Under the pieces are notes generated by a model. That model was not told the DNA's origin and searched no databases. It saw only the letters and a list, made by a program, of their open reading frames with translations. Position numbers and translations under genes: made by a program. From positions 416,001 to 480,000 of the forward strand of contig OZ223272.1 in the NCBI GenBank assembly GCA_965140585.1: a DNA stretch of 64,000 nucleotides, in the 5' to 3' direction. Below are positions 1 to 64,000 of the stretch, piece after piece. Source of the stretch: Spirochaetia bacterium. Its GTDB lineage: Bacteria > Spirochaetota > Spirochaetia > UBA9216. Position 1 is the stretch's first letter; each line of letters starts with the position of its first letter.

Positions 1-2482
1 TTGTGTGAACAATTCCTGTGGAGCCTGCTTCATCGGCAATCTTTTCTATATATTCCTTTATCCGTTTGTATCTGGCAAAATACGCACCGATAAACTCATC
101 AGCTGTCTTTCGGGGAATCTTGAGTTCCCTCGACAGCCTGAATGCCGACATACCGTACATAACGCCGAAATTGATGGTTTTGGCCACACGCCGCTGATCG
201 GCAGTGACAAATTCCGGAAAGACATCGAAAATAAGAGCTGCTGTCTGCTTATGAACATCCTCTCCCTCAAGGAAGGCTCTCTTAAGTCCCTCATCCCCGG
301 AAAGGTGTGCCAGAACAACCAGCTCAATCTGGGAATAGTCGGCGCTCAGGAATCTGCATCCTTCAGCGGGGATGAATGCCTCCCTTATCTTTCTGCCGTT
401 ATCAGTTTTTACCGGAATATTCTGCAGATTAGGGTCCTTGGAAGAAAGGCGGCCGGTTGCAGTTCCGGTCTGGATAAACTGGGTATGAATGCGTCCTGTT
501 CCGCCGTTTACCAAGGCAGGAAGGGTATCGACATAGGTTGATTTAAGTTTTGAAAGACTGCGGTTCTCGAGTATTTTCTCGGGAACGGGATCCTGTTCGG
601 CCAGTATTTCGAGAACCTGAACATTGGTTGAATATCCGGTCTTGGTCTTCTTAATCGGTTTGAGTCCCCGCTTTTCAAAAAGGACTTCCTGCAGCTGTTT
701 GGTGGAGTTGATATTAAACTCCATTCCGCATAGTTCATATATTTCATTCTGAATAGTCTCAAGCTGTTCACCAAGGATAACCCCGAAATCAGAGAGAAGC
801 TTAGTATCTATGATAATACCTCTAAGCTCCATCTCTGCAAGAACGGTCACCAGGGGAAGTTCAATATCATTATAAAGCTTCATCATTTTCCGCTCTTTTA
901 GTTCGGGTTCAAAGCATTTATACAGCCTGAAGGTGATGTCGGTATCTTCAGCCGCATAGTTTACGGCATTTTCAAGGGTAACCTTGTCAAAAATCTCATT
1001 CTTCGGCACAACGTCATCGTAGTGGATGGTCTGGTAACCGATTGCACGCTCGGCAAGCAGGTCCATATTAAACTGACCAAGACTGCTGTCCAGCATCCAG
1101 GCTGCTATCATCGTATCAAAGCAGATACCTTTAATCTGAATGCCCCAGCGCTTGAGGACCTTGTAATCGTATTTAATATTCTGCCCGACAACTTTAAAAC
1201 CTTCATCTTCAAGAAGCGGCTTCAGAACCTTTCTGACATCCTCATCAGCAAAATAATCTTTTACTTCACCTGATTCATCAGCAGCGCGAAGCGGAATATA
1301 CCAGCCGGATCCTGCTTCAATGCTGATTGAAAAGCCTATCGGAACCGCTGATACAGAATCGAGGCTGTCGGTTTCACAGTCAAAGGCAAACAGACCGGCC
1401 TTCCTGACCTGCCGGGTAAGCTTTTCAAGCGCAGCAGTATCGGTAATCGCCTCATACTTTCCCTTGCCGGCAAAGACTGAGTGCTTCTGTGCAAGTCCTG
1501 AGATTCCTGTAAACAGCGGGTCTCCGCCGTACAGCCGCTCTGGCGATTTTGCCGCTTCCTTTTTACCATCGGCTTTGCTTCCAGTTACTGCAGAGCCTGC
1601 AGTATCGCCGTTTTCTCCGGAAAGCTTGTCGGCAACGCTTGTAACCTCGTATTCACGAAGAAGCACAGCTCCGTCAGCAGGCTTCCAGTCCGAAGCTGAA
1701 AGTGATTCAATGCTGAGCTCCAGACCGCAGTCGGGCTTGAGCGTTACAAGTTCACGGCTGAGGTAGGCGTTTTCCCTGCTCTCTTCGAGCTTCTTTTTAA
1801 CCGAGGCGGTCTGAGAATCGAGGTTGGCATAAACCCCGTCAAGATCGCCGAACTCGGACAGAAGTTTTACTGCTGTTTTTGGGCCTATTCCACGTACACC
1901 GGGAACATTATCAGCCTGGTCGCCGGTGAGGGCAAGGTAGTCGATTATCTTTTCCGGTCCGACGCCCCATTCCTCTTCAACCTCGGGAAGCCCGAGTATT
2001 TTATATTCACCCTTGTCCGGTTTCATTATTCTGACCTTATCATCAACAAGCTGAAGAAGGTCCTTATCGCCGGTTATTATGTAGCAGGGCCGTTCCTCGG
2101 CAGAGGCCATCCCGGCAAAATAGGCAATAATATCATCAGCCTCAAAACGGTCCTTGCGGACTATCTTCAGGTTCATGGCTTCAAGTACCTTTTCAATCAC
2201 CGGAATCTGGGCGTGCAGATCATCCGGCGCCTTTTCACGGTTGGCTTTGTACTCTGGATACTGTTCATGTCTGAATGTCGGGACCCTTGAATCAAGCACA
2301 ACGGCAAAGTATTCCGGTTTAAATGTCTCAAAGAGGTTTGCAATGCTTCTGAAAAAACCGAAGACTGCTGAGGTGTTTTCACCCTTCGAGTTGATGAGTG
2401 GTCTGTTGATAAATGCAAAATAGGAACGGTAAATAAGGCTGTACCCGTCAAGAAGGTAGACGGCCCTGTTGTTTTCTTTCAT
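1..2482 (-). CDS. polA: DNA polymerase I (3' end runs off the window)
   Basis: Manual translation from ATG at 2482: MKENNRAVYLLDGYSLIYRSYFAFINRPLINSKGENTSAVFGF (5'-3' exonuclease N-terminus); later EADD, GDKDLLQL, DNVPGVRGIGPKTA and TGRLSSKDPNLQNIP motifs. Absent from the ORF track because there is no stop codon in the window. Confidence 0.96.
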   Translation of the reverse strand, partial: MKENNRAVYLLDGYSLIYRSYFAFINRPLINSKGENTSAVFGFFRSIANLFETFKPEYFAVVLDSRVPTFRHEQYPEYKANREKAPDDLHAQIPVIEKVLEAMNLKIVRKDRFEADDIIAYFAGMASAEERPCYIITGDKDLLQLVDDKVRIMKPDKGEYKILGLPEVEEEWGVGPEKIIDYLALTGDQADNVPGVRGIGPKTAVKLLSEFGDLDGVYANLDSQTASVKKKLEESRENAYLSRELVTLKPDCGLELSIESLSASDWKPADGAVLLREYEVTSVADKLSGENGDTAGSAVTGSKADGKKEAAKSPERLYGGDPLFTGISGLAQKHSVFAGKGKYEAITDTAALEKLTRQVRKAGLFAFDCETDSLDSVSAVPIGFSISIEAGSGWYIPLRAADESGEVKDYFADEDVRKVLKPLLEDEGFKVVGQNIKYDYKVLKRWGIQIKGICFDTMIAAWMLDSSLGQFNMDLLAERAIGYQTIHYDDVVPKNEIFDKVTLENAVNYAAEDTDITFRLYKCFEPELKERKMMKLYNDIELPLVTVLAEMELRGIIIDTKLLSDFGVILGEQLETIQNEIYELCGMEFNINSTKQLQEVLFEKRGLKPIKKTKTGYSTNVQVLEILAEQDPVPEKILENRSLSKLKSTYVDTLPALVNGGTGRIHTQFIQTGTATGRLSSKDPNLQNIPVKTDNGRKIREAFIPAEGCRFLSADYSQIELVVLAHLSGDEGLKRAFLEGEDVHKQTAALIFDVFPEFVTADQRRVAKTINFGVMYGMSAFRLSRELKIPRKTADEFIGAYFARYKRIKEYIEKIADEAGSTGIVHT

Positions 2483-2916
2483 ATCTTTATATCCAATTGG
2501 TTAGGGTTATCCCCTGAATAATATATCCTTCGGGCAAATTTAGGAAGTCTGGACCTCTCAATACGGTTCTTTAATGCCGACATCTTTTCAGAAAGAAGCA
2601 CTATATTAGCCTCTCCACGTTCGGAGGCCTGTTTTCTAAGATCATCTATTTCCCCATAAAGGCGGCTTATTTCGCTGTTTTGAGGTAAACTTCCGTCTTT
2701 ATAATCAAAAAGCAGTGCATTGCAGGTCTTCGTGTACGAGATGATTTTTTCTACCTGTGATTTTTCCAAATCGGTATGAATGCAGAGTTTCTCCTGATCT
2801 CCTGCAAGAATATCCTCCTGTTCAAAGGCCAGAATATCCATGAGGGTGAGGTAGCTTTGTTTTAATTCTTCAAGGTATTTAAAAAGATTGAGCAGAAAAC
2901 TGCCGGAATCAGACAT
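2479..2916 (-). CDS. flgN: FlgN-like flagellar export chaperone
   Basis: 145-aa helical protein directly after fliS, with a C-terminal Y..G...LDIKI pattern; ATGA overlap with polA. Confidence 0.65.
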   Translation of the reverse strand: MSDSGSFLLNLFKYLEELKQSYLTLMDILAFEQEDILAGDQEKLCIHTDLEKSQVEKIISYTKTCNALLFDYKDGSLPQNSEISRLYGEIDDLRKQASERGEANIVLLSEKMSALKNRIERSRLPKFARRIYYSGDNPNQLDIKI

Positions 2917-3341
2917 TATCCTGCAATATTAATACCAGTTGAGGCCTGAGGCGCATTTGCTCCGGCTTTCTGAAAAACCTGCTGCCAGGCATCCTTCAAA
3001 TCCTTCATCATGATAATGATGGATTTTACCGGTTCAGCATCCTTTTTGACGTTTGCAAGCATAAGTTCCCGGTTGAAAAATATATAAAGGCTGTAGAGAT
3101 TCTTGGCAATCTCGCCGCCCCTGTCAAAATCGAGCGAGACCATTAGCTCGGTGATAATATCCTGGGCCTTTATAAGGGCATTATTAATCTGGTCGATCTG
3201 CGGCTTGGCAGACTCAAGGGCGGAAACAGCTGTTTCCATCTGCCGCACTGCCTCCGTGTACAGCATTAATACCAGTTTGCCCTGACTGGCTGTCTTAATG
3301 TTTGTTTCACGGTACGCATTCAACGGATTTAGATTGCTCAA
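2916..3341 (-). CDS. fliS: Flagellin export chaperone FliS
   Basis: AYRETNIKTASQGKLVLMLY...KAQDIITELMVSLDFDRGGEIAKNLYSLY. Confidence 0.95.
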   Translation of the reverse strand: MSNLNPLNAYRETNIKTASQGKLVLMLYTEAVRQMETAVSALESAKPQIDQINNALIKAQDIITELMVSLDFDRGGEIAKNLYSLYIFFNRELMLANVKKDAEPVKSIIIMMKDLKDAWQQVFQKAGANAPQASTGINIAG

Positions 3342-3451
3342 GATTCCATCTCCCTGTCTGATTTACTGCCCAAGGACAGATTATTTATAATTATCGGTGA
3401 TTTCAAAAGACCCTTTAGAGATCTTTTATCTTTTTTTAAAGATTTTACAAA

Positions 3452-5725
3452 TCACCTTCTTGCCCGGTCTATAAGCACGCTTACCGGAACAACCGAATAT
3501 CCCTGTTCAATAAGGTCGTTCAGAAGCAGTTCAAGACTGGCAAATAATGGTTCGGTTCCGTCGGTGGATTCACCGAGTCTGATTGGGATGATCGAGCCGG
3601 GTTTCTTCTTGTTCATAATGGTTTCGATCATTTCTGCAACACTCAGACCCTGACTGCTCAGGCCTCTTACATCCCATACCCACTCAAGCGGATCAATATC
3701 ACGGTTGATATAGGTATAGTTCATTTCCTTGGATGCATCAATAATATCGCTGCTAACAACGTAATAAGGTGCATGCCAAAGCAACGCAAGCTCCTCCCCA
3801 GTTAAAGCATAGTAGTCATCCTCGTTCCGGGCAAGGCCTCTTTTGATAAATTCTTTATCAAGCCTGTATCTTGCATCAGTCATGTTAAAATATGAATAGA
3901 AAAGTGAGCCGATTTCATGAGAAGAATTTGCAAGTTCCTGGACTGCCTCAGGATTTCTACGCATAAAATTACCATTCACAAAAAAAGTGGCGCTGATATC
4001 GTAATGATCAAGCACATTAAGAACCTCAGTAAGGCCCTCTGCTGAATCAATAGCGTTGAATACTATTGAAATTTCCCTTCTGCGGATTCGTGAGCCGTGG
4101 GAGAAATTGTCGAAGTTTATATCATCGTCTCTTGCAGGAAAGGCTTCGTATTCTGATTCAGGATAGGGAAAGAGCGCTTCAGTACCGAAGCTGTCCAGCT
4201 TTCTCATCATTATCATATTCTGGTAGGGCCCTGCTGTCTGATCCTGGGTATAAACGCGGTATTTGTCCGACACTGAGACAGGAACCTCTTCATCAAGACT
4301 GAAAACACGCTTCCACCCTGTTTCCTTGTCGAGTATAAACAGATTTCCGTTAGAAGATGCGTACACGGAGCCTGATTTTGTGTAACCGGAGGAATCTGCC
4401 TGTGAAACGGTAAGAACGGTCGAACTGTCGGTGTAAATATCATATTTTTCTGTGGAATATTTTCCGGTAATCAGCAGCTCGGAATCGGATATCCAGAAGG
4501 ATTTTATAGGACTGTCAAACTTCAATGTGCCCGAGGTACTCCAGGTCTTATAATCCTTGAAGGCTATTCTGTCATTGTAGAGAACCGCAACAGTCTCGGA
4601 ATTCATGGACAGCTCAAGGTCCGTGACGTTCTCTTCTGGAATCTGCTTAAATTCAAGCGGTTTATCGGTGTAACGAAGGTCAAACCTGAAAACAGAGGTT
4701 TTCTGGGATCCTCCCTCAATTCGTGTTGTCAGAATAGTGACTATATCGCTTGTGGGCCAGACAACTTTTTTAAGCCTTGTATTTCTGGGCAGGTAAAGAT
4801 ACGGCAGCGAAACAACATCACCTGTTGAGATATAGTTTGAGTTTTTAAGAAAATAAAGGAAGATATTGCTTCCGGCTTTATTGAATATGATCTTTTCTCC
4901 GTCGGGAGATACATAGAAGCTGTCAAATGCCGGATCGAAATCAAAGGGAATCTTGCCCGAAATTTCACCGATCTCCATGAGCTCACGGTAAAGGGAGGTT
5001 GTGAACAGCTGAGCTGGAATTATCTTGTATATGACGGAGTCTGAGAGATAAAAAAGTTCTTTACCGGCCGACCAGCGTACATTTGAAATCAGGCCCTTGC
5101 CTATCTTCCTGAACTCTTCAGCCAGAGTCTTACCGGCATAGTACTGCTCAAGAGAGTAATAGAATACCTCTCCGCCCTTGCTGTAGACGAAAAACTCCGA
5201 ATCCGGAGCCCAGAGAACTACTTCATCGCTGTAAGTGAGGTCGAGATTATCTGATATTACGGTTTCCGTTCCCTGAGCTACATCATATAGAATAAGCGAT
5301 GCATAGCCATGGGAAACAGGCTGCAGATATGCGAGGTAGCGGCCGTCCGGTGACGGGTGCGAAGGAAACATCTTTCCTTCCTTTATCTGTTTGCCCTCAA
5401 TGAATCCGGGATATGATTTTATGACCTCAAAACCGGAGAAATCGCTTTTAGTCCTGAACAGACCGTATCGGTTGCGGATCTGGAGTGTATTGCCGCCGTC
5501 AAGCATTACGGCTTCTTCGGGGAAGATAGTCAGCTGGGAAAAATCCCTATCATCAAGATTTACATCAAAAAGGGTTGAGTAGCGTCCGAAACCAGGGCAC
5601 TCAAGCTCTGCGCTGAAAAGTAGATTCTCTCCTTCACCGAATACAGGTGTCTTAAAAAGCACCTGAGCATTGAGAGAAACAGCAAAAATAATAAGAAACG
5701 GCAGCAGAAAAAAGGATTTCTTCAT
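3452..5725 (-). CDS. Exported protein with beta-propeller-like repeats and C-terminal polysaccharide deacetylase (NodB-like) domain
   Basis: Signal peptide; SPDG repeats; ATFFVNG...HEIGS and PGSII motifs. Confidence 0.75.
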   Translation of the reverse strand: MKKSFFLLPFLIIFAVSLNAQVLFKTPVFGEGENLLFSAELECPGFGRYSTLFDVNLDDRDFSQLTIFPEEAVMLDGGNTLQIRNRYGLFRTKSDFSGFEVIKSYPGFIEGKQIKEGKMFPSHPSPDGRYLAYLQPVSHGYASLILYDVAQGTETVISDNLDLTYSDEVVLWAPDSEFFVYSKGGEVFYYSLEQYYAGKTLAEEFRKIGKGLISNVRWSAGKELFYLSDSVIYKIIPAQLFTTSLYRELMEIGEISGKIPFDFDPAFDSFYVSPDGEKIIFNKAGSNIFLYFLKNSNYISTGDVVSLPYLYLPRNTRLKKVVWPTSDIVTILTTRIEGGSQKTSVFRFDLRYTDKPLEFKQIPEENVTDLELSMNSETVAVLYNDRIAFKDYKTWSTSGTLKFDSPIKSFWISDSELLITGKYSTEKYDIYTDSSTVLTVSQADSSGYTKSGSVYASSNGNLFILDKETGWKRVFSLDEEVPVSVSDKYRVYTQDQTAGPYQNMIMMRKLDSFGTEALFPYPESEYEAFPARDDDINFDNFSHGSRIRRREISIVFNAIDSAEGLTEVLNVLDHYDISATFFVNGNFMRRNPEAVQELANSSHEIGSLFYSYFNMTDARYRLDKEFIKRGLARNEDDYYALTGEELALLWHAPYYVVSSDIIDASKEMNYTYINRDIDPLEWVWDVRGLSSQGLSVAEMIETIMNKKKPGSIIPIRLGESTDGTEPLFASLELLLNDLIEQGYSVVPVSVLIDRARR

Positions 5726-5814
5726 ATCTATGAAATTTTCGGCATGCTTAGGCTTAGTGTACAGTAAAAAATGTGATCTTCTTTCAAAACCGGCAGTGTT
5801 TTAAGCGCGGCTGA

Positions 5815-6042
5815 TCACTTCTTTGAGAGTATAAATGTATCAAGTTCAGACTCAATATCAATAAGCCTGAGTGACAGATTTTCCAGTCTGAGCAGTGCAT
5901 CCCCATAGACAACCTCTTCCAGTCTGTCAAAAGACTCTCCAATACTTTGTCTGAGTTCATCAATGGAGCTTACTGGGCTTCCGCAATGCGGACAGAAATT
6001 ATAACCTTCTTCCAACTGACCGTCACATTCCGTACATTTCAT
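5815..6042 (-). CDS. Small zinc-ribbon protein
   Basis: MKCTEC...FCPHCG; start moved to the ATG at 6042. Confidence 0.65.
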   Translation of the reverse strand: MKCTECDGQLEEGYNFCPHCGSPVSSIDELRQSIGESFDRLEEVVYGDALLRLENLSLRLIDIESELDTFILSKK

Positions 6043-6152
6043 CTCAGTTATCCTCTCTATATAAAATATAGAAAATTCAAAATACAGATGCAAGTAAGCT
6101 TCCGGCAAAACTCGGTCAGTTTTGCAAAAAGCTCCCTTGCATTAAATTTACT

Positions 6153-7505
6153 CTAAAGCAATTGCGCGGCAAGTTCCGCGAGAGCACTTCGCTCGGTATG
6201 AGTAAGAGTAATATGCCCGTAAATCTGCTGGCCCTTGAAAGCTTCAACCAGATAGGAAAGTCCGTTCGAGTTTGTATCAAGATAAGGGCTGTCAATCTGG
6301 TAGGGATCGCCGGTGAGGATAACCTTGGTATTCTTTCCGGCCCTGCTGACTATGGTTTTAATCTCGTGAGGAGTTAGATTCTGGGCTTCATCTATGATGA
6401 TATACTGTTCAGGCAGCGAACGTCCGCGGATATATGTCAGGCCCTCAACTTCGAGAAGATTGTTCTTGATAAACCAGTCAACGCCCTTCTCATCATCCTT
6501 TTTCCGGTTGATTCCGAGAATATACTCCAGATTATCGAATATCGGCTGCATCCAGTGAGACAGCTTTTCTCCCTTGTCTCCGGGCAGATAACCTATGTCC
6601 TTACCCATTGGAATTACCGGCCGAGAGACAAGCATCCGGTTATACTTTGCTTCATCAATAACCTTCGCAAGCCCGGAAGCAAGGGCCAGAAGGGTTTTTC
6701 CCGTTCCGGCCTGTCCTACCAGGGTAACCAGTGATACAGTTTCATCAAGCAGAAGCTCAAAGGCCATCTTCTGTTCCGGATTAAGCGGCTTGATGCCGTA
6801 AACGGAATGACGCCTGGCCGGAAGCATTCTGAGCTCATTATTCTGACTGAAATACCGGCCGATCAGGGTCTCGCCGTCGTCGGAAGCCTTCATCACCACA
6901 AACTCGTTGCTTCGCAAAGAATCCCGCCACTCAATTCGCTTATCATTCCTGAATTTTTCAAATGTATCCCGGGAAACCTGGACTTCCCGCCAGCCCTGGT
7001 AGAGCGATTTTATATCAATCTTCTGCTTTTCATAGTCAACAGCCTTCAGTCCAAGCGCCTCGGCCTTTACGCGGGCGTTTATATCCTTCGAGACTAAAAA
7101 GACCCGCCTGCCCTGCGCCTGAAGATCCAGCGCTGTCTGAATGATACGGTTATCCGCCTTCTGGGCAGCAAGCTCGGGAGGCATTGTGGATGCACCGGCT
7201 CTGAGAACCTTGAGTATGGAACCGTTCTCCATTTTAATTCCGTTGCTTAGGGAGCCTCCTCTTGCCGCCTGGGCATCGAGGAATCGGATTGCATGCCTGG
7301 CACTGCGTCCTTTTTCATCGCTGAAACGCTTCAGGCTGTCAAGCTCCTCAAGCACTGCAAGCGGAATGACAACCTCGTTATCCTTGAATGAAAGGATGGC
7401 ATCAGGCTTGTGAATAAACACATTGGTGTCTATTACAAAGGTTTTAATTGAATCGCCGGATTTTCTGCTGTCTTTACCGTTCTTTTCGATAGTTTCATTT
7501 GACAT
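6153..7505 (-). CDS. PIN-PhoH family ATPase (PhoH2/YlaK-like)
   Basis: N-terminal PIN (VIDTNV, ADNRII, SKDINAR), Walker A GQAGTGKT, YIRGRS, IIDEAQN. Confidence 0.92.
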   Translation of the reverse strand: MSNETIEKNGKDSRKSGDSIKTFVIDTNVFIHKPDAILSFKDNEVVIPLAVLEELDSLKRFSDEKGRSARHAIRFLDAQAARGGSLSNGIKMENGSILKVLRAGASTMPPELAAQKADNRIIQTALDLQAQGRRVFLVSKDINARVKAEALGLKAVDYEKQKIDIKSLYQGWREVQVSRDTFEKFRNDKRIEWRDSLRSNEFVVMKASDDGETLIGRYFSQNNELRMLPARRHSVYGIKPLNPEQKMAFELLLDETVSLVTLVGQAGTGKTLLALASGLAKVIDEAKYNRMLVSRPVIPMGKDIGYLPGDKGEKLSHWMQPIFDNLEYILGINRKKDDEKGVDWFIKNNLLEVEGLTYIRGRSLPEQYIIIDEAQNLTPHEIKTIVSRAGKNTKVILTGDPYQIDSPYLDTNSNGLSYLVEAFKGQQIYGHITLTHTERSALAELAAQLL

Positions 7506-7604
7506 AGAGGCCTCCTAAAAAAGAAAGATATTCCCTGTATTAATGATACTACCGCTTTTTCAGCAAAGCAATAAACTTAATATTATTAACCAGTAATAAA
7601 CGAA

Positions 7605-7631
7605 CCGCTCTATTGTTAAATAATAGAGCGG
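7605..7631 (-). terminator. Probable intrinsic terminator after the glycerol/DHA operon
   Basis: ccgctctatt-N7-aatagagcgg hairpin, T-rich tail on the minus strand. Confidence 0.55.
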
Positions 7632-7667
7632 CTTATTACGGAAGCATTTTTTAAATGATAAAAACTT

Positions 7668-9719
7668 TTAAACCAGATTGATGTACATTGTTGAACTGGC
7701 AACTGCCATAAGTGTGAATACTATGGTATTCAGAAATGCACCGGTAAAAACATTGTTTGTCTTTTCCAGCATTTTCTTGGTTATGATAGTTGCAATAAAA
7801 AGCATTACTACGAAGCCGAGAAGTACAATACTGTTTAATGCAACGGTTGGCCAGGCGGCTTTTCCAAACAGAAAAATTCCGCCGTACTCGCCAATCAGAA
7901 ACAGTATAAGTCCGCCGATATTAATTGCATAAGATGTAAGGTAACCCTTTACTCCTTTAAGGTAACTGCTGTTTGTATTCACCTGCAGTGCTATACCGTT
8001 GAAGAAGTAATAGAGAAAGAAGAACGGCATATATCTTAATGCCGAGAAGAAATGATCGGAATTAAAAGCCCTTACAGCAACAAGCCACAGTCTGAAGTCT
8101 GTTTTTAATAACGCATCTATAATAAAAAGAATAATAAACCCGACAGCTGCTGATATTATTGCAACCAATAAGGCTTTCAGGATGTTCTTTAAATTAACCG
8201 CTATTCCATACTGTTTCAAATCCATTCCGGCCGGTTTATTGATTGTAAGATACACAATGGTCAGAATAAGAAAGGTTACAGCAGCAACAAATAAGGCCCA
8301 GAAAACAACTGCATTTGTCTGCGGTTCATTGAAATACGGACTCAGCTTGAAAAGGTTTCCTGCACCAATAGTTAAACCGAATACAATGAATGCAGCTGCA
8401 GCGGCAATAATCCATCCGAAAAATGATTTCTCATCCTTGCTTTTAGCTATTGTCACAATGGCTATAATAATTGCAGCAGCAAATATTACAAGTGCAGCTA
8501 CTCTTATCTGTGAAAGTCCAAGGGGCAGTTTCCCCATCAGGGTGGCATAATATACAGCGGGGAAAAGAGCACTAAATGCCGTTATCAGCCAGAAAACAAC
8601 TTTTCTTTTTTTAGTATCAGGTCCGGCAAACTCTTTGATAGATTCTGATTTTACTGAACTGAAAAACGGAATTTTAAGCAGAAGCTGTACAAGCGGAACG
8701 AAAAGCATGAAAAAACCTATTAACGCAATAAACTCTGCATACTCCTTCAAGCGCCATATTTGTCCGTCGCCTTTGACGGCCGATGCAGGAGCATAATCTT
8801 TAAATGCTTCTGTGTAAAACTGAATCTGATAACCGGTTGATTCTTTAGAGAAATGGTTCCAAGGATGTGTTTCATTTGGTTCATAGATAATCCGCTTTCC
8901 GCCCGCTGCTGTTGTAAAAAAGGTCCCTTTAGCAGGGTTTGCAGGATTTCCCAGAAACTGTTTACCGGTAGCGGTCTGTGAATAATTCTTTTTTACCATT
9001 GTTTCACCGGTTGCGTAGGCGTTTTCATCAAAGAAGAATTCATCATACTGCCCGGCAATGGCGCCCGCAACCCGGCTGGCTAAACTCATATCAATGGCTT
9101 CAGCGTTTACACCAAGATAAGAAGACCATCGGTAATCAGAACCTGCAGTCAGAACTGCATGTATCTTGCGTACTGCCGGCTTTCCTTCAGCAAGGTCTTT
9201 CTGATATGCCTGTTCGTCAGAGAAAGATGCCATAGTAGAGGAAAAGCCGCCCATGGAATGACCGCTTACACCTATTATTCCGTTACCGGATTTATCTTTT
9301 AAGACATAGGGCTGTTTATATATGTATTGAACGGCATCATAAATCGCAGTAGTCCAGAATGAGAAAAACGGATTTCCCAGCGGAACACTGTCAAGATATG
9401 AATCACCGTGAGCGTACATATCAAGTGCAAGGACAACATAGCCTCTTCTTGACATTTCAATAGCCGGAGCATCCTGCATTTCTTTTGCATTAAGGTAACC
9501 ATGTGTGGTTACGATTGCAGGGCGAGGATCGCCCGGACCGGCACCTTTCGGCATGTAAAGCAAGCCGTTCAGTAATCCTTTATCAGTTCTGAAAGAAATT
9601 TCCGTCACCTGCACTTTATATCCCGATGTGTTGAATAAGTGTGCAAAGAAACTTCCAACCAAGATCAACATGAGTGCAATAGCCAGCCATGTTTGCGGTT
9701 TTTTAACCGTACTCTTCAT
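7668..9719 (-). CDS. Membrane-anchored alpha/beta hydrolase with multiple C-terminal TM helices
   Basis: GHSMGG nucleophile elbow, HG oxyanion motif; start moved to the ATG at 9719 (GGAGGG RBS). Confidence 0.8.
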   Translation of the reverse strand: MKSTVKKPQTWLAIALMLILVGSFFAHLFNTSGYKVQVTEISFRTDKGLLNGLLYMPKGAGPGDPRPAIVTTHGYLNAKEMQDAPAIEMSRRGYVVLALDMYAHGDSYLDSVPLGNPFFSFWTTAIYDAVQYIYKQPYVLKDKSGNGIIGVSGHSMGGFSSTMASFSDEQAYQKDLAEGKPAVRKIHAVLTAGSDYRWSSYLGVNAEAIDMSLASRVAGAIAGQYDEFFFDENAYATGETMVKKNYSQTATGKQFLGNPANPAKGTFFTTAAGGKRIIYEPNETHPWNHFSKESTGYQIQFYTEAFKDYAPASAVKGDGQIWRLKEYAEFIALIGFFMLFVPLVQLLLKIPFFSSVKSESIKEFAGPDTKKRKVVFWLITAFSALFPAVYYATLMGKLPLGLSQIRVAALVIFAAAIIIAIVTIAKSKDEKSFFGWIIAAAAAFIVFGLTIGAGNLFKLSPYFNEPQTNAVVFWALFVAAVTFLILTIVYLTINKPAGMDLKQYGIAVNLKNILKALLVAIISAAVGFIILFIIDALLKTDFRLWLVAVRAFNSDHFFSALRYMPFFFLYYFFNGIALQVNTNSSYLKGVKGYLTSYAINIGGLILFLIGEYGGIFLFGKAAWPTVALNSIVLLGFVVMLFIATIITKKMLEKTNNVFTGAFLNTIVFTLMAVASSTMYINLV

Positions 9720-9789
9720 AATCCCTCCATAATAAATCAATATTTGATCAACATCAGATTTCCTGATTAATAATCTGCCGGCAATCTTC

Positions 9790-11553
9790 CTAAACAAATT
9801 CCAAATGGTCATATACGTATGTGAAAATAACCCCCAGCGCATGCGCGCCGGCATCCGGAAACCCGAGACTTCGCTCACCTGCAGTTCCGGCCCTGCCCAT
9901 ACGGGCGGTAATATGCTCGGTCTTTCTTGCGCCCTCAACGGCCTGTCCGGCAAATTCTTTCAGTGCAGAATTCAGTTTCATTTTATTTTCAGCTGACACA
10001 GCCAGACTGTCCACAGCAGGGACCAATGCATCAATTAAAGTTTTGTCACCGACAACAGCCCCGCGGCCGAATGATCTTTCGCCCGTTTTCTGAATACCCG
10101 CTACAGCTGCAGCCATCATCTGCGAGAAGGTGCTGATATCCATTTCAGTTTTATCATCTGCAAATTTTCCTGCTGCTCTGAAGGCACTGCCCCATATCGG
10201 ACCTGAAGCACCCCCGCAGTATTCCATAATTATCAGCGCAGATGCATTTAAAAAGGATCCGATGCTGACTGCTTCTTCATCAAGTATTTCATGCCATTCA
10301 TTTTTTAACTGACGAAAGCCTTTTGAAACACTCATTCCGAAATCACCGTCACCGGCATGTGAATCCAGTTCACAAAAAGCAACCTCGTTTTTTATTATAC
10401 ACTCACTTATGCAATCGACCATATAAATAATATTATTCAGGCTGATCTTCCCTCCGTGAATAACCGCATAGTCAGAACTTGTCTCGATACAGTATTTTCC
10501 TTTCTTCCGGTTCTTAATCTCGTTCAACTCACCTGGTTCAGTATGACGGACTTCAGCAGCATCAACCATCTTGAATCCCGGAGCATTACAGGGACTGAGA
10601 AGATATTTCTTCATCACATCATCCAGTTTCAAAATGGAAACCGAAGCCCCCGCCATATCAATGCTGGTCATATAATTGCCGACAAAAATTTTCAATACTT
10701 TCAAATTCATTTCAGACAGCAGGCACTGAATTGAATAGTTCAATACATATAATTCCTGCAGCGGGGTGCTGCCGAATCCATTTATCAGAACAGCAACCTC
10801 GTCATTTTCAGAGAGTTTAAGTTCGCCGGCAAGCTGATCCACAATTCGTTTTGCCAGGATATCTGAAGTAGCTATTTTTTCCCTTTTTATTCCGGGTTCA
10901 CCGTGTATCCCGACTCCGAATTCTATTTCATCTTCCAGAAGACTGAATGTAGGGCTGCCTTTGGCTGGGACAGTACACGAACTTAGAGCAAACCCCAGAC
11001 TTTTTACATTGCTTATTACTTTTTCAGCAATATTCTTTACTTCTGAAAGGGTTTTACCATCTTCAGCAGCGGCACCTGATATTTTATGCACGAAAAAGGT
11101 TCCGGCAACGCCTCTGCGGCCGACCGTATATAAACTGTCATTCACGGCAACATCATCATCCACTACAACATAATCAACATTTATTCCGTCTTCCTGAGCC
11201 AGAAACGCGGCATTCTTGAAATTCATTATGTCGCCGCTGTAATTTTTTATAATAAGCAGCGTTCCTTTTCCTCCTGCCGATTCCCTGATAGCCTGATAAA
11301 CCTGTATTTGTGAAGGAGAGGCAAAAACATCTCCGCATACGGCAGCATCAAGCAGTCCTTCTCCTACGAAACCTGCATGCGCCGGCTCATGCCCGCTGCC
11401 GCCGCCGCTAATGAGACTGACCTTGTTTCTATCCTTACTTCTTCTCGATATAATTTTGTACTTTTGATTTAAGTCCAGTTCCGGATGCGCAAGGGCGATG
11501 CCTCTGCACATTTCCATCACAACATCTTCAGGATTATTAATGATTTTTTTCAC
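9790..11553 (-). CDS. dhaK: Dihydroxyacetone kinase, fused DhaK-DhaL
   Basis: SGGGSGHEPAH, KNYSGD, GIHGEPG, GDGDFG, GDKTLIDAL. Confidence 0.93.
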   Translation of the reverse strand: MKKIINNPEDVVMEMCRGIALAHPELDLNQKYKIISRRSKDRNKVSLISGGGSGHEPAHAGFVGEGLLDAAVCGDVFASPSQIQVYQAIRESAGGKGTLLIIKNYSGDIMNFKNAAFLAQEDGINVDYVVVDDDVAVNDSLYTVGRRGVAGTFFVHKISGAAAEDGKTLSEVKNIAEKVISNVKSLGFALSSCTVPAKGSPTFSLLEDEIEFGVGIHGEPGIKREKIATSDILAKRIVDQLAGELKLSENDEVAVLINGFGSTPLQELYVLNYSIQCLLSEMNLKVLKIFVGNYMTSIDMAGASVSILKLDDVMKKYLLSPCNAPGFKMVDAAEVRHTEPGELNEIKNRKKGKYCIETSSDYAVIHGGKISLNNIIYMVDCISECIIKNEVAFCELDSHAGDGDFGMSVSKGFRQLKNEWHEILDEEAVSIGSFLNASALIIMEYCGGASGPIWGSAFRAAGKFADDKTEMDISTFSQMMAAAVAGIQKTGERSFGRGAVVGDKTLIDALVPAVDSLAVSAENKMKLNSALKEFAGQAVEGARKTEHITARMGRAGTAGERSLGFPDAGAHALGVIFTYVYDHLEFV

Positions 11554-11556
11554 AAT

Positions 11557-12699
11557 CTACTCCTGAAAGCTGTTTTTTCTTTTAAAGTCGGAGCCGATGC
11601 TGTCAGCTGTGATAATTGCTCCTGCAACCATTTCAGCAGTAACAGAAAAAGGCATTGAATGCACAGATTCCTCAGGAATACATGCTTTTTCCGAAACCGC
11701 GGCAAGAGTTTCCCCGGAAATCTTATTTACACCCAGATCAGCCAGACATACCGGCAGACCAACGGAAAGACAGAATTCAAGAACATCTTCAATTTCTTTA
11801 GTCGGAGCATTTTCAAGAATTAATTGTGCGATAGTCCCGAAGGCTACTTTTTCACCATGGTAATACTTATGTGTTTCTTCAATTATTGTAAGACCATCAT
11901 GTATGGCATGAGCTCCAGCCAGACCTCCGCTCTCAAAACCAAGACCTGAAAGAAGAATGTTTGCCTCAACCACATTTTCCAGAGCCGCTGTAACAACATT
12001 ACTATCACATGCCTTTTTTGCTTTCAGACCGTCTTCAAGCAGGGTCTGATAGCACAGTGAGGCAAGGGCAAATGCCGCTTTTGTACCCTTGGCTTCCAGG
12101 CGGCTGTCCTGACGGGCTCCGCATGGCAATCCTGCATTTACATTAGAATTTGAACGCAGTGTAGCTCTTGCTTCAAAATAGGTTGAGAGTGCATCTCCCA
12201 TTCCTGAGACAAGAAATCTTGCCGGAGCATTCGCGATAATTGTTGTATCAATTAATACAACTCCGGGATTCTGTTTGAAGTATGCATAATCTTCAAAAGC
12301 ACCGTCTTCTGTATAAATTACTGCAGAATGGCTGGTGGGAGCATCTGTTGCTGCAATTGTGGGAACGATGATCAAGGCATCACCTTTAGCCACGCATTTG
12401 GCCGTATCAATTGCCTTGCCGCCTCCCAGACCTATAGTACAGCTGCAGTTTTTTTCTTTCGCCAGTGTTTCAAGTCTTTTTATTTCATTCCTGGAACACT
12501 CTCCCTTAAAATTACTTTGTACAAGCTCGATATCATATTTCTCAGCTGTTGCATCAAGTTTATCTTTTACTCTTTCCACATCTTCCCTGTGTGCGATAAG
12601 CAGGGCGGATTTTCCATGTTCCTTGATGAAGAAGCCAAGATTCAACAGCTCGTCTTCACCCTGAATATATTTAGATGGGCATATAAATGCTTTTCTCAT
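11557..12699 (-). CDS. gldA: Glycerol dehydrogenase
   Basis: GLGGGKAID, PTIAATDAPTS, GMGDALST, HAIHDG, HGEKVAFG. Confidence 0.93.
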   Translation of the reverse strand: MRKAFICPSKYIQGEDELLNLGFFIKEHGKSALLIAHREDVERVKDKLDATAEKYDIELVQSNFKGECSRNEIKRLETLAKEKNCSCTIGLGGGKAIDTAKCVAKGDALIIVPTIAATDAPTSHSAVIYTEDGAFEDYAYFKQNPGVVLIDTTIIANAPARFLVSGMGDALSTYFEARATLRSNSNVNAGLPCGARQDSRLEAKGTKAAFALASLCYQTLLEDGLKAKKACDSNVVTAALENVVEANILLSGLGFESGGLAGAHAIHDGLTIIEETHKYYHGEKVAFGTIAQLILENAPTKEIEDVLEFCLSVGLPVCLADLGVNKISGETLAAVSEKACIPEESVHSMPFSVTAEMVAGAIITADSIGSDFKRKNSFQE

Positions 12700-12869
12700 T
12701 ATTTTCCTCCAGATAAAACCCTTTGTGTAAATTTATTAAGCGCTTAATAATTCAGGAATATTATATGGCTGGAAATTTACAATTGTCATTATTGGAAAAA
12801 ACTGTTTAATGTAAATTATTAATAGTAATTTTATGACATTAATTCAGGATATGAAATTATTATGCTGGT

Positions 12870-13850
12870 TTAAATATCCATAATCGTAGCACGAAAGTTC
12901 TCGCGGTATTTTTTAGGAGTAATCCCTTTTAAATTCTTAAAGATTTTATTGAAGTATCCGCATTCTTCATAACCCAGGTGATATGCTATTTCATTTATCT
13001 GCATATCAGTAATCTCCAGCAGACTGCAGGCCTCTTCAACCTTAACAAGGTTTACATATTGAGGAACTGTACAGTTCAGTTTTTTTCGAAACTGTCTGCT
13101 GAAATAACCTGTACTGTAGTTGCATAATTCTGCAAGCTTATCGAGCTCAATTTTTCCTCTGATATTTTCTTTTATGTATTTAACAGCAGGGGATAAACTT
13201 TCATCGACATCACCGGGGAGCTTATGTATTCTCCTTGAATCAATTTTCTTATCTTCAGCCTGCTGATTCATTTTATTATCAATCATCCGGGAATTAAAAT
13301 ATTCAGAGATCTTCTGAAATGTTTTAATTTTATATTCAATAAATCCCAGAATTGTATATGAAAGGTCAACAATAAACTCGAGGGAATACCTGGGAAGCTT
13401 ATAGTAAGCATTTCTAAGTTCATCATTATATTCAAGAATTTTCAGTCTGCTCTCTTCAAAAAGCATTTTTTCCAGGTCTTTGGAGCTTTGTATATCATCA
13501 AGAAAAACCTGTCCTGCCATTATTGCTCCCAGATAATGATTATTGACCACTATGGGAACGGCAAGATCAATAATGCCCATATGGCATAAATAGATATAAG
13601 GTTTTTTTAATCTGGCGGCTTCCAATCCACCCCGGGCATCACATTTTTCACAGAGTTTACTGAAGGAGGCGTTTCTTCTAATCATGGTACAGAACTCGGT
13701 ACAGTTGCTATGCCTTGTAACAGGTTTACCTGTATAATCCGAGGTTATAATCGCGAATCCTGTTAATTTTGAAATGTCATCCTGAAATTGCTGAAAATCT
13801 TCCAAATTTAAAAAGCGATCCAGATCATCCAGATAGTTAGATACATTCAT
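12870..13850 (-). CDS. PocR-domain AraC family regulator
   Basis: FCTMIR...CEKCD...YLCHMG PocR sensor plus C-terminal AraC HTH. Confidence 0.9.
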   Translation of the reverse strand: MNVSNYLDDLDRFLNLEDFQQFQDDISKLTGFAIITSDYTGKPVTRHSNCTEFCTMIRRNASFSKLCEKCDARGGLEAARLKKPYIYLCHMGIIDLAVPIVVNNHYLGAIMAGQVFLDDIQSSKDLEKMLFEESRLKILEYNDELRNAYYKLPRYSLEFIVDLSYTILGFIEYKIKTFQKISEYFNSRMIDNKMNQQAEDKKIDSRRIHKLPGDVDESLSPAVKYIKENIRGKIELDKLAELCNYSTGYFSRQFRKKLNCTVPQYVNLVKVEEACSLLEITDMQINEIAYHLGYEECGYFNKIFKNLKGITPKKYRENFRATIMDI

Positions 13851-13940
13851 TCCAACCCCTCACAATCTAATAGTTATACTAAACTTTTTTATTCCGGGAG
13901 TATAGCATGATATAATTACATAAAAGCATGGAGCTTAAAA

Positions 13941-14990
13941 ATGAAACGTTTCTTTATTTTCATCACTGCATTGTGGATACTAATCACACTGGCCTGCGAT
14001 CCGAACCCCTCCCCGGAACTTTCAACTGAGTATCCAAAGATTACCAAGCTTTTTACTCCTGCAGCATACAGCGGACCGGGCAGGAATATTTCATCAATTC
14101 CGGTAGTTTCAAGTGATTCAAGACTTATTCTTGACTGCAGCTTTACAGATAATTTTGAAGCTGATGCGTACTTCGATCTCCCCTATGTGTTTACCGACGA
14201 CGGGATGCTTCCCCCATACCTTTTACTCAGCATAACCAAGGGCTCCGACACTATCAAATATTATCTTCCGGTCGGCAGCGATACATTAAGAATATGGCTA
14301 AGGCAGGGTGAAGGTTTCTACAATGTATCAATCTATAAAATAGTGGAAATCCATTCCATGAGCGCCTTCGGAGTAATCTACAGTTTTACATATTCGGGAA
14401 CAGCTGTAACATCCTTCACTGTAACAAATACAAACAGCGAGGACGGTACTTTCATTTACCCATCCCCGGAGGTTCAGTCTGATGAATCCGAAATACTTTC
14501 CGCAGCCGAAAACTTCAGCGGAGAAACAGCTGATGAACTGATAAAAGAGATACATGATTATATAGTTCTTTCACTTAAATACGACTCTGATTCCGTAGAT
14601 AATTCAATACGCCGAAAACAGGACGCCCTTACTGTTCTTGACTATCAGGCAGCAGTTTGTGACGGCTATTCAAACCTGTTCATGGCACTGCTTCGGGCCA
14701 GAGGGATTCCGGCCCAATACATAAGCGGCGGAAATCATGCATGGACAAGAGTCTGTAACGGAACCGTATGGAAGGAAATCGACACTACATGGGATGATCC
14801 TATCACATATATCTCTGGACACCCGAACAGCGGGACAAGCGATTTTCCGGACGGGGAAAACCTTAAGTATACTTATTTCTGGAAGGAAAGTTTCTCCGAC
14901 CATACATACGAGGACTATTCAACTACAAGAGCAATACTCCCGCAGCAGGACGGAGATTTTATTACTGAGGTTTACTCAGCAGTTTATTGA
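13941..14990 (+). CDS. Transglutaminase-like lipoprotein
   Basis: Lipobox TLAC; VCDGYS, HAW and DTTWD catalytic triad motifs. Confidence 0.85.
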   Translation: MKRFFIFITALWILITLACDPNPSPELSTEYPKITKLFTPAAYSGPGRNISSIPVVSSDSRLILDCSFTDNFEADAYFDLPYVFTDDGMLPPYLLLSITKGSDTIKYYLPVGSDTLRIWLRQGEGFYNVSIYKIVEIHSMSAFGVIYSFTYSGTAVTSFTVTNTNSEDGTFIYPSPEVQSDESEILSAAENFSGETADELIKEIHDYIVLSLKYDSDSVDNSIRRKQDALTVLDYQAAVCDGYSNLFMALLRARGIPAQYISGGNHAWTRVCNGTVWKEIDTTWDDPITYISGHPNSGTSDFPDGENLKYTYFWKESFSDHTYEDYSTTRAILPQQDGDFITEVYSAVY

Positions 14991-14991
14991 G

Positions 14992-15702
14992 TTAATAGCT
15001 GCTGTAAAGCGCGTTGACTTCAGCGGCTGTCAGTGTCCGGTCATAAAGGATTACATCATCAATACAACCGTTGAGAAAGTAATCATCATCTCCCGAACCG
15101 ATCAGGATAGGACCTGAAAGATCACGTATATCGGCGCTGCATCCTGAAATGAGTTCCCGATCATTGTTGATGTAGAGCATCAGATGATATCCGTCATATG
15201 TCAAAACAAAATGGTACCATGTATCGGCCGTGAATCCAGCATTAATATAATCAACTTCTTCTACTCTTCCGTTATTTACTCCGAACCATATATGACCTGA
15301 GCTAAGGACGGGATATATAAAGAAGCCCGAGTTTGCCCAGTTAACCAGCTCTGGAGAATCTGCATCCGATTCTGAACTGACATATGCCCATAATGCCACA
15401 GAGAATGAGTTGTCACCGAATGCAACCTCCGGAGTTGAAAGAGTTGTAAGTTCGTCAAACAATCCGCTTGCAGTCCCTTCTTTATAATTTACAGTATCAT
15501 ATGCCTCTGTACCGGAATCCGATTCAGTGACAGTAAGATCATAGTTTCCGGTTTCATCATCAATATTACTGTCAAAATTCCATCTTGCAATGTACCCGCT
15601 AAAAACAGTGTCGCCGTTGTCGTCGGTACTGCAGGATACAGCCGTAAAAATCAATGCAAGGCCCGCAAGCAGACAGAGCAGTTTTATTTTAGTAAGTCTC
15701 AA
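14992..15702 (-). CDS. LamG/concanavalin-like domain lipoprotein
   Basis: Lipobox AVSC; FSVALW, WYHFVLTYDG, G.IDDV.LYDR.L. Confidence 0.85.
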   Translation of the reverse strand: MRLTKIKLLCLLAGLALIFTAVSCSTDDNGDTVFSGYIARWNFDSNIDDETGNYDLTVTESDSGTEAYDTVNYKEGTASGLFDELTTLSTPEVAFGDNSFSVALWAYVSSESDADSPELVNWANSGFFIYPVLSSGHIWFGVNNGRVEEVDYINAGFTADTWYHFVLTYDGYHLMLYINNDRELISGCSADIRDLSGPILIGSGDDDYFLNGCIDDVILYDRTLTAAEVNALYSSY

Positions 15703-15761
15703 ATTTCTTCCTCCTGTTGGATATGAGCTATAATATACATCATCCGGTTTATTTGTTCACG

Positions 15762-17876
15762 TTAAAAATTAAGCAGATTCCCGACACCCTGTTTGACAGC
15801 ATCCTTTGCAGCATCCAGCTGCTTCTGAGCCTCGGCCTTTGCCTTTTCCTCGGCAATCTTTTTTATCTGAGCCTCGGTTTCCTTAATCTTTGTATCTGCA
15901 AGCTGCCGATAGGAACCGATATCCTTTTTAATATCTTCAAGCTGAGAAACATAGCTCTCAATCTCCGTCCGATACCTGTCAACCTCGGCAAGAGGTTCCT
16001 TCAGCCGTTTATCCAGCTCCTCACGCAAAAGTGACACGGCTTCGTCGGCGCCCTCATCAAGCAGCTCCTTTACAGTATCTCCCAGAACATCATCCATGCT
16101 TGTCTTAAGACTCAAATCCAGACCGCCGGCCCCGGAATATGAAAAACCGCCCTGTACTGCAAAAGGACGTACCTTATCAAGACTGCTCAGAAGGAGTCTG
16201 TATCCGATATTGTTTTCATCTACAGGCTTAAAAGCAAGATCTTCTGAGTTGATGCTTATATTACCAGAGTAGCTTCCGCCGGAGTAGACGGCTGAAGAGG
16301 CAACCGCAGCATTTCCCGAAACCGAGCTTATTCCGATATCCGTAAGATCAATTGGTGATGAGATTGAAAGGCCGTCCGTGCTGAAGGCCATGTCTTCTGT
16401 CGAAAGCCGTATTAAGGTTTCAGCTCCGTTCTGCATTTCCCAGCCCAGCTCAAGCGTCGGAACTTCCTGAGTTTGACCATCACCGCTGCTTATATTGCTT
16501 AGCACGGCATTATAATTAAAATCATCCTCGATACCAGCGGCATATGCGCTTACCAGCCTGAAGAAAGGCTGATCAGCATCAGGATCTGCAAGTCTTCGCG
16601 GATTACGTCTCTGCGGCCTTTCTTCCCTTTCCCTGTCGGTTATGGCCTTAAAGCGCCTGTAATATTCAAGGCCGGTATTTATCTTCTCGAGATATGAACG
16701 TATCGGTAGTCCCAGGCTGTCTTCAACAAGTGATGATATCCAGTCCAGCCCCTGGTCTTTCGGAAGCTGTATCAGGGATTCTACATAGCTGTAATCATCC
16801 TGAACACTGGCAATTAGACTGTCCGACATTTCTTTCAGCTCGGAAATCTGCCTCCCGGCCTCAGCAGTCAGAGTTTCAATTTCCTTATAATCGGATACAC
16901 TCTTATTGTAGATTGTATTGAGTTCTTTAAGGCTTTCTGTAGCCTTTGCCACTGTACTGAAGCTGTTTTTATTAATTGATGTAAGATATTTAACCTTCGG
17001 AGACCATTCTTCAAGCTTAGAACCCCACTCATCAGCCGAATCCTTCCATTTTTCAATATCGCCTTTTATCTCATCGGCTGCGGTTCCGGCCGCCTGTATT
17101 GAAGCAAGCCTATCCAGCTGTTCATCAAGGATAGCTTCAGCATCAATTTCGCCGCTGACAGCCTGAAAGCCTGCAGACATTTTGCTGATAATGTCAGAAC
17201 CGGCGTCTTTTATTGAACCCGCTATGCCTTCACCGCCTTCTCCGGAGGAGCTTTCAGCATCAGCGGAATCAGCAGGTGCAGAGTCAGTCTGCGGAATAAC
17301 TGCAGCGCTATCTCTCGGGGTGTTACGCAGAAGCTCACTGAAGCCCATTTCAGTAATAAGAACCCGACCCTTAAGCAGACCGGCAATATCAGCAGAGGCG
17401 CTGATCCCGCGAATCTCCGCCAGATTCATCATTGCATTATCAGGATTCGCAATAACCAGACTGTCTGCGCTGAGCTCTCCGTTAAGAATATTCAAATTCA
17501 CACCGCTTATATCCGTTTCGGTTTCAAACACAGAGCTCAGGCTGTTTTCAACAAAACGTTCAATGAGCGGATTTTTGAAAAACAGGGTAAATACTACTGC
17601 AGCTGCCGCTATCAGAACAATTATTATCAGCAGAATAAAGCTGACAGCCTTCCGGTTTGCCTTGATTACCTTTCCAAGATCCTTGAGCCTTGCAATATCT
17701 TTTTTCTCTACCAGCTCAGGATTTACCCTGACTGTCTCGCCCTCGGTAACCGCAATCCGTTTTAAAAACTCCAGATCATCTTTAAGATATATCTTGCCAA
17801 GATACTTTTTTTCCCATGCTTTTGATGGAACCGGCTTTCTGAAAATTGAAGGAAGTTTCACAGGTTTTTTGTTCAT
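15762..17876 (-). CDS. TIGR03545/AsmA-like membrane protein
   Basis: N-terminal TM, AsmA-like IANPDN motif, coiled coils; paired with the upstream TIGR03546-like gene. Confidence 0.65.
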   Translation of the reverse strand: MNKKPVKLPSIFRKPVPSKAWEKKYLGKIYLKDDLEFLKRIAVTEGETVRVNPELVEKKDIARLKDLGKVIKANRKAVSFILLIIIVLIAAAAVVFTLFFKNPLIERFVENSLSSVFETETDISGVNLNILNGELSADSLVIANPDNAMMNLAEIRGISASADIAGLLKGRVLITEMGFSELLRNTPRDSAAVIPQTDSAPADSADAESSSGEGGEGIAGSIKDAGSDIISKMSAGFQAVSGEIDAEAILDEQLDRLASIQAAGTAADEIKGDIEKWKDSADEWGSKLEEWSPKVKYLTSINKNSFSTVAKATESLKELNTIYNKSVSDYKEIETLTAEAGRQISELKEMSDSLIASVQDDYSYVESLIQLPKDQGLDWISSLVEDSLGLPIRSYLEKINTGLEYYRRFKAITDREREERPQRRNPRRLADPDADQPFFRLVSAYAAGIEDDFNYNAVLSNISSGDGQTQEVPTLELGWEMQNGAETLIRLSTEDMAFSTDGLSISSPIDLTDIGISSVSGNAAVASSAVYSGGSYSGNISINSEDLAFKPVDENNIGYRLLLSSLDKVRPFAVQGGFSYSGAGGLDLSLKTSMDDVLGDTVKELLDEGADEAVSLLREELDKRLKEPLAEVDRYRTEIESYVSQLEDIKKDIGSYRQLADTKIKETEAQIKKIAEEKAKAEAQKQLDAAKDAVKQGVGNLLNF

Positions 17877-17885
17877 ACCGGCCTC

Positions 17886-18422
17886 CTAATGAAACATTCC
17901 GCCGTACTGATTGACGGCACCGGCAAATCGGTTTACGAAGGGCGCCTTCCTGATAAGGACCATCAGCCTGCTTTTTGCAAGGGCGGGAGCAACCTTTGCC
18001 CTGAAGAGCTTTGCAAGCAACAGAACGATAACAAACACAGGAATCCAGAGCGCAAGACCGGCGGCAAAGCCTCCGACAAGCAGTGAATTATTAAAATCAA
18101 ACAGAATGAGTACCGGGATATCAAGAGAGTCATATATAAGAGCCGAGACAGCTGGAATATTCATTATTTTCCATCCGACAGGTTCAATAAGCGGATCTGC
18201 AAGGGGAATAATCAGCTTGAACAGTATTAGAAATGCAAACTCCAGACCGTAGTTGATTCTGAACAGCATTGTAATAATAAACAGGCAGAGCCACGTAAGG
18301 TTAAATGCCGGCATCATTGCAAGCATGAGCGCGAATGATACTGCAGCGGCTACAGACTGAGGTTTTGAGTTTGAATTAAGAGCTGCAATAAGCTTTGCCA
18401 GAGGCTTGATAAGAAAATTCAT
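17886..18422 (-). CDS. TIGR03546-like membrane protein
   Basis: LNSNSKP..., FNNSLLVGG motifs. Confidence 0.7.
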   Translation of the reverse strand: MNFLIKPLAKLIAALNSNSKPQSVAAAVSFALMLAMMPAFNLTWLCLFIITMLFRINYGLEFAFLILFKLIIPLADPLIEPVGWKIMNIPAVSALIYDSLDIPVLILFDFNNSLLVGGFAAGLALWIPVFVIVLLLAKLFRAKVAPALAKSRLMVLIRKAPFVNRFAGAVNQYGGMFH

Positions 18423-18545
18423 TTATAAATCCGCCTTTTTGATAGACTGCGTCCAATAATAACATACTTTATATATTGTATTCACTATTATTTCTTCAAT
18501 ACAATTGTAGACTAAGCATACTTCAGACTGTAGAATAGGGGATAG

Positions 18546-19517
18546 ATGATCCAGACCAGAATGATTTACGACATAGTCTTAGTGCTGATCTTTTCCACAC
18601 TATTCGCAGTGATTATTTCAAGCATCAACTCCTGGAGAAGACAACAACACCCCAGACTGTTCTGGACCATGATTGTAAGCAGTGCCACGATTGTATATAT
18701 TGCGGGTATTCTGCTGGGAAACTACCTTCAGCTTGCCAATATAGTCTTTGCCGACAGCAGTCTCAAACTTTTTAATGATGATACTTACTGGAGTCTTGTA
18801 TTCGCGTTCTTCAAACTGGCTCTTATTGCAATAATGCTTTACGGAATAAACCACCTTACAGTGCATTTCCTGCCTATTCAGGTCAAACGCCGAAACAAGC
18901 TCGTGCTTCTGTTTATTCTTGTAATCTTTGTTCTTCTGCTTATTTTCCTGATAATTATTAAAAAACAGGCTTCCGACCAGCTGTTCCTCAACGCCGGAGC
19001 TGTTACAGACGGGTTCATATTCCCGCTTGCATGTCTTGTTGCCGGATCACAGGCTGTTACCCTTTTTATAACCTTCCTTGTTACTAAGGATCCCGAAAAG
19101 AAAAAGGAGAACCTTAAGGGCCTGATAATTCTGGCTCCATATCTGATACTGTCGCTTGTTGACATTATTGTCCTTGCGAACAGCAGTGCTCAGGCATATG
19201 TACGTTTTTCCTACATGGCAATATTGCCTTTGGTAGTCATCAGTTTTCTCGATTTCAGGGCAAAGCCCGGAGCAAAGGAAGCTTCGGCAATACAAAACAG
19301 CGACAGACTTGATAATATCTGTGAAAAGTTCGGTATTTCAGACAGGGAAAAAGATGTACTCAACCTGGTAATACAGGGAGAGGATCACAAAAACATTGCC
19401 GATAAACTATTTATTTCCGTCAACACGGTAAAAACTCATTTGCAGAATATCTACAAGAAGATGAAAGTTTCCGGAAAACTGCAGCTGATGTTACGTGTAA
19501 ACTCCATAACAGATTAA
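18546..19517 (+). CDS. Membrane-bound LuxR-family regulator
   Basis: Several TM helices then ISDREKDVL...IADKLFISVNTVKTHLQNIYKK. Confidence 0.88.
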   Translation: MIQTRMIYDIVLVLIFSTLFAVIISSINSWRRQQHPRLFWTMIVSSATIVYIAGILLGNYLQLANIVFADSSLKLFNDDTYWSLVFAFFKLALIAIMLYGINHLTVHFLPIQVKRRNKLVLLFILVIFVLLLIFLIIIKKQASDQLFLNAGAVTDGFIFPLACLVAGSQAVTLFITFLVTKDPEKKKENLKGLIILAPYLILSLVDIIVLANSSAQAYVRFSYMAILPLVVISFLDFRAKPGAKEASAIQNSDRLDNICEKFGISDREKDVLNLVIQGEDHKNIADKLFISVNTVKTHLQNIYKKMKVSGKLQLMLRVNSITD

Positions 19518-19548
19518 AAAAGGCTGAGAGGAAGCAACCGTCTCAGCC
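19516..19548 (-). terminator. Intrinsic terminator between convergent genes
   Basis: ggctgaga...tctcagcc stem followed by a T6 run on the minus strand. Confidence 0.6.
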
Positions 19549-19571
19549 CTGCATTTAATTAAAGACAGCTT

Positions 19572-21266
19572 TTATTTTTCTCTCGGATAAGGCCATCCGA
19601 TCACACCGCCTTCAAGAACCTTTACGTTGGTATATCCAAGCCCCTTAAGTATGCATGCGCCCTCATAACCTCTCAGAGAAATCTTGCAGTAGAGGATAAT
19701 CTCCTGATTTTTATCTTTCGGGAGAGTATCGGCCTTCTTTCTGATCATTCCAAGCGGCAGAAGGGTCTCGCCTATTCCAAGGCGCATCTGCTCAAACTCA
19801 TCGGGTCCTCTAACATCAAGCAGGTACAGTTTTTCTCCTGCATTATTACGTTCATAAACTTCCGTTGCGGAGATGCCTGTCATTCTGCCCAGAAATTTAT
19901 TCTGAAGAACATGAGCCGCCGCAATAAAGTTATCGATAGCCGGGGAGAAAGGCGGTGCATAGGGAAGGTCCAGATTAACCAGATCATGCACGCACATCCC
20001 GGCCTGTATAGCCATGGCACCCGTTGAAATACGCTTGGAAACATCACCGGTTCCCACCGCCTGAATTCCAAGCAGTTTTCCGGTTGTCTTATCAGCAACC
20101 AGTTTGATAATCACAGGCATTGCACCCATGAAACCGGGTTTATCAGGTGAGGCCTGAATGGCTGTGAGGATGTTTGAGTATCCCAGTTTTTTTGCCTGGC
20201 TCACGGAAAGGCCTGAGCTTCCAGCGGTGTAGTCGAAAACCTTGCAGATACCCGTACCGATCATTCCCTTGTATTCAGCATTGTTTCCAAGCACCATGTT
20301 CTGGGCGGCAACCCTTCCCTGAAGATTTGCCGCGTCGCCCATCGGCCAGTGCGACTTGTTATGCGTAACCAGGTTTGTCACCTCAACACAGTCGCCGCCG
20401 GCATAAATGTCAGGATCAGAGGTCTGCATGAAAGAATTAACTGATATTCCGCCCCTGAGTCCCACTTCAAGACCGGCGGATGCTGCAAGTGCAGAATTAG
20501 GCCGTACACCTATTGAAACTACAGCAAGATCGCATTCAAGCTCTTCACCGTTTGACAGTTTTACACCGGTTAATTTCCCGTCATCGCCAAGAAACTCCGA
20601 GACGCCGATTCCTGTTATCACATCACTGCCCTTGGTTCTTATGTGGTTTTCAACATGCTTTGCCATTTCCCAGTCAAGGAAGGAAAGGATCTGATCCATC
20701 ATCTCAACCACAGTTATCTCTACTCCGGCAAGTTCCAGGGCTTCACAGGTTTCTATACCGATCAAACCGCCTCCGACTATTACGGCTTTCTTCAGACTGC
20801 CTTCATTCAGACGTTTTTTGAGATACATTGCATCTTCCATGCTCTGAAGTGTTGTAACCCCCTCAAGATCCTTGCCCGGCAGAGGCGGAACAACCGGATT
20901 TGCTCCGGTGGCAAGAAAAAGTTTTGAATACTCCTGGGTAGATTCAACTCCGGTGGTAACATTCATCATTCTGAGTTTTTTTGCCTGCCGGTCAATATCG
21001 GTAACCTCAGTTCCGGTAATTGCCTTGATGTTCTTCACATTCATAAAGAATCCCGGGTCTCTGGGAACTCCGGTAGGCGTTGCAATAAGCTGGCCCGGGT
21101 CGTCGAATACCCCACCAACAAAATACGGATATCCGCATGACGCCATTGAAAGAAAGTTTCCTTTCTGAATCATTACAATTTCCGCTTCAGGGTCCATTCT
21201 CCTGATCTTCGAAGCGGCCTTCGGGCCGGCAGCTGATCCGCCGACGATTACATATGGTCCTGACAT
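19572..21266 (-). CDS. CoA-disulfide reductase/NADH oxidase with rhodanese domain
   Basis: GGSAAG, SMASCGYPY, GGGLIG, YAPPFS, C-terminal LDVR...YC rhodanese. Confidence 0.9.
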   Translation of the reverse strand: MSGPYVIVGGSAAGPKAASKIRRMDPEAEIVMIQKGNFLSMASCGYPYFVGGVFDDPGQLIATPTGVPRDPGFFMNVKNIKAITGTEVTDIDRQAKKLRMMNVTTGVESTQEYSKLFLATGANPVVPPLPGKDLEGVTTLQSMEDAMYLKKRLNEGSLKKAVIVGGGLIGIETCEALELAGVEITVVEMMDQILSFLDWEMAKHVENHIRTKGSDVITGIGVSEFLGDDGKLTGVKLSNGEELECDLAVVSIGVRPNSALAASAGLEVGLRGGISVNSFMQTSDPDIYAGGDCVEVTNLVTHNKSHWPMGDAANLQGRVAAQNMVLGNNAEYKGMIGTGICKVFDYTAGSSGLSVSQAKKLGYSNILTAIQASPDKPGFMGAMPVIIKLVADKTTGKLLGIQAVGTGDVSKRISTGAMAIQAGMCVHDLVNLDLPYAPPFSPAIDNFIAAAHVLQNKFLGRMTGISATEVYERNNAGEKLYLLDVRGPDEFEQMRLGIGETLLPLGMIRKKADTLPKDKNQEIILYCKISLRGYEGACILKGLGYTNVKVLEGGVIGWPYPREK

Positions 21267-21430
21267 TTCTGCCTCCTGTAAATTTTGAGCACTAAATACT
21301 GCAGCCTATAGTGCTGCCCATATCTTAGTGTTTTAATAATGTTATATCGATATATATTGATTTATATATACACAGTGTACAACAGGAGATCATATCTGTA
21401 AAGATAAAGATTAATTTTATTAGGAACAGC

Positions 21431-22804
21431 TTAGATTACTAGTATTACTTGAATGTCACAGACGTTTGTATTTGTGGGTCCGGTTTTAAGCAGCGAATTC
21501 GTAAGTTCAAGTGCATGGTAGCTGTCGTTGTCTTTCAGAAACGAAAGAAGATCAACCTGCTCGGCATTATGAAGTATATCACTGCAGACCAGTCCGCCGG
21601 CCGCATCAGTAGGCCCGTCGTTTCCATCAGTTGCTCCGGAAAGAAAAGCGATTCTGCTCCACAAGTCCGGTTTCTGCTTCAGTTCAGTCATAAAAGCAAG
21701 AGCCATCTCCTGGTTTCGACCGCCGAGACCTGTTCCGTGGAGGATTACAGTTGTTTCACCGCCTGCAATAATGCAGGCAGGCAGACCGCTGATATTGTCA
21801 TGTGCTGTTAGATCGGAAGCTATCCCGAAGTAGAATTTCGCCGCTTCCCTGGCTTCACCTGTGATCCTTGAAGAGAGAATTGTAGTATTGTATCCCAGCT
21901 CCTCTGCCTTATTATGTGCTGCTTTGAGTGCAAGATAATTAGAACCCACAAGCACGTTATCGGTTTTGCTGAAAACTTCATCTCCGGCTTTTGGAGTATC
22001 CGGGGTGTTCCCTGCCTGGCCTGAGAGCAGGAAGCGTATAACAGACTTCGGAAGGTCGTCTTCAAGATCGTATTTTTTTATAAGATCAAAAACATCATCA
22101 TATGCCGTATTATCCGGGGCTGTCATTCCGGAAGCAATGGAACTCAGGTCATCGCCTACTACATCAGAGAGGATAAGGTTAACTGATCTTGCGGGATACA
22201 TAAGAGCGGCAAGTCTTCCGCCCTTAACCCCTGACAGATGCTTTCTAAAGCAGTTAATCTCCTGGATCTCGGCTCCGCAGGCAAGAAGCTGCTTTGTGAC
22301 TTCCTGCTTATCAGCAAGGCTGAGAGTGAAATCCTCATCCTTATACGGCTTGCACAGCAGGGCTGAACCTCCGCCGGATATAAGATTGATTATAAGGGTA
22401 TTTTCATCAGCATCGGAGCAGAGCTTTATCATCTCATCAGCAGCCTGAATGCTGTTCTCATCGGGAACCGGATGGCCTGATTCGATCAGCCTGACGTGTT
22501 TCAGATCTTCAGTATGTCCGTATTTTACAACGATCAGGCCGCCGTTTATCCGGCTGCCGAGCACGGCTTCAGCGGCAAGAGCCATTCTTGCCGAAGCCTT
22601 CCCTACTCCAAGCAGCAGCAGTCTGGAGTAATCATCCAGATTAATGCTCAGTTCGCTGCCGTCTGCCGAAATCTTCAGAATACTGCCATCGAGTTTCATT
22701 CTATCATGGATCAGTTTTTCCGGATCTACAACTTCAAGCCCCGCCATGAAGATCTCCCTGGCGTCATTGTGCATTATTTTTTCAATATTCATTTTATTCT
22801 CCAA
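21431..22804 (-). CDS. Glycerate 2-kinase (MOFRL family)
   Basis: GHPVPD, LISGGGSAL, SDVVGDD, GGETTV, GGRNQE, TGPTNTNV. Confidence 0.92.
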   Translation of the reverse strand: MENKMNIEKIMHNDAREIFMAGLEVVDPEKLIHDRMKLDGSILKISADGSELSINLDDYSRLLLLGVGKASARMALAAEAVLGSRINGGLIVVKYGHTEDLKHVRLIESGHPVPDENSIQAADEMIKLCSDADENTLIINLISGGGSALLCKPYKDEDFTLSLADKQEVTKQLLACGAEIQEINCFRKHLSGVKGGRLAALMYPARSVNLILSDVVGDDLSSIASGMTAPDNTAYDDVFDLIKKYDLEDDLPKSVIRFLLSGQAGNTPDTPKAGDEVFSKTDNVLVGSNYLALKAAHNKAEELGYNTTILSSRITGEAREAAKFYFGIASDLTAHDNISGLPACIIAGGETTVILHGTGLGGRNQEMALAFMTELKQKPDLWSRIAFLSGATDGNDGPTDAAGGLVCSDILHNAEQVDLLSFLKDNDSYHALELTNSLLKTGPTNTNVCDIQVILVI

Positions 22805-23492
22805 GAAAAGTGATCATGGCTTCAGTAATCTGCAGATGCTGTTCTTCCTTTGTTATGGAAGCCTCGTTGTCTCCGTTTTGCGGGCCGTAGGAACCGAAAC
22901 CGGAGTGATTACCGCCTTCTATCTCTATAGTAGTAAATCCATCAGGCAGAAGATAGTCGGCCGCTGCAATTTCCTCAGGGGTGGCTACACCGTCAAGGCT
23001 GCCGCGGATTGAAAGTACATCAATTCCGGTATTGCCGCTCAAGTCCCAGTCCGCCGACGGGTAGGAAGCCCAGAAGGCAATCCCTGTGAACTGATCAGGA
23101 TTTCGGAAAACCACCCCCGAAGCCATTGCACCGCCCAGTGAATGTCCGGCTATCCAGTAATCCCTTCCGGGAAAATCTTCCATAACATCAAGGGCAGCAT
23201 TCTGCTTAAAGACAGCCAGGTCGAAGGGCATCTTTACAAGCACTGTGGTAATACCTTCAGATGCAATCATAGTCAGAACAGGCAGATAGGCAGTCTCATC
23301 GACAAGCCCGCCGGGATAGAAAATGAGCAGCTTTGAATCAACAGCACCGCTGTCGGCCTCAATGAGGTAGTATTCTGAAAGCTCAGAAACAGAAACTCCT
23401 GCCGCAAGGTCCGAATCAGAATAATCAGGCGCAAGAGAGCAGGAGCTCAGTAAAAGAAGGGAAATTAAAAGTACGAGTATTCCCGGTTTCAT
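22794..23492 (-). CDS. Alpha/beta hydrolase lipoprotein
   Basis: Lipobox LSSC; FYPGG, GHSLGG, GGNH. Confidence 0.85.
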   Translation of the reverse strand: MKPGILVLLISLLLLSSCSLAPDYSDSDLAAGVSVSELSEYYLIEADSGAVDSKLLIFYPGGLVDETAYLPVLTMIASEGITTVLVKMPFDLAVFKQNAALDVMEDFPGRDYWIAGHSLGGAMASGVVFRNPDQFTGIAFWASYPSADWDLSGNTGIDVLSIRGSLDGVATPEEIAAADYLLPDGFTTIEIEGGNHSGFGSYGPQNGDNEASITKEEQHLQITEAMITFLGE

Positions 23493-23493
23493 T

Positions 23494-23910
23494 TTAGAAC
23501 CGGGAAATTCTGCTTACATTGTATTTTTCAAGAATTTTAATACCGTGCTGTACATCCTCAACCTTGAAGATAATCACGGCCTTATCCGAATTACTCTCAA
23601 GTGAGGAATAGAGGTACTCAATGTTAACCCCGTTTTCATCGAAAATCTTCATCACATGGGCAAGTCCGCCCGGAGTGTCGCCGACCTCAACTCCTAAAAC
23701 AAGGTTTTCCTTGGCTGTGAAACCGTTCTTTTCAAGAAGAGCCAGGGTTTCATCCGGTTTGTCTATAATTATCCTGAGAATTCCGAAATCAGCGGTGTCG
23801 GCTATACTTATCGCGCGAAGGTTGAATCCCGCTTCTCCGAGCAATCCGGATACCTCGGCCAGCCGGCCTGATTTATTTTCAAGAAAAACTGATATCTGCT
23901 TTAAAGCCAT
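23494..23910 (-). CDS. ACT domain protein (tandem ACT)
   Basis: QISVFLENKSGRLA...DTPGGLA; typical paaK neighbour. Confidence 0.9.
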   Translation of the reverse strand: MALKQISVFLENKSGRLAEVSGLLGEAGFNLRAISIADTADFGILRIIIDKPDETLALLEKNGFTAKENLVLGVEVGDTPGGLAHVMKIFDENGVNIEYLYSSLESNSDKAVIIFKVEDVQHGIKILEKYNVSRISRF

Positions 23911-23933
23911 AATGCCTCCTAAAATATGCTGTC

Positions 23934-25235
23934 CTAGAGATTTCTCTTATCGATGACTCTTTTGGCTTTTCCGATGCTTCTTTCAATAGTCTTTGGTTCA
24001 ACAAGTTTGATTGTCGCATTCACCCCAAGCCTGTTTTTCATCTCTCCCTTGATCTTTGAGCGAAGACTTTCCATATTTTTGGTTTCATCCGAGAAGAACT
24101 GTTCCTTCACTTCCACCCAGACTTCAACTTCATCAAGATGCTTCTGTCCCCGGTCAACAACTATCTGGTAATGCGGCTGTGTTTCCTCCATCTGAACAAG
24201 GATTTCCTCGATCTGGGTCGGGAACACATTCACACCCCTGATAATCAGCATATCATCGGTCCTGCCCATAAGTCTATGCATTTTTACCGATGTTCTGCCG
24301 CAGGCACATTTCCCTCTGCTAAGGTAAGTGATGTCGCGTGTTCGGTAACGGAGAATGGGAGTACCCTGCTTTGTAAGGGTTGTAAAAACCAGTTCACCCT
24401 TCTCACCGTCAGGCAGCACCTCTCCGCTTATCGGATCGATAATTTCAGGATAAAAGAGGTCTTCATTTACGTGGAGACCGTCCTTGCATTCGCATTCATT
24501 TGCGACACCCGGGCCGATAATTTCGGTAAGTCCGTAGATATCAAAGGCATCCAGGTGAAGCTGAGCCTCCATTTCCTTTCTCATTTCCTCTGTCCAGGGT
24601 TCCGCTCCGAAACATCCGGCCTTAACCTTCATATCCTTCATAGAGAAGCCGTTCTCCGCAGCAAACTCGGCAATATAAAGCGAGTATGAGGGCGTACAGG
24701 TAAGAAAGGTTGTGCCGAAGTCTTTCATTACAGTAAGCTGGCGCGCTGTATTACCGCCTGAGATGGGAATAACATTAGCACCGATTGTCCTTGCTCCGTA
24801 GTGCACACCAAGACCGCCTGTAAAAAGACCGTATCCGTAGGCATTCTGAATTACATCATTCTTTCCGGCACCGGCCATGGTAAGACAGCGGGCCATGCAT
24901 TCACCCCAGATATCTATATCCTTCTGTGTGTAGGCATCGACAACGGGAGTTCCTGTGGTTCCGGAGGACTGATGTATCTCAACAATTTCTGATTCATCTA
25001 CGGCAAGCAGCCCATAGGGGTATGTCTCACGCATTTCATCCTTTGTAGTAAAAGGAAGTTTTGAAATATCCTTAATATCCTGGATGTCAGAAGGTTTAAC
25101 ACCAAGTTCATCAAATTTTTTTTTATAGAAAGGAACCTTTGCGTAAAGGTTCTCTGCAAGTTTTGCGAGACTTTCAGTCTGTACTTTTTCAAGCTCAGCC
25201 TGGGGCATTGTCTCCATTTTTTCATTCCAAATCAT
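23934..25235 (-). CDS. paaK: Phenylacetate-CoA ligase family
   Basis: [40 protein letters not shown]. Confidence 0.93.
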
Positions 25236-25869
25236 ATCTTACTCCTTCTGTCATTCCGGTTATTCCGTAACGCAGTATTCTAACAACGTAGGTCCAGTCA
25301 TTAAGGTAATCTTCCTTAATCTTCTCGATATCCGTTTCGGTTTCGATTTCAGATATAAAATCATACCTTGTTTTCATAATGAACCATGATACTAAATCCA
25401 TTGCCCGTCTCTTCGGTATATTTATTGAAGAAAAGTCGCAGTCGTCGAAAAGCCGGCTGAAGTGGGTACTGCCTATTTCGAGAACCTTTTTCTCAAGCTT
25501 CCGGTCGCTGATCTTATGGGTATTTACAATCAACGAAACATACTTGGGGTTACTTATATAGAAATCTATAGCCAGGCTGGCATAGAGAAACATACGATCA
25601 ATCAGCGATGCCGGAAGTTCCTTCCCTTCATGTCTGGCTTCCCAGGCAAGATGGGCTGAAATTCTATCATAACCGTATTTCACTATGTACAGAAAAAGCT
25701 CTTCCTTGCTGGAGGTATACTCGTAAAGGCCGCCCTTTGAGATGCCCGCCTTTTTAATGATTCTGTCGGTAGAACTTTTCTCGTAGGAATAACTGCCGAA
25801 CTCGTTCACACAGGCGTTTATGATACGCTGTTTTTTCTCCCTGGGGAGCCTTTCAAAAGTAGATTTCAT
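25222..25869 (-). CDS. TetR/AcrR family regulator
   Basis: N-terminal [22 protein letters not shown]. Confidence 0.88.
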
Positions 25870-26007
25870 ATAGTTTATTGATTAATCCGACTAAACGGTC
25901 AGAATTATATTAAGCTCAGTGTGAAAAAAAATCAACAACGAAATCAAATTGACTATATATGAGTTCGCCCCTCGACAACCGGATGTTAATTATTCTATAT
26001 TTCATAT

Positions 26008-26619
26008 ATGGACAAAGTTTACCTTATTGGAATATGCGGAGGCTCAGGCTCCGGAAAGACTACAATCGTTAAACAGATTGAGAAAATTGTACCGGATTTT
26101 GTTTTTATACCGCAGGATAATTATTACAAATCAGCTGAGTATATCAACAATCAGAATATTACAGCCTTCAATTTCGACCACCCCGACGCCTTTGACAACG
26201 ATCTGCTGATAAGTCAGTTAAAAGATCTTAAAAAAGGAAGGGCCGTGGACATGCCCCTGTATGACTTTGTTCATCACCGCAGAGCCGATGAAACAGTAAG
26301 GGTTGAACCGCGGAAGGTAATTATTTTTGAAGGAATCATGATCTATTCCGACAGAAAAGTCCGGGACCTTATCGATCTGAAGCTCTTTGTCGATACCCCA
26401 AGCGACATCCGCTTTATACGCAGAATGAAGCGAGACATAGAAGAACGCGGCCGTACAATGGAATCGGTAGTCACCCAGTATATGGAAGTGGTCCGCCCCG
26501 GACATATCGAATTCATCGAACCGACAAAAACCTTTGCGGACCTAATAATCCCTGAAGGCGGATATAATCAGACAGCACTTGAAGTACTAACTGCCTTTAT
26601 AAAGACAAATCTTATATGA
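26008..26619 (+). CDS. udk: Uridine kinase
   Basis: GICGGSGSGKTT, QDNYY, NFDHPDAFD, RRMKRDIEERGR. Confidence 0.95.
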   Translation: MDKVYLIGICGGSGSGKTTIVKQIEKIVPDFVFIPQDNYYKSAEYINNQNITAFNFDHPDAFDNDLLISQLKDLKKGRAVDMPLYDFVHHRRADETVRVEPRKVIIFEGIMIYSDRKVRDLIDLKLFVDTPSDIRFIRRMKRDIEERGRTMESVVTQYMEVVRPGHIEFIEPTKTFADLIIPEGGYNQTALEVLTAFIKTNLI

Positions 26620-28856
26620 GCGAACATAGATTATTTGCAACCTGCCCCGTTTATCTGGAAGAACTTCTTAAAGAAGAAGTTCTAACCTTCGGCGGCAGAG
26701 ATCCAAAAGTAGTACATGGCGGTGTTGAGTTTCAGGGAAGCCTTGAAAGCGCATACAGCATCTGCCTATGGTCGCGGACTGCCAACAGGCTGCTGCTTCC
26801 TGTTCTTGATTTTGAAGCAATTGCTCCCGAAGACATTAAAAAGGCTGTTGAAGAGTTTGCATGGGAGAATTTCTTTAACCTTACATCAAGTATTGCCGTA
26901 ACCTCCACAATATCAAAATCAAAAATCTGCACACCCGATTACTCCGCCCTGCTTGTAAAGGACGGAATAGTGGACAGGGCAAGAAACCTGACAGGAACCA
27001 GGCCCGCAGTTGATACAAAAAATCCGGATGCCCGCCTTCACCTTCATATAAGGCTTAAACAGGCTTCAGTGAGCATAGACCTGTCAGGCGAACCGCTGCA
27101 CAGGCGCGGCTACCGGCTCAGCGCTGCAAAGGCAGCTGTACGCGAAAATACAGCCGCCGCGGTGCTAATGCGTGCAGGATGGAACACTTTCGCGGCAGAA
27201 GAATCATGCCGCCCCTTTCTGGACCCTATGTGCGGCTCGGGAACCCTGCTTATTGAGGCTGCGATGATAGCAGCGGACATGGCACCCGCCATTGACCGGA
27301 AATACTTCGGATTCATGAAACTTAAAAATTTCCAGGCCCCGCTCTGGGAAAAGATCCAAGCTGGTGCTCAGAGACGCCGAACTGAGGGACTTGAAATTGT
27401 GCGTAAATGCAGCGCTCCGCTTTTTTACGGCAGGGACAGTGAAGGCTTTGCGGTACGCACAGCAATTAACAATATCAAGGCCAGTCCTGCAGCCGATCTC
27501 TGGAATGACGGATATTTTGACATATCGAAGGCTGATTTTTTCAAGGATGATAAACCTGCAATACCGCATCCTGGACTTCTGGCAGTAAATCCGCCATACG
27601 GAGAAAGACTCGGCAAGGATCAGAACATGCTGATGTTCTATGGACGTCTTGGCGAACATATTAAAAAAAGCTTTCCCGGCTGGAATATTTCAATCTTGAC
27701 AGGAGACAGACAGCTGTCAGAAGCTACCGGCCTTAAAGCCGATAAAATCAATACCGTTTATAACGGCGGAATCCGTTGTTCACTTTCGCATTTCAGGATT
27801 TACGAAAAGCAGGAAGAGGCCCAGACCGACGCTGGTGCTGAATCACCCTCAAAGCAGCAGGAAAAATCTGCAAAAAAGCCTGCCTGGCCTTCATTTGAAG
27901 AACTCAGCCCCGGAGCACAAATGCTGTACAACCGGCTGAAAAAGAACTCAAAGAACCTGAAAAAGTGGCTTAAGAACACAGGACTTGAATGCTACCGGCT
28001 TTATGACGCTGATATGCCGGAATATTCGGTAGCGGTTGATATCTATCCGCCCAATGCCGTTGTTCAGGAATATGCACCTCCGAAAACAATCGATCCTGTG
28101 GCTGCTGCCGGACGTCTGCGTGAAGCGCTTTCCGCCGTATCAGCCTACCTTGAACTGCCCGAGAAATCAGTTGTTCTGAAACAGCGAAAAAGACAGAAGG
28201 GCTCAAGCCAGTACACCAAAAAAGAAGAAAACCGTTACGGCACTCAGAAACTCATTATGAAAGAACACGGGCTGAAGTTTCTGATCGACCTGAACAACTA
28301 CCTTGATACCGGTATTTTCCTGGACAGCCGGCCTCTCCGTATGCGTATCAGAGAACTGGCCGATGATAAAACCTTTCTGAATCTTTTCTGCTATACAGGG
28401 ACAGCCTCTGTGTATGCGGCTGCAGGCGGAGCTTACGCCACAACATCAGTAGACACCTCAAGGACTTACCTCGACTGGGCAGAAGAGAATATGAAACTCA
28501 ACAAATTTGATTCAGGAAATCACAGTTTTGCGAGGGAAGACTGCATGCAATGGCTTAAATCGAGTATTGGTGAATATGATTTAATCTTTCTTGATCCTCC
28601 AACTTTCTCCAACTCCAAGGACAGGGATGATATATTCGACATTCAAAGAGATCATGTAAATCTTATACGGCTGACTGCATCACGACTCAGTTCTGACGGA
28701 ACCCTGATCTTCTGCAATAATTATCGAAAATTTCAAATGGATGCGGAGCTTTCCACTGATTTTGAAATTAAAGAGATCTCGGAACAGACCATAGATCCCG
28801 ATTTTAAAAGGAATTACCGCATCCACAGAAGCTGGGAAATTAAGCACAGAAAATAA
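26616..28856 (+). CDS. rlmKL: 23S rRNA m2G2445/m7G2069 bifunctional methyltransferase RlmKL
   Basis: THUMP region, DPMCGSGT, NPPYGERL, YRLYDADMPEY, LNLFCYTG, DPPTFSNSK. Confidence 0.95.
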   Translation: MSEHRLFATCPVYLEELLKEEVLTFGGRDPKVVHGGVEFQGSLESAYSICLWSRTANRLLLPVLDFEAIAPEDIKKAVEEFAWENFFNLTSSIAVTSTISKSKICTPDYSALLVKDGIVDRARNLTGTRPAVDTKNPDARLHLHIRLKQASVSIDLSGEPLHRRGYRLSAAKAAVRENTAAAVLMRAGWNTFAAEESCRPFLDPMCGSGTLLIEAAMIAADMAPAIDRKYFGFMKLKNFQAPLWEKIQAGAQRRRTEGLEIVRKCSAPLFYGRDSEGFAVRTAINNIKASPAADLWNDGYFDISKADFFKDDKPAIPHPGLLAVNPPYGERLGKDQNMLMFYGRLGEHIKKSFPGWNISILTGDRQLSEATGLKADKINTVYNGGIRCSLSHFRIYEKQEEAQTDAGAESPSKQQEKSAKKPAWPSFEELSPGAQMLYNRLKKNSKNLKKWLKNTGLECYRLYDADMPEYSVAVDIYPPNAVVQEYAPPKTIDPVAAAGRLREALSAVSAYLELPEKSVVLKQRKRQKGSSQYTKKEENRYGTQKLIMKEHGLKFLIDLNNYLDTGIFLDSRPLRMRIRELADDKTFLNLFCYTGTASVYAAAGGAYATTSVDTSRTYLDWAEENMKLNKFDSGNHSFAREDCMQWLKSSIGEYDLIFLDPPTFSNSKDRDDIFDIQRDHVNLIRLTASRLSSDGTLIFCNNYRKFQMDAELSTDFEIKEISEQTIDPDFKRNYRIHRSWEIKHRK

Positions 28857-28932
28857 ATTTGCAATTCCGGAATTTGCTATTCTCCTGGGCCTTTACTAAG
28901 ATTTAATTAGAAAGGAATAAATAGGAGAAAAG

Positions 28933-31017
28933 ATGTTTTTATCATCATCTGTTAAAAATAAACATATATTTTCGTATGCAGGCATGGCGGTAGTCATAAG
29001 CCTGATAATGAGCACAGCAGCATACATTGGTTCAATTCGTATTCTTGAAAACGAAGTGGGAAAAACTCTTCAGCGGGAAGCCGATCTGATGGCTCAGACC
29101 TATGAATCATGGGTGGACCTTCAGCTTGGTCAGCTTGAAGTTGTAGCTGCAAATTTTGATTTTGACTTCAGTCCGGAAATTGAACAGCAACTGCTTCAGG
29201 AAGCAGAACGCTTAGGTTTCAACTCAATGTCTGCCGCAGATATTTTCGGTAATCTCCATGTCTCCGGAGGTCCGGTAATCGATATTTCCAACCGAGCCTA
29301 TCTTCAGAAACTTTTCAAAACCGGAAAATCAGTTGTTTCGAATCCGGTATTCAGTGCGGTAAAGGGCGAAGAAGATCTTCTGATTGTTCTGTTTGCGGCC
29401 CCTATCTATAGGAACGGGAAACTGTTCGGAGCGCTCATCGGACAGCGCAACGCTGAATACCTCAGTGAAAAAATCAATACCATCTTCTATGGCGATGATG
29501 CTCTGAACATGGTTCTCTCTGAGGAAGGCATTCCCATTGCCAGTACAAACCTGGAGATGGTTCAGCTGCAGAAGTCAATTTTTGAAATGGCGGATGAAAA
29601 CAGCACAATGCAGCCGCTGTCCCTGCTGGCTGAAAAGATGACAGCCGGAGAACGGGGGATCCTGACAATAAAAATGGGAGGCACCTCTATAATTTCAGCA
29701 TATTCCCCCATCCCGAAATATAACTGGAGTGTCTCAATAGGTTCACCTCAGGATGTTGCTTTTGCTCCGGTAAATGGATTGAAAAACATATTTATTGGAA
29801 TATCTCTTACTATGGTAATCGCCGGTATACTCATCTCAGTTCTTGTAGGAACAGCATTTGCAAAACCGGTGCAACTCATTGCCGAAACAATTAAGGGCAT
29901 TGCCAGCGGTGAAGGAGATCTTACTAAAAGAATTGAAATTGACCGCAAAGATGAAATCGGCAGGCTTGCCGGCGGTTTCAATCATTTTGTGGAAAATCTC
30001 CATAAAATAGTCAGTTCACTTAAACAGACTCAGGAGGCTCTGGGAGGTATCGGCGAAAGGCTCGCTAACAGCTCTTATGACACAGCAAGCGCAATCAGTG
30101 AGATTCTTGCTAATATTGAAGGAGTAAGAAGACAGTCCTCCCACCAGGCAGAGAGCACCAATTCAGCTTCGGAGGCTGTCAGTGAGATGGCAAACAGTAT
30201 CAGCAGCCTTGAATCAATGATCGACAGTCAGGTTTCCGGCAGTGTGGAATCATCCGCCGCGGTTGAACAGATGGTAAGTAATATTGCATCAGTTACCGAG
30301 ACTGTCGAGAAGATGGCTGAAAAGTTCAGCATGCTGACCGAAGAAGCATCAATCGGCAAGGTCAAACAATCCGCAGTTGATTCGAGCGTCCGGGAAATTG
30401 CCAGTCAGTCAGAGCTGCTGATGGAGGCAAATGAAGTAATTGCCGGAATAGCTTCACAGACCAACCTGCTGGCTATGAATGCCGCAATTGAAGCCGCGCA
30501 CGCAGGAGAGGCGGGCAAGGGTTTCTCTGTTGTTGCCGATGAGATAAGAAGGCTCTCGGAAACCTCGGCGGAACAGTCAAGAAGCATCGGATCGGAACTT
30601 GGCAAGATATCTCAAACAATTGCCGAGGTTGTAGAGACATCCCGTGAATCAGAGACAGTTTTTGCCTCGATAACTTCAGAAATAGATACGACAGACATTC
30701 TGGTTAAACAGATTGAAAGGGCAATGGCCGAGCAGCGGGAAGGCTCAAAACAGGTTCTGATTGCATTGTCCGAAATAAACGATATCGGTGAGAACGTAAA
30801 AGCCATGGCCGGAAGGGTGAACAACAGTGCCGGTGAAGCTCTCAGCGCAATGCAGGATCTTAAACAGACTTCATCTACAGTGCTCGGCAGTATGGATGAA
30901 ATGGCTACCGGGACCCAGCAGATAAATCAGTCATCACAGGAAGTATCAACACTTTCGGATGAAATGAACAGGAACATCAGCGAGATGGAAGAGGTAATCG
31001 GACGCTTTAAAGTTTAA
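28933..31017 (+). CDS. Methyl-accepting chemotaxis protein (Cache + HAMP)
   Basis: Two TMs, [42 protein letters not shown]. Confidence 0.95.
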
Positions 31018-32356
31018 AATCAATCATCAGGGTTTTACCGTCCCTTGTAGACTCATCATTGGCAAACACCAGGGGCTTCCCACCGCCCATAGGGTTTTCC
31101 ACAGAAATTCCCAGAGTATATTCTCCGGCAGCAGGAATATCCCATTCGATCTCGGCCGAAAAATCATAGCCGGAATCACCCGGCAGGATTGTAGTGATGT
31201 CCCAGTCCGCAGTTGTCTCTGCAACAGCATTTCCTGCAGCATCAAAAACTTCAAGTGTAACCGGCCACTTATAATAAAACGGAGCAACACCTGTGTTTAT
31301 GAATTTGCAGGAAACCGACAGGCCTGAGCCTGAATCGCTTATCTTTATATGCTGAACTGATATTGTATATCCAAGCCTGGCCGAACCGTTCTCGGCCCTT
31401 TCCTGCTTTGCAGAACTCCAGGACGGGAAACTTTCAAATACTTCATAATTGAGAAGCCAGGAAGCATGTGTCTGTTCAACACATTTCGTATAATTTTCTG
31501 ACTTAAGCGGCGGCAGCAGGTTAAATATATCAGCCTGAATATCAGGGTAAAGTTCGCCTCCTATAGGTTTGGTCTTCCATGCATCTATCTCACCCGAATC
31601 AGCCATTATCTGCAGAAAACTCCAGTCTTCCTCCGGAAGAGTTTCATAGGCGAAGCTGTCATCGTGGTAACCTGTTGATATTCCGTCGGCTTTGTGGCCG
31701 GGATACCTCAGCAGGATCTCAGTATCAGGAAAAGCATCATTCATGGCAGTAATGACCCTGAGCTGGGTATCCCGTGAAGCAAACCAGTCATCATGCGGAT
31801 AGGTATGCCATTCACCCCAGAAGCCGAGAATTCCAATTGTGATAAAACCTATACGAGGGTCACCGTTATATACCCGGCCCAGTTCCTCAATTAAATCCTC
31901 AACAGGACCAATCAGGTCTTCATCATCATAATCGGGAGATATTCCTCCGCCGTAATCGGTATAGGAATTTGTTGTGATATTAGAAAGAATAAAAGAAGGA
32001 ATACCGGTTTCGAGATCAGGATAATCAAGATAAAGCCTGAACACAGCCTGATGTCCCCGGCCTGCAATCTCATTCAGCAGCGGTTCTATTCCGCTGTCAA
32101 AGGTAAAACTTGCCGGACCGTCCATTAAGGCATTCATTGGAACATAAAACCACTCAAGGCTGCATGGAAAATTAAAATCCTGGTCGTAATAAGGCATGAA
32201 TCCTTTGAGCGGGTTATCAATCGGGGCGGCCTCTTCGGAAACACTCAGATCAGCATCAACCGGAAGGCTGTAAACCTGCCACTGAAAACCCGCGCAGGCG
32301 CTCAAAATTATTATAAAAAATAGAACAACAGAACCGGCTAAAACAATCTTTCTCAT
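31007..32356 (-). CDS. DUF4832/glycoside hydrolase-like lipoprotein
   Basis: [36 protein letters not shown]. Confidence 0.7.
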
Positions 32357-32382
32357 GGTTTCAAGTATATCAGATAACTATT

Positions 32383-33339
32383 TCAGTATCTTGCCGAAAT
32401 AACTCCGCCGGCTTCAAAAACAGGGTCATAATCAGGATCGGCTGCAATCTTTACAGACCCCATAACTTCAAGTGAGAAAATATCAAAGAGGTCGGTTTTC
32501 ACTGAGGCGGCAAGACTGCTTGCGCCAAGAACTTCAATAAACGGATTAACCGAAGAATCCCCTTCAACAAAGTCGGATGAGGAAGCATTGAGACCTATAC
32601 GCAATGAGTCAACCGGATAAAAAGCAAGTTCGGCAGCATAATTATACAGAAGGTTTCCGTTGTCATCATAGAGGACTGCAATTTCAGGGGTTGTTGAAAG
32701 CCACATGCCGTTGGAGAGATCCATTACAGATTTCATCCTTGCTGTGATTATGCCCACGTCGGCGGCAAGGTAGGAATATATGGTCGAATCCCAGTCTGTC
32801 TTGTAAAAAAGATCCGGCTGCAGATATCCCCATCCCAGAGAAATTTCAGTTTCCGGAAAGATATAGTAACCGGCTCTAAGAGCAAGGATATGATACCTTA
32901 GGACTGCAACGGTGGTTTCATCTGTTTTCCACCTTATCCGCTTGTCTTCCAGTGGTATTTCAACAATCAGAGGAAAACCGTCATAGACCCACCTCAGATC
33001 AAGATCAAAGCCTACCGTTGTATTGTCCAGGCTGTTGACGGTATCATCGATTGAAGTCTGTTTGAGATTGGTAAAAAACTGTGCCTGAATATCAGCCCAT
33101 CCGACCTGGTTGAGAAAGGCGGCTTCTTCCGAAGGGGCTCCATTCCGTTCAACCCTTCCAAAATAAAAAGTAAAATCAGGATTGGTATTAAACTCACCGG
33201 AACTCTGATCAAATGTATAGTTCATTCCCGTTCCGCATTCAAACATAAACGAATCCTTCGATGAAAACACATCAATGCCAAAAGCTGAGACCGTGCTCAT
33301 GGCAAGAAGGAATAGTGATATAGCCTTTTTAATCCTCAT
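32383..33339 (-). CDS. Exported hypothetical protein, possible outer-membrane beta-barrel
   Basis: Signal peptide, alternating beta-strand pattern, terminal aromatic residue. Confidence 0.5.
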   Translation of the reverse strand: MRIKKAISLFLLAMSTVSAFGIDVFSSKDSFMFECGTGMNYTFDQSSGEFNTNPDFTFYFGRVERNGAPSEEAAFLNQVGWADIQAQFFTNLKQTSIDDTVNSLDNTTVGFDLDLRWVYDGFPLIVEIPLEDKRIRWKTDETTVAVLRYHILALRAGYYIFPETEISLGWGYLQPDLFYKTDWDSTIYSYLAADVGIITARMKSVMDLSNGMWLSTTPEIAVLYDDNGNLLYNYAAELAFYPVDSLRIGLNASSSDFVEGDSSVNPFIEVLGASSLAASVKTDLFDIFSLEVMGSVKIAADPDYDPVFEAGGVISARY

Positions 33340-33373
33340 TTTTAATCCTCCATTTTCGTTTGATATAATAATA

Positions 33374-33898
33374 TCACAATCCGGAGAGATATCTTGCGGT
33401 GTTAATATTGCGTACGGTCATCTGCCGGTAATGTTTATGCCCGGCCAGCTTGCTGAGCTGACTTTTATTCTGATTTTTTCTTTCAACATGCCAGAGCACT
33501 GCACCCGGGGTATAGCTGATATCAAGGTATTCTCTTTTAACCGGAAGTTCATCAATAATCTCCGGGTAATCGATAGCTGAGAAAAGAAAGGCTACATCTG
33601 TTTTCTGCTCTGAGTCATTCTGCCAGGTTTCAGGAATTTGAGACACAATCCGCTTAATCTCATCCTGCAAAATAACCAGCGTCGGCACCTCAAAGCCGAA
33701 CTCGTCCTCAATCAGCTTCATAATAATCCCGGTAAGTTCACCGGCTTCCCTGTCAGAGTTAAAAATCACATTCCCCGAGTTAAGATATGTCTCGGCACCG
33801 CTAAGCGAAGCTTCTTCAAAAAGTTTACGGAGAATCTTCATATCGACCTTCCGTTTCCCGCCTACATTTATTCCTCTTAAGAGTGCTGTATATTTCAT
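33374..33898 (-). CDS. DUF1697 family protein
   Basis: YTALLRGINVGG, TYLNSGNVIF, TVRNINT. Confidence 0.9.
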   Translation of the reverse strand: MKYTALLRGINVGGKRKVDMKILRKLFEEASLSGAETYLNSGNVIFNSDREAGELTGIIMKLIEDEFGFEVPTLVILQDEIKRIVSQIPETWQNDSEQKTDVAFLFSAIDYPEIIDELPVKREYLDISYTPGAVLWHVERKNQNKSQLSKLAGHKHYRQMTVRNINTARYLSGL

Positions 33899-33931
33899 TT
33901 TTAAATTATATCACAGAGCCTTGGCTTAATG

Positions 33932-34819
33932 TCAGCAATCATTGAGTTTAACAAACTGCTTAAAACTATCAATAAACGCTGCAGGAGAGCTGCTGCTGTA
34001 TACAAAATACAGCTCCCTGATAAGAGGACCGAAGGCCAGCGGGCAGGTCTTGATTGAACCTAAAATCAGTTCTTTTTCAATTGCGGTCCGGGACATTACC
34101 GAGCATCCGTATCCTGCTTCTACAAGCGATTTGATTGCACTCAAACTGCCTACTTCCATAATAACTGTTTCCTCAGGCAGGTGCACACTATGTTCTTTAA
34201 GATACTCCTCCCAGTAATACCTCGTACCGGAACCCAGCTCTCTGAGAATCAACCGGGCACCTGAAAGCTCTTTCAGTCCTGCAGCAGAACAACCGGGTGG
34301 GATATAAGCATCAGTACCAATAAAAACCATCTCATCCTTTATAAAAAGTTCTGAGTAATATTTATCCTTTGGAAATGGACCTTCAACCATTGCCAAATCA
34401 ATAGTCCCCTCATCAAGAAGCCGGAGTATCTCCCTTGTGTTTTCAATCCTTATAACAAGTTCCAGCTGCGGGTTAATCTGACGGTATTTTCCGATGTATG
34501 ACGGCAGGATATACTCACCGATGGTCAGCGTAGCGCCTATTGTATAACGCTTCTTCGAGCCCAGCATGTTCTGAAGACCTTTTTCAAGACCGGCACTTAT
34601 ATTCCGCACCTGCTTAGCGGCCTCAAGTACCATATTTCCGGCACCAGTCAAACTCAGCTTTCTGCCTCTGTGTTCAAACAGAGGCACACCGTAAATATAT
34701 TCAAGAGCTTTAATATGCTGGGATACTGCAGACTGGGTCAATCCAAGGCTATCTGCAGCCTTCAGAAGAGTACCCTTTTCAACAACTGCAATCAGTGTTT
34801 TTATACGATAGTCAAGCAT
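33932..34819 (-). CDS. LysR family regulator
   Basis: AADSLGLTQSAVSQHIKALE HTH; RELGSGTR. Confidence 0.92.
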   Translation of the reverse strand: MLDYRIKTLIAVVEKGTLLKAADSLGLTQSAVSQHIKALEYIYGVPLFEHRGRKLSLTGAGNMVLEAAKQVRNISAGLEKGLQNMLGSKKRYTIGATLTIGEYILPSYIGKYRQINPQLELVIRIENTREILRLLDEGTIDLAMVEGPFPKDKYYSELFIKDEMVFIGTDAYIPPGCSAAGLKELSGARLILRELGSGTRYYWEEYLKEHSVHLPEETVIMEVGSLSAIKSLVEAGYGCSVMSRTAIEKELILGSIKTCPLAFGPLIRELYFVYSSSSPAAFIDSFKQFVKLNDC

Positions 34820-34936
34820 AGGTGAATGATAGGCAAATAAGGCTGAAAAGTAAAGTTATTCTTAAGTTTAATGAAAATAATATAAATTTTAGTTAATTAT
34901 TATTTCTTATATAATTCATAGAACCCAAAGGAGACC

Positions 34937-35914
34937 ATGATGCTGAAAATATTACCCGGCCTGGGTATCTGTATTACTGTTGCCCTGATTTCACTCTTTA
35001 CAGCCGAATACTTCATTATCGGCGGCGTCACAATTGCCATACTTGCCGGAATAATAATCGGAAACCTGATAAAGATACCTGCACGCCTTACAAGCGGAAT
35101 AAAATTCTCTGAGAAAAAATTACTTCCTGTGGCAATTGCCCTTATGGGCTTCAGTCTTAATTACACAATACTCATAGAGCTGGGACTGCCCGTCATCATC
35201 ATGATTATATGCGGCGTTGCCTTTACCATAAGCTTTTCAATGTTTACAGGAAGGCTGCTTGGAATGGACAGAGAGCTTAACCTTCTGGTTGGAATAGGCA
35301 ACGCAGTCTGTGGGAGCTCCGCAATTGCAGCAGCCCAGGGCGTCATTAAAACTAAAGATGAGTACGCAGGCATATCGATAGGAATCATCAATCTGCTTGG
35401 AACCCTTGGCATTTTTCTGCTGCCGTTCCTCGCCCTTATACTTCCAGGGTTTTCCGACAGGGAATCAGGAATGCTTATAGGCAATACACTTCAGGCGGTT
35501 GGCCAGGTTACAGCCGCCGGATTTTCAATTGGTGATGAACCTGGGAAAATTGCTACAATAGTAAAAATGGGCAGGGTTCTGCTGATATCTCCGATAGTTC
35601 TTCTGCTCAATTTCCGAAAAAACGGAAAAACTAAATCTGCCGGTAAGATTCCGGGAATACCTGTTTACATCCTGCTGTTTATATTATTTTCCATAGTGTC
35701 ATCAACAGGAATAATTCCTGCCCGGTTAATTTCAATTTTAAAGTGGATTTCGGAGTTTAGCCTGATAACTGCAATGGCGGCGACAGGAATGAATATCAGG
35801 TTTAAGACACTGCTTACAAGCGGCAAAAAAGCCCTGCTTACAGGATTCATAACTTTCGGCGGACAGATCGTATTCTCGACAGCGATGATTTACCTTTTAA
35901 ATTATTTGTTTTAG
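34937..35914 (+). CDS. YeiH/putative sulfate exporter family membrane protein
   Basis: GNAVCGSSAIAA, KMGRVLL; divergent from the LysR gene. Confidence 0.88.
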   Translation: MMLKILPGLGICITVALISLFTAEYFIIGGVTIAILAGIIIGNLIKIPARLTSGIKFSEKKLLPVAIALMGFSLNYTILIELGLPVIIMIICGVAFTISFSMFTGRLLGMDRELNLLVGIGNAVCGSSAIAAAQGVIKTKDEYAGISIGIINLLGTLGIFLLPFLALILPGFSDRESGMLIGNTLQAVGQVTAAGFSIGDEPGKIATIVKMGRVLLISPIVLLLNFRKNGKTKSAGKIPGIPVYILLFILFSIVSSTGIIPARLISILKWISEFSLITAMAATGMNIRFKTLLTSGKKALLTGFITFGGQIVFSTAMIYLLNYLF

Positions 35915-36409
35915 AAGATATTCCAGAAACATTGTATCTCTGATTACCCAGCGGGGGAAATCGGTTTTTGATTCAATTATTTTTTTATTGTTTTTAACCG
36001 CTGATTTTATATCAACCCAGATCGGAGTAAACTCCAGCTCTTTTTCGTATTGGTCCAGATTCTGTCCTGAGGTCCTGATATTTGATATACCGCAACGGTA
36101 ATAGATAGAATCCATCCTGAAAAAATCAAGGGCCTCTTCCACAGGAGCATCATACTCGGCAATATGCCCGAGCAGCTCACCAACTTCAGTGCCGTCAAGT
36201 CCGCATTCTTCTCGTACTTCACGAACAAGAGCCTGCTGATGGCTCTCTCCTTCTTCAATTCCGCCGCCGGGGAATTTGTAATCGCCGTTAACACCTGAGT
36301 GAATCATAAGGATACTGCGGTTCCGAACAATTACAGCCCTGACTGCCGTTCTTACATGCCCCTTCCCGTCGACTTTTAATCCCTCTTTATGAAATATAAC
36401 TTTTTCCAT
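35897..36409 (-). CDS. NUDIX hydrolase
   Basis: PGGGIEEGESHQQALVREVREECG Nudix box. Confidence 0.92.
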   Translation of the reverse strand: MEKVIFHKEGLKVDGKGHVRTAVRAVIVRNRSILMIHSGVNGDYKFPGGGIEEGESHQQALVREVREECGLDGTEVGELLGHIAEYDAPVEEALDFFRMDSIYYRCGISNIRTSGQNLDQYEKELEFTPIWVDIKSAVKNNKKIIESKTDFPRWVIRDTMFLEYLLKQII

Positions 36410-36430
36410 TAAATAACCTTTTTAGTGTTT

Positions 36431-36877
36431 TCAGCAAAGACGCATTTGATAGCCCTTCTTGGATGTTCCGTCAAATCCTATTTTCTCATAAAACCGGTGT
36501 GCATCTTCACGTTCTGAACTGCTGAGAAGCATAACCTTATAGCAGTTCTGTTCACGGGTAAGCTCAACAGCTTTTATTATTACGTTCCGGGCGTAGCCCT
36601 GTCTGCGGAAAGCCGGGTCGGTTACCACATTCTCAATTACGGCGTAGGGCCGCTGGTTTCTGGTGATGTTGGGAATAACCGAGACCGTACAGGAAGAAAC
36701 TGCCTGTCCAGCGGCATAGGCTATCAGGCAGCTGATTTTCGGGTCTTTAATAATCTGAAGCCAGGTATCCGCATAATGGCCTGAATTGGAGTAATCCTCA
36801 TCAGGATGCAGCTGTGCATACAGTTTCAGAACATCCTCCAGATCACCTTCTTCTGCGGTTTTTATCAATACCGGCAT
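36431..36877 (-). CDS. GNAT acetyltransferase
   Basis: IENVVTDPAFRRQGYA, AHRFYEKIGF. Confidence 0.9.
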   Translation of the reverse strand: MPVLIKTAEEGDLEDVLKLYAQLHPDEDYSNSGHYADTWLQIIKDPKISCLIAYAAGQAVSSCTVSVIPNITRNQRPYAVIENVVTDPAFRRQGYARNVIIKAVELTREQNCYKVMLLSSSEREDAHRFYEKIGFDGTSKKGYQMRLC

Positions 36878-36880
36878 TTC

Positions 36881-37126
36881 TTAACCTTGGAGAACTCCGA
36901 GGGCGCCAAGAGCATGAAATGTAATTGCTCCGCAGTTTCTGCACGCTATTATTGCCACAGGAACAGAAGCCCCTTCCATATCAGTCCCGCTGTTTATATC
37001 ATCCTGCAATATCACTTTTGAAAAACTGTTCATGACAGTAAAGTTTTCTGTTCCGCATCTGTGACATGGAAGCAATGCCTTTTTTTCATTAAGCAGTCTG
37101 ATTATTTCATTCTTATCTATTTTCAT
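36881..37126 (-). CDS. Small zinc-finger hypothetical protein
   Basis: CHRCG...CRNCG. Confidence 0.65.
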   Translation of the reverse strand: MKIDKNEIIRLLNEKKALLPCHRCGTENFTVMNSFSKVILQDDINSGTDMEGASVPVAIIACRNCGAITFHALGALGVLQG

Positions 37127-37198
37127 GATTGTACTCCTTGATTGCCGGCTCCAGTATACGGTTCTGCTTAGTATCTCTCAAGGGGACAGCCTCTCTTT

Positions 37199-37912
37199 TC
37201 AAAGTTCATCCTGATAATCAAGCCTTACGAATCTATAACCTTCAGAGCGAAGACCGGTTATAATTAGTCTCACTGATTCAACAAACTCTTGCGCATCAGA
37301 ATCTTTGCCGTCATGAAGATAGATCACAGCACATGGTCCTGCATTTTCAATAACCTCGGCTGCAACTTTTTCCGAATCAAACGGTCTGATATATTCAGAG
37401 GACGGATCAAAGGAACCGGTCACAAGAGTTTTATCCATTGCTTTAAGAACCAGCGGCAGAACAATATATTTTGAAGAATATGGCGGCTGAAAATACTGAA
37501 TATTAATCTGGCCTGCTGATTTAATAAGACCGTCGGTCTTGGTTATCTGATTTCTGACAAAACTGAAAGATTTAAAAATCATTCGCGGGTGGTCATAAGA
37601 GTGATTTCCTATGAGATGTCCCTTTTCATACACCTGCCGGGCGATATCAAGATATCTTTCTATATTTTCACCAAGCATAAAAAAAGAAGCTTTAACATTA
37701 TTTTCTTCAAGCATAGTTAAAAGAGCAGGCGTTCTTTTCTCAGACGGGCCGTCATCAAAAGTAAGTGCGACAACTTTTTCATCTCCGGCAAGCCGGTACA
37801 AAGGGCGAATAAACAGGGCATTCTGCCAAGACCTGCTGTACTGAAATGAAGCAGCTGCAGCTATTACGAGAACAAATACAGTCAGAAGACCGGCGATAAT
37901 TATTCTTTTCAT
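37199..37912 (-). CDS. Polysaccharide deacetylase
   Basis: LTFDDGP, GNHSYDH, YLHDG. Confidence 0.9.
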   Translation of the reverse strand: MKRIIIAGLLTVFVLVIAAAASFQYSRSWQNALFIRPLYRLAGDEKVVALTFDDGPSEKRTPALLTMLEENNVKASFFMLGENIERYLDIARQVYEKGHLIGNHSYDHPRMIFKSFSFVRNQITKTDGLIKSAGQINIQYFQPPYSSKYIVLPLVLKAMDKTLVTGSFDPSSEYIRPFDSEKVAAEVIENAGPCAVIYLHDGKDSDAQEFVESVRLIITGLRSEGYRFVRLDYQDEL

Positions 37913-38202
37913 TTACTCATTGGAACATACCACAATCTTACTTTAAAAGTAAGCAGGCCTTTCTTTACAGCCGGATCGTCGGAGGCAAACTTTTCAATTT
38001 CTTCCATGGAAACACCCTCTTCTGCAATCATCATCCCTCCGGAATCTGCATCAGAAAAGGGTCCACCCATTCGAAGTTTCCCTGACTCCATCAGCTTTGA
38101 ATAATGTTCTACATGTTCAATAATTCCAGGCTGATTTCTAAAATCAAATTCATCCTGCCAATTTGGTCCCGGATAATGAAAGACTACACAATGCATTCCC
38201 AT
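37909..38202 (-). CDS. YciI family protein
   Basis: EH..., GGPF, DDPAV. Confidence 0.8.
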   Translation of the reverse strand: MGMHCVVFHYPGPNWQDEFDFRNQPGIIEHVEHYSKLMESGKLRMGGPFSDADSGGMMIAEEGVSMEEIEKFASDDPAVKKGLLTFKVRLWYVPMSK

Positions 38203-38248
38203 AATTCACTCCTGATTGAATAATACTAAGTTCCTGCTTCGCAGGAAA

Positions 38249-39108
38249 CTAAAACATATCGTTTATTTTTATCTTTGGATGATGGTATTTAACGCCGGGG
38301 GCTCTGCTCCAGTACTGTATAGCTCCATTAGGGCACCATTCATCACAGGCAAAACACACTTCACACCTGTGCATGAATTGGGGACTTCCATTTATTATTT
38401 CAATATTTTTTACAGGACATATCCTTGCACAGATTCCGCATCCAATACAATTATCATTTATTTTAATACTTCTATCTGTCAGAGGTAATAATTCATTACA
38501 GATTAAAGAAGGGTTAACCTCTTCTGCATATCCTCTCACGCTGTTTAATGTAGCATTTGTCATTATTTTAAAAAGGGGCTGTATTATAAAATTGAATAAT
38601 GTATTCGAAATTTCAAATTGCCCCCTGTGCTGCTTCCAATTTGTTTACTGATTTTTTGTAATTTTGACTCGGCTTGCGTTAATATATGCTGAGTTCTTTT
38701 TTCTATAGGAACCGGGATATGTTCATAATCAAGGTTATTCATCGGAAGCCGCAGTGAAAATCTTCTTTCCAACCTGCTCCCAGCCGATTCAATTATTTTT
38801 TTCAGCTTTATCAATGAAGGATCGGCGTTTACTATTTCATATCCTCCGCATGTCCAGACAGCGGTTATCTTTTTCAATTCTATATCCTCAATTGCCCTAA
38901 CGAACCTTTCTACAATCAGAGGAACTCCGCAAGCAGCAGCCAGATATGACGGAAAGACAATAATTATTCGTTCGGCCAGTACAGTATTATCAGAGCTCTT
39001 CAGGAACTGAGGTATTGAGATTACTATAAAATTATTTTCTGTCCCTATCATTCTGGCTGTGTACAGACAGTTTCCTGTACCGGAAAAATAATAAATTTCA
39101 GTACTCAA
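38249..39108 (-). pseudogene. EFR1-type flavodoxin/ferredoxin, apparently split by a frameshift
   Basis: YFSGTGN flavodoxin half (38584-39108) and CIGCGICARICP/CEVCFACDEWCP ferredoxin half (38249-38563) lie in different frames; these normally form one protein. Confidence 0.7.
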
Positions 39109-39587
39109 TCAATAAACTCCGGTAATATCTGATTCATACTGGTAGGCAACAAGGCCATTGCCGCAACCAAATCTATTGCCTTTGTTCTAATTTCCGGATT
39201 TATATTTTCAATAAGATTCAAAATATAGTCTTCGACTATTGGTCGAGCCATAGCCTGATCCTCTTTGAAAATATATATTACAGTATCAGTATAACCCTGT
39301 ACCATCCTGCCTGGAAACAGATTGTTTGTGTTTTCATTTGTAATGTATGTGCATACACCTTCTGAAGAAAGCAGAGATCGAAGCATCAGTTTATCTGATT
39401 GTGCAAAAATTCGAACAAACGGGATAATATCTTTACCCTCTGAATTTTCAATAAATTCCTGATTATAATCAAGCGCTTCATCCTCTAATCTTTCATGGGT
39501 ACCGATGCTTTTTGATTTTTTATTTTTATAAAAACCAACAATCATTATTATTGCTATTGCCAGAAAAATCAAAACAGCATTACTCAT
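39105..39587 (-). CDS. Membrane-anchored hypothetical protein (DUF2007-like)
   Basis: N-terminal TM; LRSLLSSEGV...NENTNNLFP pattern. Confidence 0.55.
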   Translation of the reverse strand: MSNAVLIFLAIAIIMIVGFYKNKKSKSIGTHERLEDEALDYNQEFIENSEGKDIIPFVRIFAQSDKLMLRSLLSSEGVCTYITNENTNNLFPGRMVQGYTDTVIYIFKEDQAMARPIVEDYILNLIENINPEIRTKAIDLVAAMALLPTSMNQILPEFID

Positions 39588-39633
39588 AAAACCTCTCTTT
39601 TACTGAAACGCAAAGTGATTCACTTACTTCCTG

Positions 39634-39769
39634 TTATATAAAAGCAGGAATGATAAATCGTGTAATAATATCATGGGTTATTAGCCTTATCAGGTATTCC
39701 AACGTTTCTAATTTTCTCGAAAAACTCTGACAGTTTTCCATTAACTTTTGTGTATACATATTCTTGCAT
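39634..39769 (-). pseudogene. Fused cassette remnant: 32-codon fragment (DUF5343-like N-terminus) joined to the 3' tail of a serine hydrolase paralogue
   Basis: GAGGAGG RBS + MQEYVYTKVNGKLSEFFEKIRNVGIPDKANNP*; 39641-39674 resembles the end of the 48377 gene. Confidence 0.5.
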
Positions 39770-39965
39770 TTTTTCCTCCTCTGAAATCATTCAAAAACAG
39801 TTTTATATGATTAAATCGATATTTATTACTGTCAAATAGTATCATAGTAACAATATTTGACATAGTTTTTTATCTAATCACCTCTTTCAATAAATAGTAC
39901 ATTTATATCCCTTCTTCGCCCGTCGGCCGGAGGTCCGGGCGTCTTCTTCTTGTCGGGCTCATTGC

Positions 39966-40055
39966 ACATAACGTCTGCGGTTATATGACGTTTGGCGCAG
40001 CCAAATGTGCCGCAGGCCGAGGCCGAATGGCCGATGCAAATAACCGCTGTTATAT
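39966..40055 (-). other. attC site 1
   Basis: acataac...gcggttat/ataaccgc...gttatat, 90 bp. Confidence 0.88.
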
Positions 40056-40195
40056 AAAGTACTTGGGCTCACTAGTTTCTTCCCCAAAAGACAAGGACGT
40101 ATTTTGGGATCCAATATTAATCTACTTCTTTTCTCTTCAACTCTTACTCTTCAATCTCTTTATTTCAATAATGTTCCTAACTTTATCATAGAATA

Positions 40196-40711
40196 TTAAA
40201 TATTTGTTTTTTTGTTAATATTGTAGATCATTAAAAATTCCTCTTCATTCTCACCTATTATTTGGAACCCTATGTTTTGATACATCTTTAAAGCGTAGTT
40301 ATCTTTTTGTACAGCTAAACTTGCTTTCTTAAAACCTTTATCTCTTAATAATTTCAACATTGAAATCATCAAAGAAGTACCAATTCCATATCCTCTAAAA
40401 TCTTTTAGAATCGATATTGCGAACTCTGGAGTTTTATCATCTATATTCCCAAAGCCTTTGATTTGTTCGGATAATATCCTAACCCAAACACAGCCTATTA
40501 TTTCTTTTTCATATTCTGCTACTAAGCAATAATCTGATTCTTTTCCAAACTCCGCAATATAAACCTGAAGTTCAGGCTTTTTAATTATATCTTTTGGCAG
40601 TCGATCCTTATTATTCTTTTGAAATATTGCCTCGTAGAGAAAATTGTCTAATACATAAATTTCCGATGTTTTAATGTTTCTAATCTTGTAGTTGATTTGA
40701 TTCTTTTTCAT
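40196..40711 (-). CDS. GNAT acetyltransferase cassette
   Basis: PEFAISILKDFRGYGIGT, ALKMYQNIGF. Confidence 0.9.
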   Translation of the reverse strand: MKKNQINYKIRNIKTSEIYVLDNFLYEAIFQKNNKDRLPKDIIKKPELQVYIAEFGKESDYCLVAEYEKEIIGCVWVRILSEQIKGFGNIDDKTPEFAISILKDFRGYGIGTSLMISMLKLLRDKGFKKASLAVQKDNYALKMYQNIGFQIIGENEEEFLMIYNINKKTNI

Positions 40712-40823
40712 AATTTCTCAATAATTTCTATCATAAAATTTTTCAATCCTTCTCTTACCCTTTTTCTCTTTTTCTTCACGAGCCAGGACGGCGAGTGCTG
40801 AATCCTCTTCGCCCAAGTATTTC

Positions 40824-40906
40824 ATATAACGTCCCGGGGTTAAGCGAAGTTGCGAAGCAATTTGGGCGCAGGCCGAAGGGCCGGAGCCGCTTAACCCCTG
40901 TTATCT
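40824..40906 (-). other. attC site 2
   Basis: atataac...ggggttaagcg/cgcttaacccc...gttatct, 83 bp. Confidence 0.88.
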
Positions 40907-40958
40907 GAAGTATTGTGGCTTAAGCCGTAATTACAGGACGTAATTACGGCTTTCTTCT

Positions 40959-41183
40959 CTACGATAACTCTCGAGCTTCTCTAATAACATCAAGAATTTC
41001 TTTGGTTGTAACTTTACTTTTAATTCCTGGAACATCAAATGGCGATTTGCTTTCATTTTTAGTAAGCGGTACAATCTTAAATCTGCTTCCATCCTTCTTT
41101 GCTATTATGACATCTTCTTCTGCTGCCATATTCAATATTGAAGCAAAATTCTGCCTAGCTTCTGAATAATTAAAAACTCTCAT
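40959..41183 (-). CDS. Phd/YefM family antitoxin
   Basis: NYSEARQNFASILNMAAEEDVII. Confidence 0.85.
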   Translation of the reverse strand: MRVFNYSEARQNFASILNMAAEEDVIIAKKDGSRFKIVPLTKNESKSPFDVPGIKSKVTTKEILDVIREARELS

Positions 41184-41576
41184 TCAGACCTCCAATAAGT
41201 GGACTCCTAAATCATTAGCCACTTCTTTCATTCTATTATCCAAACTCAACAAACTGCATTTGTATCGTTTTGCTATTTCCAAATAATACGCATCGTAAGC
41301 ATATATTCCATAATCTGCTGCTATTACTAATGAGTTTTGAATATTAACATCAATCAAACGCACTGGTATTTTCTGAAATATTGAATAACAATCAATTATT
41401 TGACTCTTATCTAATCTATTTCTTTTATACATTACAGATAGAGCGTTTCCCACTTCGAAAGGTAAAACAACCGGTGATATCAGATCATCTTCCTGAGTTA
41501 ATCCAATTATTTTGCTTTTTTCCGGCTCATCGAGAATTACTGCTAAATATATGTTTGCATCTACCAATATACTCAT
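41184..41576 (-). CDS. PIN-domain (VapC-like) toxin
   Basis: LVDANI, EVGNAL, YDAYY, LSLD; likely start at the ATG at 41576. Confidence 0.88.
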   Translation of the reverse strand: MSILVDANIYLAVILDEPEKSKIIGLTQEDDLISPVVLPFEVGNALSVMYKRNRLDKSQIIDCYSIFQKIPVRLIDVNIQNSLVIAADYGIYAYDAYYLEIAKRYKCSLLSLDNRMKEVANDLGVHLLEV

Positions 41577-41667
41577 GTGTACATTGTACAACACTTTTTA
41601 AATTTTATCAATCTTAATTCTTTCTAACGAGCCAAGGAAGGCGAGTTTCTTCAAACCACAATATTTC

Positions 41668-41749
41668 GGATAACGTTCTGAGAATAGGCGAAGTTGGCCA
41701 CAGGCCAATTTGGGTGAAGCGAAGCGGAACCGCCTATTCTCTGTTACAG
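41668..41749 (-). other. attC site 3
   Basis: ggataac...gagaataggcg/cgcctattctc...gttacag, 82 bp. Confidence 0.85.
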
Positions 41750-41778
41750 GAAGTTGATTGAGCTACCTTAGTTCAATC

Positions 41779-43135
41779 GATAACGTAAAAAATCTTTCGC
41801 ACATTTAAAAAATAATGGAAAAGGTCCTCAAGAAGGTTTAATATTTTTTCACCACAAAAAATGAACCAAAGAGAGGACCTTTATGGCAACAAATGAGCCA
41901 GGTAAAATTATACAAATAGATGAGCATTTAGTCCAATCACAATTGAAAGAAGTTGTGAGAGACACTGTTGAAGAAACTCTGAATTCTTTGCTCGATGCAG
42001 AAGCTGACAGGCTTTGCGGAGCAGAAAAATACGAGCGAACTGATGCACGTAAAGATACCCGTGCTGGCTATTACAAACGAAACCTTGATACATCTGCCGG
42101 TCGCGTTGAACTCAAAATGCCTAAGCTAAGAAATCTGCCTTTTGAAACAGCAATTGTCGAACGGTATAAGCGCCGAGAGGCTTCGGTTGAAGAGTCTCTG
42201 ATTGAGATGTATCTGGCCGGAGTTTCTGTTCGTCGAGTTGAAGATATTACCGAAGCACTCTGGGGAACCAAGGTTTCATCAGGTACTGTAAGTAATTTAA
42301 ATAAACAGATTTATGAGTAAATAGAAGCTTGGCGGAACAGACCTATCAAGGAGTATTACCTTTATGTTTATCTCGATGGCATAGTATTGAAGCGCTCCTG
42401 GGCTGGAGAAGTTAGAAATGTATCAGTTTTGGTGGCTATAGGGGTCTCAGAGAGCGGTTATCGTGAAATAATTGGTGTTGCCGAGGGAGCAAAAGAGGAT
42501 AAAGCAGGCTGGAGTGACTTCCTGAAGTTCTTGAAATCCCGAAGGCTTAAAGATGTTAAATTGATTATCTCTGATAAGTGTATGGGCCTTGTAGAATCGA
42601 TCTGTGAATACTTCCCCGAATCCAGATGGCAACGCTGTGTAGTGCATTATTACCGCAATGTTTTTTCTGTAGTACCTCGTGGAAAAATGCGAGAAGTTGC
42701 TGCAATGCTTAAAGCAATTCATGCTCAAGAAGATAGAGATGAGGCATTGAAAAAGGCTTCATATGTAGCTAAGAAACTTGAAGATATGAAACTTCACAAA
42801 GCATCGAAAAAGGTATCTGAATGTATCCATGAAACCCTTGAATACATGTTCTTCCCAGAACAGCACTGGCAAAGAATTAAGACGAATAATCCACTGGAAC
42901 GGATCATGCGGGAAATCCGAAGGCGTACCCGAGTAGTTGGTAATTTCCCTGATGGAAATTCTGCTCTTATGCTGGTCTCTGCTCGGCTCCGACATATTGC
43001 CGGAACAAAATGGGGCACAAAAAAATACTTGAACACTGCTCTTTTGAAGGAGTATGATTACATAGAAAAGGAGGTACTTGCATAGCATCTTCTTGAGGAC
43101 CAAATCTGAAAGTGCGAAAGATTTTAAGCGCTACC
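41779..43135 (+). mobile_element. IS256 family insertion sequence
   Basis: 8-bp target duplication gttcaatc (41771-41778 and 43136-43143); imperfect terminal IRs sharing aaaatctttcgcac; Mutator-type transposase. Confidence 0.92.
41883..43085 (+). pseudogene. IS256 transposase with an in-frame premature stop (TAA at 42318-42320)
   Basis: The two ORF-track pieces are in the same frame (400 codons in total); EMYLAGVSVRRV, YLDG, QRCVVH, TNNPLERIMREIRRRT. Confidence 0.9.
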
Positions 43136-43541
43136 GTTCAATCATCATACCACAACCAAATTTTTCTGTTGGTCTCTTGAAGAAACCAAATTTCTCATAA
43201 AATTCTTCTTTTCCTTTTGCTGCCATTAAAGTGATATAAGAATTTTCTGGAGCATTTTCTTCGAGATAAAGCATTATGCTATTCATTATTTTTGCACCAA
43301 TTTTCTTTCCTCGAAAGTCAGGCTTTACAATTATGTCAGAAATAAAATATATAAAGCCTTTATCACCTACAATTCGTCCCATTCCAATTAATTCAGAATC
43401 AGCATAAGCTGTCACACAATATTCTGTATTACTTAATGATATCTGTATTGAGTGATCCGGCGGTAAAGGCCATCCAACAGATTTTCTAAGTTCTTTAAAT
43501 GATGTCAAAGTTATTATTTCTTTTCTGATCTCAATTTTCAT
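43131..43541 (-). CDS. GNAT acetyltransferase cassette (last codon and stop supplied by the IS end)
   Basis: IGMGRIVGD, DIIVKPDFRGKKIG, FYEKFGF. Confidence 0.88.
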   Translation of the reverse strand: MKIEIRKEIITLTSFKELRKSVGWPLPPDHSIQISLSNTEYCVTAYADSELIGMGRIVGDKGFIYFISDIIVKPDFRGKKIGAKIMNSIMLYLEENAPENSYITLMAAKGKEEFYEKFGFFKRPTEKFGCGMMIER

Positions 43542-43561
43542 TAAAGTCCTCAATCAATTTC

Positions 43562-43706
43562 CTATAACGTCCCGGGTTAAGCGAAGCTGAAGTGCTACTA
43601 CAGGAGAGTTTTGCGAATGCGCAAAACCGACTGAACTTGCTCTGCTTCTTCGTAAGCTTCAGTTTGGGTGAGGCCGTATGGCCGAACCGCTTAACCCTTG
43701 TTATCT
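43562..43706 (-). other. attC site 4 (expanded arm)
   Basis: ctataac...gggttaagcg/cgcttaaccc...gttatct, 145 bp. Confidence 0.82.
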
Positions 43707-43763
43707 GCTGTGAACCAGCGTTCCAGACCGTATAACGGAGTTAGGTCTGAAAATTCTTCATTC

Positions 43764-44162
43764 TTATATACTCCAATCTTCGATTTTTAACCCTTTCACT
43801 CTTTCGAATTCTTTAACATTGTTTGTTACAAATATTAATTCTTTATTTAAAGCTTGTGCAGCTAATAACATATCTATTGGACCTATAATCCGACCTTGTT
43901 TTCTTAAATCTGTCTTTAACCTTCCATAATCTATAGCATCTGAATCATCGAAATTTAAAATATTAAAAATCGATAAGAATTTTAGCAATGCAATACGATT
44001 ATTCTCAATCTTTTGACTATTTTCAACTCCAAACTCTAATTCAGCAACTGTTAGGGATGATATGTAGATTCCATCTGAAATCTTTTCTTTCAATTTCTTT
44101 AAAACCGATTCTGGTCTTTTTTTAATTGCGAAAATACAAATATTTGTATCTAATAAATACAT
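43764..44162 (-). CDS. vapC: VapC PIN toxin
   Basis: MYLLDTNICI, AELEFG, IGPIDMLLAA, VTNNVKEF. Confidence 0.93.
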   Translation of the reverse strand: MYLLDTNICIFAIKKRPESVLKKLKEKISDGIYISSLTVAELEFGVENSQKIENNRIALLKFLSIFNILNFDDSDAIDYGRLKTDLRKQGRIIGPIDMLLAAQALNKELIFVTNNVKEFERVKGLKIEDWSI

Positions 44163-44392
44163 TAGAAACTTTCCCTTTCTTGATTCTTTCCCTGTTCTCT
44201 TCCTGTATCCATAAAATCATCCGAAAACTCATTAATCCCTTCAACGAATATTTCCCATAACTTCTCATGTGGAAATAATAAAACAGCATCACCGTGCTTT
44301 TGAATATAAACTTCATCTCCTCTGAACTGGTACTCTTTTGGTAACCTAACTGCTTGAGATCTGCCATTCATAAATATTTTTGCTGTTTGCAT
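44162..44392 (-). CDS. vapB: VapB (AbrB-fold) antitoxin
   Basis: AKIFMNGRSQAVRLPKEYQF. Confidence 0.93.
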   Translation of the reverse strand: MQTAKIFMNGRSQAVRLPKEYQFRGDEVYIQKHGDAVLLFPHEKLWEIFVEGINEFSDDFMDTGREQGKNQERESF

Positions 44393-44410
44393 ATTATCAC
44401 CTCTATATTA

Positions 44411-44439
44411 AATATATACCTTGATATATACCTTGTCAA
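44411..44439 (-). promoter_or_regulatory. Sigma70 promoter of vapBC with direct-repeat operator
   Basis: TTGACA-17-TATATT; CAAGGTATATAT repeated twice. Confidence 0.75.
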
Positions 44440-44522
44440 ACATTACTTTATCCAAAATCTATTATTTTCTTAATCGCCCGTCGGCCGGAGGTCCGGGCGT
44501 CTTCTCTTCGCTGGTTTATTGC

Positions 44523-44599
44523 AGATAACGTTCCAGGGTTATACGACGTTCGGCGCAGCCCGTAGGCCGAATGGCCGGAGCGTGTAACCCTTGTTATGC
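44523..44599 (-). other. attC site 5
   Basis: agataac...gttatgc, 77 bp. Confidence 0.85.
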
Positions 44600-44651
44600 G
44601 CTTTGAGCCTGACATCCAGACCGTTCAACGGAGTTAGGTCTGGATTCTTCT

Positions 44652-45173
44652 TTAATATCGCTCTTCTCTATTTCTTCTATCTATATCCTTCTCAATCTCT
44701 TTAATCATATCATAGTATTCTGAATCAATTGAGAATTTTACACTAACTTCTTTTCCATCCTTCTTATATAATATAATAAAATAAGTATTAGAACCTATCA
44801 TATTAATATTCTTCTCTTCTAAATATTCCACATTTCTTTTTTCAATAATTTCAATATTTTTTTTAAAAATATTGATTATAAGAAATTTTTCATTACCCCA
44901 ATATACAATCTTTATTTTTCGATATGTAAATAAATAAATGCATAAATAAACAACAACCACCAAAATGAAAAATGGTAAAAAACTATTTTTTATAAATCCA
45001 AATGAATACATTAAAAAATATCCAATAATTATTATTGGAAGCAAATATTTAATAACAAAATGCGAATCATTTGAGACTTTCCTATAACCATCATTAATTA
45101 AATTAACGTTATCATCTTTGCTGATTTTATATTCCATTTTTAAAAAATCAATTATTCTTTTTATTATATTCAT
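44652..45173 (-). CDS. Hypothetical membrane protein cassette
   Basis: Two TM segments; fills the cassette. Confidence 0.7.
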   Translation of the reverse strand: MNIIKRIIDFLKMEYKISKDDNVNLINDGYRKVSNDSHFVIKYLLPIIIIGYFLMYSFGFIKNSFLPFFILVVVVYLCIYLFTYRKIKIVYWGNEKFLIINIFKKNIEIIEKRNVEYLEEKNINMIGSNTYFIILYKKDGKEVSVKFSIDSEYYDMIKEIEKDIDRRNREERY

Positions 45174-45338
45174 TATTAATTATCCCTTTCTAAAAAACTT
45201 TGTATTCTTATGTTCTTAAAGTATTAAAAATCAATTTAAACAATCATTTTTGTTAAACACTATAGTATTTTTCATTTTTCCTTCTTTCTCGCCCGTCGGC
45301 CGAAGGTCCGGGCATCTTACTCTTGTTAGGCTCATTGC

Positions 45339-45434
45339 GTATAACGTTCCGGGGTTATGTGACGTACGGCGCCAAGCCGTATGTGGCGCAGCCCGAGGAG
45401 CGTATAGCGACGAAGCACATAGCCCCTGTTATCT
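45339..45434 (-). other. attC site 6
   Basis: gtataac...gttatct, 96 bp. Confidence 0.87.
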
Positions 45435-45504
45435 GCTGTATTTTCGCCTCTTCGACCAGGCCGTACGGCGGGGCCAGGCTGGGTTCTTAAAATCCTCTTT
45501 ACTT

Positions 45505-46368
45505 CTAATTATATCTTCTCGTTCCTATTCTTCTAAACAGAAAACCTCCAATACAAGTATCTTCATATTTCGTACCTGGATATACATCATCAATTCTAAT
45601 TATTACTTCCTGATCGCAGAATACTTTGGTATCGATAAATTGAGGATTAGCGGTATCTTCTATCTCATAGGCCCGCTCAATATCCTTATCTTTACTAATG
45701 ATAGTAAACTTTTTTAATCTTGAATTTTCTGAATACAGTCGTGGTGAATCAAATGATATGTATCCATTAATTATATAAAATCCATCAATTATGCCCTTAT
45801 CACCAGAGAAATGTGTTAAATTCATATAAATTTCTTCACCTAAACCATTTCCAGAAGCAGCTTCAGCCCATGGATGTTTTAGATCAATATAAATTAAATT
45901 TTGCGCTTCATAATCAACCTTCTCTTCGGTTAAATGCGAACTCGAGGTAATTCTTGTAGATAATGATGCGAAACGGTATTTCTTTAAAAATTCTTGTGTA
46001 GCCCCAATAAAGATGGCACTATTTGTCTTATTTAATTGTTCTGACATATAAACTAATAGTAATTCATCATTCTCAAGAAGCAATAGCTTTCTTTCCCCAT
46101 TCACTGTTAAGTAATTAAACCCATTAACCTTTTCTATCTCATAATCTTCGTATAAAACTTCGGAAGGTATTTCGTATGAAACAGCATTTTCATACTTTGA
46201 ATTAATTCCCACACCTGCTTCATTATCCAATCTAAATTGCTGATCACTTATTTCTATTCTTAAATCATCACCAAAAAATGGATCTTCATAATAAAAGGGA
46301 TTATCAATTTGTGCGTAAATCATTTCTAAAGTGAAAAACAATATTGATATACTGATTAACTTTTTCAC
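45505..46368 (-). CDS. Exported protein with NADase-type glycan-binding/discoidin-like domain
   Basis: Signal peptide from GTG at 46368; WAE...GLGEEI, INGY, NSRLK, VYPGTKYEDTCI. Confidence 0.65.
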   Translation of the reverse strand: MKKLISISILFFTLEMIYAQIDNPFYYEDPFFGDDLRIEISDQQFRLDNEAGVGINSKYENAVSYEIPSEVLYEDYEIEKVNGFNYLTVNGERKLLLLENDELLLVYMSEQLNKTNSAIFIGATQEFLKKYRFASLSTRITSSSHLTEEKVDYEAQNLIYIDLKHPWAEAASGNGLGEEIYMNLTHFSGDKGIIDGFYIINGYISFDSPRLYSENSRLKKFTIISKDKDIERAYEIEDTANPQFIDTKVFCDQEVIIRIDDVYPGTKYEDTCIGGFLFRRIGTRRYN

Positions 46369-46472
46369 ATCTTCTCCAATATTTTCATTTTTAATCATCA
46401 AAATATGATTACACTTTCTTAATAGCCCGTCGGCCGGAGGTCCGGGTGTCTTCCTCTTTGCGGGGGCATTTC

Positions 46473-46563
46473 AGCTAACGTTCCAGGGTTACACGACGTT
46501 GGCGCAGCCGAATGTGGCGCAGCCCAGAGGCCGAATGGCCGAAGCGTGTAACCCTTGTTATCT
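46473..46563 (-). other. attC site 7
   Basis: agctaac...gttatct, 91 bp. Confidence 0.85.
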
Positions 46564-46609
46564 GCTTTGAACCCGTCATCCAGACCGTTCAACGGAGTTA
46601 GGTCTGGAT

Positions 46610-46800
46610 TCTTCCTCTCTTCCTCTCTTCCTCTCTTCCTCTCTTCCTCTCTTCCTCTCTTCCTCTCTTCCTCTCTTCCTCTCTTCCTCTCTTCCTCTCT
46701 TCCTCTCTTCCTCTCTTCCTCTCTTCCTCTCTTCCTCTCTTCCTCTCTTCCTCTCTTCCTCTCTTCCTCTCTTCCTCTCTTCCTCTCTTCCTCTCTTCCT
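46610..46800. repeat. Perfect octamer tandem repeat (CTCTTCCT)x23 plus a partial unit
   Basis: Read directly; pure pyrimidine tract. Confidence 0.97.
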
Positions 46801-46830
46801 GTCGATAAAATCAATTCTTTCCCAACTATT

Positions 46831-47298
46831 TCAAGTTAAAGACTTATCAATCGCCTCTCTAATTTTTAAAATCTCTTGGAGCTTTCTTTCCCTTAATATT
46901 TCAATAAATTTATCAGCTTCACCTTCATCAAATTTTATTTCAACTTCTTGTATATTATTTTTATTATTTTCAAAAGTAAGTTTAACTATTCTTTCATCAA
47001 TTTTTACTATATCTTTTATTTTTAAAATCTTAACACTTTTGCCATATACTTCTAAAATTATTAGATCTTCACTGATTATGACATTATACCTTCTTATTAA
47101 GATAGGGGCCAAAGATTTACCCAACACATAAACGCTTATTATGAATGATATAAATATTGCTTTTATCTCAAACCGACTCGGAAAAACTTTATAAACCACA
47201 AAAAAACTAGCAATAATCATCCCAAATTCAACAAGCCCAACTTTTCTTATTTCTTTTGGCTGATAAAATGTATATCTTCCATTTTTATATTTATACAT
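46831..47298 (-). CDS. Hypothetical membrane protein cassette
   Basis: Two TM segments; fills the cassette. Confidence 0.65.
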   Translation of the reverse strand: MYKYKNGRYTFYQPKEIRKVGLVEFGMIIASFFVVYKVFPSRFEIKAIFISFIISVYVLGKSLAPILIRRYNVIISEDLIILEVYGKSVKILKIKDIVKIDERIVKLTFENNKNNIQEVEIKFDEGEADKFIEILRERKLQEILKIREAIDKSLT

Positions 47299-47425
47299 AT
47301 TGCTTATTCCTTAGCTATATTTATAAAATTGTAACTATCATTTATTTATAACTCAAAAACCACATACAAAATCTTCGCCCGTCGGCCGGAGGTCCGGGCG
47401 TCCTCTTTCCTGACGGGTTCATTGC

Positions 47426-47505
47426 TTATAACGTTCTGAGAATGTGCGAAGTCGCCGCAGGCGATTTGGGTGAAGCGAAGCGAAACCGCATATTCGCTGT
47501 TATGT
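47426..47505 (-). other. attC site 8
   Basis: ttataac...gttatgt, 80 bp; the stop codon of the upstream gene lies in the R'' box. Confidence 0.87.
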
Positions 47506-48147
47506 GTCGTTTTTTTGGTTTCGGTGAAATTTAAACACATATGCATACGCTTTTTTTGTAAAATTTTCTCCTACCATTTTTTTCTGGACTTCCTCTAAAT
47601 CAATTGGAGTATTGTCGTCTTTTATAAAATACTCATCTAAATCTGTATCAGTAATACTGAACTTGTCTCCATTTCGTTTAATTATAGCAATTAACTCATA
47701 CTCTTCATCCGCATAGGCGAGACTTGCATCACCATGGCTATTATTACAGACTAATATGCCTTGATTTTTTAAGTATTTTTTACAGGATTGTGAAATAAAA
47801 CCGGCATAAAATGAAAATAAAATATCGAATGAATACATATCAATTGGTAATTCACTTGAAAAATCAGCTTGAAATGCTTGAATCGTAGGATCTTCCTCAT
47901 AGCTTTTATTGAGTTTGATAAAATTTAAGACTTTTTCATCTTCAAAGAACTTTGAAATTCTTTTATCCGAATCAATATATGTCATTTCACGAATATAAAA
48001 TGAAGGAGAAATATGTACAAAACTGCCAGGATAAATACCTTTTGTAGGATTGTATAAGTTCTTTATATTTTCAAATAATTTTTTTCGTTCATCTTTTTTG
48101 TCAATAAAGTATTGCTTATATAACTTCGGTATTTCTAATTCTTTCAT
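47500..48147 (-). CDS. Hypothetical protein, SAM-dependent methyltransferase-like
   Basis: IYPGSFVHISPSF, YIDSD, FDILFS, YLK.QGILV pattern. Confidence 0.6.
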   Translation of the reverse strand: MKELEIPKLYKQYFIDKKDERKKLFENIKNLYNPTKGIYPGSFVHISPSFYIREMTYIDSDKRISKFFEDEKVLNFIKLNKSYEEDPTIQAFQADFSSELPIDMYSFDILFSFYAGFISQSCKKYLKNQGILVCNNSHGDASLAYADEEYELIAIIKRNGDKFSITDTDLDEYFIKDDNTPIDLEEVQKKMVGENFTKKAYAYVFKFHRNQKNDT

Positions 48148-48166
48148 TTAATCTCCAAAAAATGAC

Positions 48167-48257
48167 ACATAACGTTCCGGGGTTATATGACGTTTGGCGA
48201 AGCCAAATGTGCCACAGGCCGAGCCCGAACAGGCGAAGCATATAGCCGCTGTTATGT
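48167..48257 (-). other. attC site 9
   Basis: acataac...gttatgt, 91 bp. Confidence 0.87.
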
Positions 48258-48376
48258 GCTTTGTGCCCAACATCCAGACCGTTCAACGGAGTTAGGTCTG
48301 GATTCCTCATTCTATACAACGGTTTATCTTCACTGAAATCTTGAAATTTTTCAGTTTTCATATTTTTAAATGCCTA

Positions 48377-49780
48377 TTATTGAAAAGCAGGAATGATAAA
48401 TCTTTTCATAATATCATCATCGTATGACCCTCGTACAAAATTTTCTGCAGTAATAACAACAACCAAGTTTAAGTCCTCGATAATAATTATTCGTTGACCT
48501 CCCCAACCTTTAGCGGCTATTGCCCTATATTTTTTTTCATTAACATTATAATTTTTAATCCACCAATAATATCCATATTCATCCCAATTGTTATCATTAG
48601 TTGAAATATGTGTTGTAGTGGATTCTTCTATCCAATCTGCATCTATAATTCGCTGATCATTCCAAATTCCATTTGCCAATACAATTTGACCAATTTTGGC
48701 TATATCAATGGGACGTAATAGAAGTCCTCCCGCCGCGTTTTGACGACCGTCTATTTGTTTGTACCAATATGCGTTTTTTATACCTAATTTAGAAAATGAG
48801 CTTTTACCAGCAGAATCCGCAAGGGATGTTGCGCCCGTCGCATTCTTGATTATTTCGCCTATTACAGTAACATATCCTCCACTATATGTAAAAACCTTTC
48901 CAGGCTCGTATAAAGAAGGAATTGAAAGAACAAACTCAACCGAGTCATTGCTACTCATCTCTCTATTACGAATGTTATCTGAATCATTGTATGAGATATT
49001 CCACTCATTCCAAGCCAATCCAGCTGACATGGTTAATAAGTCTTTAATTGTAATTTTTTCTTTTTCGCCAGTAAGAATTGACTTGTACTCTGGTAAGTAT
49101 TTACTGATGGGATCATCAACACTGTCAATATAACCTTGAGCTATTGCGTCTCCTAAAAGCAGGGATGTAAAGCTTTTACTGATGGACTGCATCTGGTGTG
49201 GCTCTTCCTGGCTCCATCCACGAAAATATTCTTCCACAACTAACTTTCCATTTTTCATTACTAACAAACTGTTTTGTTTCCCGAAATATCCATTTTTGAG
49301 TTTTTCGATCAAATCATTTATTGATACTACGTCACCATTAACCTCGGCTACTGTACCAGTTTTGATTTCGATTTGTGATTCTTCTTCTGTTTCGCTTGCA
49401 TCGATTTTGATCAAATTATCAATTGATTTGTAAATAGCTTCATTATATTCAGTTATAGGTATTTCCAATCTTGTAAGACTTATGTCGATACCATTTTCTT
49501 CGAATGACAAATCTTGATATTTTTTATTTTTCAAATTATTGAAACGACCATCTACAGGATAATTTTTCAAACGAAAGTTGATATCGTTCTCTATAATTAT
49601 TTCATCTTTAACCCTCCAATCATTTATATACAGTTTCCCATTTCGTTCCTTAATGACTACTTTATAAACTTCATTTGAACGATCAGAGTATATGCCAACA
49701 TACTTTGAGTTGTCACCATTATTTGTGCATGAACATAACGCTATTAATAAAAATAGTAGACTTAATTTGACTAATTTCAT
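48377..49780 (-). CDS. Serine hydrolase (beta-lactamase/AmpC-like fold) lipoprotein
   Basis: Lipobox LCSC; SISK (SxxK), LLTMSAG, FTYSG, YGYYWW, GWGGQ; start at 49780 with AAGGAG RBS. Confidence 0.88.
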   Translation of the reverse strand: MKLVKLSLLFLLIALCSCTNNGDNSKYVGIYSDRSNEVYKVVIKERNGKLYINDWRVKDEIIIENDINFRLKNYPVDGRFNNLKNKKYQDLSFEENGIDISLTRLEIPITEYNEAIYKSIDNLIKIDASETEEESQIEIKTGTVAEVNGDVVSINDLIEKLKNGYFGKQNSLLVMKNGKLVVEEYFRGWSQEEPHQMQSISKSFTSLLLGDAIAQGYIDSVDDPISKYLPEYKSILTGEKEKITIKDLLTMSAGLAWNEWNISYNDSDNIRNREMSSNDSVEFVLSIPSLYEPGKVFTYSGGYVTVIGEIIKNATGATSLADSAGKSSFSKLGIKNAYWYKQIDGRQNAAGGLLLRPIDIAKIGQIVLANGIWNDQRIIDADWIEESTTTHISTNDNNWDEYGYYWWIKNYNVNEKKYRAIAAKGWGGQRIIIIEDLNLVVVITAENFVRGSYDDDIMKRFIIPAFQ

Positions 49781-49860
49781 GTAAATAACTCCTTTGTTAA
49801 ATATTTCTCTTCGCCCGTCGGCCGGAGGTCCGGGCGTCTTACTCTTGTTGGGCTCATTGC

Positions 49861-49952
49861 ACATAACGTCCCGGGGTTATACGACGTTCGGCAAAGCCGA
49901 ATGTGGCGCAGCCCGAAGCCCGAATGGGCGGAGCGTATAGCCCCTGTTATGC
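49861..49952 (-). other. attC site 10
   Basis: acataac...gttatgc, 92 bp. Confidence 0.88.
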
Positions 49953-50343
49953 GACGTCGCCTTTATTAGAGAAAGATTCCGATCAATCAAACGATCTAAA
50001 TAATCTCCTCTTACCATTTCTACCCAATATTCTATTCGCCCTTTGCGACTTTCACAATCATTTTTATTTCACCTGCAAGTCAACGAGCAAAGTGAGTGTG
50101 GCAGACTTGCCAAACTGAAAAAACCTGTCATGCCCACGAAGCAGATTTTGATAATTATAAGCCAATACTTTTTCTTTAACGTCAGAACAAACATCGTCCA
50201 ACGCAACGACCTTCTTATAACAACAACCAAATCAAAATCCAAAATCTTCCTCATTCCAGGGCGAATTGAATATTGCAAACTATTTGGTAATCACTTATGG
50301 TTCGGAACTTTCTCCACCCCAAGATCATGCTCCGGCGATGTCC
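49953..50343 (-). repeat. Non-coding cassette type A, copy 1
   Basis: ~391 bp between attC sites, near-identical to six other copies; no conserved ORF. Confidence 0.85.
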
Positions 50344-50438
50344 GCATAACGTTCCGGGGTTATGTGACGTACGGCTTAAGCCGTATGTGGCGCAGCCCGA
50401 GGAGCGCATAGCGACGAAGCACATAGCCCCTGTTAGAC
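50344..50438 (-). other. attC site 11
   Basis: gcataac...gttagac, 95 bp. Confidence 0.88.
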
Positions 50439-50487
50439 GATGTCACGAACCTTCTTCAAAGCCAAGCAACACGGATGTTGTTTGGCT

Positions 50488-50817
50488 TTAATCTATTAAC
50501 ATTTCTTGTAGTATATTCTTGACGAGTTCAACTTCTTTTTTAGTTATTTTCCCTATTTTTTTTATTAGTCTCTTCTTATCAACAGTTCGCAGCTGATCTA
50601 AAACAATCCATCCTTCTTTCTTCTCAAATTTTATTGACACCCGCGTCGGATAAGGATGTGATTTCGTAGTCATCGGAGCAATTATAATTGTCTGAATTGA
50701 CTCATTCATTTCATTTGGTGAAATCACTAAACAAGGTCTTGTCTTTTTAATTTCATGGCCAACTGTGGGATCTAAGTTTATTAAAAATACTTCATATTGA
50801 TGAATTACCATTCCCAT
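50488..50817 (-). CDS. mazF: MazF/PemK toxin
   Basis: LDPTVGHEIKKTRPCLVIS, DQLRTVDKKRL. Confidence 0.93.
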   Translation of the reverse strand: MGMVIHQYEVFLINLDPTVGHEIKKTRPCLVISPNEMNESIQTIIIAPMTTKSHPYPTRVSIKFEKKEGWIVLDQLRTVDKKRLIKKIGKITKKEVELVKNILQEMLID

Positions 50818-51053
50818 TCAAAATCATCCTGATCAGTTAAATTGTCCACAAGTAATGAATCATCCTTATTTTGATGCATCTTCATAAACTCTTCAGACCA
50901 TCCTTCTCTTGGCTTTTTCTTTATAGGTCTAATCAGTATTTCTGTATTATGCACTTCTAACTCTACTTTTTCTTCTATATTTAACTGTTGCAAAATGCTT
51001 TTAGGAATTCGTATCCCTTTTGAATTACCTATAGGAACCACTGAAACTAACAT
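50805..51053 (-). CDS. mazE: MazE/AbrB antitoxin
   Basis: IGNSKGIRIPK. Confidence 0.9.
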   Translation of the reverse strand: MLVSVVPIGNSKGIRIPKSILQQLNIEEKVELEVHNTEILIRPIKKKPREGWSEEFMKMHQNKDDSLLVDNLTDQDDFEWEW

Positions 51054-51072
51054 AATTCACCTCATTATTGTA

Positions 51073-51101
51073 ATTATATAGTAATTACTCCAATTCGTCA
51101 A
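51073..51101 (-). promoter_or_regulatory. Sigma70 promoter of mazEF
   Basis: TTGACG-17-TATAAT with a GTAATTAC palindrome in the spacer. Confidence 0.8.
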
Positions 51102-51154
51102 TCTTTGCTTGCCAGGGATGGTAAGCATCCTCTTTCTCTTAGGTTCGTGATTTC

Positions 51155-51237
51155 GTCTAACGTCCCGGGGTTAAGCGAAGTTGCGCAGCAATTTAGGCGC
51201 AGGCCGAAGGGCCGGAGCCGCTTAACCCCTGTTATGC
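51155..51237 (-). other. attC site 12
   Basis: gtctaac...gttatgc, 83 bp. Confidence 0.88.
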
Positions 51238-51627
51238 GACGTCGCCTTTATTAGAGAAAGATTCCGATCAATCAAACGATCTAAATAATCTCCTCTTACC
51301 ATTTCTACCAAATATTCTATTCGCCCTTGGCGACTTTCACAATCATTTTTATTTCACCAGCAAGTCAACGAGCAAAGCGAGTGTGGCAGACTTGCCAAAC
51401 GGAAAAACCTGTCATGCCCACGAAGCAGATTTTGATGATTATAAGCCAATACTTTTTCTTTAACGTCAGAACAAACATCGTCCAACGCAACGACCTTCTT
51501 CTAACAACAACCAAATCAAAATCCAAAATCTTCATCATTCCAGGGCGAATTGAATATTGTAAACTATTTGGTAATCACTTTTGGTTCGGAACTTTCTCCA
51601 CCCCAAGATCATGCTTCGGCGATGTCC
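51238..51627 (-). repeat. Non-coding cassette type A, copy 2
   Basis: Variant of the type A body. Confidence 0.85.
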
Positions 51628-51805
51628 GCATAACGTCCCGCGGTTATGTGATGTTTTGTGCTCGGCCCTACAGGCCGATTGGCAACTCTTTTGCATACAG
51701 CGCCTTTACCTCACATCTTTCTCCACTTCGCAAAAGTGATGCCAAAACAAAATATGCCGGAGGCCAAGGAGCGTTTAGCGACGCCGCACATAGCCGCTGT
51801 TATAC
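51628..51805 (-). other. attC site 13 (long, linked to type B)
   Basis: gcataac...gcggttatgtg/cacatagccgc...gttatac, 178 bp. Confidence 0.82.
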
Positions 51806-52190
51806 GCCGTCACAAAATAAAGAAAGTTGTACATCATCTTCACAACCTAAAATTTTAGTTCACATTTCAAACTTATTTAATATTCTATTCGACCATACTG
51901 TCTTTCACAATCTTTTTTATTTACTCCGCAAAATAACGAGCTTTGCGAGTGGGCCAGTTTTGCATAAACGTTTCTGCATGCCCCAGCCCCGTACAGATTT
52001 TGATTATTCCAAAGCCAAAACTCTTTCATAGAACGTCAGAAAAAAGTCATTGTTTGAAATTTTTCTTCATCAAAACAAAAATCAAAATCTGAAATCAGAT
52101 CTTAGTCGAACAGAATATTGCCAACTTATTATTTCATTATTTAAGCGCAGCAACTTTCTTCCACCCCATATCCTTGCCCAAAGTGATGGA
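51806..52190 (-). repeat. Non-coding cassette type B, copy 1
   Basis: ~385 bp, near-identical to the 55383 and 61811 copies; distant homologue of type A. Confidence 0.85.
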
Positions 52191-52285
52191 GTATAACGTC
52201 CCGGGGTTATGTGACGTACGGCGATAGCCGTATGTGGCGCAGCCCGAGGAGCGCATAGCGACGACGCACATAGCCCCTGTTATAA
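52191..52285 (-). other. attC site 14
   Basis: gtataac...gttataa, 95 bp. Confidence 0.88.
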
Positions 52286-52375
52286 GCAGTAAGCCAGGCA
52301 TCCAGACCGTCCAACGGAGTTAGGTCTGGATTCTCTCATGTCTTTGTTTTATTAACCTTACTTTCTAAGGTTAAA

Positions 52376-53326
52376 TCAATGAAATATTCCTTTATTATCA
52401 ATTTGCTCTTTTTCGAGATAGCCACCGAAAACCCATCCAATTAATTCACCTTTTTTTATATATACCCATGGGTATTCCATATCATCAATATTATAAGCTA
52501 AAGGACTTACCCCAAGCATTTGTACTTCATCATTTTCTTGAAGCAATCCAATAATATTTGAATTTGTATTTGCTTCACTTCGTATTCTTAAATTCTTTGT
52601 ATTACAATACCCTTTATATGGGCGAGAATATCTATAATCTATAGAATATGCTCCTTTACTCTTCAATATCTTTACATATTCAGAATTTTCTCCATATTTA
52701 CTAACAGCAATGGCTAAAGTTGTCTTAAAATCATTCAATAAATTGATTTTATCTATTTTTACATTCATACTAATAAATATCTCAAAAGCTTCTAAATTGT
52801 TAGCTTCTAATGCTTCTTTTAATAAATCTACACTCAAGTAATTCATACTACTTGGGTCAAATCCATTTTCTATACACAATTTTAAAAACTTATTATTTTT
52901 TTCAATGATGGAATATAAAATTAATGTTTGAGGAAGATCTTCATCTGGCAACTCATCATATAAAGGAACCGCCCCAAGATTCAAAAAAAACTGAATTAAT
53001 TCCTCATTATTATTTTGACATGCGTAATACAAAGGAGTTTTCAAAACAGGATAGTATTCTTCCTCGAAATAGTTTATTTCCAAACCATCTTCTATAAATA
53101 GTTTAACTATTTCAGTTCTATTTTTCTCAAGAGCAGTTCTAAAAAATCTTACTTTTTCTGATGGTTCAATAAAATAATTGATTCTATTCTGATTTTCAAA
53201 AATCTCCTCCATCTTCATTATATCATTTTTAACAATTGCATCTCTCACTTCATCTGAATAATTAAATCTTTCAGCATATATTATTACACCGACTAACATA
53301 AAGAATAAAATCAATATCTTTTTCAT
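52376..53326 (-). CDS. Exported ankyrin-repeat protein with C-terminal bacterial SH3 domain
   Basis: TPLYYAC...LGA ankyrin pattern; NLRIRSEANTNSNIIG...GWVFGGYL. Confidence 0.8.
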   Translation of the reverse strand: MKKILILFFMLVGVIIYAERFNYSDEVRDAIVKNDIMKMEEIFENQNRINYFIEPSEKVRFFRTALEKNRTEIVKLFIEDGLEINYFEEEYYPVLKTPLYYACQNNNEELIQFFLNLGAVPLYDELPDEDLPQTLILYSIIEKNNKFLKLCIENGFDPSSMNYLSVDLLKEALEANNLEAFEIFISMNVKIDKINLLNDFKTTLAIAVSKYGENSEYVKILKSKGAYSIDYRYSRPYKGYCNTKNLRIRSEANTNSNIIGLLQENDEVQMLGVSPLAYNIDDMEYPWVYIKKGELIGWVFGGYLEKEQIDNKGIFH

Positions 53327-53404
53327 TTAATCTCCTTTTTGAAATTCAGTCTTATCGCCCGTCGGCCGGAGGCCCGGGCGTCTTCCTCTTGCCTGGCTTA
53401 TTGC

Positions 53405-53496
53405 TTATAACGTCCCGGGGTTATACGACGTTCGGCAAAGCCGAATGTGGCGCAGCCCGAAGCCCGAATGGGCGGAGCGTATAGCCCCTGTTATGC
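53405..53496 (-). other. attC site 15
   Basis: ttataac...gttatgc, 92 bp. Confidence 0.88.
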
Positions 53497-53887
53497 GACG
53501 TCGCCTTTATTAGAGAAAGATTCCGATCAATCAAACGATCTAAATAATCTCCTCTTACCATTTCTACCCAATATTCTATTCGCCCTTTGCGACTTTCACA
53601 ATCATTTTTATTTCACCTGCAAGTCAACGAGCAAAGCGAGTGTGGCAGACTTGCCAAACGGAAAAAACCTGTCATGCCCACGAAGCAGATTTTGATAATT
53701 ATAAGCCAATACTTTTTCTTTAACGTCAGAACAAACATCGTCCAACGCAACGACCTTCTTCTAACAACAACCAAATCTAAATCCAAAATCTTCCTCATTC
53801 CAGGGCGAATTGAATATTTCAAACTATTTGGTAATCACTTATGGTTCGGAACTTTCTCCACCCCAAGATCATGCTCCGGCGATGTCC
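53497..53887 (-). repeat. Non-coding cassette type A, copy 3
   Basis: In tandem with copy 4 (483-bp period). Confidence 0.87.
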
Positions 53888-53979
53888 GCATAACGTCCCG
53901 GGGTTATACGACGTTCGGCAAAGCCGAATGTGGCGCAGCCCGAAGCCCGAATGGGCGGAGCGTATAGCCCCTGTTATGC
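53888..53979 (-). other. attC site 16
   Basis: gcataac...gttatgc, 92 bp. Confidence 0.88.
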
Positions 53980-54370
53980 GACGTCGCCTTTATTAGAGAA
54001 AGATTCCGATCAATCAAACGATATAAATAATCTCCTCTTACCATTTCTACCCAATATTCTATTCGCCCTTTGCGACTTTCACAATCATTTTTATTTCACC
54101 TGCAAGTCAACGAGCAAAGCGAGTGTGGCAGACTTGCCAAACGGAAAAAACCTGTCATGCCCACGAAGCAGATTTTGATAATTATAAGCCAATACTTTTT
54201 CTTTAACGTCAGAACAAACATCGTCCAACGCAACGACCTTCTTCTAACAACAACCAAATCAAAATCCAAAATCTTCCTCATTCCAGGGCGAATTGAATAT
54301 TGCAAACTATTTGGTAATCACTTATGGTTCGGAACTTTCTCCACCCCAAGATCATGCTCCGGCGATGTCC
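53980..54370 (-). repeat. Non-coding cassette type A, copy 4
   Basis: Near-identical body. Confidence 0.87.
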
Positions 54371-54461
54371 GCATAACGTCCCGCGGTTATATGACGTTCG
54401 GCGTAGCCGAATGTGCCGCAGGCCGAGCCCGAATGGGCGAAGCAAATAACCGCTGTTATAT
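54371..54461 (-). other. attC site 17
   Basis: gcataac...gttatat, 91 bp. Confidence 0.88.
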
Positions 54462-54523
54462 GCTTTGGGCTCAACATCCAGACCGTTCAACGGAGTTAGG
54501 TCTGGATTCTTCTTTCTTTAAAA

Positions 54524-54817
54524 TTAACTAATCTTTCTTTTATCTACTAATTGTCCTGTAATATATTTATGAAGAACACTTTTTACAAAGGTTTGATATT
54601 TCAACCCTTCACTATCTGCGAATTCTTTAATCTTTTCCAATTCAAACTCATCAATTCTAATATTCATTTTTGTTTCTTTTTTTCTAAATTCACGAGCAGC
54701 ACTTTTAAACATTTTCTGTCTTTCAACCGTAGGCTTAGAAATATTTTGAATATCTATACTTTTTAAAGATTCTGCTAAATCTTTTTCTTCATCATCTAAA
54801 TATTTACCATCATTCAT
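54524..54817 (-). CDS. CopG/BrnA-like RHH antitoxin
   Basis: KMNIRI...KIKEFADSEGLKYQTFVKSVLHKY. Confidence 0.82.
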   Translation of the reverse strand: MNDGKYLDDEEKDLAESLKSIDIQNISKPTVERQKMFKSAAREFRKKETKMNIRIDEFELEKIKEFADSEGLKYQTFVKSVLHKYITGQLVDKRKIS

Positions 54818-55088
54818 CTTTTACCTCCTCTATTAAATATAAGAAATCTCTATTTGGAAAAATTGTCTTTAAAAAAATTTCTTCTTCATCTAATACATAC
54901 GGGACACAATATGTATAATCATTTAAATTTACTACCATAATCATTTGATTTGGGTATTTTTCCCGGTTCGGATGCTGAAAATCTAAAAGAACGCCTTCAT
55001 TCTCTATTACTTCAATTATCTGATTAAATGTTATTCCTCGAGTCTTAAATAACAACTCATTCTTTTCAGCATTAAAATTGAACACCAT
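54810..55088 (-). CDS. BrnT-like toxin
   Basis: FNAEKNELL..TRGITF, HPNREKYPNQ, FLKTIFPNR. Confidence 0.82.
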   Translation of the reverse strand: MVFNFNAEKNELLFKTRGITFNQIIEVIENEGVLLDFQHPNREKYPNQMIMVVNLNDYTYCVPYVLDEEEIFLKTIFPNRDFLYLIEEVKDE

Positions 55089-55094
55089 ATTATC

Positions 55095-55124
55095 AGTATA
55101 CCCCCATTGTGCGCACATAGTCAA
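55095..55124 (-). promoter_or_regulatory. Promoter of the BrnT-like TA pair (probably leaderless mRNA)
   Basis: TTGACT-18-TATACT, 6 nt before the ATG; TGTGCGCACA palindrome in the spacer. Confidence 0.65.
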
Positions 55125-55204
55125 TCTATTTTAATTTAATCTAATCTTGACTCTACGCCCGTCGGCCGGAGGTCCGGGCGTCTTTTTCTTGTTGAGCCCA
55201 TTGC

Positions 55205-55382
55205 ATATAACGTCCGCGGTTATGTGATGTTTTGTGGTCGGCCCTACAGGCCGATTGGCAACTCTTTTGCATTCAGCGCCTTTACCCTCTATCTTGCTAC
55301 TACTTCGCAAAAGTGATGCCAAAACAAAATATGCCGCAGGCCAAGGAGCGTTTAGCGACGCCGCACATAGCCGCTGTTATAC
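55205..55382 (-). other. attC site 18 (long, linked to type B)
   Basis: atataac...gttatac, 178 bp. Confidence 0.82.
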
Positions 55383-55765
55383 GCCGTCACAAAATAAAGA
55401 AAGTTGTTTATCATCATCACAATCTAAACAATTCTTTTACTTTTCAAATATCTATAATATTCTATTCGACCATACTGACTTTCACAATCTTTTTTATTTA
55501 CTCCGCAAAATAACGAGCTTTGCGAGTGGGCCAGTTTTGCATAAACGTTTCTGCATGCCCCAGCCCCGTACAGATTTTGATAATTCCAAAGCCAAAACTC
55601 TTTCATAAAACGTCAGAAAAAAGTCGTTGTTTGAATTTTTTCTTCATCAAAATAAAAATCAAAATCTGAAATCAGATCTTAGTCGAACAGAATATTGCCA
55701 ACTTATTATTTCATTATTAAGTGCAGCAACTTTCTTCCACCCAATATCCTTGCCAAAGTGATGGA
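55383..55765 (-). repeat. Non-coding cassette type B, copy 2
   Basis: Near-identical to the other type B copies. Confidence 0.85.
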
Positions 55766-55857
55766 GTATAACGTCCCGGGGTTATACGACGTTCGGCAAA
55801 GCCGAATGTGGCGCAGCCCGAAGCCCGAATGGGCGGAGCGTATAGCCCCTGTTATGC
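55766..55857 (-). other. attC site 19
   Basis: gtataac...gttatgc, 92 bp. Confidence 0.88.
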
Positions 55858-56248
55858 GACGTCGCCTTTATTAGAGAAAGATTTCGATCAATCAAACGAT
55901 CTAAATAATCTCCTCTTACCATTTCTACCCAATATTCTATTCGCCCTTTGCGACTTTCACAATCATTTTTATCTCACCTGCAAGTCAACGAGCAAAGCGA
56001 GTGTGGCAGACTTGCCAAACGGAAAAAACCTGTCATGCCCACGAAGCAGATTTTGATAATTATAAGCCAATACTTTTTCTTTAACGTCAGAACAAACATA
56101 GTCCAACGCAACGACCTTCTTCTAACAACAACCAAATCTAAATCCAAAATCTTCCTCATTCCAGGGCGAATTGAATATTGCAAACTATTTGGTAATCACT
56201 TATGGTTCGGAACTTTCTCCACCCCAAGATCATGCTCCGGCGATGTCC
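55858..56248 (-). repeat. Non-coding cassette type A, copy 5
   Basis: Near-identical body. Confidence 0.87.
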
Positions 56249-56343
56249 GCATAACGTCCCGGGGTTATGTGACGTATGGCGAAAGCCGTATGTGGCGGAG
56301 CCCGAGGAGCGTATAGCGACGAAGCACATAGCCCCTGTTATCT
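56249..56343 (-). other. attC site 20
   Basis: gcataac...gttatct, 95 bp. Confidence 0.88.
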
Positions 56344-56454
56344 GCAGTGTTTCCGCCTCTTCGGCCAGACCGTTCGGCGGAGCCAGGACTGGCCTCTTTC
56401 CTAATCTATTCTCCTCTTCTCAGCTTTTCAAATTCATAAACACTTTTGAATTAA

Positions 56455-56931
56455 TTAAAAATATATTGATAACCCTAACGGTAAGACGAAGAAACTATCT
56501 TCTCCACCATCATAAATTTCATTTGTGATATAATTAGCTTTTAAATACATGAATAATTTCCATTTTTCAACAATCATAAACTGAAGCTGCATTCCACCAA
56601 TCAAGTACAGCTCACTAAACGCATTTTCTCCCGGATGAAAATCAGTTCCAATTCCAGCTTGTAATAATGCATTCAATCTTGGAGTAAACTCTAACGAATA
56701 TCGATAAGTTGTAGAAATTATTGATTGTGGACCCCAATGCCCTGATAACATTAAAATATTATTATTAATTTTATATCCAACACAAGTTTCAGAATATGCA
56801 AAAACACCATCAAAAGATTCTTCTTCAAGTGGTATACTTGTAACTCCTCCTAATTCAAAAACAACCTTATTTTCTCCGAAAGCGAACGAATTACTCAACA
56901 ATAACATTAAAAAAACAAATACCTTTTTCAT
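56455..56931 (-). CDS. Exported hypothetical protein, possible small outer-membrane beta-barrel
   Basis: Signal peptide; C-terminal GLSIYF. Confidence 0.6.
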   Translation of the reverse strand: MKKVFVFLMLLLSNSFAFGENKVVFELGGVTSIPLEEESFDGVFAYSETCVGYKINNNILMLSGHWGPQSIISTTYRYSLEFTPRLNALLQAGIGTDFHPGENAFSELYLIGGMQLQFMIVEKWKLFMYLKANYITNEIYDGGEDSFFVLPLGLSIYF

Positions 56932-57065
56932 AATTTTTCTTCCTCTATAATTTTTATAAATTTGTATTTAATATATCACCTTTAATTAAAGATGCTTGAA
57001 ATTTCTATATTTTCTTCGCCCGTCGGCCGGAGGTCCGGGCGTCTTCCTCTTGGCGGAAACATTGC

Positions 57066-57159
57066 AGATAACGTCCCGGGGTTATGTGACGTTCGGCAAA
57101 GCCGAATGTGGCGGAGCCCGAGGAGCGTATAGCGACGAAGCACATAGCCCCTGTTATCT
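57066..57159 (-). other. attC site 21
   Basis: agataac...gttatct, 94 bp. Confidence 0.88.
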
Positions 57160-57214
57160 GCTTTGTTTCCGCCTCTTCGACCAGACCGTACGGTGGAGCC
57201 AGGGCTAGTCTCTT

Positions 57215-58090
57215 TTAACCCTTAACTACAATCTTTGTTCCAACCCCACCTTCTTTATATATTTCTCTTAATTCTTCTCTAAAATAATCTATTCCAAGAT
57301 CTCCAGAACTATGCATTGGATATAACATTTTTAAAGGTAGCTCTTGAAATCTTTTTTTAGTAAATTCTAATAATTCCTCATTGGCCTGATATAATTGTAA
57401 ACCACCGATTATAGCAATTATATTATCATCACCATTCTTCTTAATATGTTCTATAGTATTTACTATTCCCGAATGACAACAACCACATACTATGATTTTT
57501 TTATTTTCTTCAAGTTCAATCACCAAAGAAATATCATCATCTATCTCATCCTGTTTTTCTTTTCCATTTTCTCTTGTAACAACTTGTTTTAATATTGGAT
57601 TGAGATCTTCTACCTTATTCGTCCTTGATATTTCTCCAGTAGTCCAGATATATTCATTCAAATTATAACGTTCTTTACTCTCGTATATTCTTCCCCTATT
57701 TCTTAGCTCATTAATTTTGGATAATTCTTTAATTCCAACGTTATTTTCTGAGCCATCATCTAATTTTAAGATTTTTTCGTTAAATATGCCTGGATGGCAG
57801 ATTATTTTTGTTTTTTCATTTGAATTATTGTAAGCATATAATAGCCCTCCTGTATGATCAAAATGACCATGACTAAGAACTATATAATCTATATCACTAA
57901 TCTCTAAACCCAGCTTTTTGAGATTAACTTCTAATCTTTCATTTTCAGGTCCTGTATCAAACAATATTTTAATAATGCTTCCATCATCGAATAAGTTTTC
58001 TATTAATGCAGAAAAACCACCGGGAGCATATTCATCTCCAATTAAGGATTTATTATCAACTATAATTGTAATATTCACTTTTTTGATCAT
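57215..58090 (-). CDS. MBL-fold metallo-hydrolase (MJ0448/DHPS-like subgroup)
   Basis: ILFDTG, LSHGHFDHTGG, GCCHSG, GG.., PMHSSG. Confidence 0.85.
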   Translation of the reverse strand: MIKKVNITIIVDNKSLIGDEYAPGGFSALIENLFDDGSIIKILFDTGPENERLEVNLKKLGLEISDIDYIVLSHGHFDHTGGLLYAYNNSNEKTKIICHPGIFNEKILKLDDGSENNVGIKELSKINELRNRGRIYESKERYNLNEYIWTTGEISRTNKVEDLNPILKQVVTRENGKEKQDEIDDDISLVIELEENKKIIVCGCCHSGIVNTIEHIKKNGDDNIIAIIGGLQLYQANEELLEFTKKRFQELPLKMLYPMHSSGDLGIDYFREELREIYKEGGVGTKIVVKG

Positions 58091-58199
58091 TTATATACTC
58101 ACCTCTTTTCCATATTCTATGTACCAATAATTTAAATTACACTTTCTAATAGCCCGTCGGCCGGAGGTCCGGGCGTCTTTCTCTTGGCGGAAACATTGC

Positions 58200-58287
58200 A
58201 GATAACGTCCCGGGCATATGCGAAGTTGGCCGCAGGCCAATTTGGGCGAAGGGGCTTGACCCCGTAGCCGCATGTGCCCTGTTATGC
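58200..58287 (-). other. attC site 22
   Basis: agataac...gggcatatgcg/cgcatgtgccc...gttatgc, 88 bp. Confidence 0.85.
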
Positions 58288-58678
58288 GACGTCGCCTTTA
58301 TTAGAGAAAGATTCCGATCAATCAAACGATCTAAATAATCTCCTCTTACCATTTCTACCCAATATTCTATTCGCCCTTTGCGACTTTCACAATCATTTTT
58401 ATTTCACCTGCAAGTCAACGAGCAAAGCGAGTGTGGCAGACTTGCCAAACGGAAAAAACCTGTCATGCCCACGAAGCAGATTTTGATAATTATAAGCCAA
58501 TACTTTTTCTTTAACGTCAGAACAAACATCGTCCAACGCAACGACCTTCTTCTAACAACAACCAAATCAAAATCCAAAATCTTCCTCATTCCAGGGCGAA
58601 TTGAATATTGCAAACTATTTGGTAATCACTTATGGTTCGGAACTTTCTCCACCCCAAGATCATGCTCCGGCGATGTCC
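58288..58678 (-). repeat. Non-coding cassette type A, copy 6
   Basis: Body near-identical to copy 4 but with a different attC. Confidence 0.87.
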
Positions 58679-58772
58679 GCATAACGTCCCGGGGTTATGT
58701 GACGTACGGCGAAGCCGTATGTGGCGCAGCCCGAGGAGCGCATAGCGACGATGCACATAGCCCCTGTTATCT
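58679..58772 (-). other. attC site 23
   Basis: gcataac...gttatct, 94 bp. Confidence 0.88.
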
Positions 58773-58848
58773 GAAGTGCCCCCGCTCTTCAACCCAACCG
58801 CACGGCGGAGTCAAGGTTGGGTTTCTTTGAACATCTTCAACATTTCTT

Positions 58849-59355
58849 TTAATCAATTATTTTCCCCATCAATAACGCTCCATAGTATCTTCCATTTATT
58901 AAGAACTCACGCTTTTGATTTCCTTCTACCTCAAAACCAATTTTTTCATATAATTTAACAGCCCTGAAATTATCTTCTTTTACTTTTAAATTAATCTTAG
59001 TTTTATCATTCTGTTTAGCCCATAATAATAGAGAAGAAATCATTTCAGTTGCAATCCCTTCTCCCCAATATTGCTTTAAAACATAAACACTAAACTCACC
59101 AACATGTTTATTTCTTTTTCGCCCACCTGATATAAAATATAAACTTCCTATAATTTCGTCCTTATATTCTGCAACTATACAATAATGATTTGAGCTATCT
59201 ATACAATCCTGAACAAGTTCCTTTTCTCTTTCAAATGTTGATATTATTTCTCCAGCACTAAAAGATAATTCATCTGATTCAGTTGCAATTTTATCCATTA
59301 AGATTTTTCTCTTCTCGATATCGTATGATTCAATCTTTCTAATATTATAATCCAT
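58849..59355 (-). CDS. GNAT acetyltransferase cassette
   Basis: HVGEFSVYVLKQYWGEGIAT, NFRAVKLYEKIGF; start uncertain. Confidence 0.88.
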   Translation of the reverse strand: MDYNIRKIESYDIEKRKILMDKIATESDELSFSAGEIISTFEREKELVQDCIDSSNHYCIVAEYKDEIIGSLYFISGGRKRNKHVGEFSVYVLKQYWGEGIATEMISSLLLWAKQNDKTKINLKVKEDNFRAVKLYEKIGFEVEGNQKREFLINGRYYGALLMGKIID

Positions 59356-59468
59356 TTCTTCTTCTTTTTTATTCACTCTCAGATTTTACCATTTTTTTTG
59401 AAATAATCTAAAACTCTTTTTCGCCCGTCGGCCGGAGGTCCGGGCGATTTCTCCCAAGGGGGCATTTC

Positions 59469-59617
59469 AGATAACGGCCCCAGCATAACCGAAGTTGAAG
59501 TGCAACCAAAGGAGTGTTTTGCCCAAAGAGCAAAACCGACTGTCCCTGCTCTCCTTCTCCGCAAGCTTCAATTTGGGTGGAGGCCGAATGGCCGGAACCG
59601 GTTATGGTGTGTTATGT
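59469..59617 (-). other. attC site 24 (expanded arm)
   Basis: agataac...cataaccg/cggttatg...gttatgt, 149 bp. Confidence 0.8.
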
Positions 59618-59740
59618 GCTTTGAGCCCGACATCCAGACCGTTCAACGGAGTTAGGTCTGGATTCTTCATTTATCCAGCTTAAAATTACATTTAATGAAA
59701 TTAAAAACATCAAATAATTTTCTTATAAACTGTATCTTTT

Positions 59741-60622
59741 TTATCCATAATATTTATTTGTAATGATATCATAAAGCTCCTTTTTATATGATTCAGCTTT
59801 ATTTATAAAAGCTTTTTCAACTAATTCTTTTTTCTTTTCATTATTTAAACCTGGAAGATTCGTCATATTAAGCAATCTCTTCAATTCTTCATCAGATAAA
59901 ACTCGTACAACCCAATCTAAATCTTCATTAGCCAAAGCTTTCATTATTTTCTTCTTGATTTTTCGGTTGTACTCAACGGTTTTTATTTTTTCTATAAAAT
60001 TAATTATTCCATATTTAACCAAATCGTACATTAAGGCACCGGTCACAGAAAAGATTAAGGCTTGAATGACATAGTCACCTTCTCCTCCTTTCTCTTCTGG
60101 CATTTCAAGTGTGAGATCTAGTAATCTCTTTAAATATCTATATTTCTCATTATCACAATTATAAAAAGAATTAACAATTTCAATTTCGATTTTATGTACT
60201 TGGGAAAGATTATCTATTTCTTCTAAACTTATCAATGCAACTTCTTTAATAGCGAGATCTATTTCCCTTTTTAATTCTTTCCAAAAATAATCGTAGAAAT
60301 AATACCCCATACTCATTTGTATTTCTATGATAAATTCTTCCTCGCAAACTTCACATTTAACATTCATCTTTAACTTTTCTTGAAAAGTCTCTATTAAGAT
60401 TTCACTTATATCCACTATTTCTATTTCTTCATTTTTATATTCTTCATGCAATGATTTGATAAAGGAAACAGTTTTTTTATTAATATTCTCATAATAATTA
60501 TTCAACAAATCTATACTGTCAAAAACAACAAACTTTCCAGAATTAAAAATATATTTAACAGATTCATCTAATGGCTTTAGTTTTTTACTTCTACATTTTG
60601 GACATTGATTATCATAAAACAT
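59741..60622 (-). CDS. Hypothetical protein with split CxxC...CxxC zinc ribbon
   Basis: CPKC and CEVC; fills the cassette. Confidence 0.7.
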   Translation of the reverse strand: MFYDNQCPKCRSKKLKPLDESVKYIFNSGKFVVFDSIDLLNNYYENINKKTVSFIKSLHEEYKNEEIEIVDISEILIETFQEKLKMNVKCEVCEEEFIIEIQMSMGYYFYDYFWKELKREIDLAIKEVALISLEEIDNLSQVHKIEIEIVNSFYNCDNEKYRYLKRLLDLTLEMPEEKGGEGDYVIQALIFSVTGALMYDLVKYGIINFIEKIKTVEYNRKIKKKIMKALANEDLDWVVRVLSDEELKRLLNMTNLPGLNNEKKKELVEKAFINKAESYKKELYDIITNKYYG

Positions 60623-60709
60623 TTCATTAACCCCTTCCTTTATTTATAATCTTTTCTCTTCGCCCGTCGGCCGGAGGTCCGGGCGTCTTCTTCTTGTCGG
60701 GCTCATTGC

Positions 60710-60801
60710 ACATAACGTTCCGGGGTTATACGACGTTCGGCGCAGCCGAATGTGGCGCAGCCCGGAGCCCGAATGGGCGGAGCGTATAGCCCCTGTTATG
60801 T
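60710..60801 (-). other. attC site 25
   Basis: acataac...gttatgt, 92 bp. Confidence 0.88.
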
Positions 60802-60879
60802 TCAGTAAAAAGGCAGGCCTCCAACTTTAAAGGAGAACTTGTACACGGATGTACAAGTTCTCTCTTTTCATCTTCAAAT

Positions 60880-61566
60880 TCATACATTAAATGCATTTCC
60901 TTTTCCTAAATTACATTCTCTACACTTTGTTTCTAAATTCTCAGGAATGGTTTCTCCTCCTTTTGACCAAGGAAGAATATGATCAACATGTAATTCAACA
61001 CCCAATTCTTTCATTGGACTTCTACCACATTTCTTACATGTAAATCCATCTCGCATCAATATCTTAAAACGTAACCTATCTGAAATTTCTCGTTTTGTTT
61101 TATGAACTATTTGCTGCTTTGATTCTTGCTTAATGATTTCATCTTTCTTTTCTTCGACATCTTCTTCGCTATCATCAGCATTTATAAAAACAACAAATTG
61201 TTCTAAAGCTTTCATCCATGAACCGAATCGACTCTCATATGGTTTTGTAGAAAATGCAGAAAGTGGCTTTTTTATTTCTGAATATCTCGGTTGTCTCCCA
61301 AGTTTTATCCAAACATTTTCTATGTTCTTAAATAATTCTTTTTCCGTAATATTCACTTTTCTATTTATTCTTAATCCTGCTTTCTCTAATGCATCAGTCC
61401 AAGACCCAAATCTATTTTGCAACGTATGATGATTATATTTTCCATACTGTTCATATTCCGCAATTGTAACACTATCTTTTTCTAATGTTTTTGATACTTT
61501 CTTTAAATCTTCTAATAATTTTTCATCTGAGATATTCCTATTGTATTCTTCTAATTCAAACATCAT
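60880..61566 (-). CDS. HNH endonuclease with two homing-endonuclease-associated repeats
   Basis: RFGSW..AL twice; RDGFTCKKCG, HVDHILPWSKGG, NLETKCRECN. Confidence 0.9.
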   Translation of the reverse strand: MMFELEEYNRNISDEKLLEDLKKVSKTLEKDSVTIAEYEQYGKYNHHTLQNRFGSWTDALEKAGLRINRKVNITEKELFKNIENVWIKLGRQPRYSEIKKPLSAFSTKPYESRFGSWMKALEQFVVFINADDSEEDVEEKKDEIIKQESKQQIVHKTKREISDRLRFKILMRDGFTCKKCGRSPMKELGVELHVDHILPWSKGGETIPENLETKCRECNLGKGNAFNV

Positions 61567-61633
61567 TTTCTCATTATACCTTTTTTGGGCCAGGACGGCC
61601 CAAAAACACCCTCCGAAGCCGCCTTTTTATTGA

Positions 61634-61810
61634 ACATAACGTCCGCGGTTATGTGATGTTTTGTGGTCGGCCCTACAGGCCGATTGGCAACTCTTTTGCA
61701 TTCAGCGCCTTTACCCTCTATCTTTCTCCATTTCGCAAAAGTGGTGACAAAACAAAATATGCCGCAGGCCAAGGAGCGTCTAGCGACGCCGCACATAGCC
61801 GCTGTTATAC
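61634..61810 (-). other. attC site 26 (long, linked to type B)
   Basis: acataac...gttatac, 177 bp. Confidence 0.82.
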
Positions 61811-62195
61811 GCCGTCACAAAATAAAGAAAGTTGTACATCATCTTCACAATCTAAACATTTCTTTCACATTTCAAACTTCTTTAATATTCTATTCGACCA
61901 TACTGACTTTCACAATCTTTTTTATTTACTCCGCAAAATAACGAGCTTTGCGAGTGGGCCAGTTTTGCATAAACGTTTCTGTATGCCCCAGCCCCGTACA
62001 GATTTTGATAATTCCAAAGCCAAAACTCTTTCATAGAACGTCAGAAAAAAGTCATTGTTTGAAATTTTTCTTCATCAAAACAAAAATCAAAATCTGAAAT
62101 CAGATCTTAGTCGAACAGAATATTGCCAACTTATTATTTCATTATTTAAGCGCAGCAACTTTCTTCCACCCCATATCCTTGCCCAAAGTGATGGA
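61811..62195 (-). repeat. Non-coding cassette type B, copy 3
   Basis: Near-identical to the other type B copies. Confidence 0.85.
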
Positions 62196-62278
62196 GTATA
62201 ACGTCCCGGGGTTAAGCGAAGTTGCGCAGCAATTTAGGCGTAGGCCGAATGGCCGGAGCCGCTTAACCCCTGTTATGC
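62196..62278 (-). other. attC site 27
   Basis: gtataac...gttatgc, 83 bp. Confidence 0.88.
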
Positions 62279-62667
62279 GACGTCGCTTTTTATTAGAGAA
62301 AGATTCCGATCAATCAAGTGATCTAAAAGAATCTCCACTTCTTATTTCTACCCAATATTCTATTCGCCCTTTGCGACTTTCTCAATCATTTTTATTTTAT
62401 CTGCAAGTCAACGAGCATAGCGAGTGAAGCAGACTTGCTGAACGGAACAACCTGCTGCGCCCGCGAAGCAGATTTTGATAATTATAAGCCAATACTTTTT
62501 CTTTAACGTCAGAACAAACATCGTCCAACGCAACGACCTTCTTCTAACAACCAAATCAAAATCCAAAATCTTCCTCATTCCAGGGCGAATTGAATATTGT
62601 AAACTATTTGGTAATCACTTGTGGTTCGGAACTTTCTCCACCCCAAGATCATGCTCCTGCGATGTCC
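62279..62667 (-). repeat. Non-coding cassette type A, copy 7 (most divergent)
   Basis: Same layout with more substitutions. Confidence 0.85.
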
Positions 62668-62992
62668 GCATAACGTCCCGGGGTTATATGACGTTTTTAT
62701 TTTTCTTAATTTTACCACCAATTACCCGTATTTACCAATTATAAACTATTGCTTCATGTCTGTGCATTTAACGACGATTTGAGTAGCAAAATCGGCCGAG
62801 TCTTCGAGGCATGGCGCAGTTCTGGAACGTAGCGCGATCAGCGCGAAGTGTCTTTAGCCAGAACTGTGACAAAGATTTTGACTACTCCAAATCTCTTGTT
62901 AAATGCTTACACCCAACTTACCCAAATCATAAAATAAAAATGTGGCGCAGCCCGAGGAGCTTATAGCGACGAGCAAATAACCCCTGTTATAG
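62668..62992 (-). other. attC site 28, giant (325 bp)
   Basis: gcataac-gtcccggggttatatgacg...tgtggcgcagcccgaggagc...ataacccct-gttatag with a ~245-bp structured insert. Confidence 0.7.
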
Positions 62993-63062
62993 GCAGTAAG
63001 CGCCTCTTTGATTACATGTAGTGAGGCACGGATGCCGAACGGTAATCTTGCTATCTTTTCTG

Positions 63063-64000
63063 CTATTCTCCTCTATCTATGTTCATCATACTATTCTTAT
63101 ATTCTTTAGATGCATTTGAAACATTCATTTCTGGATATACCAATAAACCATCGAAAACAACCTTTGGTTCTATTTCAATAGTATCTCGATAAAATCCAAA
63201 AATAATTCTTTCATTAATTGGAGCATATTTAAAATCGAGAAAAGCATAACGACTACTGTCCTTTTCTCCAATTAATTTCATTAAATTTTCTTCTTTAGAG
63301 TTTTTTACAAAATCAAATTGAAAAGTTTCTGAATCTGCCCAATTATCCTTAAATTCACCTTTCAACCCAAGAGTTAAAATATGATATAATTCTTCACTTC
63401 CATATTTATTTTGCATTTTTTCTCCTATAACTTGTAATCCTTCAATTCCAAGATTCCATTGATTCTTTTTTTGAGCATGCCACAATCCGCAATTTATAAT
63501 AATTTTATCATTTGGTCGAAGCTGTTCAATCTTATTACTAATTTGTTCAAACATAGCTTCTTCTCTAAATTCCCAAGAATAATTCTTTTTATATTCCAGC
63601 GTTTTCAATTCGAATTTAGTCATTTCTATCAATGTATTAACAACTTCTGTATTTATAGTATTTTTATATAGTGATAATACGTTCAAATAATTTCTTAATA
63701 TTTCTTCATAATTAGAAGATGAATGTTCGAGCGTCTGGCTACTTTCAAGTAAATTAATATCTTCTATTTCATTTAGATTCAGGATGGTAATTACTGCATT
63801 CTTAAAAACATCATCTTTATGATTTAGATCAAAACATGAAATTGATATCATTGCTTTATTATTCTTCTTTAATTCAGCATTTATATTTCTTACTTCTAAT
63901 AAAATATCTTTATGTAATCCTAATATAAGGTCATCAAGTATGAACGATTCATCTTTTACATATAAATCATATATATAGGAGTTTGCATCCATATCTTCTA
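63063..64000 (-). CDS. Hypothetical cassette protein, 5' end probably off the window (possibly erythromycin esterase/TIKI-like)
   Basis: REEAMF...KIIINCGLWHAQK...FDGLL pattern; family call is weak. Confidence 0.55.
   Translation of the reverse strand, partial: EDMDANSYIYDLYVKDESFILDDLILGLHKDILLEVRNINAELKKNNKAMISISCFDLNHKDDVFKNAVITILNLNEIEDINLLESSQTLEHSSSNYEEILRNYLNVLSLYKNTINTEVVNTLIEMTKFELKTLEYKKNYSWEFREEAMFEQISNKIEQLRPNDKIIINCGLWHAQKKNQWNLGIEGLQVIGEKMQNKYGSEELYHILTLGLKGEFKDNWADSETFQFDFVKNSKEENLMKLIGEKDSSRYAFLDFKYAPINERIIFGFYRDTIEIEPKVVFDGLLVYPEMNVSNASKEYKNSMMNIDRGE

Follow-up and report, generated by a model that had tools for sequence, protein, structure and literature searches.

The window (the whole 64,000-nt stretch of DNA that was analysed) belongs to the genome of a marine member of the Spirochaetia and contains the greater part of a sedentary cassette array with about 37 attC-like sites. 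Within the window the array occupies positions 39961-64000 and it extends for another ~6.6 kb (about 7 kb), to C9:486621 on the contig; its type-1 attC-like sites lie in a single orientation on the + strand of the window, which corresponds to the attC bottom strand. At the array end an attI-like junction adjoins a tyrosine recombinase gene (C9:487083-488153, minus strand), located outside the window beside the array and transcribed towards the cassettes. The cargo proteins comprise several distinct families, including GNAT (two), PIN, beta-lactamase-fold, ankyrin/SH3, metallo-beta-lactamase-fold and HNH proteins and a NADase-translocation domain, and several others fit no family, in agreement with an earlier sequence-only reading in which the cargo genes were described as unrelated. 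Some repeated cassettes have no ORF and carry a promoter-like TTGTGA-17-TAGAAT sequence on the sense strand (7 copies).

The recombinase beside the array is Xer-like and lacks the insertion specific to integron integrases (22 residues vs. 63 in IntI4); its score on TIGR02249 (192.8 bits) is under the cut-off of 265, and it can be aligned with archaeal XerA over its full length. As in IntI systems, a tyrosine recombinase with an IntI-like C-terminal part adjoins the array and an attI-like junction, whereas the missing insertion, the full-length likeness to XerA and transcription towards the cassettes set it apart. None of the gene neighbours of the recombinase was conserved when these were compared. 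Excerpts from Escudero et al. (2016; PMC4792948) describe the co-evolution of the IntI insertion with extrahelical bases and the use by Xer enzymes of a folded phage site without insertion or extrahelical bases. By analogy, the array looks like an Xer/folded-site pairing as with the CTX phage, but with cassettes.

A representative type-1 site (49863-49950, + strand) contains an R box (ATAACG/TGTTAT), a 4-nt bulge on the 5' arm, an 11-bp L stem and a branched centre, and the R box wobble is G.T in 13/13 sites; a type-2 attC (62768-62903, + strand) is nested in a type-1 attC-like site, forming a hybrid (62665-62997). These sites resemble the attC of sedentary chromosomal integrons (e.g., the Vibrio repeats) in their imperfectly palindromic form, with an L stem and R boxes of the AAC...GTT type, in their occurrence once per cassette in one orientation, in their close similarity within the host and in folding on the strand that does not encode the cassette genes. 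They differ in the position of the 4-nt bulge (extrahelical bases are expected on the other arm), in a palindrome that extends past the R box by ~16 nt, with covariation specific to each cassette, and in two additional conserved hairpins placed outside the site at a fixed distance. About half of the cassettes of the array carry this non-coding frame, composed of a leader hairpin (A or one with a different stem), a trailer hairpin (B or one with a different stem) and the outer stem. No description of such flanking hairpins was found in the literature, including parts of PMC3607928, PMC8876359, PMC4889954 and PMC6557892, supplements aside.

On the + strand, hairpin A consists of GCCCG, a TC bulge, GGCC, a GGA loop, GGTC and CGGGC. 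All twelve copies proposed from sequence alone occur in the window, on the + strand and with 0-1 mismatch (0 expected, 100 shuffles). Pattern matching places them at 39918-39940, 44476-44498, 45291-45313 (a GAA loop variant), 47377-47399, 49813-49835, 53357-53379 (G-C in place of the wobble pair), 55157-55179, 57018-57040, 58152-58174 (one nucleotide before the start given originally, 58153), 59423-59445 and 60662-60684; in the remaining copy (46425-46447) a terminal T closes the + strand stem with a G.T pair. Among 241 distinct copies A is nearly invariant. Bulge position 7 is free to vary (C 186, T 31, G 24), while bulge T6 is kept in 234/241 and the loop letters in 231-235/241, and pair 9-17 is G.T in 222, G-C in 12 and A-T in 4 copies. 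This contrast between a free position 7 and a conserved T6, loop and wobble points to selection rather than recent copying, and A is near-identical between genomes whose recombinases share just 40-41% identity. As RNA the + strand folds into the full hairpin (-14.6 kcal/mol) and the minus strand, in which the inner helix stays unpaired, reaches -11.6 kcal/mol; DNA energy parameters give nearly equal values for both strands (-7.7 vs. -7.5 kcal/mol). Non-consensus pair states of A show a weak strand bias (G.T 9 vs. A.C 5), and in one variant the top strand gives the better fold.

Hairpin B has an 8-bp outer stem, a GTTC/A internal loop, a 3-bp inner stem and a GGA loop. The seven predicted copies were likewise recovered with 0-3 mismatches (0 expected), all on the + strand: 43722-43751 (3 mismatches), 44615-44644, 46579-46608, 48273-48302, 52301-52330, 54477-54506 and 59633-59662. 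The four sequences regarded as related variants fit the same two-helix hairpin on the + strand; the copy at 56359-56399 carries the reported replacement of AAC/GTT by GGC/GCC in its inner stem, that at 45451-45491 has a GGC/GCC inner stem and a GGG loop, that at 58788-58828 is altered on both sides of the outer stem (ACCCAACC/GGTTGGGT) and the fourth lies at 57175-57215. Directly 3' of the B copy that ends at 46608, a perfect (TCTTCCTC) x 23.9 tandem repeat (46610-46800, + strand) represents an expanded pyrimidine tail. Covariation, suggested as a check in the sequence-only reading, is strongly compensatory in B: 98.7% of cells are paired and 7/11 pairs have changed on both sides (14 distinct rows), values not reached in any of 500 shuffles or in slid controls (at most 41.6% paired). 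A shows covariation too, at the pair next to its core (C-G 22, A-U 13, U.G 3, other 8; n=46). Wobble pairs in B favour the + strand (G.T 10 vs. A.C 3). A helix bulge on the 5' side with T/C is common to A (TC), B (G-N-N-C) and the type-1 site (TYCC).

The two ends of a type-1 cassette pair with each other for ~16 nt beyond the R box, as expected for the terminal stem that had been proposed for the excised circle. In the cassette spanning 52283-53407 the trailer-side arm (52283-52298, + strand) is complementary at 16/16 positions to the leader-side arm (53392-53407, + strand) and at 8/16 to the flanking sequence on the far side of its own junction. Counting Watson-Crick and G.T pairs, at least 12/16 positions are paired in 21/143 own ends vs. 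7/158 junction pairs and ~1.6% at random; with Watson-Crick pairs only, 18/45 distinct type-1 own pairs reach at least 10/16. The outer stem also shows compensatory changes and a wobble excess (G.T 20 vs. A.C 3), so that the wobbles of A, B and the outer stem all favour the same strand as the recombination site. The distance from the A loop to the R box is 36-39 nt in 18/24 type-1 cases and that from the B loop is 33 or 37 nt in 10/14; for most copies the spacing is constant within a few nucleotides for each attC class. The view of leader, terminal stem, attC and trailer as one structured block is borne out by this fixed internal spacing.

As had been proposed, A is found towards the start of the minus-strand ORFs and B towards their stop. 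This arrangement allows a possible but rather unlikely explanation in which the hairpins are the ends of sense mRNAs, the complement of A being a 5'-UTR hairpin and that of B a 3'-UTR hairpin, each preceded by a purine tract of the AAGAAG type, that would protect against exonucleases or mark processing after array transcripts are cut at the attC RNA stem. A is located 4-382 nt (median ~52) before the start codon and B between the stop codon and attC, both co-occur in cassettes as the two ends of one message would, the TTGTGA-17-TAGAAT sequence of the ORF-less cassettes could drive such transcripts, and B folds about equally well on both strands (RNA fold). On the coding strand, however, the conserved 9-17 pair of A is mismatched (C.A) and the inner helix is lost from the predicted fold, the G.T pairs of B and the outer stem favour the opposite strand, and generic protective hairpins would not require that loop, bulge and wobble stay unchanged across families. 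Most cassettes in sedentary arrays are thought to be weakly expressed, which is hard to reconcile with conservation as strong as this. Finally, the hairpins are positioned by attC and not by the gene: their distance to attC is fixed and that to the gene is variable.

Further cassettes carry hairpins with unrelated stems, the same GGA loop and the same strand. On the + strand of the window these include trailer-side hairpins at 40922-40952 (13-bp stem, AGGAC loop), 50458-50489 (14-bp stem with one G.T, CGGA loop) and 60829-60867 (CGGA loop), and leader-side hairpins at 51106-51127 (9-bp stem with one G.T, GGGA loop) and 61582-61606 (10-bp stem, AGGAC loop). Arrays of this genome and related genomes (223 kb in total) contain 107 GGA-loop hairpins on the attC bottom strand, against 0 on the opposite strand, counts that are not independent because many rows derive from related genomes with common cassettes; outside the array 23/792 strong hairpins have a GGA loop and 17/792 a TCC loop. 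The tcttc-rich linker noted after the leader hairpin is part of a general pattern, as C+T averages 0.775 over the 12 nt that follow the hairpins on their 3' side (array background 0.564) and TCTT or TTCT occurs in this tract at 87/107 hairpins.

These features would also suit RNA elements on the bottom (antisense) strand. Such elements could be hairpins for CsrA-type binding, or could serve as weak terminators/insulators that keep antisense transcription from passing through the cassettes towards the recombinase gene. CsrA/RsmE sites present GGA in a hairpin loop, and in RNA-protein recognition a conserved G.U pair, an unpaired (bulged) U and a short loop of purines often serve as identity elements. 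The GGA loop is on the bottom strand in 107/107 hairpins and lies in a 3-6-nt loop, the unrelated-stem hairpins read [A/C]CA-NGGA-TG[T/G] or C-A(N)GGAC-G, several of them (ACA-NGGA-TGT or C-ANGGAN-G) match the CsrA/RsmE consensus, the genome encodes csrA, and the wobble, bulge and purine loop of A-type hairpins resemble such identity elements. In addition, a U/C-rich tract follows each hairpin and two GGA-loop hairpins pass a terminator scan. Known CsrA sites are situated within the regulated message itself, whereas these hairpins are antisense to genes, outside known leaders and at a fixed distance from a recombination site, for which this explanation offers no evident selective reason. A and B were not flagged as terminators (the pyrimidine tail of A has 4 T in 8), and a scan found no consistent + strand promoter, although antisense promoters can occur in cassettes of Treponema-type integrons according to portions of PMC6557892 and PMC8876359. 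An antisense RNA role is accordingly regarded as unlikely.

Among 156 cassettes, 29 carry both hairpins, 20 the leader only, 13 the trailer only and 94 neither, so that the hairpins are optional. In the canonical integron of the same genome they occur in 2/27 cassettes; A and B also accompany another attC class, in the canonical integrons of relatives, and thus occur with two recombinases (Xer-like here, canonical IntI in a relative). Their presence with two attC classes implies separable modules and not part of one attC lineage; the single module formerly envisaged holds as a block of fixed spacing but not as an obligatory unit. It had further been suggested that genes were captured into this chassis and that the frame may be a footprint of cassette creation. 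Nothing shows capture, and a search of 198 distinct A contexts gave no empty chassis, the nearest B core lying at least 610 nt upstream of A; nor is there evidence of a building mechanism, and the variation points to present-day purifying selection rather than to a passive footprint. A now functionless 'adapter' left from cassette building or copying would account for one frame around unrelated cargo, for inheritance of the whole block with fixed spacing and for related cargo both in and out of the frame (e.g., a 71%-identical ORF segment). It is nevertheless very improbable, considering that variation in A is concentrated at one unpaired position while stems, bulge T and loop are kept, that B and the outer stem show compensatory changes, that the same loop and strand recur on unrelated stems and that the search gave no empty frame.

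Least probable is that A and B are small selfish repeats, REP/MITE-like or ends of single-strand transposons, inserting beside attC. Elements of the IS200/IS605 type have hairpins in direct orientation, on one strand, at both unit ends; A and B show this arrangement and, by eye, share a core, CCGT(N)CGGC(C)GGAG. Similarly, REP/BIME and the Neisseria NTS are oriented, conserved hairpin repeats that flank genes and retain sequence and fold, the NTS being cut by the single-strand nuclease Ssn (as described in part of PMC11893778). In this 4.85-Mb genome, however, A (13 copies with up to 3 mismatches) and B (8 copies with up to 4) are all on the + strand inside the array (C9:455918-485914), with no copy outside arrays, as opposed to genome-wide repeats; their spacing to attC is fixed and not scattered. 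No Y1/HUH transposase was found in the 98.5%-complete genome, and the sole GIY-YIG match is a 611-aa frame, so that no small Ssn-like nuclease was found.

The reading preferred here, with a probability of roughly 0.35 and hence tentative, is that the hairpins are accessory, strand-specific recognition elements of an extended folded recombination module. Each has, on the attC bottom strand, a GGA loop of purines and a pyrimidine tract 3' of the hairpin; once this strand is folded, the hairpins would bracket the attC stem, most fully in the excised circle. The active form would be single-stranded DNA and not RNA, and a protein would bind the hairpins with consequences for the site, aiding its folding, orientation or protection; the analysis turned up no binding partner. 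Several considerations weigh against this recognition role. The G.T excess could derive from strand-biased mutation and the fixed spacing may reflect no more than inheritance of the entire flank from a common ancestor, the hairpins are dispensable and the DNA-parameter fold of A is nearly strand-neutral. The fit of the unrelated-stem hairpins to the CsrA/RsmE consensus points to RNA, and the occurrence of hairpins with two different recombinases speaks against a site adapted to a single enzyme. If they act as recognition elements, the hairpins would be maintained by selection on cassette mobility, basic recombination requiring none of them, and together with the extra stem they look like a previously undescribed accessory part of the recombination site.

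Many cassettes of the array carry one or both of two conserved hairpins, the leader hairpin A (a 23-mer on the start side of the cassette ORFs) and the trailer hairpin B (on the stop side). The sequence-only reading had counted twelve copies of A and seven of B in the window, and pattern searches recovered them: A matches twelve times at the same positions, all on the + strand where none is expected from shuffled sequences, and B matches seven times. The four further copies listed as variants of B all fit the same two-helix hairpin, and the cargo proteins of the window array cassettes are, as had been claimed, mutually unrelated. In the whole genome (10 contigs, 4.85 Mb searched) A occurs 13 times and B eight times, all on the + strand within C9:455918-485914 and inside one array. 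This excludes common genome-wide REP elements, which the sequence-only reading had itself named as a refutation, as REP/BIME-type repeats are dispersed through the genome whereas A and B are confined to one array. No Rfam family matched at E<=1 across window positions 39000-64000. Among public genomes, 82 stretches, most of them from Spirochaetia MAGs, contain exact copies of A; in one Spirochaetia genome (OY759746.1; loci L028 and L034-L113) about a hundred lie on the same strand, suggestive of a very large array.

The array is built from attC-like sites of one class (type 1). A profile made from 13 sites gave 46 nhmmer rows genome-wide, 43 of which lie on the + strand of C9:455961-486621, so that the array reaches about 6.6 kb beyond the window end. 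Merged, these 43 rows amount to about 37 attC-like sites, which carry R and L boxes, share one orientation and separate single cassettes. Compensatory change is seen at 10 of the 22 consensus pairs, and the predicted consensus fold (13 sites) comprises an R stem of six pairs with an invariant G.T on the + strand (13/13), a 4-nt bulge on the 5' arm, a 3' arm fully paired between the R and L stems, and an L stem of 11 bp. The window + strand is taken as the attC bottom strand because, of 149 cassettes whose ORF has 60 aa or more, 131 have it on the opposite, top strand (18 on the bottom strand), and because the recombinase-side junction reads G|TTATGC on the minus strand. The last R-box-like junction, with GTTAT-like repeats, is about 70 nt from the recombinase stop codon. 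When cassettes are aligned with relatives, alignments end mostly within about 25 nt of the R box, a boundary that the similarity of the attC sites blurs too much to place the crossover.

Several sites and cassettes depart from the common form. Long type-1 sites of about 187 nt, with about 100 nt extra in the centre, occur at window 51625-51810, 55200-55387 and 61629-61815 and in L001, the locus of the array recombinase, at 3800-3986 and 5957-6144; others of 121-155 nt are at window 43557-43711 and 59470-59612. At window 62665-62997 there is a 333-nt hybrid in which an attC of another class (type 2) and part of its leader are nested in the centre of a type-1 site, and a relative has hybrids like it (L015 near 12813). 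On the minus strand of C1:859298-859393, a lone type-1 attC-like site (E 6.7e-15) is remote from any array. Many copies of an ORF-less cassette of about 383 nt recur with a 483-nt period (window 49958-50340, 53502-53884, 53985-54367, 55863-56245, 58293-58675 and others), one of them adjoining the attI-like junction; seven copies in the scan carry a promoter-like TTGTGA-17-TAGAAT on the sense strand. A second recurrent ORF-less type measures about 375 nt. ORF-less cassettes with promoters on either strand are described for Treponema (PMC6557892).

A tyrosine recombinase of 357 aa is encoded at the far end of the array, outside the window, on the minus strand (C9:487083-488153; L001:7080-8153), that is, on the same strand as the cassette genes, and is transcribed towards them. 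On NF040815 (XerA-type, named 'tyrosine recombinase/integron integrase') its score is 229 bits; the integron-integrase model TIGR02249 gives only 192.8 bits, split over two stretches and below the cut-off of 265. Against the genome's own canonical IntI the alignment leaves gaps of 31 and 8 residues, and 22 of its residues stand opposite 63 of IntI4 (2a3v), whereas XerA structures are aligned in one stretch. Judged from its sequence, the enzyme is Xer/XerA-like and devoid of the IntI-specific insertion (I2 region) that the integrase of a canonical integron has, and the array is not a canonical integron. An extra N-terminal part with a weak HARP-like match is also found in its homologues, which occur (E<=1e-60) in 30 of 301 sampled genomes of the class Spirochaetia; a 96%-identical protein is present in a Spirochaetia bacterium MAG. 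No conserved accessory gene was found beside the recombinase, the 310-aa neighbour adjoining it only in the same-genus genome. According to the IntegronFinder paper, just 50 of 18,808 tyrosine recombinases without the IntI-specific region adjoin an attC site (PMC4889954). The same genome also harbors a second, classical integron (C6:916643-966455) with a divergently transcribed IntI (377.9 bits on TIGR02249) and about 28 sites of the different, 135-nt type-2 class; a three-site cluster of this class lies at C2:33103-35243.

Hairpin B consists of an 8-bp outer stem, an internal loop (G-N-N-C against A or AA), a 3-bp inner stem and a GGA loop. Among 32 rows parsed by a structure anchor, 334 pair cells are Watson-Crick, 10 G.T, 3 A.C and 5 other. 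Within the gap-free subgroup (14 distinct rows), 98.7% of the cells pair and both sides change at 7 of 11 pairs, a level reached by none of 500 shuffles, and slid controls pair to at most 41.6%. A is so conserved that little covariation can be seen in it, but covariation is present at the pair flanking the 23-mer. Exact copies make up 152 of the 241 distinct ones. Position 7 in the bulge is variable (C 186, T 31, G 24) while bulge T6 is kept in 234 copies and the loop letters in 231-235; the stems are nearly unvaried, and pair 9-17 is G.T in 222, G-C in 12 and A-T in 4. This pattern, with position 7 free and the rest kept, indicates that A is under purifying selection rather than recently copied. 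A is near-identical in genomes whose recombinases are 40-41% identical to the array recombinase.

Besides A and B, other cassettes carry hairpins whose stems are unrelated but whose loop shows GGA on the + strand, with a pyrimidine tract following. In a scan that covered 223 kb of arrays, taken from the genome itself and from relatives and each oriented by attC, 244 bottom-strand hairpins pass, of which 107 (60 distinct sequences) have a GGA loop and only 2 a TCC loop; on the top strand there are no GGA-loop hairpins. Outside the array the two loops are found in 23 and 17, respectively, of 792 strong hairpins. Among hairpins that pass on one strand only, 55 are on the bottom and 5 on the top strand, A accounting for 43 of the 55. 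Directly after a copy of B, a perfect (TCTTCCTC) x 23.9 microsatellite occupies window 46610-46800, its unit being the same pyrimidine motif that is found after the hairpins.

A GGA in a hairpin loop is a feature of CsrA/Rsm sites that the 107 bottom-strand hairpins share, and the genome carries csrA. Predicted RNA folds distinguish the strands of A (full hairpin at -14.6 kcal/mol on the + strand, outer stem only at -11.6 on the - strand), and G.T states outnumber A.C states in raw counts for B (10 vs 3) and the outer stem described below (20 vs 3), with a small excess among non-consensus pairs of A (9 vs 5). With DNA parameters, both strands of A are predicted to fold equally. CsrA/Rsm sites lie in the regulated transcript, typically at the ribosome-binding site; unlike these, the GGA is placed here on the strand opposite the cassette ORFs and never on the top strand. 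A role as intrinsic terminators, which combine a GC-rich stem with a T run behind it on the gene's own strand, was rejected: a simple scan found 6 sites against 11.6 expected without flagging A or B, and the T/C tract follows the hairpins on the strand antisense to the genes. In the type-2 leader, conserved TGTTAG and TAAAAT boxes were noted by eye; they were not called a promoter because their spacing is variable.

The hairpins keep their distance to attC. For type 1, the loop end of A is 36-39 nt away from the R box in 18 of 24 cases and the loop start of B 33 or 37 nt away in 10 of 14; for type 2, the distances are 80-87 nt for A (19 of 19) and 18 or 27-28 nt for B (14 of 19). Most of the outliers are missed sites. 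The distance from A to the start of the cassette ORF ranges from 4 to 382 nt, unlike the near-fixed attC spacing.

The palindrome of a canonical attC ends at the R''/R' boxes, whereas in type-1 cassettes pairing between the cassette's own ends continues past the R box. Within one cassette, the 16 nt past the trailer-side R box pair with those past the leader-side R box, over 16/16 nt at most. Counting Watson-Crick and G.T pairs, 21 of 143 own pairs reach at least 12/16, compared with 7 of 158 junction pairs and about 1.6% at random. With Watson-Crick pairs only (at least 10/16), 18 of 45 distinct own pairs qualify for type 1 and 2 of 82 for type 2. By these pairing counts, the outer stem belongs to type-1 cassettes. 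Its sequences differ between cassettes, so the arms have changed together, and pairing of own ends is expected if it is the excised circle in which the palindrome is read; the predicted fold of one junction displays the outer stem as well.

Among 156 between-site intervals, related genomes included, 29 bear trailer and leader hairpins, 20 the leader only, 13 the trailer only and 94 neither, counts of hairpins that are lower bounds since some B variants escape the finder. Within this genome, 18 of 34 intervals of the window array and 2 of 29 of the type-2 arrays have at least one hairpin. A and B do occur in the type-2 arrays of two relatives, one of which has a canonical IntI (392.5 bits). Absent from many cassettes and present with two site classes, the hairpins are optional, and they are tied neither to one attC class nor to one recombinase. 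In a comparison meant to separate gene-linked from site-linked orientation, hairpins occur in 2 of the 18 reversed cassettes with bottom-strand ORFs, both apparently with an inserted DDE transposase gene, although the cases are few. In the type-2 array of one relative (L017:5173-6330 and 11340-12497), 385-aa DDE transposase genes (DUF4372 and DDE_Tnp_1) lie inside cassettes on the strand opposite to the cassette genes. An empty frame, with B beside A and no cargo, was not found in 198 contexts, where the minimum B-A distance was 610 nt; this search used a narrow regular expression for the B core, which was present within 1200 nt in 53 of the contexts. Cargo homologues with and without the frame (A, B and outer stem) form few pairs, with flanks too diverged to show its gain or loss. 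The sequence-only reading had proposed that leader, terminal stem, attC and trailer form one structured module of the excised circle into which genes were captured; its observation is confirmed and extended, and this interpretation is supported in part.

A role of A, B and the outer stem in the folded recombination site is the preferred, though tentative, explanation. It is favored because the hairpins are exclusive to arrays, share one strand with attC and are spaced from attC and not from the genes, because of the outer stem, and because a 23-mer would probably stay unchanged across hundreds of cassettes, most of them silent, only under selection on mobility. Against it stand the dispensability of the hairpins, the fact that two recombinases are served and the resemblance of the unrelated-stem hairpins to CsrA sites. 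Oriented hairpin repeats read by a single-strand nuclease provide an analogous case (PMC11893778). An Ssn-like nuclease was dismissed, the sole GIY-YIG match being a 611-aa reading frame, and so were IS200/IS605-type ends, as the Y1 (HUH) transposase PF01797 was not found in the 98.5%-complete genome.

The hairpins and the outer stem constitute a new variant within integron-type cassette systems. Conserved hairpins outside attC were not found described in the integron literature, supplementary material aside, as represented by parts of papers on Treponema integrons (PMC3607928), ORF-less Treponema cassettes (PMC6557892), integrons in general (PMC8876359) and IntegronFinder (PMC4889954). The IntI insertion and the extrahelical bases of attC are viewed as co-evolved, the contrasting case being Xer enzymes that act on a folded phage site (PMC4792948). 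A wider scenario, which we judge unlikely (about one chance in eight), is that the type-1 array represents integron-like gene capture by a Xer-like recombinase that never acquired, or lost, the IntI insertion; the bulge, the outer stem (completing a duplex-like binding arm) and two flanking recognition hairpins (giving strand and polarity) would then replace the extrahelical bases. If so, the shared frame around unrelated genes would be the system's standard adapter and would give a direct handle on cassette making and on the origin of integrons from Xer systems.

The current view of attC sites is that they end at the R boxes and that a special integrase domain recognises them through their extrahelical bases. 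Hundreds of cassettes of marine spirochaetes bear additional conserved, strand-specific structures around the site, next to a recombinase without the IntI domain. If the hairpins and the outer stem act in recombination, they would be a new class of accessory elements of single-strand recombination and would provide a natural system lying between Xer and the integron integrases; should they work on RNA, they would instead be a cassette-borne expression standard. Either way, these elements are short, testable and found in two recombination systems of one genome family.

Follow-up and report, generated by a model that had tools for sequence, protein, structure and literature searches.

What is a cassette without a gene doing in a chromosomal integron, and why should one family of such cassettes take up so much of a single array? 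The question is raised by a Spirochaetia bacterium (assembly GCA_965140585.1), in which the window analysed here, a stretch of 64,000 nt (contig OZ223272.1, positions 416,001 to 480,000), contains ten bodies of about 390 bp, seven of type A and three of type B, whose positions in an initial annotation were right to within 2 nt. The cassettes to which these bodies belong are listed below, together with one copy outside the window (positions are otherwise those of the window).

49863..50345, minus strand: A1 cassette; its own 87-nt attC (left side on the + strand) and a 396-nt body, 49951-50346
51157..51629, minus strand: A2 cassette; 78-nt attC and a 395-nt body, 51236-51630
51630..52192, minus strand: B1 cassette; 173-nt attC and a 390-nt body, 51804-52193
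53407..53889, minus strand: A3 cassette; body 53495-53890
53890..54372, minus strand: A4 cassette, the reference copy; body 53978-54373
55207..55767, minus strand: B2 cassette; body 55381-55768
55768..56250, minus strand: A5 cassette; body 55856-56251
58202..58680, minus strand: A6 cassette; 83-nt attC, body 58286-58681
61636..62197, minus strand: B3 cassette; body 61809-62198
62198..62669, minus strand: A7 cassette, the most diverged A copy; 78-nt attC, body 62277-62670
C9:486527-487013, outside the window: A10 cassette, the first cassette at attI

Cassette boundaries and mobility

Every A/B copy has ATAAC...GTTAT sites on both sides, and the mobile unit, read on the + strand, consists of the left attC and the body. 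The same 173-nt attC accompanies all five B copies of the genome and the same 87-nt attC seven of the ten A copies; the 83-nt type of A6 is also linked to both copies in a congeneric genome (G002). Each A/B unit is an ordinary cassette, a body with its own attC, in a chromosomal array. We infer the recombining 'bottom' strand from the cassette boundaries only.

The array runs beyond the window, and the genome holds ten A and five B copies, all on contig C9 and in one orientation; an nhmmer search of the 4.85 Mb genome placed 15 of 15 copies within the array and none outside it. They make up 15 of the 33 attC-delimited units between window positions 40826 and 71010, or about 40% of the array, a count in which three units of other kinds are longer than 1.9 kb and probably comprise at least two cassettes each. 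Within the interval first annotated, where A/B were said to form over a third of the cassettes, they amount to 10 of 17 units. They are also five of the six units closest to attI, and every B copy (5/5) adjoins an A copy (permutation p = 0.014-0.033).

A tyrosine recombinase of 357 aa adjoins the array, its gene pointing in the same direction as the cassettes (the 'reverse' arrangement). It passes the cutoff of the NCBIfam model NF040815, 'tyrosine recombinase/integron integrase' (229.4 bits, cutoff 220), and scores under that of TIGR02249, integron integrase (192.8, cutoff 265). A10 adjoins attI, 70 nt from the recombinase stop codon, and the A10-attI junction reads ...CGCATAAC directly followed by TCAGAAT. 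Between A10 and A1, the most distal copy, there is not one difference in 483 bp (100% identity), and this identity stops at the R boxes (core boxes), as expected of integron cassettes bounded by attC. Amplification as cassettes, proposed initially, accords with this identity, which points to a recent copying of A/B to the attI-proximal position by integrase-type cassette recombination.

Neisseria Correia elements and enterobacterial ERIC sequences are multi-copy non-coding rod-formers with outward promoter potential that alter the expression of their neighbours, and A/B can be likened to them. However, Correia and ERIC elements owe their dispersal to transposition and show terminal inverted repeats with target duplications, whereas A/B are attC-bounded and moved as cassettes. 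A MITE-like palindromic repeat of this type was rejected, as 15 of 15 copies lie in the array and their edges are attC crossover points.

Two lineages without a coding signal

A and B share 60.5-63.8% identity (about 62%), and the motifs that had been read as an ordered series correspond to invariant blocks common to both types, with their order kept. A7 is 92-93% identical to A4, and the best-conserved stretch of the A lineage, almost invariant, is its first 100 nt in cassette sense. Relatives were found in one congeneric genome only, G002 (copies G2a and G2b), all searches leaving the family within one genus. A and B belong to a single family of non-coding integron cassettes and form two diverged lineages of it. 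The structure had not been recognised by the initial annotation, and no described family matches it: Rfam 15 gave no match at gathering score across the 64 kb, and the best sub-threshold hit, in the A2-B1 stretch, has an E-value of 0.71 (16 bits, compared with a gathering score of 100).

In a sister genus (G005), array positions 1-3 are occupied by a different, unrelated self-pairing family without ORFs.

Just as first noted, no ORF is common to A and B, and no frame is open in all aligned sequences. Most indels that separate A from B have lengths not divisible by 3. Over the three codon phases, variable sites number 30/28/29 for the A lineage (p = 0.96) and 11/15/6 for the B lineage (p = 0.15). 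None of eight ORFs matches Pfam at E <= 1, and the longest + strand ORF, compared with 5.8 billion proteins, matches only its own contig. The description as non-coding is borne out by frames, substitution periodicity and Pfam: A/B encode no conserved protein.

Nested helices and invariant unpaired blocks

Long-range stems had been proposed from the motifs, and the same helices appear in single-sequence folds of A4 and B3 on both strands. Their positions in A4 are as follows.

53996..54009: helix P1, first arm gagaaagattccga, pairs with 54329-54341; G-C in A becomes A-T in B at columns 20/372
54329..54341: helix P1, second arm tcggaactttctc
54052..54069: helix P2, first arm caatattctattcgccct, pairs with 54285-54302; C-G becomes A-T at columns 93/318
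54285..54302: helix P2, second arm agggcgaattgaatattg
54169..54179: helix P3, first arm cagattttgat, pairs with 54258-54266; 9/9 core pairs invariant
54258..54266: helix P3, second arm atcaaaatc
54102..54137: local hairpin P4, stem gcaagtc/gacttgc (gcaaaa/ttttgc in B), conserved loop aacgagcNNNgcgagtgNNNcag

All four helices are predicted in A and B and on both strands. The folds of A4 and B3 have z-scores of -3.1 to -4.8 relative to dinucleotide shuffles, with 0 of 100 shuffles as good in each case (for A4, z = -4.8 on the + strand and -3.2 on the minus strand). When the + strand of attC-A4-attC is folded as DNA, P1-P3 are kept (z = -5.07, 20 shuffles), and the predicted stems hold equally on both strands, also as DNA.

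Across the 40-pair structure, 99.8% of 400 cells are paired, compared with 34-53%, and no compensation, in controls with the partner slid by 1-3 columns. Compensation between A and B had been claimed for the change from cgcc/ggcg to cgac/gtcg; this is among five of the 40 pairs that changed on both sides, all of them stemming from the single A/B split and scored on a structure derived from the same sequences. In P4, two pairs are compensated. Eight stem pairs differ between A and B, each still paired on the + strand, and 32 of the 40 never vary. Within the A lineage, variable columns number 1 of 80 in stems and 96 of 325 elsewhere (Fisher p = 9e-10). Three unpaired elements, namely the -35/A-tract block, the P4 loop and ttctgacgtt, match the stems in their invariance between A and B; in the P4 loop the flanks are fixed and the 3-nt centre is variable (AAA/TTT/TAT/ATA). 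Judged from the alignment, purifying selection acts on the nested inverted repeats and on several unpaired blocks.

Which strand would act is a separate matter. A mismatch in B had been interpreted as a G-U pair on the minus strand, which is true in four of five B copies, and that strand is G/T-rich as stated (the + strand of A4 counts 57 G and 104 C); structured RNAs often have this composition. The wobble argument nevertheless picks no strand, because the + strand has G-T-only pairs of its own. By inspection, the mini-hairpin of the P4 loop shows tandem G.A when read as + strand and pyrimidine mismatches when read as minus strand, and this points the opposite way from the G/T-richness.

Self-pairing of cassette ends extends to the ORF cassettes of the array: complementarity between a cassette's own ends averages 10.7/14, that with the ends of other cassettes 8.1 and that of random 14-mers 6.7, and several cassettes reach 14/14. 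Conserved and recurrent motifs that may fold as ssDNA and not RNA are known from arrays (attC and motifs such as the DUF1874 motif; Weinberg et al. 2017, PMC5737381), and A/B resemble them in these respects; according to that paper, ssDNA and RNA action of such motifs cannot be told apart bioinformatically. Unlike attC, A/B are not recombination sites but lie between two ordinary attC, with the crossovers in the attC R boxes.

A conserved promoter-like site

A sigma-70-like -35/-10 pair, with a fixed spacing of 17 nt on the cassette-sense strand, is made up of two of the motifs listed initially, ctttcacaatc and aatattctattcg; examples are the following predicted sites.

54056..54084, minus strand: A4 promoter-like site TTGTGA-17-TAGAAT, preceded by AAATAAAAA, predicted to be aimed at its own attC and the next cassette
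61887..61915, minus strand: B3 promoter-like site TTGTGA-17-TAGAAT

This is the sole promoter-like site, on either strand, that occurs in all ten aligned sequences at the same alignment position. Its spacer is variable and its hexamers are not, the variants being TTGAGA in A7 (nearer consensus) and TTGTTT in G2b. The stretch of 86 nt that runs from the -10 region as far as hairpin P4 is free of indels in 15 of 17 copies (A9 and G2b are each one base short). No terminator-like site turned up on the sense strand in 49700-56400, and, over the stretch from intI to cassette 3, A10 and B5 carry the first sense promoter-like sites to follow intI.

The site matches the consensus at 9/12 positions only, and promoter-like sites are not enriched in the region (22, compared with 19.0 +/- 4.7 in shuffles); by a rough estimate, chance could yield one conserved promoter-like site about one time in five. 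A promoter accounts for about 45 of the 390 nt, and not for the almost invariant first 100 nt of the A lineage. In addition, the predicted fold leaves the -35 unpaired and places the -10 within P2, so that the reading as promoter is not independent of the reading as fold. The initial annotation had counted a match to a promoter cassette against a new structured element; the predicted pair touches on this objection, as promoter cassettes have already been described (PMC6557892, PMC11014356).

A possible mobile promoter and folding module

The reading that we prefer, at a probability of roughly 0.42, is that A/B are a mobile non-coding element acting in cis at the DNA level, made up of a sense promoter and a self-pairing body. 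On this reading they would serve as a mobile unit that supplies a promoter and a fold, and not as a gene. Specifically, the conserved sigma-70-like promoter, about 75 nt before the body end, would start transcripts that cross the cassette's own attC into promoter-less downstream cassettes, which would make A/B 'promoter cassettes'. Folding of the self-complementary body would take place in the single-stranded cassette, be it in the replicating array or in the excised circle. Most other units of the array have complementary ends beyond the R boxes, and A/B may extend this end 'clamp' inward as P1-P3, forming a rod stacked on the attC hairpin. Such a rod could bring both flanking attC sites together, stabilise the excised form and favour its own excision and re-insertion, and this would account for there being so many copies, for their clustering and for the identical one at attI. 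The promoter half of this reading belongs to a known category, and the self-pairing body extends the array-wide end complementarity. Also counting against it, the first cassette in both G002 and G010 is an ORF cassette, and the unpaired bases in the attC do not lie where the canonical rule would put them.

ORF-less cassettes with sense promoter activity, one of them in first position, are known from reverse integrons of Treponema (PMC6557892). These promoter cassettes, TMB4 and MMB37 (Tansirichaiya et al. 2019, PMC6557892), are like A/B in lacking ORFs, having their own attC and carrying sigma-70-like promoter sequences on the sense strand; promoter activity was measured in them, whereas it is predicted in A/B. 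Compared by description, and within the available parts of that report, no conserved long-range self-pairing, two-lineage family or 15-copy amplification is described for them. In the sedentary chromosomal integrons of Vibrio (Blanco et al. 2024, PMC11014356), sense promoter activity was reported in most of 29 gene-less cassettes. As with A/B, the cassettes measure about 0.5 kb and lie in a large array on the chromosome, some hold repeats, and they have been proposed as a switch for silent downstream cassettes. They differ in belonging to canonical integrons of another phylum, in having transcription start sites that are often scattered and in deriving, for some of them, from decayed genes; 'secondary structure' does not occur in the text of that paper (PMC11014356).

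Alternative explanations

A bolder version, which we consider somewhat unlikely, makes the fold itself the function. The end-to-end self-paired body of about 390 nt would turn the whole single-stranded cassette into a rod on the attC hairpin, and A/B would be a hyper-mobile integron parasite or helper, promoting its own excision and capture and distributing promoters along the array; on the same evidence, they could instead be a new large structured RNA class spread by the integron.

It is fairly unlikely that A/B are a structured ncRNA of about 390 nt on the minus (cassette-sense) strand, present in the array transcript or made from an upstream promoter, with helices and loops as its functional core (e.g. 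regulatory, protective or protein-binding) and with the integron only carrying and amplifying it. The conserved helices, the five compensated pairs and the invariant unpaired blocks fit such an RNA, as do the P4 loop that is kept around a freely varying centre, the minus-strand G-U pairs that complete P2 in B and P3 in A on a G/T-rich strand, and the near invariance of the first 100 nt of the A lineage. There is also a precedent in sRNA-Xcc1 of Xanthomonas, a trans-acting sRNA encoded by an integron cassette that, like A/B, is without an ORF and that carries a non-coding product (Chen et al. 2011, cited in PMC8876359). The window, however, matches no Rfam family, including that of sRNA-Xcc1 if Rfam holds one. 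That sRNA is also reportedly several times shorter than A/B. A conserved upstream promoter and a downstream terminator are both absent on either strand, and a search of the array for antisense targets gave none. Helix conservation is mostly a matter of sequence, with 32 of 40 pairs invariant, which is no argument for RNA; relative to shuffles the two strands fold comparably well, the + strand slightly better and with G-T-only pairs of its own, and the family stays within one genus. Of the structured ncRNA or ssDNA cassette originally proposed, what stands is the ORF-less family of two lineages with conserved, partly compensated stems; action as RNA does not follow from stems that hold equally on both strands and as DNA. 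For the suggested roles in defence, as antitoxin or as a protein sponge, no evidence turned up.

We regard it as quite improbable that A/B are purely selfish, with an ssDNA rod that only raises its own excision and insertion, no benefit to the host and a promoter-like site that is incidental AT-rich sequence. The identical copy at attI, the share of one gene-less family in the array (15 of 33 units) with its clustered copies, the end complementarity general to array cassettes and the different self-pairing ORF-less family at positions 1-3 in the sister genus would all suit this explanation. A pure folding role, however, leaves unexplained why unpaired blocks are as invariant as the stems, and the family has persisted to 62% A/B identity and is present in two species. 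Other cassettes have also multiplied: a P-loop ORF cassette is present three times in the array, so copy number alone is weak evidence.

That A/B are remnants of decayed protein-coding cassettes (as some gene-less cassettes are; Blanco et al., PMC11014356) or small-protein genes is very improbable: a sense-strand ATG ORF of 56-61 codons is present in all ten A copies of the genome, but it is frame-shifted in G2a, reduced to 26 codons in G2b, missing from B and without a Shine-Dalgarno such as real cassettes carry, while a 75-codon + frame, open in A2, G2a (78 codons) and four of five B copies and ending at nearly the same column, is broken by one extra A in most A copies, has a stop in G2b and B4 and lacks a start codon in A2; nor is there codon periodicity in the substitutions, a Pfam match among the eight ORFs or a relative in the protein database for the single ORF searched.

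Implications for reverse integrons

How distal cassettes get expressed and what decides cassette movement are open questions for large chromosomal integrons. With about 40% of its units in one family, a promoter-like site and an identical copy at attI, the A/B array is a natural test case for both, and its architecture lends itself to designed disruption and restoration. Should the stems govern excision or capture, integron dynamics would be tuned by cassette bodies as well as by attC sites; should they act as RNA, integrons would disseminate large structured RNAs. The array-wide complementarity of cassette ends may matter for recombination in reverse integrons, and the self-pairing family of the sister genus, together with the complementary ends of most units, hints at an unrecognised rule of cassette design in the reverse integrons of spirochaetes.

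The cassette array and its contents

The array of attC-like ATAAC...GTTAT sites spans approximately window position 40800 to C9:487010 (C9 being the contig that carries the integron, with the window at its positions 416001-480000), and all of its long ORFs lie on the minus strand. The recombinase gene lies just beyond it, in L001, the stretch that continues C9 past the window:

L001 7080-8153, minus strand: gene of a 357-aa tyrosine recombinase, stop codon 70 nt from the array end

Since recombinase gene and cassettes are both on the minus strand, they share one direction, and this is the 'reverse' arrangement that passages of Blanco et al. (PMC11014356) and Tansirichaiya et al. (PMC6557892) report for Treponema. 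The recombinase scores above the cutoff of NCBIfam NF040815 (229.4 vs 220 bits) and below that of TIGR02249 (192.8 vs 265).

The ten bodies of the ORF-less family that the initial annotation had placed in the window were recovered there with offsets of at most 2 nt. The whole genome holds ten copies of lineage A (A1-A10) and five of lineage B (B1-B5), in one orientation and with none outside the C9 array, where they make up 15 of 33 attC-delimited units (~40%), a count in which three other units, each longer than 1.9 kb, probably comprise two cassettes apiece. Identity is 84-98% within the A lineage (including G2a and G2b, a tandem pair from the same-genus genome G002), 94-98% within B and 60.5-63.8% between A and B, and the alignment consists of long invariant blocks between diverged stretches, with many indels whose lengths are not divisible by three.

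Several other cassettes were characterized along the way. A P-loop ORF cassette (MSKLIIIRGNSGSGKTSL...) occurs three times in tandem at L001 354-2844 (window-equivalent 64354-66844), so cassette multiplication here is not confined to A and B. Between A1 and A2 lies a MazE/MazF-like toxin-antitoxin cassette (window 50346-51156) with a strong promoter-like site of its own, TTGACG-17-TATAAT (11/12; 51101-51073, minus strand). Immediately downstream of B3, a cassette codes for a 228-aa protein (window 60880-61566, minus strand). Its last 75 residues match the HNH part of the IscB and Cas9d models (E = 1.5e-10, well under the cutoffs), and it is probably a stand-alone HNH endonuclease. ORF cassettes also carry two hairpins that are alike, the first being GC-rich, conserved and 20-30 nt upstream of the ribosome-binding site (+ coordinates):

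Window 49812-49836, 53356-53380, 57018-57042 and 60661-60685: hairpin cgcccgtcggccggaggtccgggcg
Window 54472-54506 and 59628-59662: hairpin ccagacc...ggtctgg, after the stop codon

Both are followed by T-rich runs on the + strand (antisense to the genes) and thus look terminator-like for antisense transcription.

A conserved predicted fold shared by both lineages

When copies A4 and B3 were folded singly, the same long-range helices appeared on both strands, and alignment folds agree with them. The z-scores are -3.2 (minus) and -4.8 (plus) for A4 and -3.1 (minus) and -3.8 (plus) for B3, with 0 of 100 shuffles as good in each case. Four helices make up the fold:

P1: gagaaag / ctttctc, extended further in a lineage-specific way
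P2: aatattc..ttcgcc / ggcgaa..gaatatt
P3: agattttgat / atcaaaatct
P4: local hairpin, gcaagtc / gacttgc in A and gcaaaa / ttttgc in B

A pair tally with slid controls was used as a stand-in for R-scape. In the 40-pair structure, which was chosen on the same sequences as were tested and whose signal comes mostly from conserved arm sequences, pairing holds in 99.8% of 400 cells (slid controls: 34-53%, with no compensation); 32 pairs are invariant, three change one-sidedly to G-T, and five change on both sides with pairing kept. Within the A lineage, variation affects 1 of the 80 stem columns and 96 of the 325 remaining ones (p = 9e-10). The proposal of nested, compensated stems thus stands as regards conserved stems and five compensated pairs, all of which date from the single split between A and B.

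The further argument that a G-U pair singles out the minus strand fails, and wobble pairs were rejected as a strand criterion: on either strand, 3-4 pairs form that the other does not allow. Modelled as DNA, the fold is equally good, and the + strand of attC-A4-attC reaches z = -5.07. These results bear on the reading that the bodies specify a structured RNA, which we regard as rather unlikely. In its favour, the stems are conserved, and an integron cassette encoding an sRNA, sRNA-Xcc1, is said to exist. On the other side, antisense targets of A4 and B3 in the rest of the array were nothing better than 13-17 nt (E > 0.1), and Rfam gave no match for A or B. The long motifs of A and B were not found elsewhere in the genome.

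Mobility and recombination

On the + strand, each A or B body travels with its left-hand attC, while the right-hand attC is variable. The same 173-nt attC stands left of all five B bodies; A bodies are linked to types of 87 nt (seven of the ten A copies), 78 nt (A2, A7) and 83 nt (A6, G2a, G2b). In G002, this B-linked attC type (174 nt there) belongs to a cassette with an ORF of 189 aa (L048/L049 from G002:C4, reverse-complement 22188-23128), and a B body was not found in that genome. This linkage and the three A-linked types show that bodies and attC sites have been re-assorted.

Among the copies, A1 lies farthest from attI, and A10 occupies the first position beside it. The two are identical over 483 of 483 positions of attC plus body, identity ending at the ATAAC boxes. 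The lack of any difference indicates that A was copied to attI very recently, and the unit boundaries together with the A10-attI junction (...CGCATAAC|TCAGAAT) place the cassette sense on the minus strand and the crossover in the core box. Five of the six attI-proximal units are A or B. Every B has an A as direct neighbour (A then B three times, B then A twice; window 49863-62669 and L001 2845-7010), with a permutation p of 0.014-0.033 depending on the total cassette number assumed, and 13 of the 15 copies touch another A/B copy. That A and B are purely selfish elements is an improbable reading.

A more general observation, on the cassette ends, bears on the stems. In ORF cassettes, the first 14 nt inside the left core box are complementary to the last 14 nt ahead of the right one, in a cassette-specific manner, with a mean of 10.7 of 14 for a cassette's own ends, 8.1 for the ends of other cassettes and 6.7 for random 14-mers; several cassettes reach 14/14. 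Examples are:

Window 52284-52297 with 53393-53406: complementary cassette ends
Window 56342-56355 with 57054-57067: complementary cassette ends

In A and B, the ends pair as ggcgatgtccgc / gcgacgtcgcc and as gtgatggagt / acgccgtcac, and this pairing is carried inward by P1-P3. In an excised circle, such pairing would prolong the attC stem far beyond the crossover point; in a single-stranded array, it would bring the attC sites on either side close to each other. A DNA-level role of the stems in recombination is favoured by the identical copy at attI, the predominance of A and B near attI and the B-A neighbours, while the leading-strand GC skew on the minus strand was counted as against it or undecided. 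The side of the unpaired bases in the attC sites of this array does not fit the canonical rule. By the logic of the boundaries, the + strand would be the 'bottom' strand and the leading-strand template, and is the putative recombining strand, an orientation that a passage of Loot et al. (PMC5371416) reports for large arrays.

The genome holds a second integron at C6:916646-966432. Its recombinase-like frame (C6:916646-917620) shares 51% identity with the C-terminal portion of the recombinase on C9 and is followed by approximately 25 repeats of a 140-nt attC type (ATAACGACGATTTGAGTAGC...GTTAT), 0.8-7 kb apart. Three further copies lie on contig C2, and one is nested in the 320-nt C9-type attC right of A7 (window 62671-62990), a nested form that also occurs three times in G002. 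The nesting accounts for the very high depth of window 62784-62951 in all four sequencing runs compared (X1-X4).

A promoter-like site

Two of the motifs listed in the initial annotation, ctttcacaatc and aatattctattcg, read GATTGTGAAAG and CGAATAGAATATT on the minus strand, where they combine into TTGTGA-17-TAGAAT, preceded by AAATAAAAA. A simple scan found this site in every A/B copy within its range, and in an alignment scan it was the sole promoter-like site on either strand common to all ten aligned sequences. Between A and B the hexamers are invariant and 5 of the 17 spacer bases differ; among single copies, the -35 is TTGAGA in A7 (nearer the consensus) and TTGTTT in G2b (worse). Between the -10 region and the P4 end, both included, a stretch of 86 nt is indel-free in 15 of 17 copies, A9 and G2b being one base short each.

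Transcription from this site would start approximately 75 nt before the body end and run through the element's own attC into the next cassette. A search of 49700-56400 gave no terminator-like site on the sense strand. No promoter above the scan threshold was found in attI, and the first sense-strand promoter-like sites after the recombinase gene are those of A10 and B5. A 9/12 match is ordinary, the region having 22 such sites vs 19.0 +/- 4.7 in shuffles, and by our own rough estimate the chance of some such site within the conserved blocks is about one in five; according to a passage of Blanco et al. (PMC11014356), calling such promoters in silico is impossible. The prior is nevertheless favourable, since the Treponema cassettes MMB37 and TMB4 (the latter in first position) showed promoter activity (passages of PMC6557892), as did most of 29 gene-less Vibrio cassettes (passages of PMC11014356). 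A promoter leaves the remaining stems and the ttctgacgtt block without explanation, and it offers no account of the P4 loop aacgagcNNNgcgagtgNNNcag, invariant around a freely variable 3-nt centre, or of the first 100 nt (cassette sense), near-invariant in the A lineage.

Other candidates were dropped on inspection of the A and B sequences by eye: a sigma-54 or sigma-28 promoter; a LexA box, DnaA box or iteron origin; an HUH nick-site hairpin or IS200/IS605-type element; a retron; a type I or type III toxin-antitoxin system; and an omega-RNA for the neighbouring HNH protein. A Frpo-like single-stranded-DNA promoter was also dropped, the -35 being unpaired in the fold.

Coding potential

No frame is open in all A/B sequences on either strand. 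The A copies keep a sense-strand ATG ORF of 56-61 codons, which lacks the AGGAG ribosome-binding site present in real cassettes, is frame-shifted in G2a, shrinks to 26 codons in G2b and is absent from B. On the + strand, A2, G2a and four of five B copies have an open 75-codon frame (78 codons in G2a); one extra A breaks it in most A copies, G2b and B4 have a stop, and A2 has no start codon. Variable columns are spread evenly over codon phases (A 30/28/29, p = 0.96; B 11/15/6, p = 0.15; a test standing in for RNAcode), none of eight A/B ORFs matches Pfam at E <= 1, and the longest (spurious) ORF, searched against 5.8 billion proteins, matched its own contig only. The cassettes are thus non-coding, as had been claimed: a coding cassette or decayed gene, for which the frames kept within A or most of B might be cited, is highly improbable.

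Distribution and parallel cases

The BLASTN search for homologues proposed at the outset gave relatives in the congener G002 and no body in the other genomes searched. Among the 11 genomes that represent both the family and the order, bodies matched in two, the source genome and G002, extra matches of 23-36 nt (E = 0.003-0.006) being judged chance. Among 401 genomes of the class, 45 had some match at E <= 0.01, with bodies only in these two and the remainder being attC parts or fragments 20-53 nt long. The 86-nt core, searched as a covariance model, hit 2 of 151 class genomes, and a pattern scan of 185,579 species genomes gave one other record, a 'Spirochaetia bacterium' MAG that is apparently G002. 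In metagenome contigs, the pattern scan gave 14 loci, of which nhmmer matched none beyond the pattern itself; viral contigs, plasmids and phages gave no A/B match. As for run contigs, X1 and X2 contain A and B, X4 attC parts only, and X3 (from another study) A-like pieces that carry 37 and 53 differences over 322-323 nt (~84-88% identity); joints in this comparison are accounted for by repeats and were not used. ORF-less and promoter cassettes are already known (passages of PMC6557892, PMC11014356 and PMC8876359), and in the portions of the literature covered, no conserved, self-pairing, two-lineage ORF-less family at ~40% of an array was found described.

Comparable cassettes occur in other spirochaetes. 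In G005 (another genus of the same family), three attI-adjacent cassettes of ~290 nt are ORF-less (L061:148-1215, G005:C10:185148-186215); the first two are 67-70% identical, and the third matches only over a 46-nt core at 80%. The two copies folded pair end to end (z = -6.7 and -2.4; 15 mononucleotide shuffles, one strand), with compensated terminal stems (ccagac/gtctgg vs ccgaac/gttcgg) and a conserved block aatcaa.ccgctttatttt. They have no significant similarity to A or B and, judged by sequence, form a distinct family. G261, from another spirochaete family, has one such cassette, whose terminal inverted repeats are GC-rich and whose interior is AT-rich, and which folds end to end (z = -7.9, 15 mononucleotide shuffles):

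L064/L065 (G261:C1), reverse-complement 33934-34406 of the joined 40 kb: 473-nt ORF-less cassette

In G002 and in G010, a further genome, the first cassette has an ORF, so that ORF-less cassettes hold first position in two of the four arrays whose attI end was examined.

Interpretation

The observation of the initial annotation is confirmed and its interpretation partly supported. Our tentative preference, with a probability of roughly 0.4, is that A and B are a mobile non-coding cis element, in which a sense promoter would be combined with a self-pairing body that has its role in cassette recombination.
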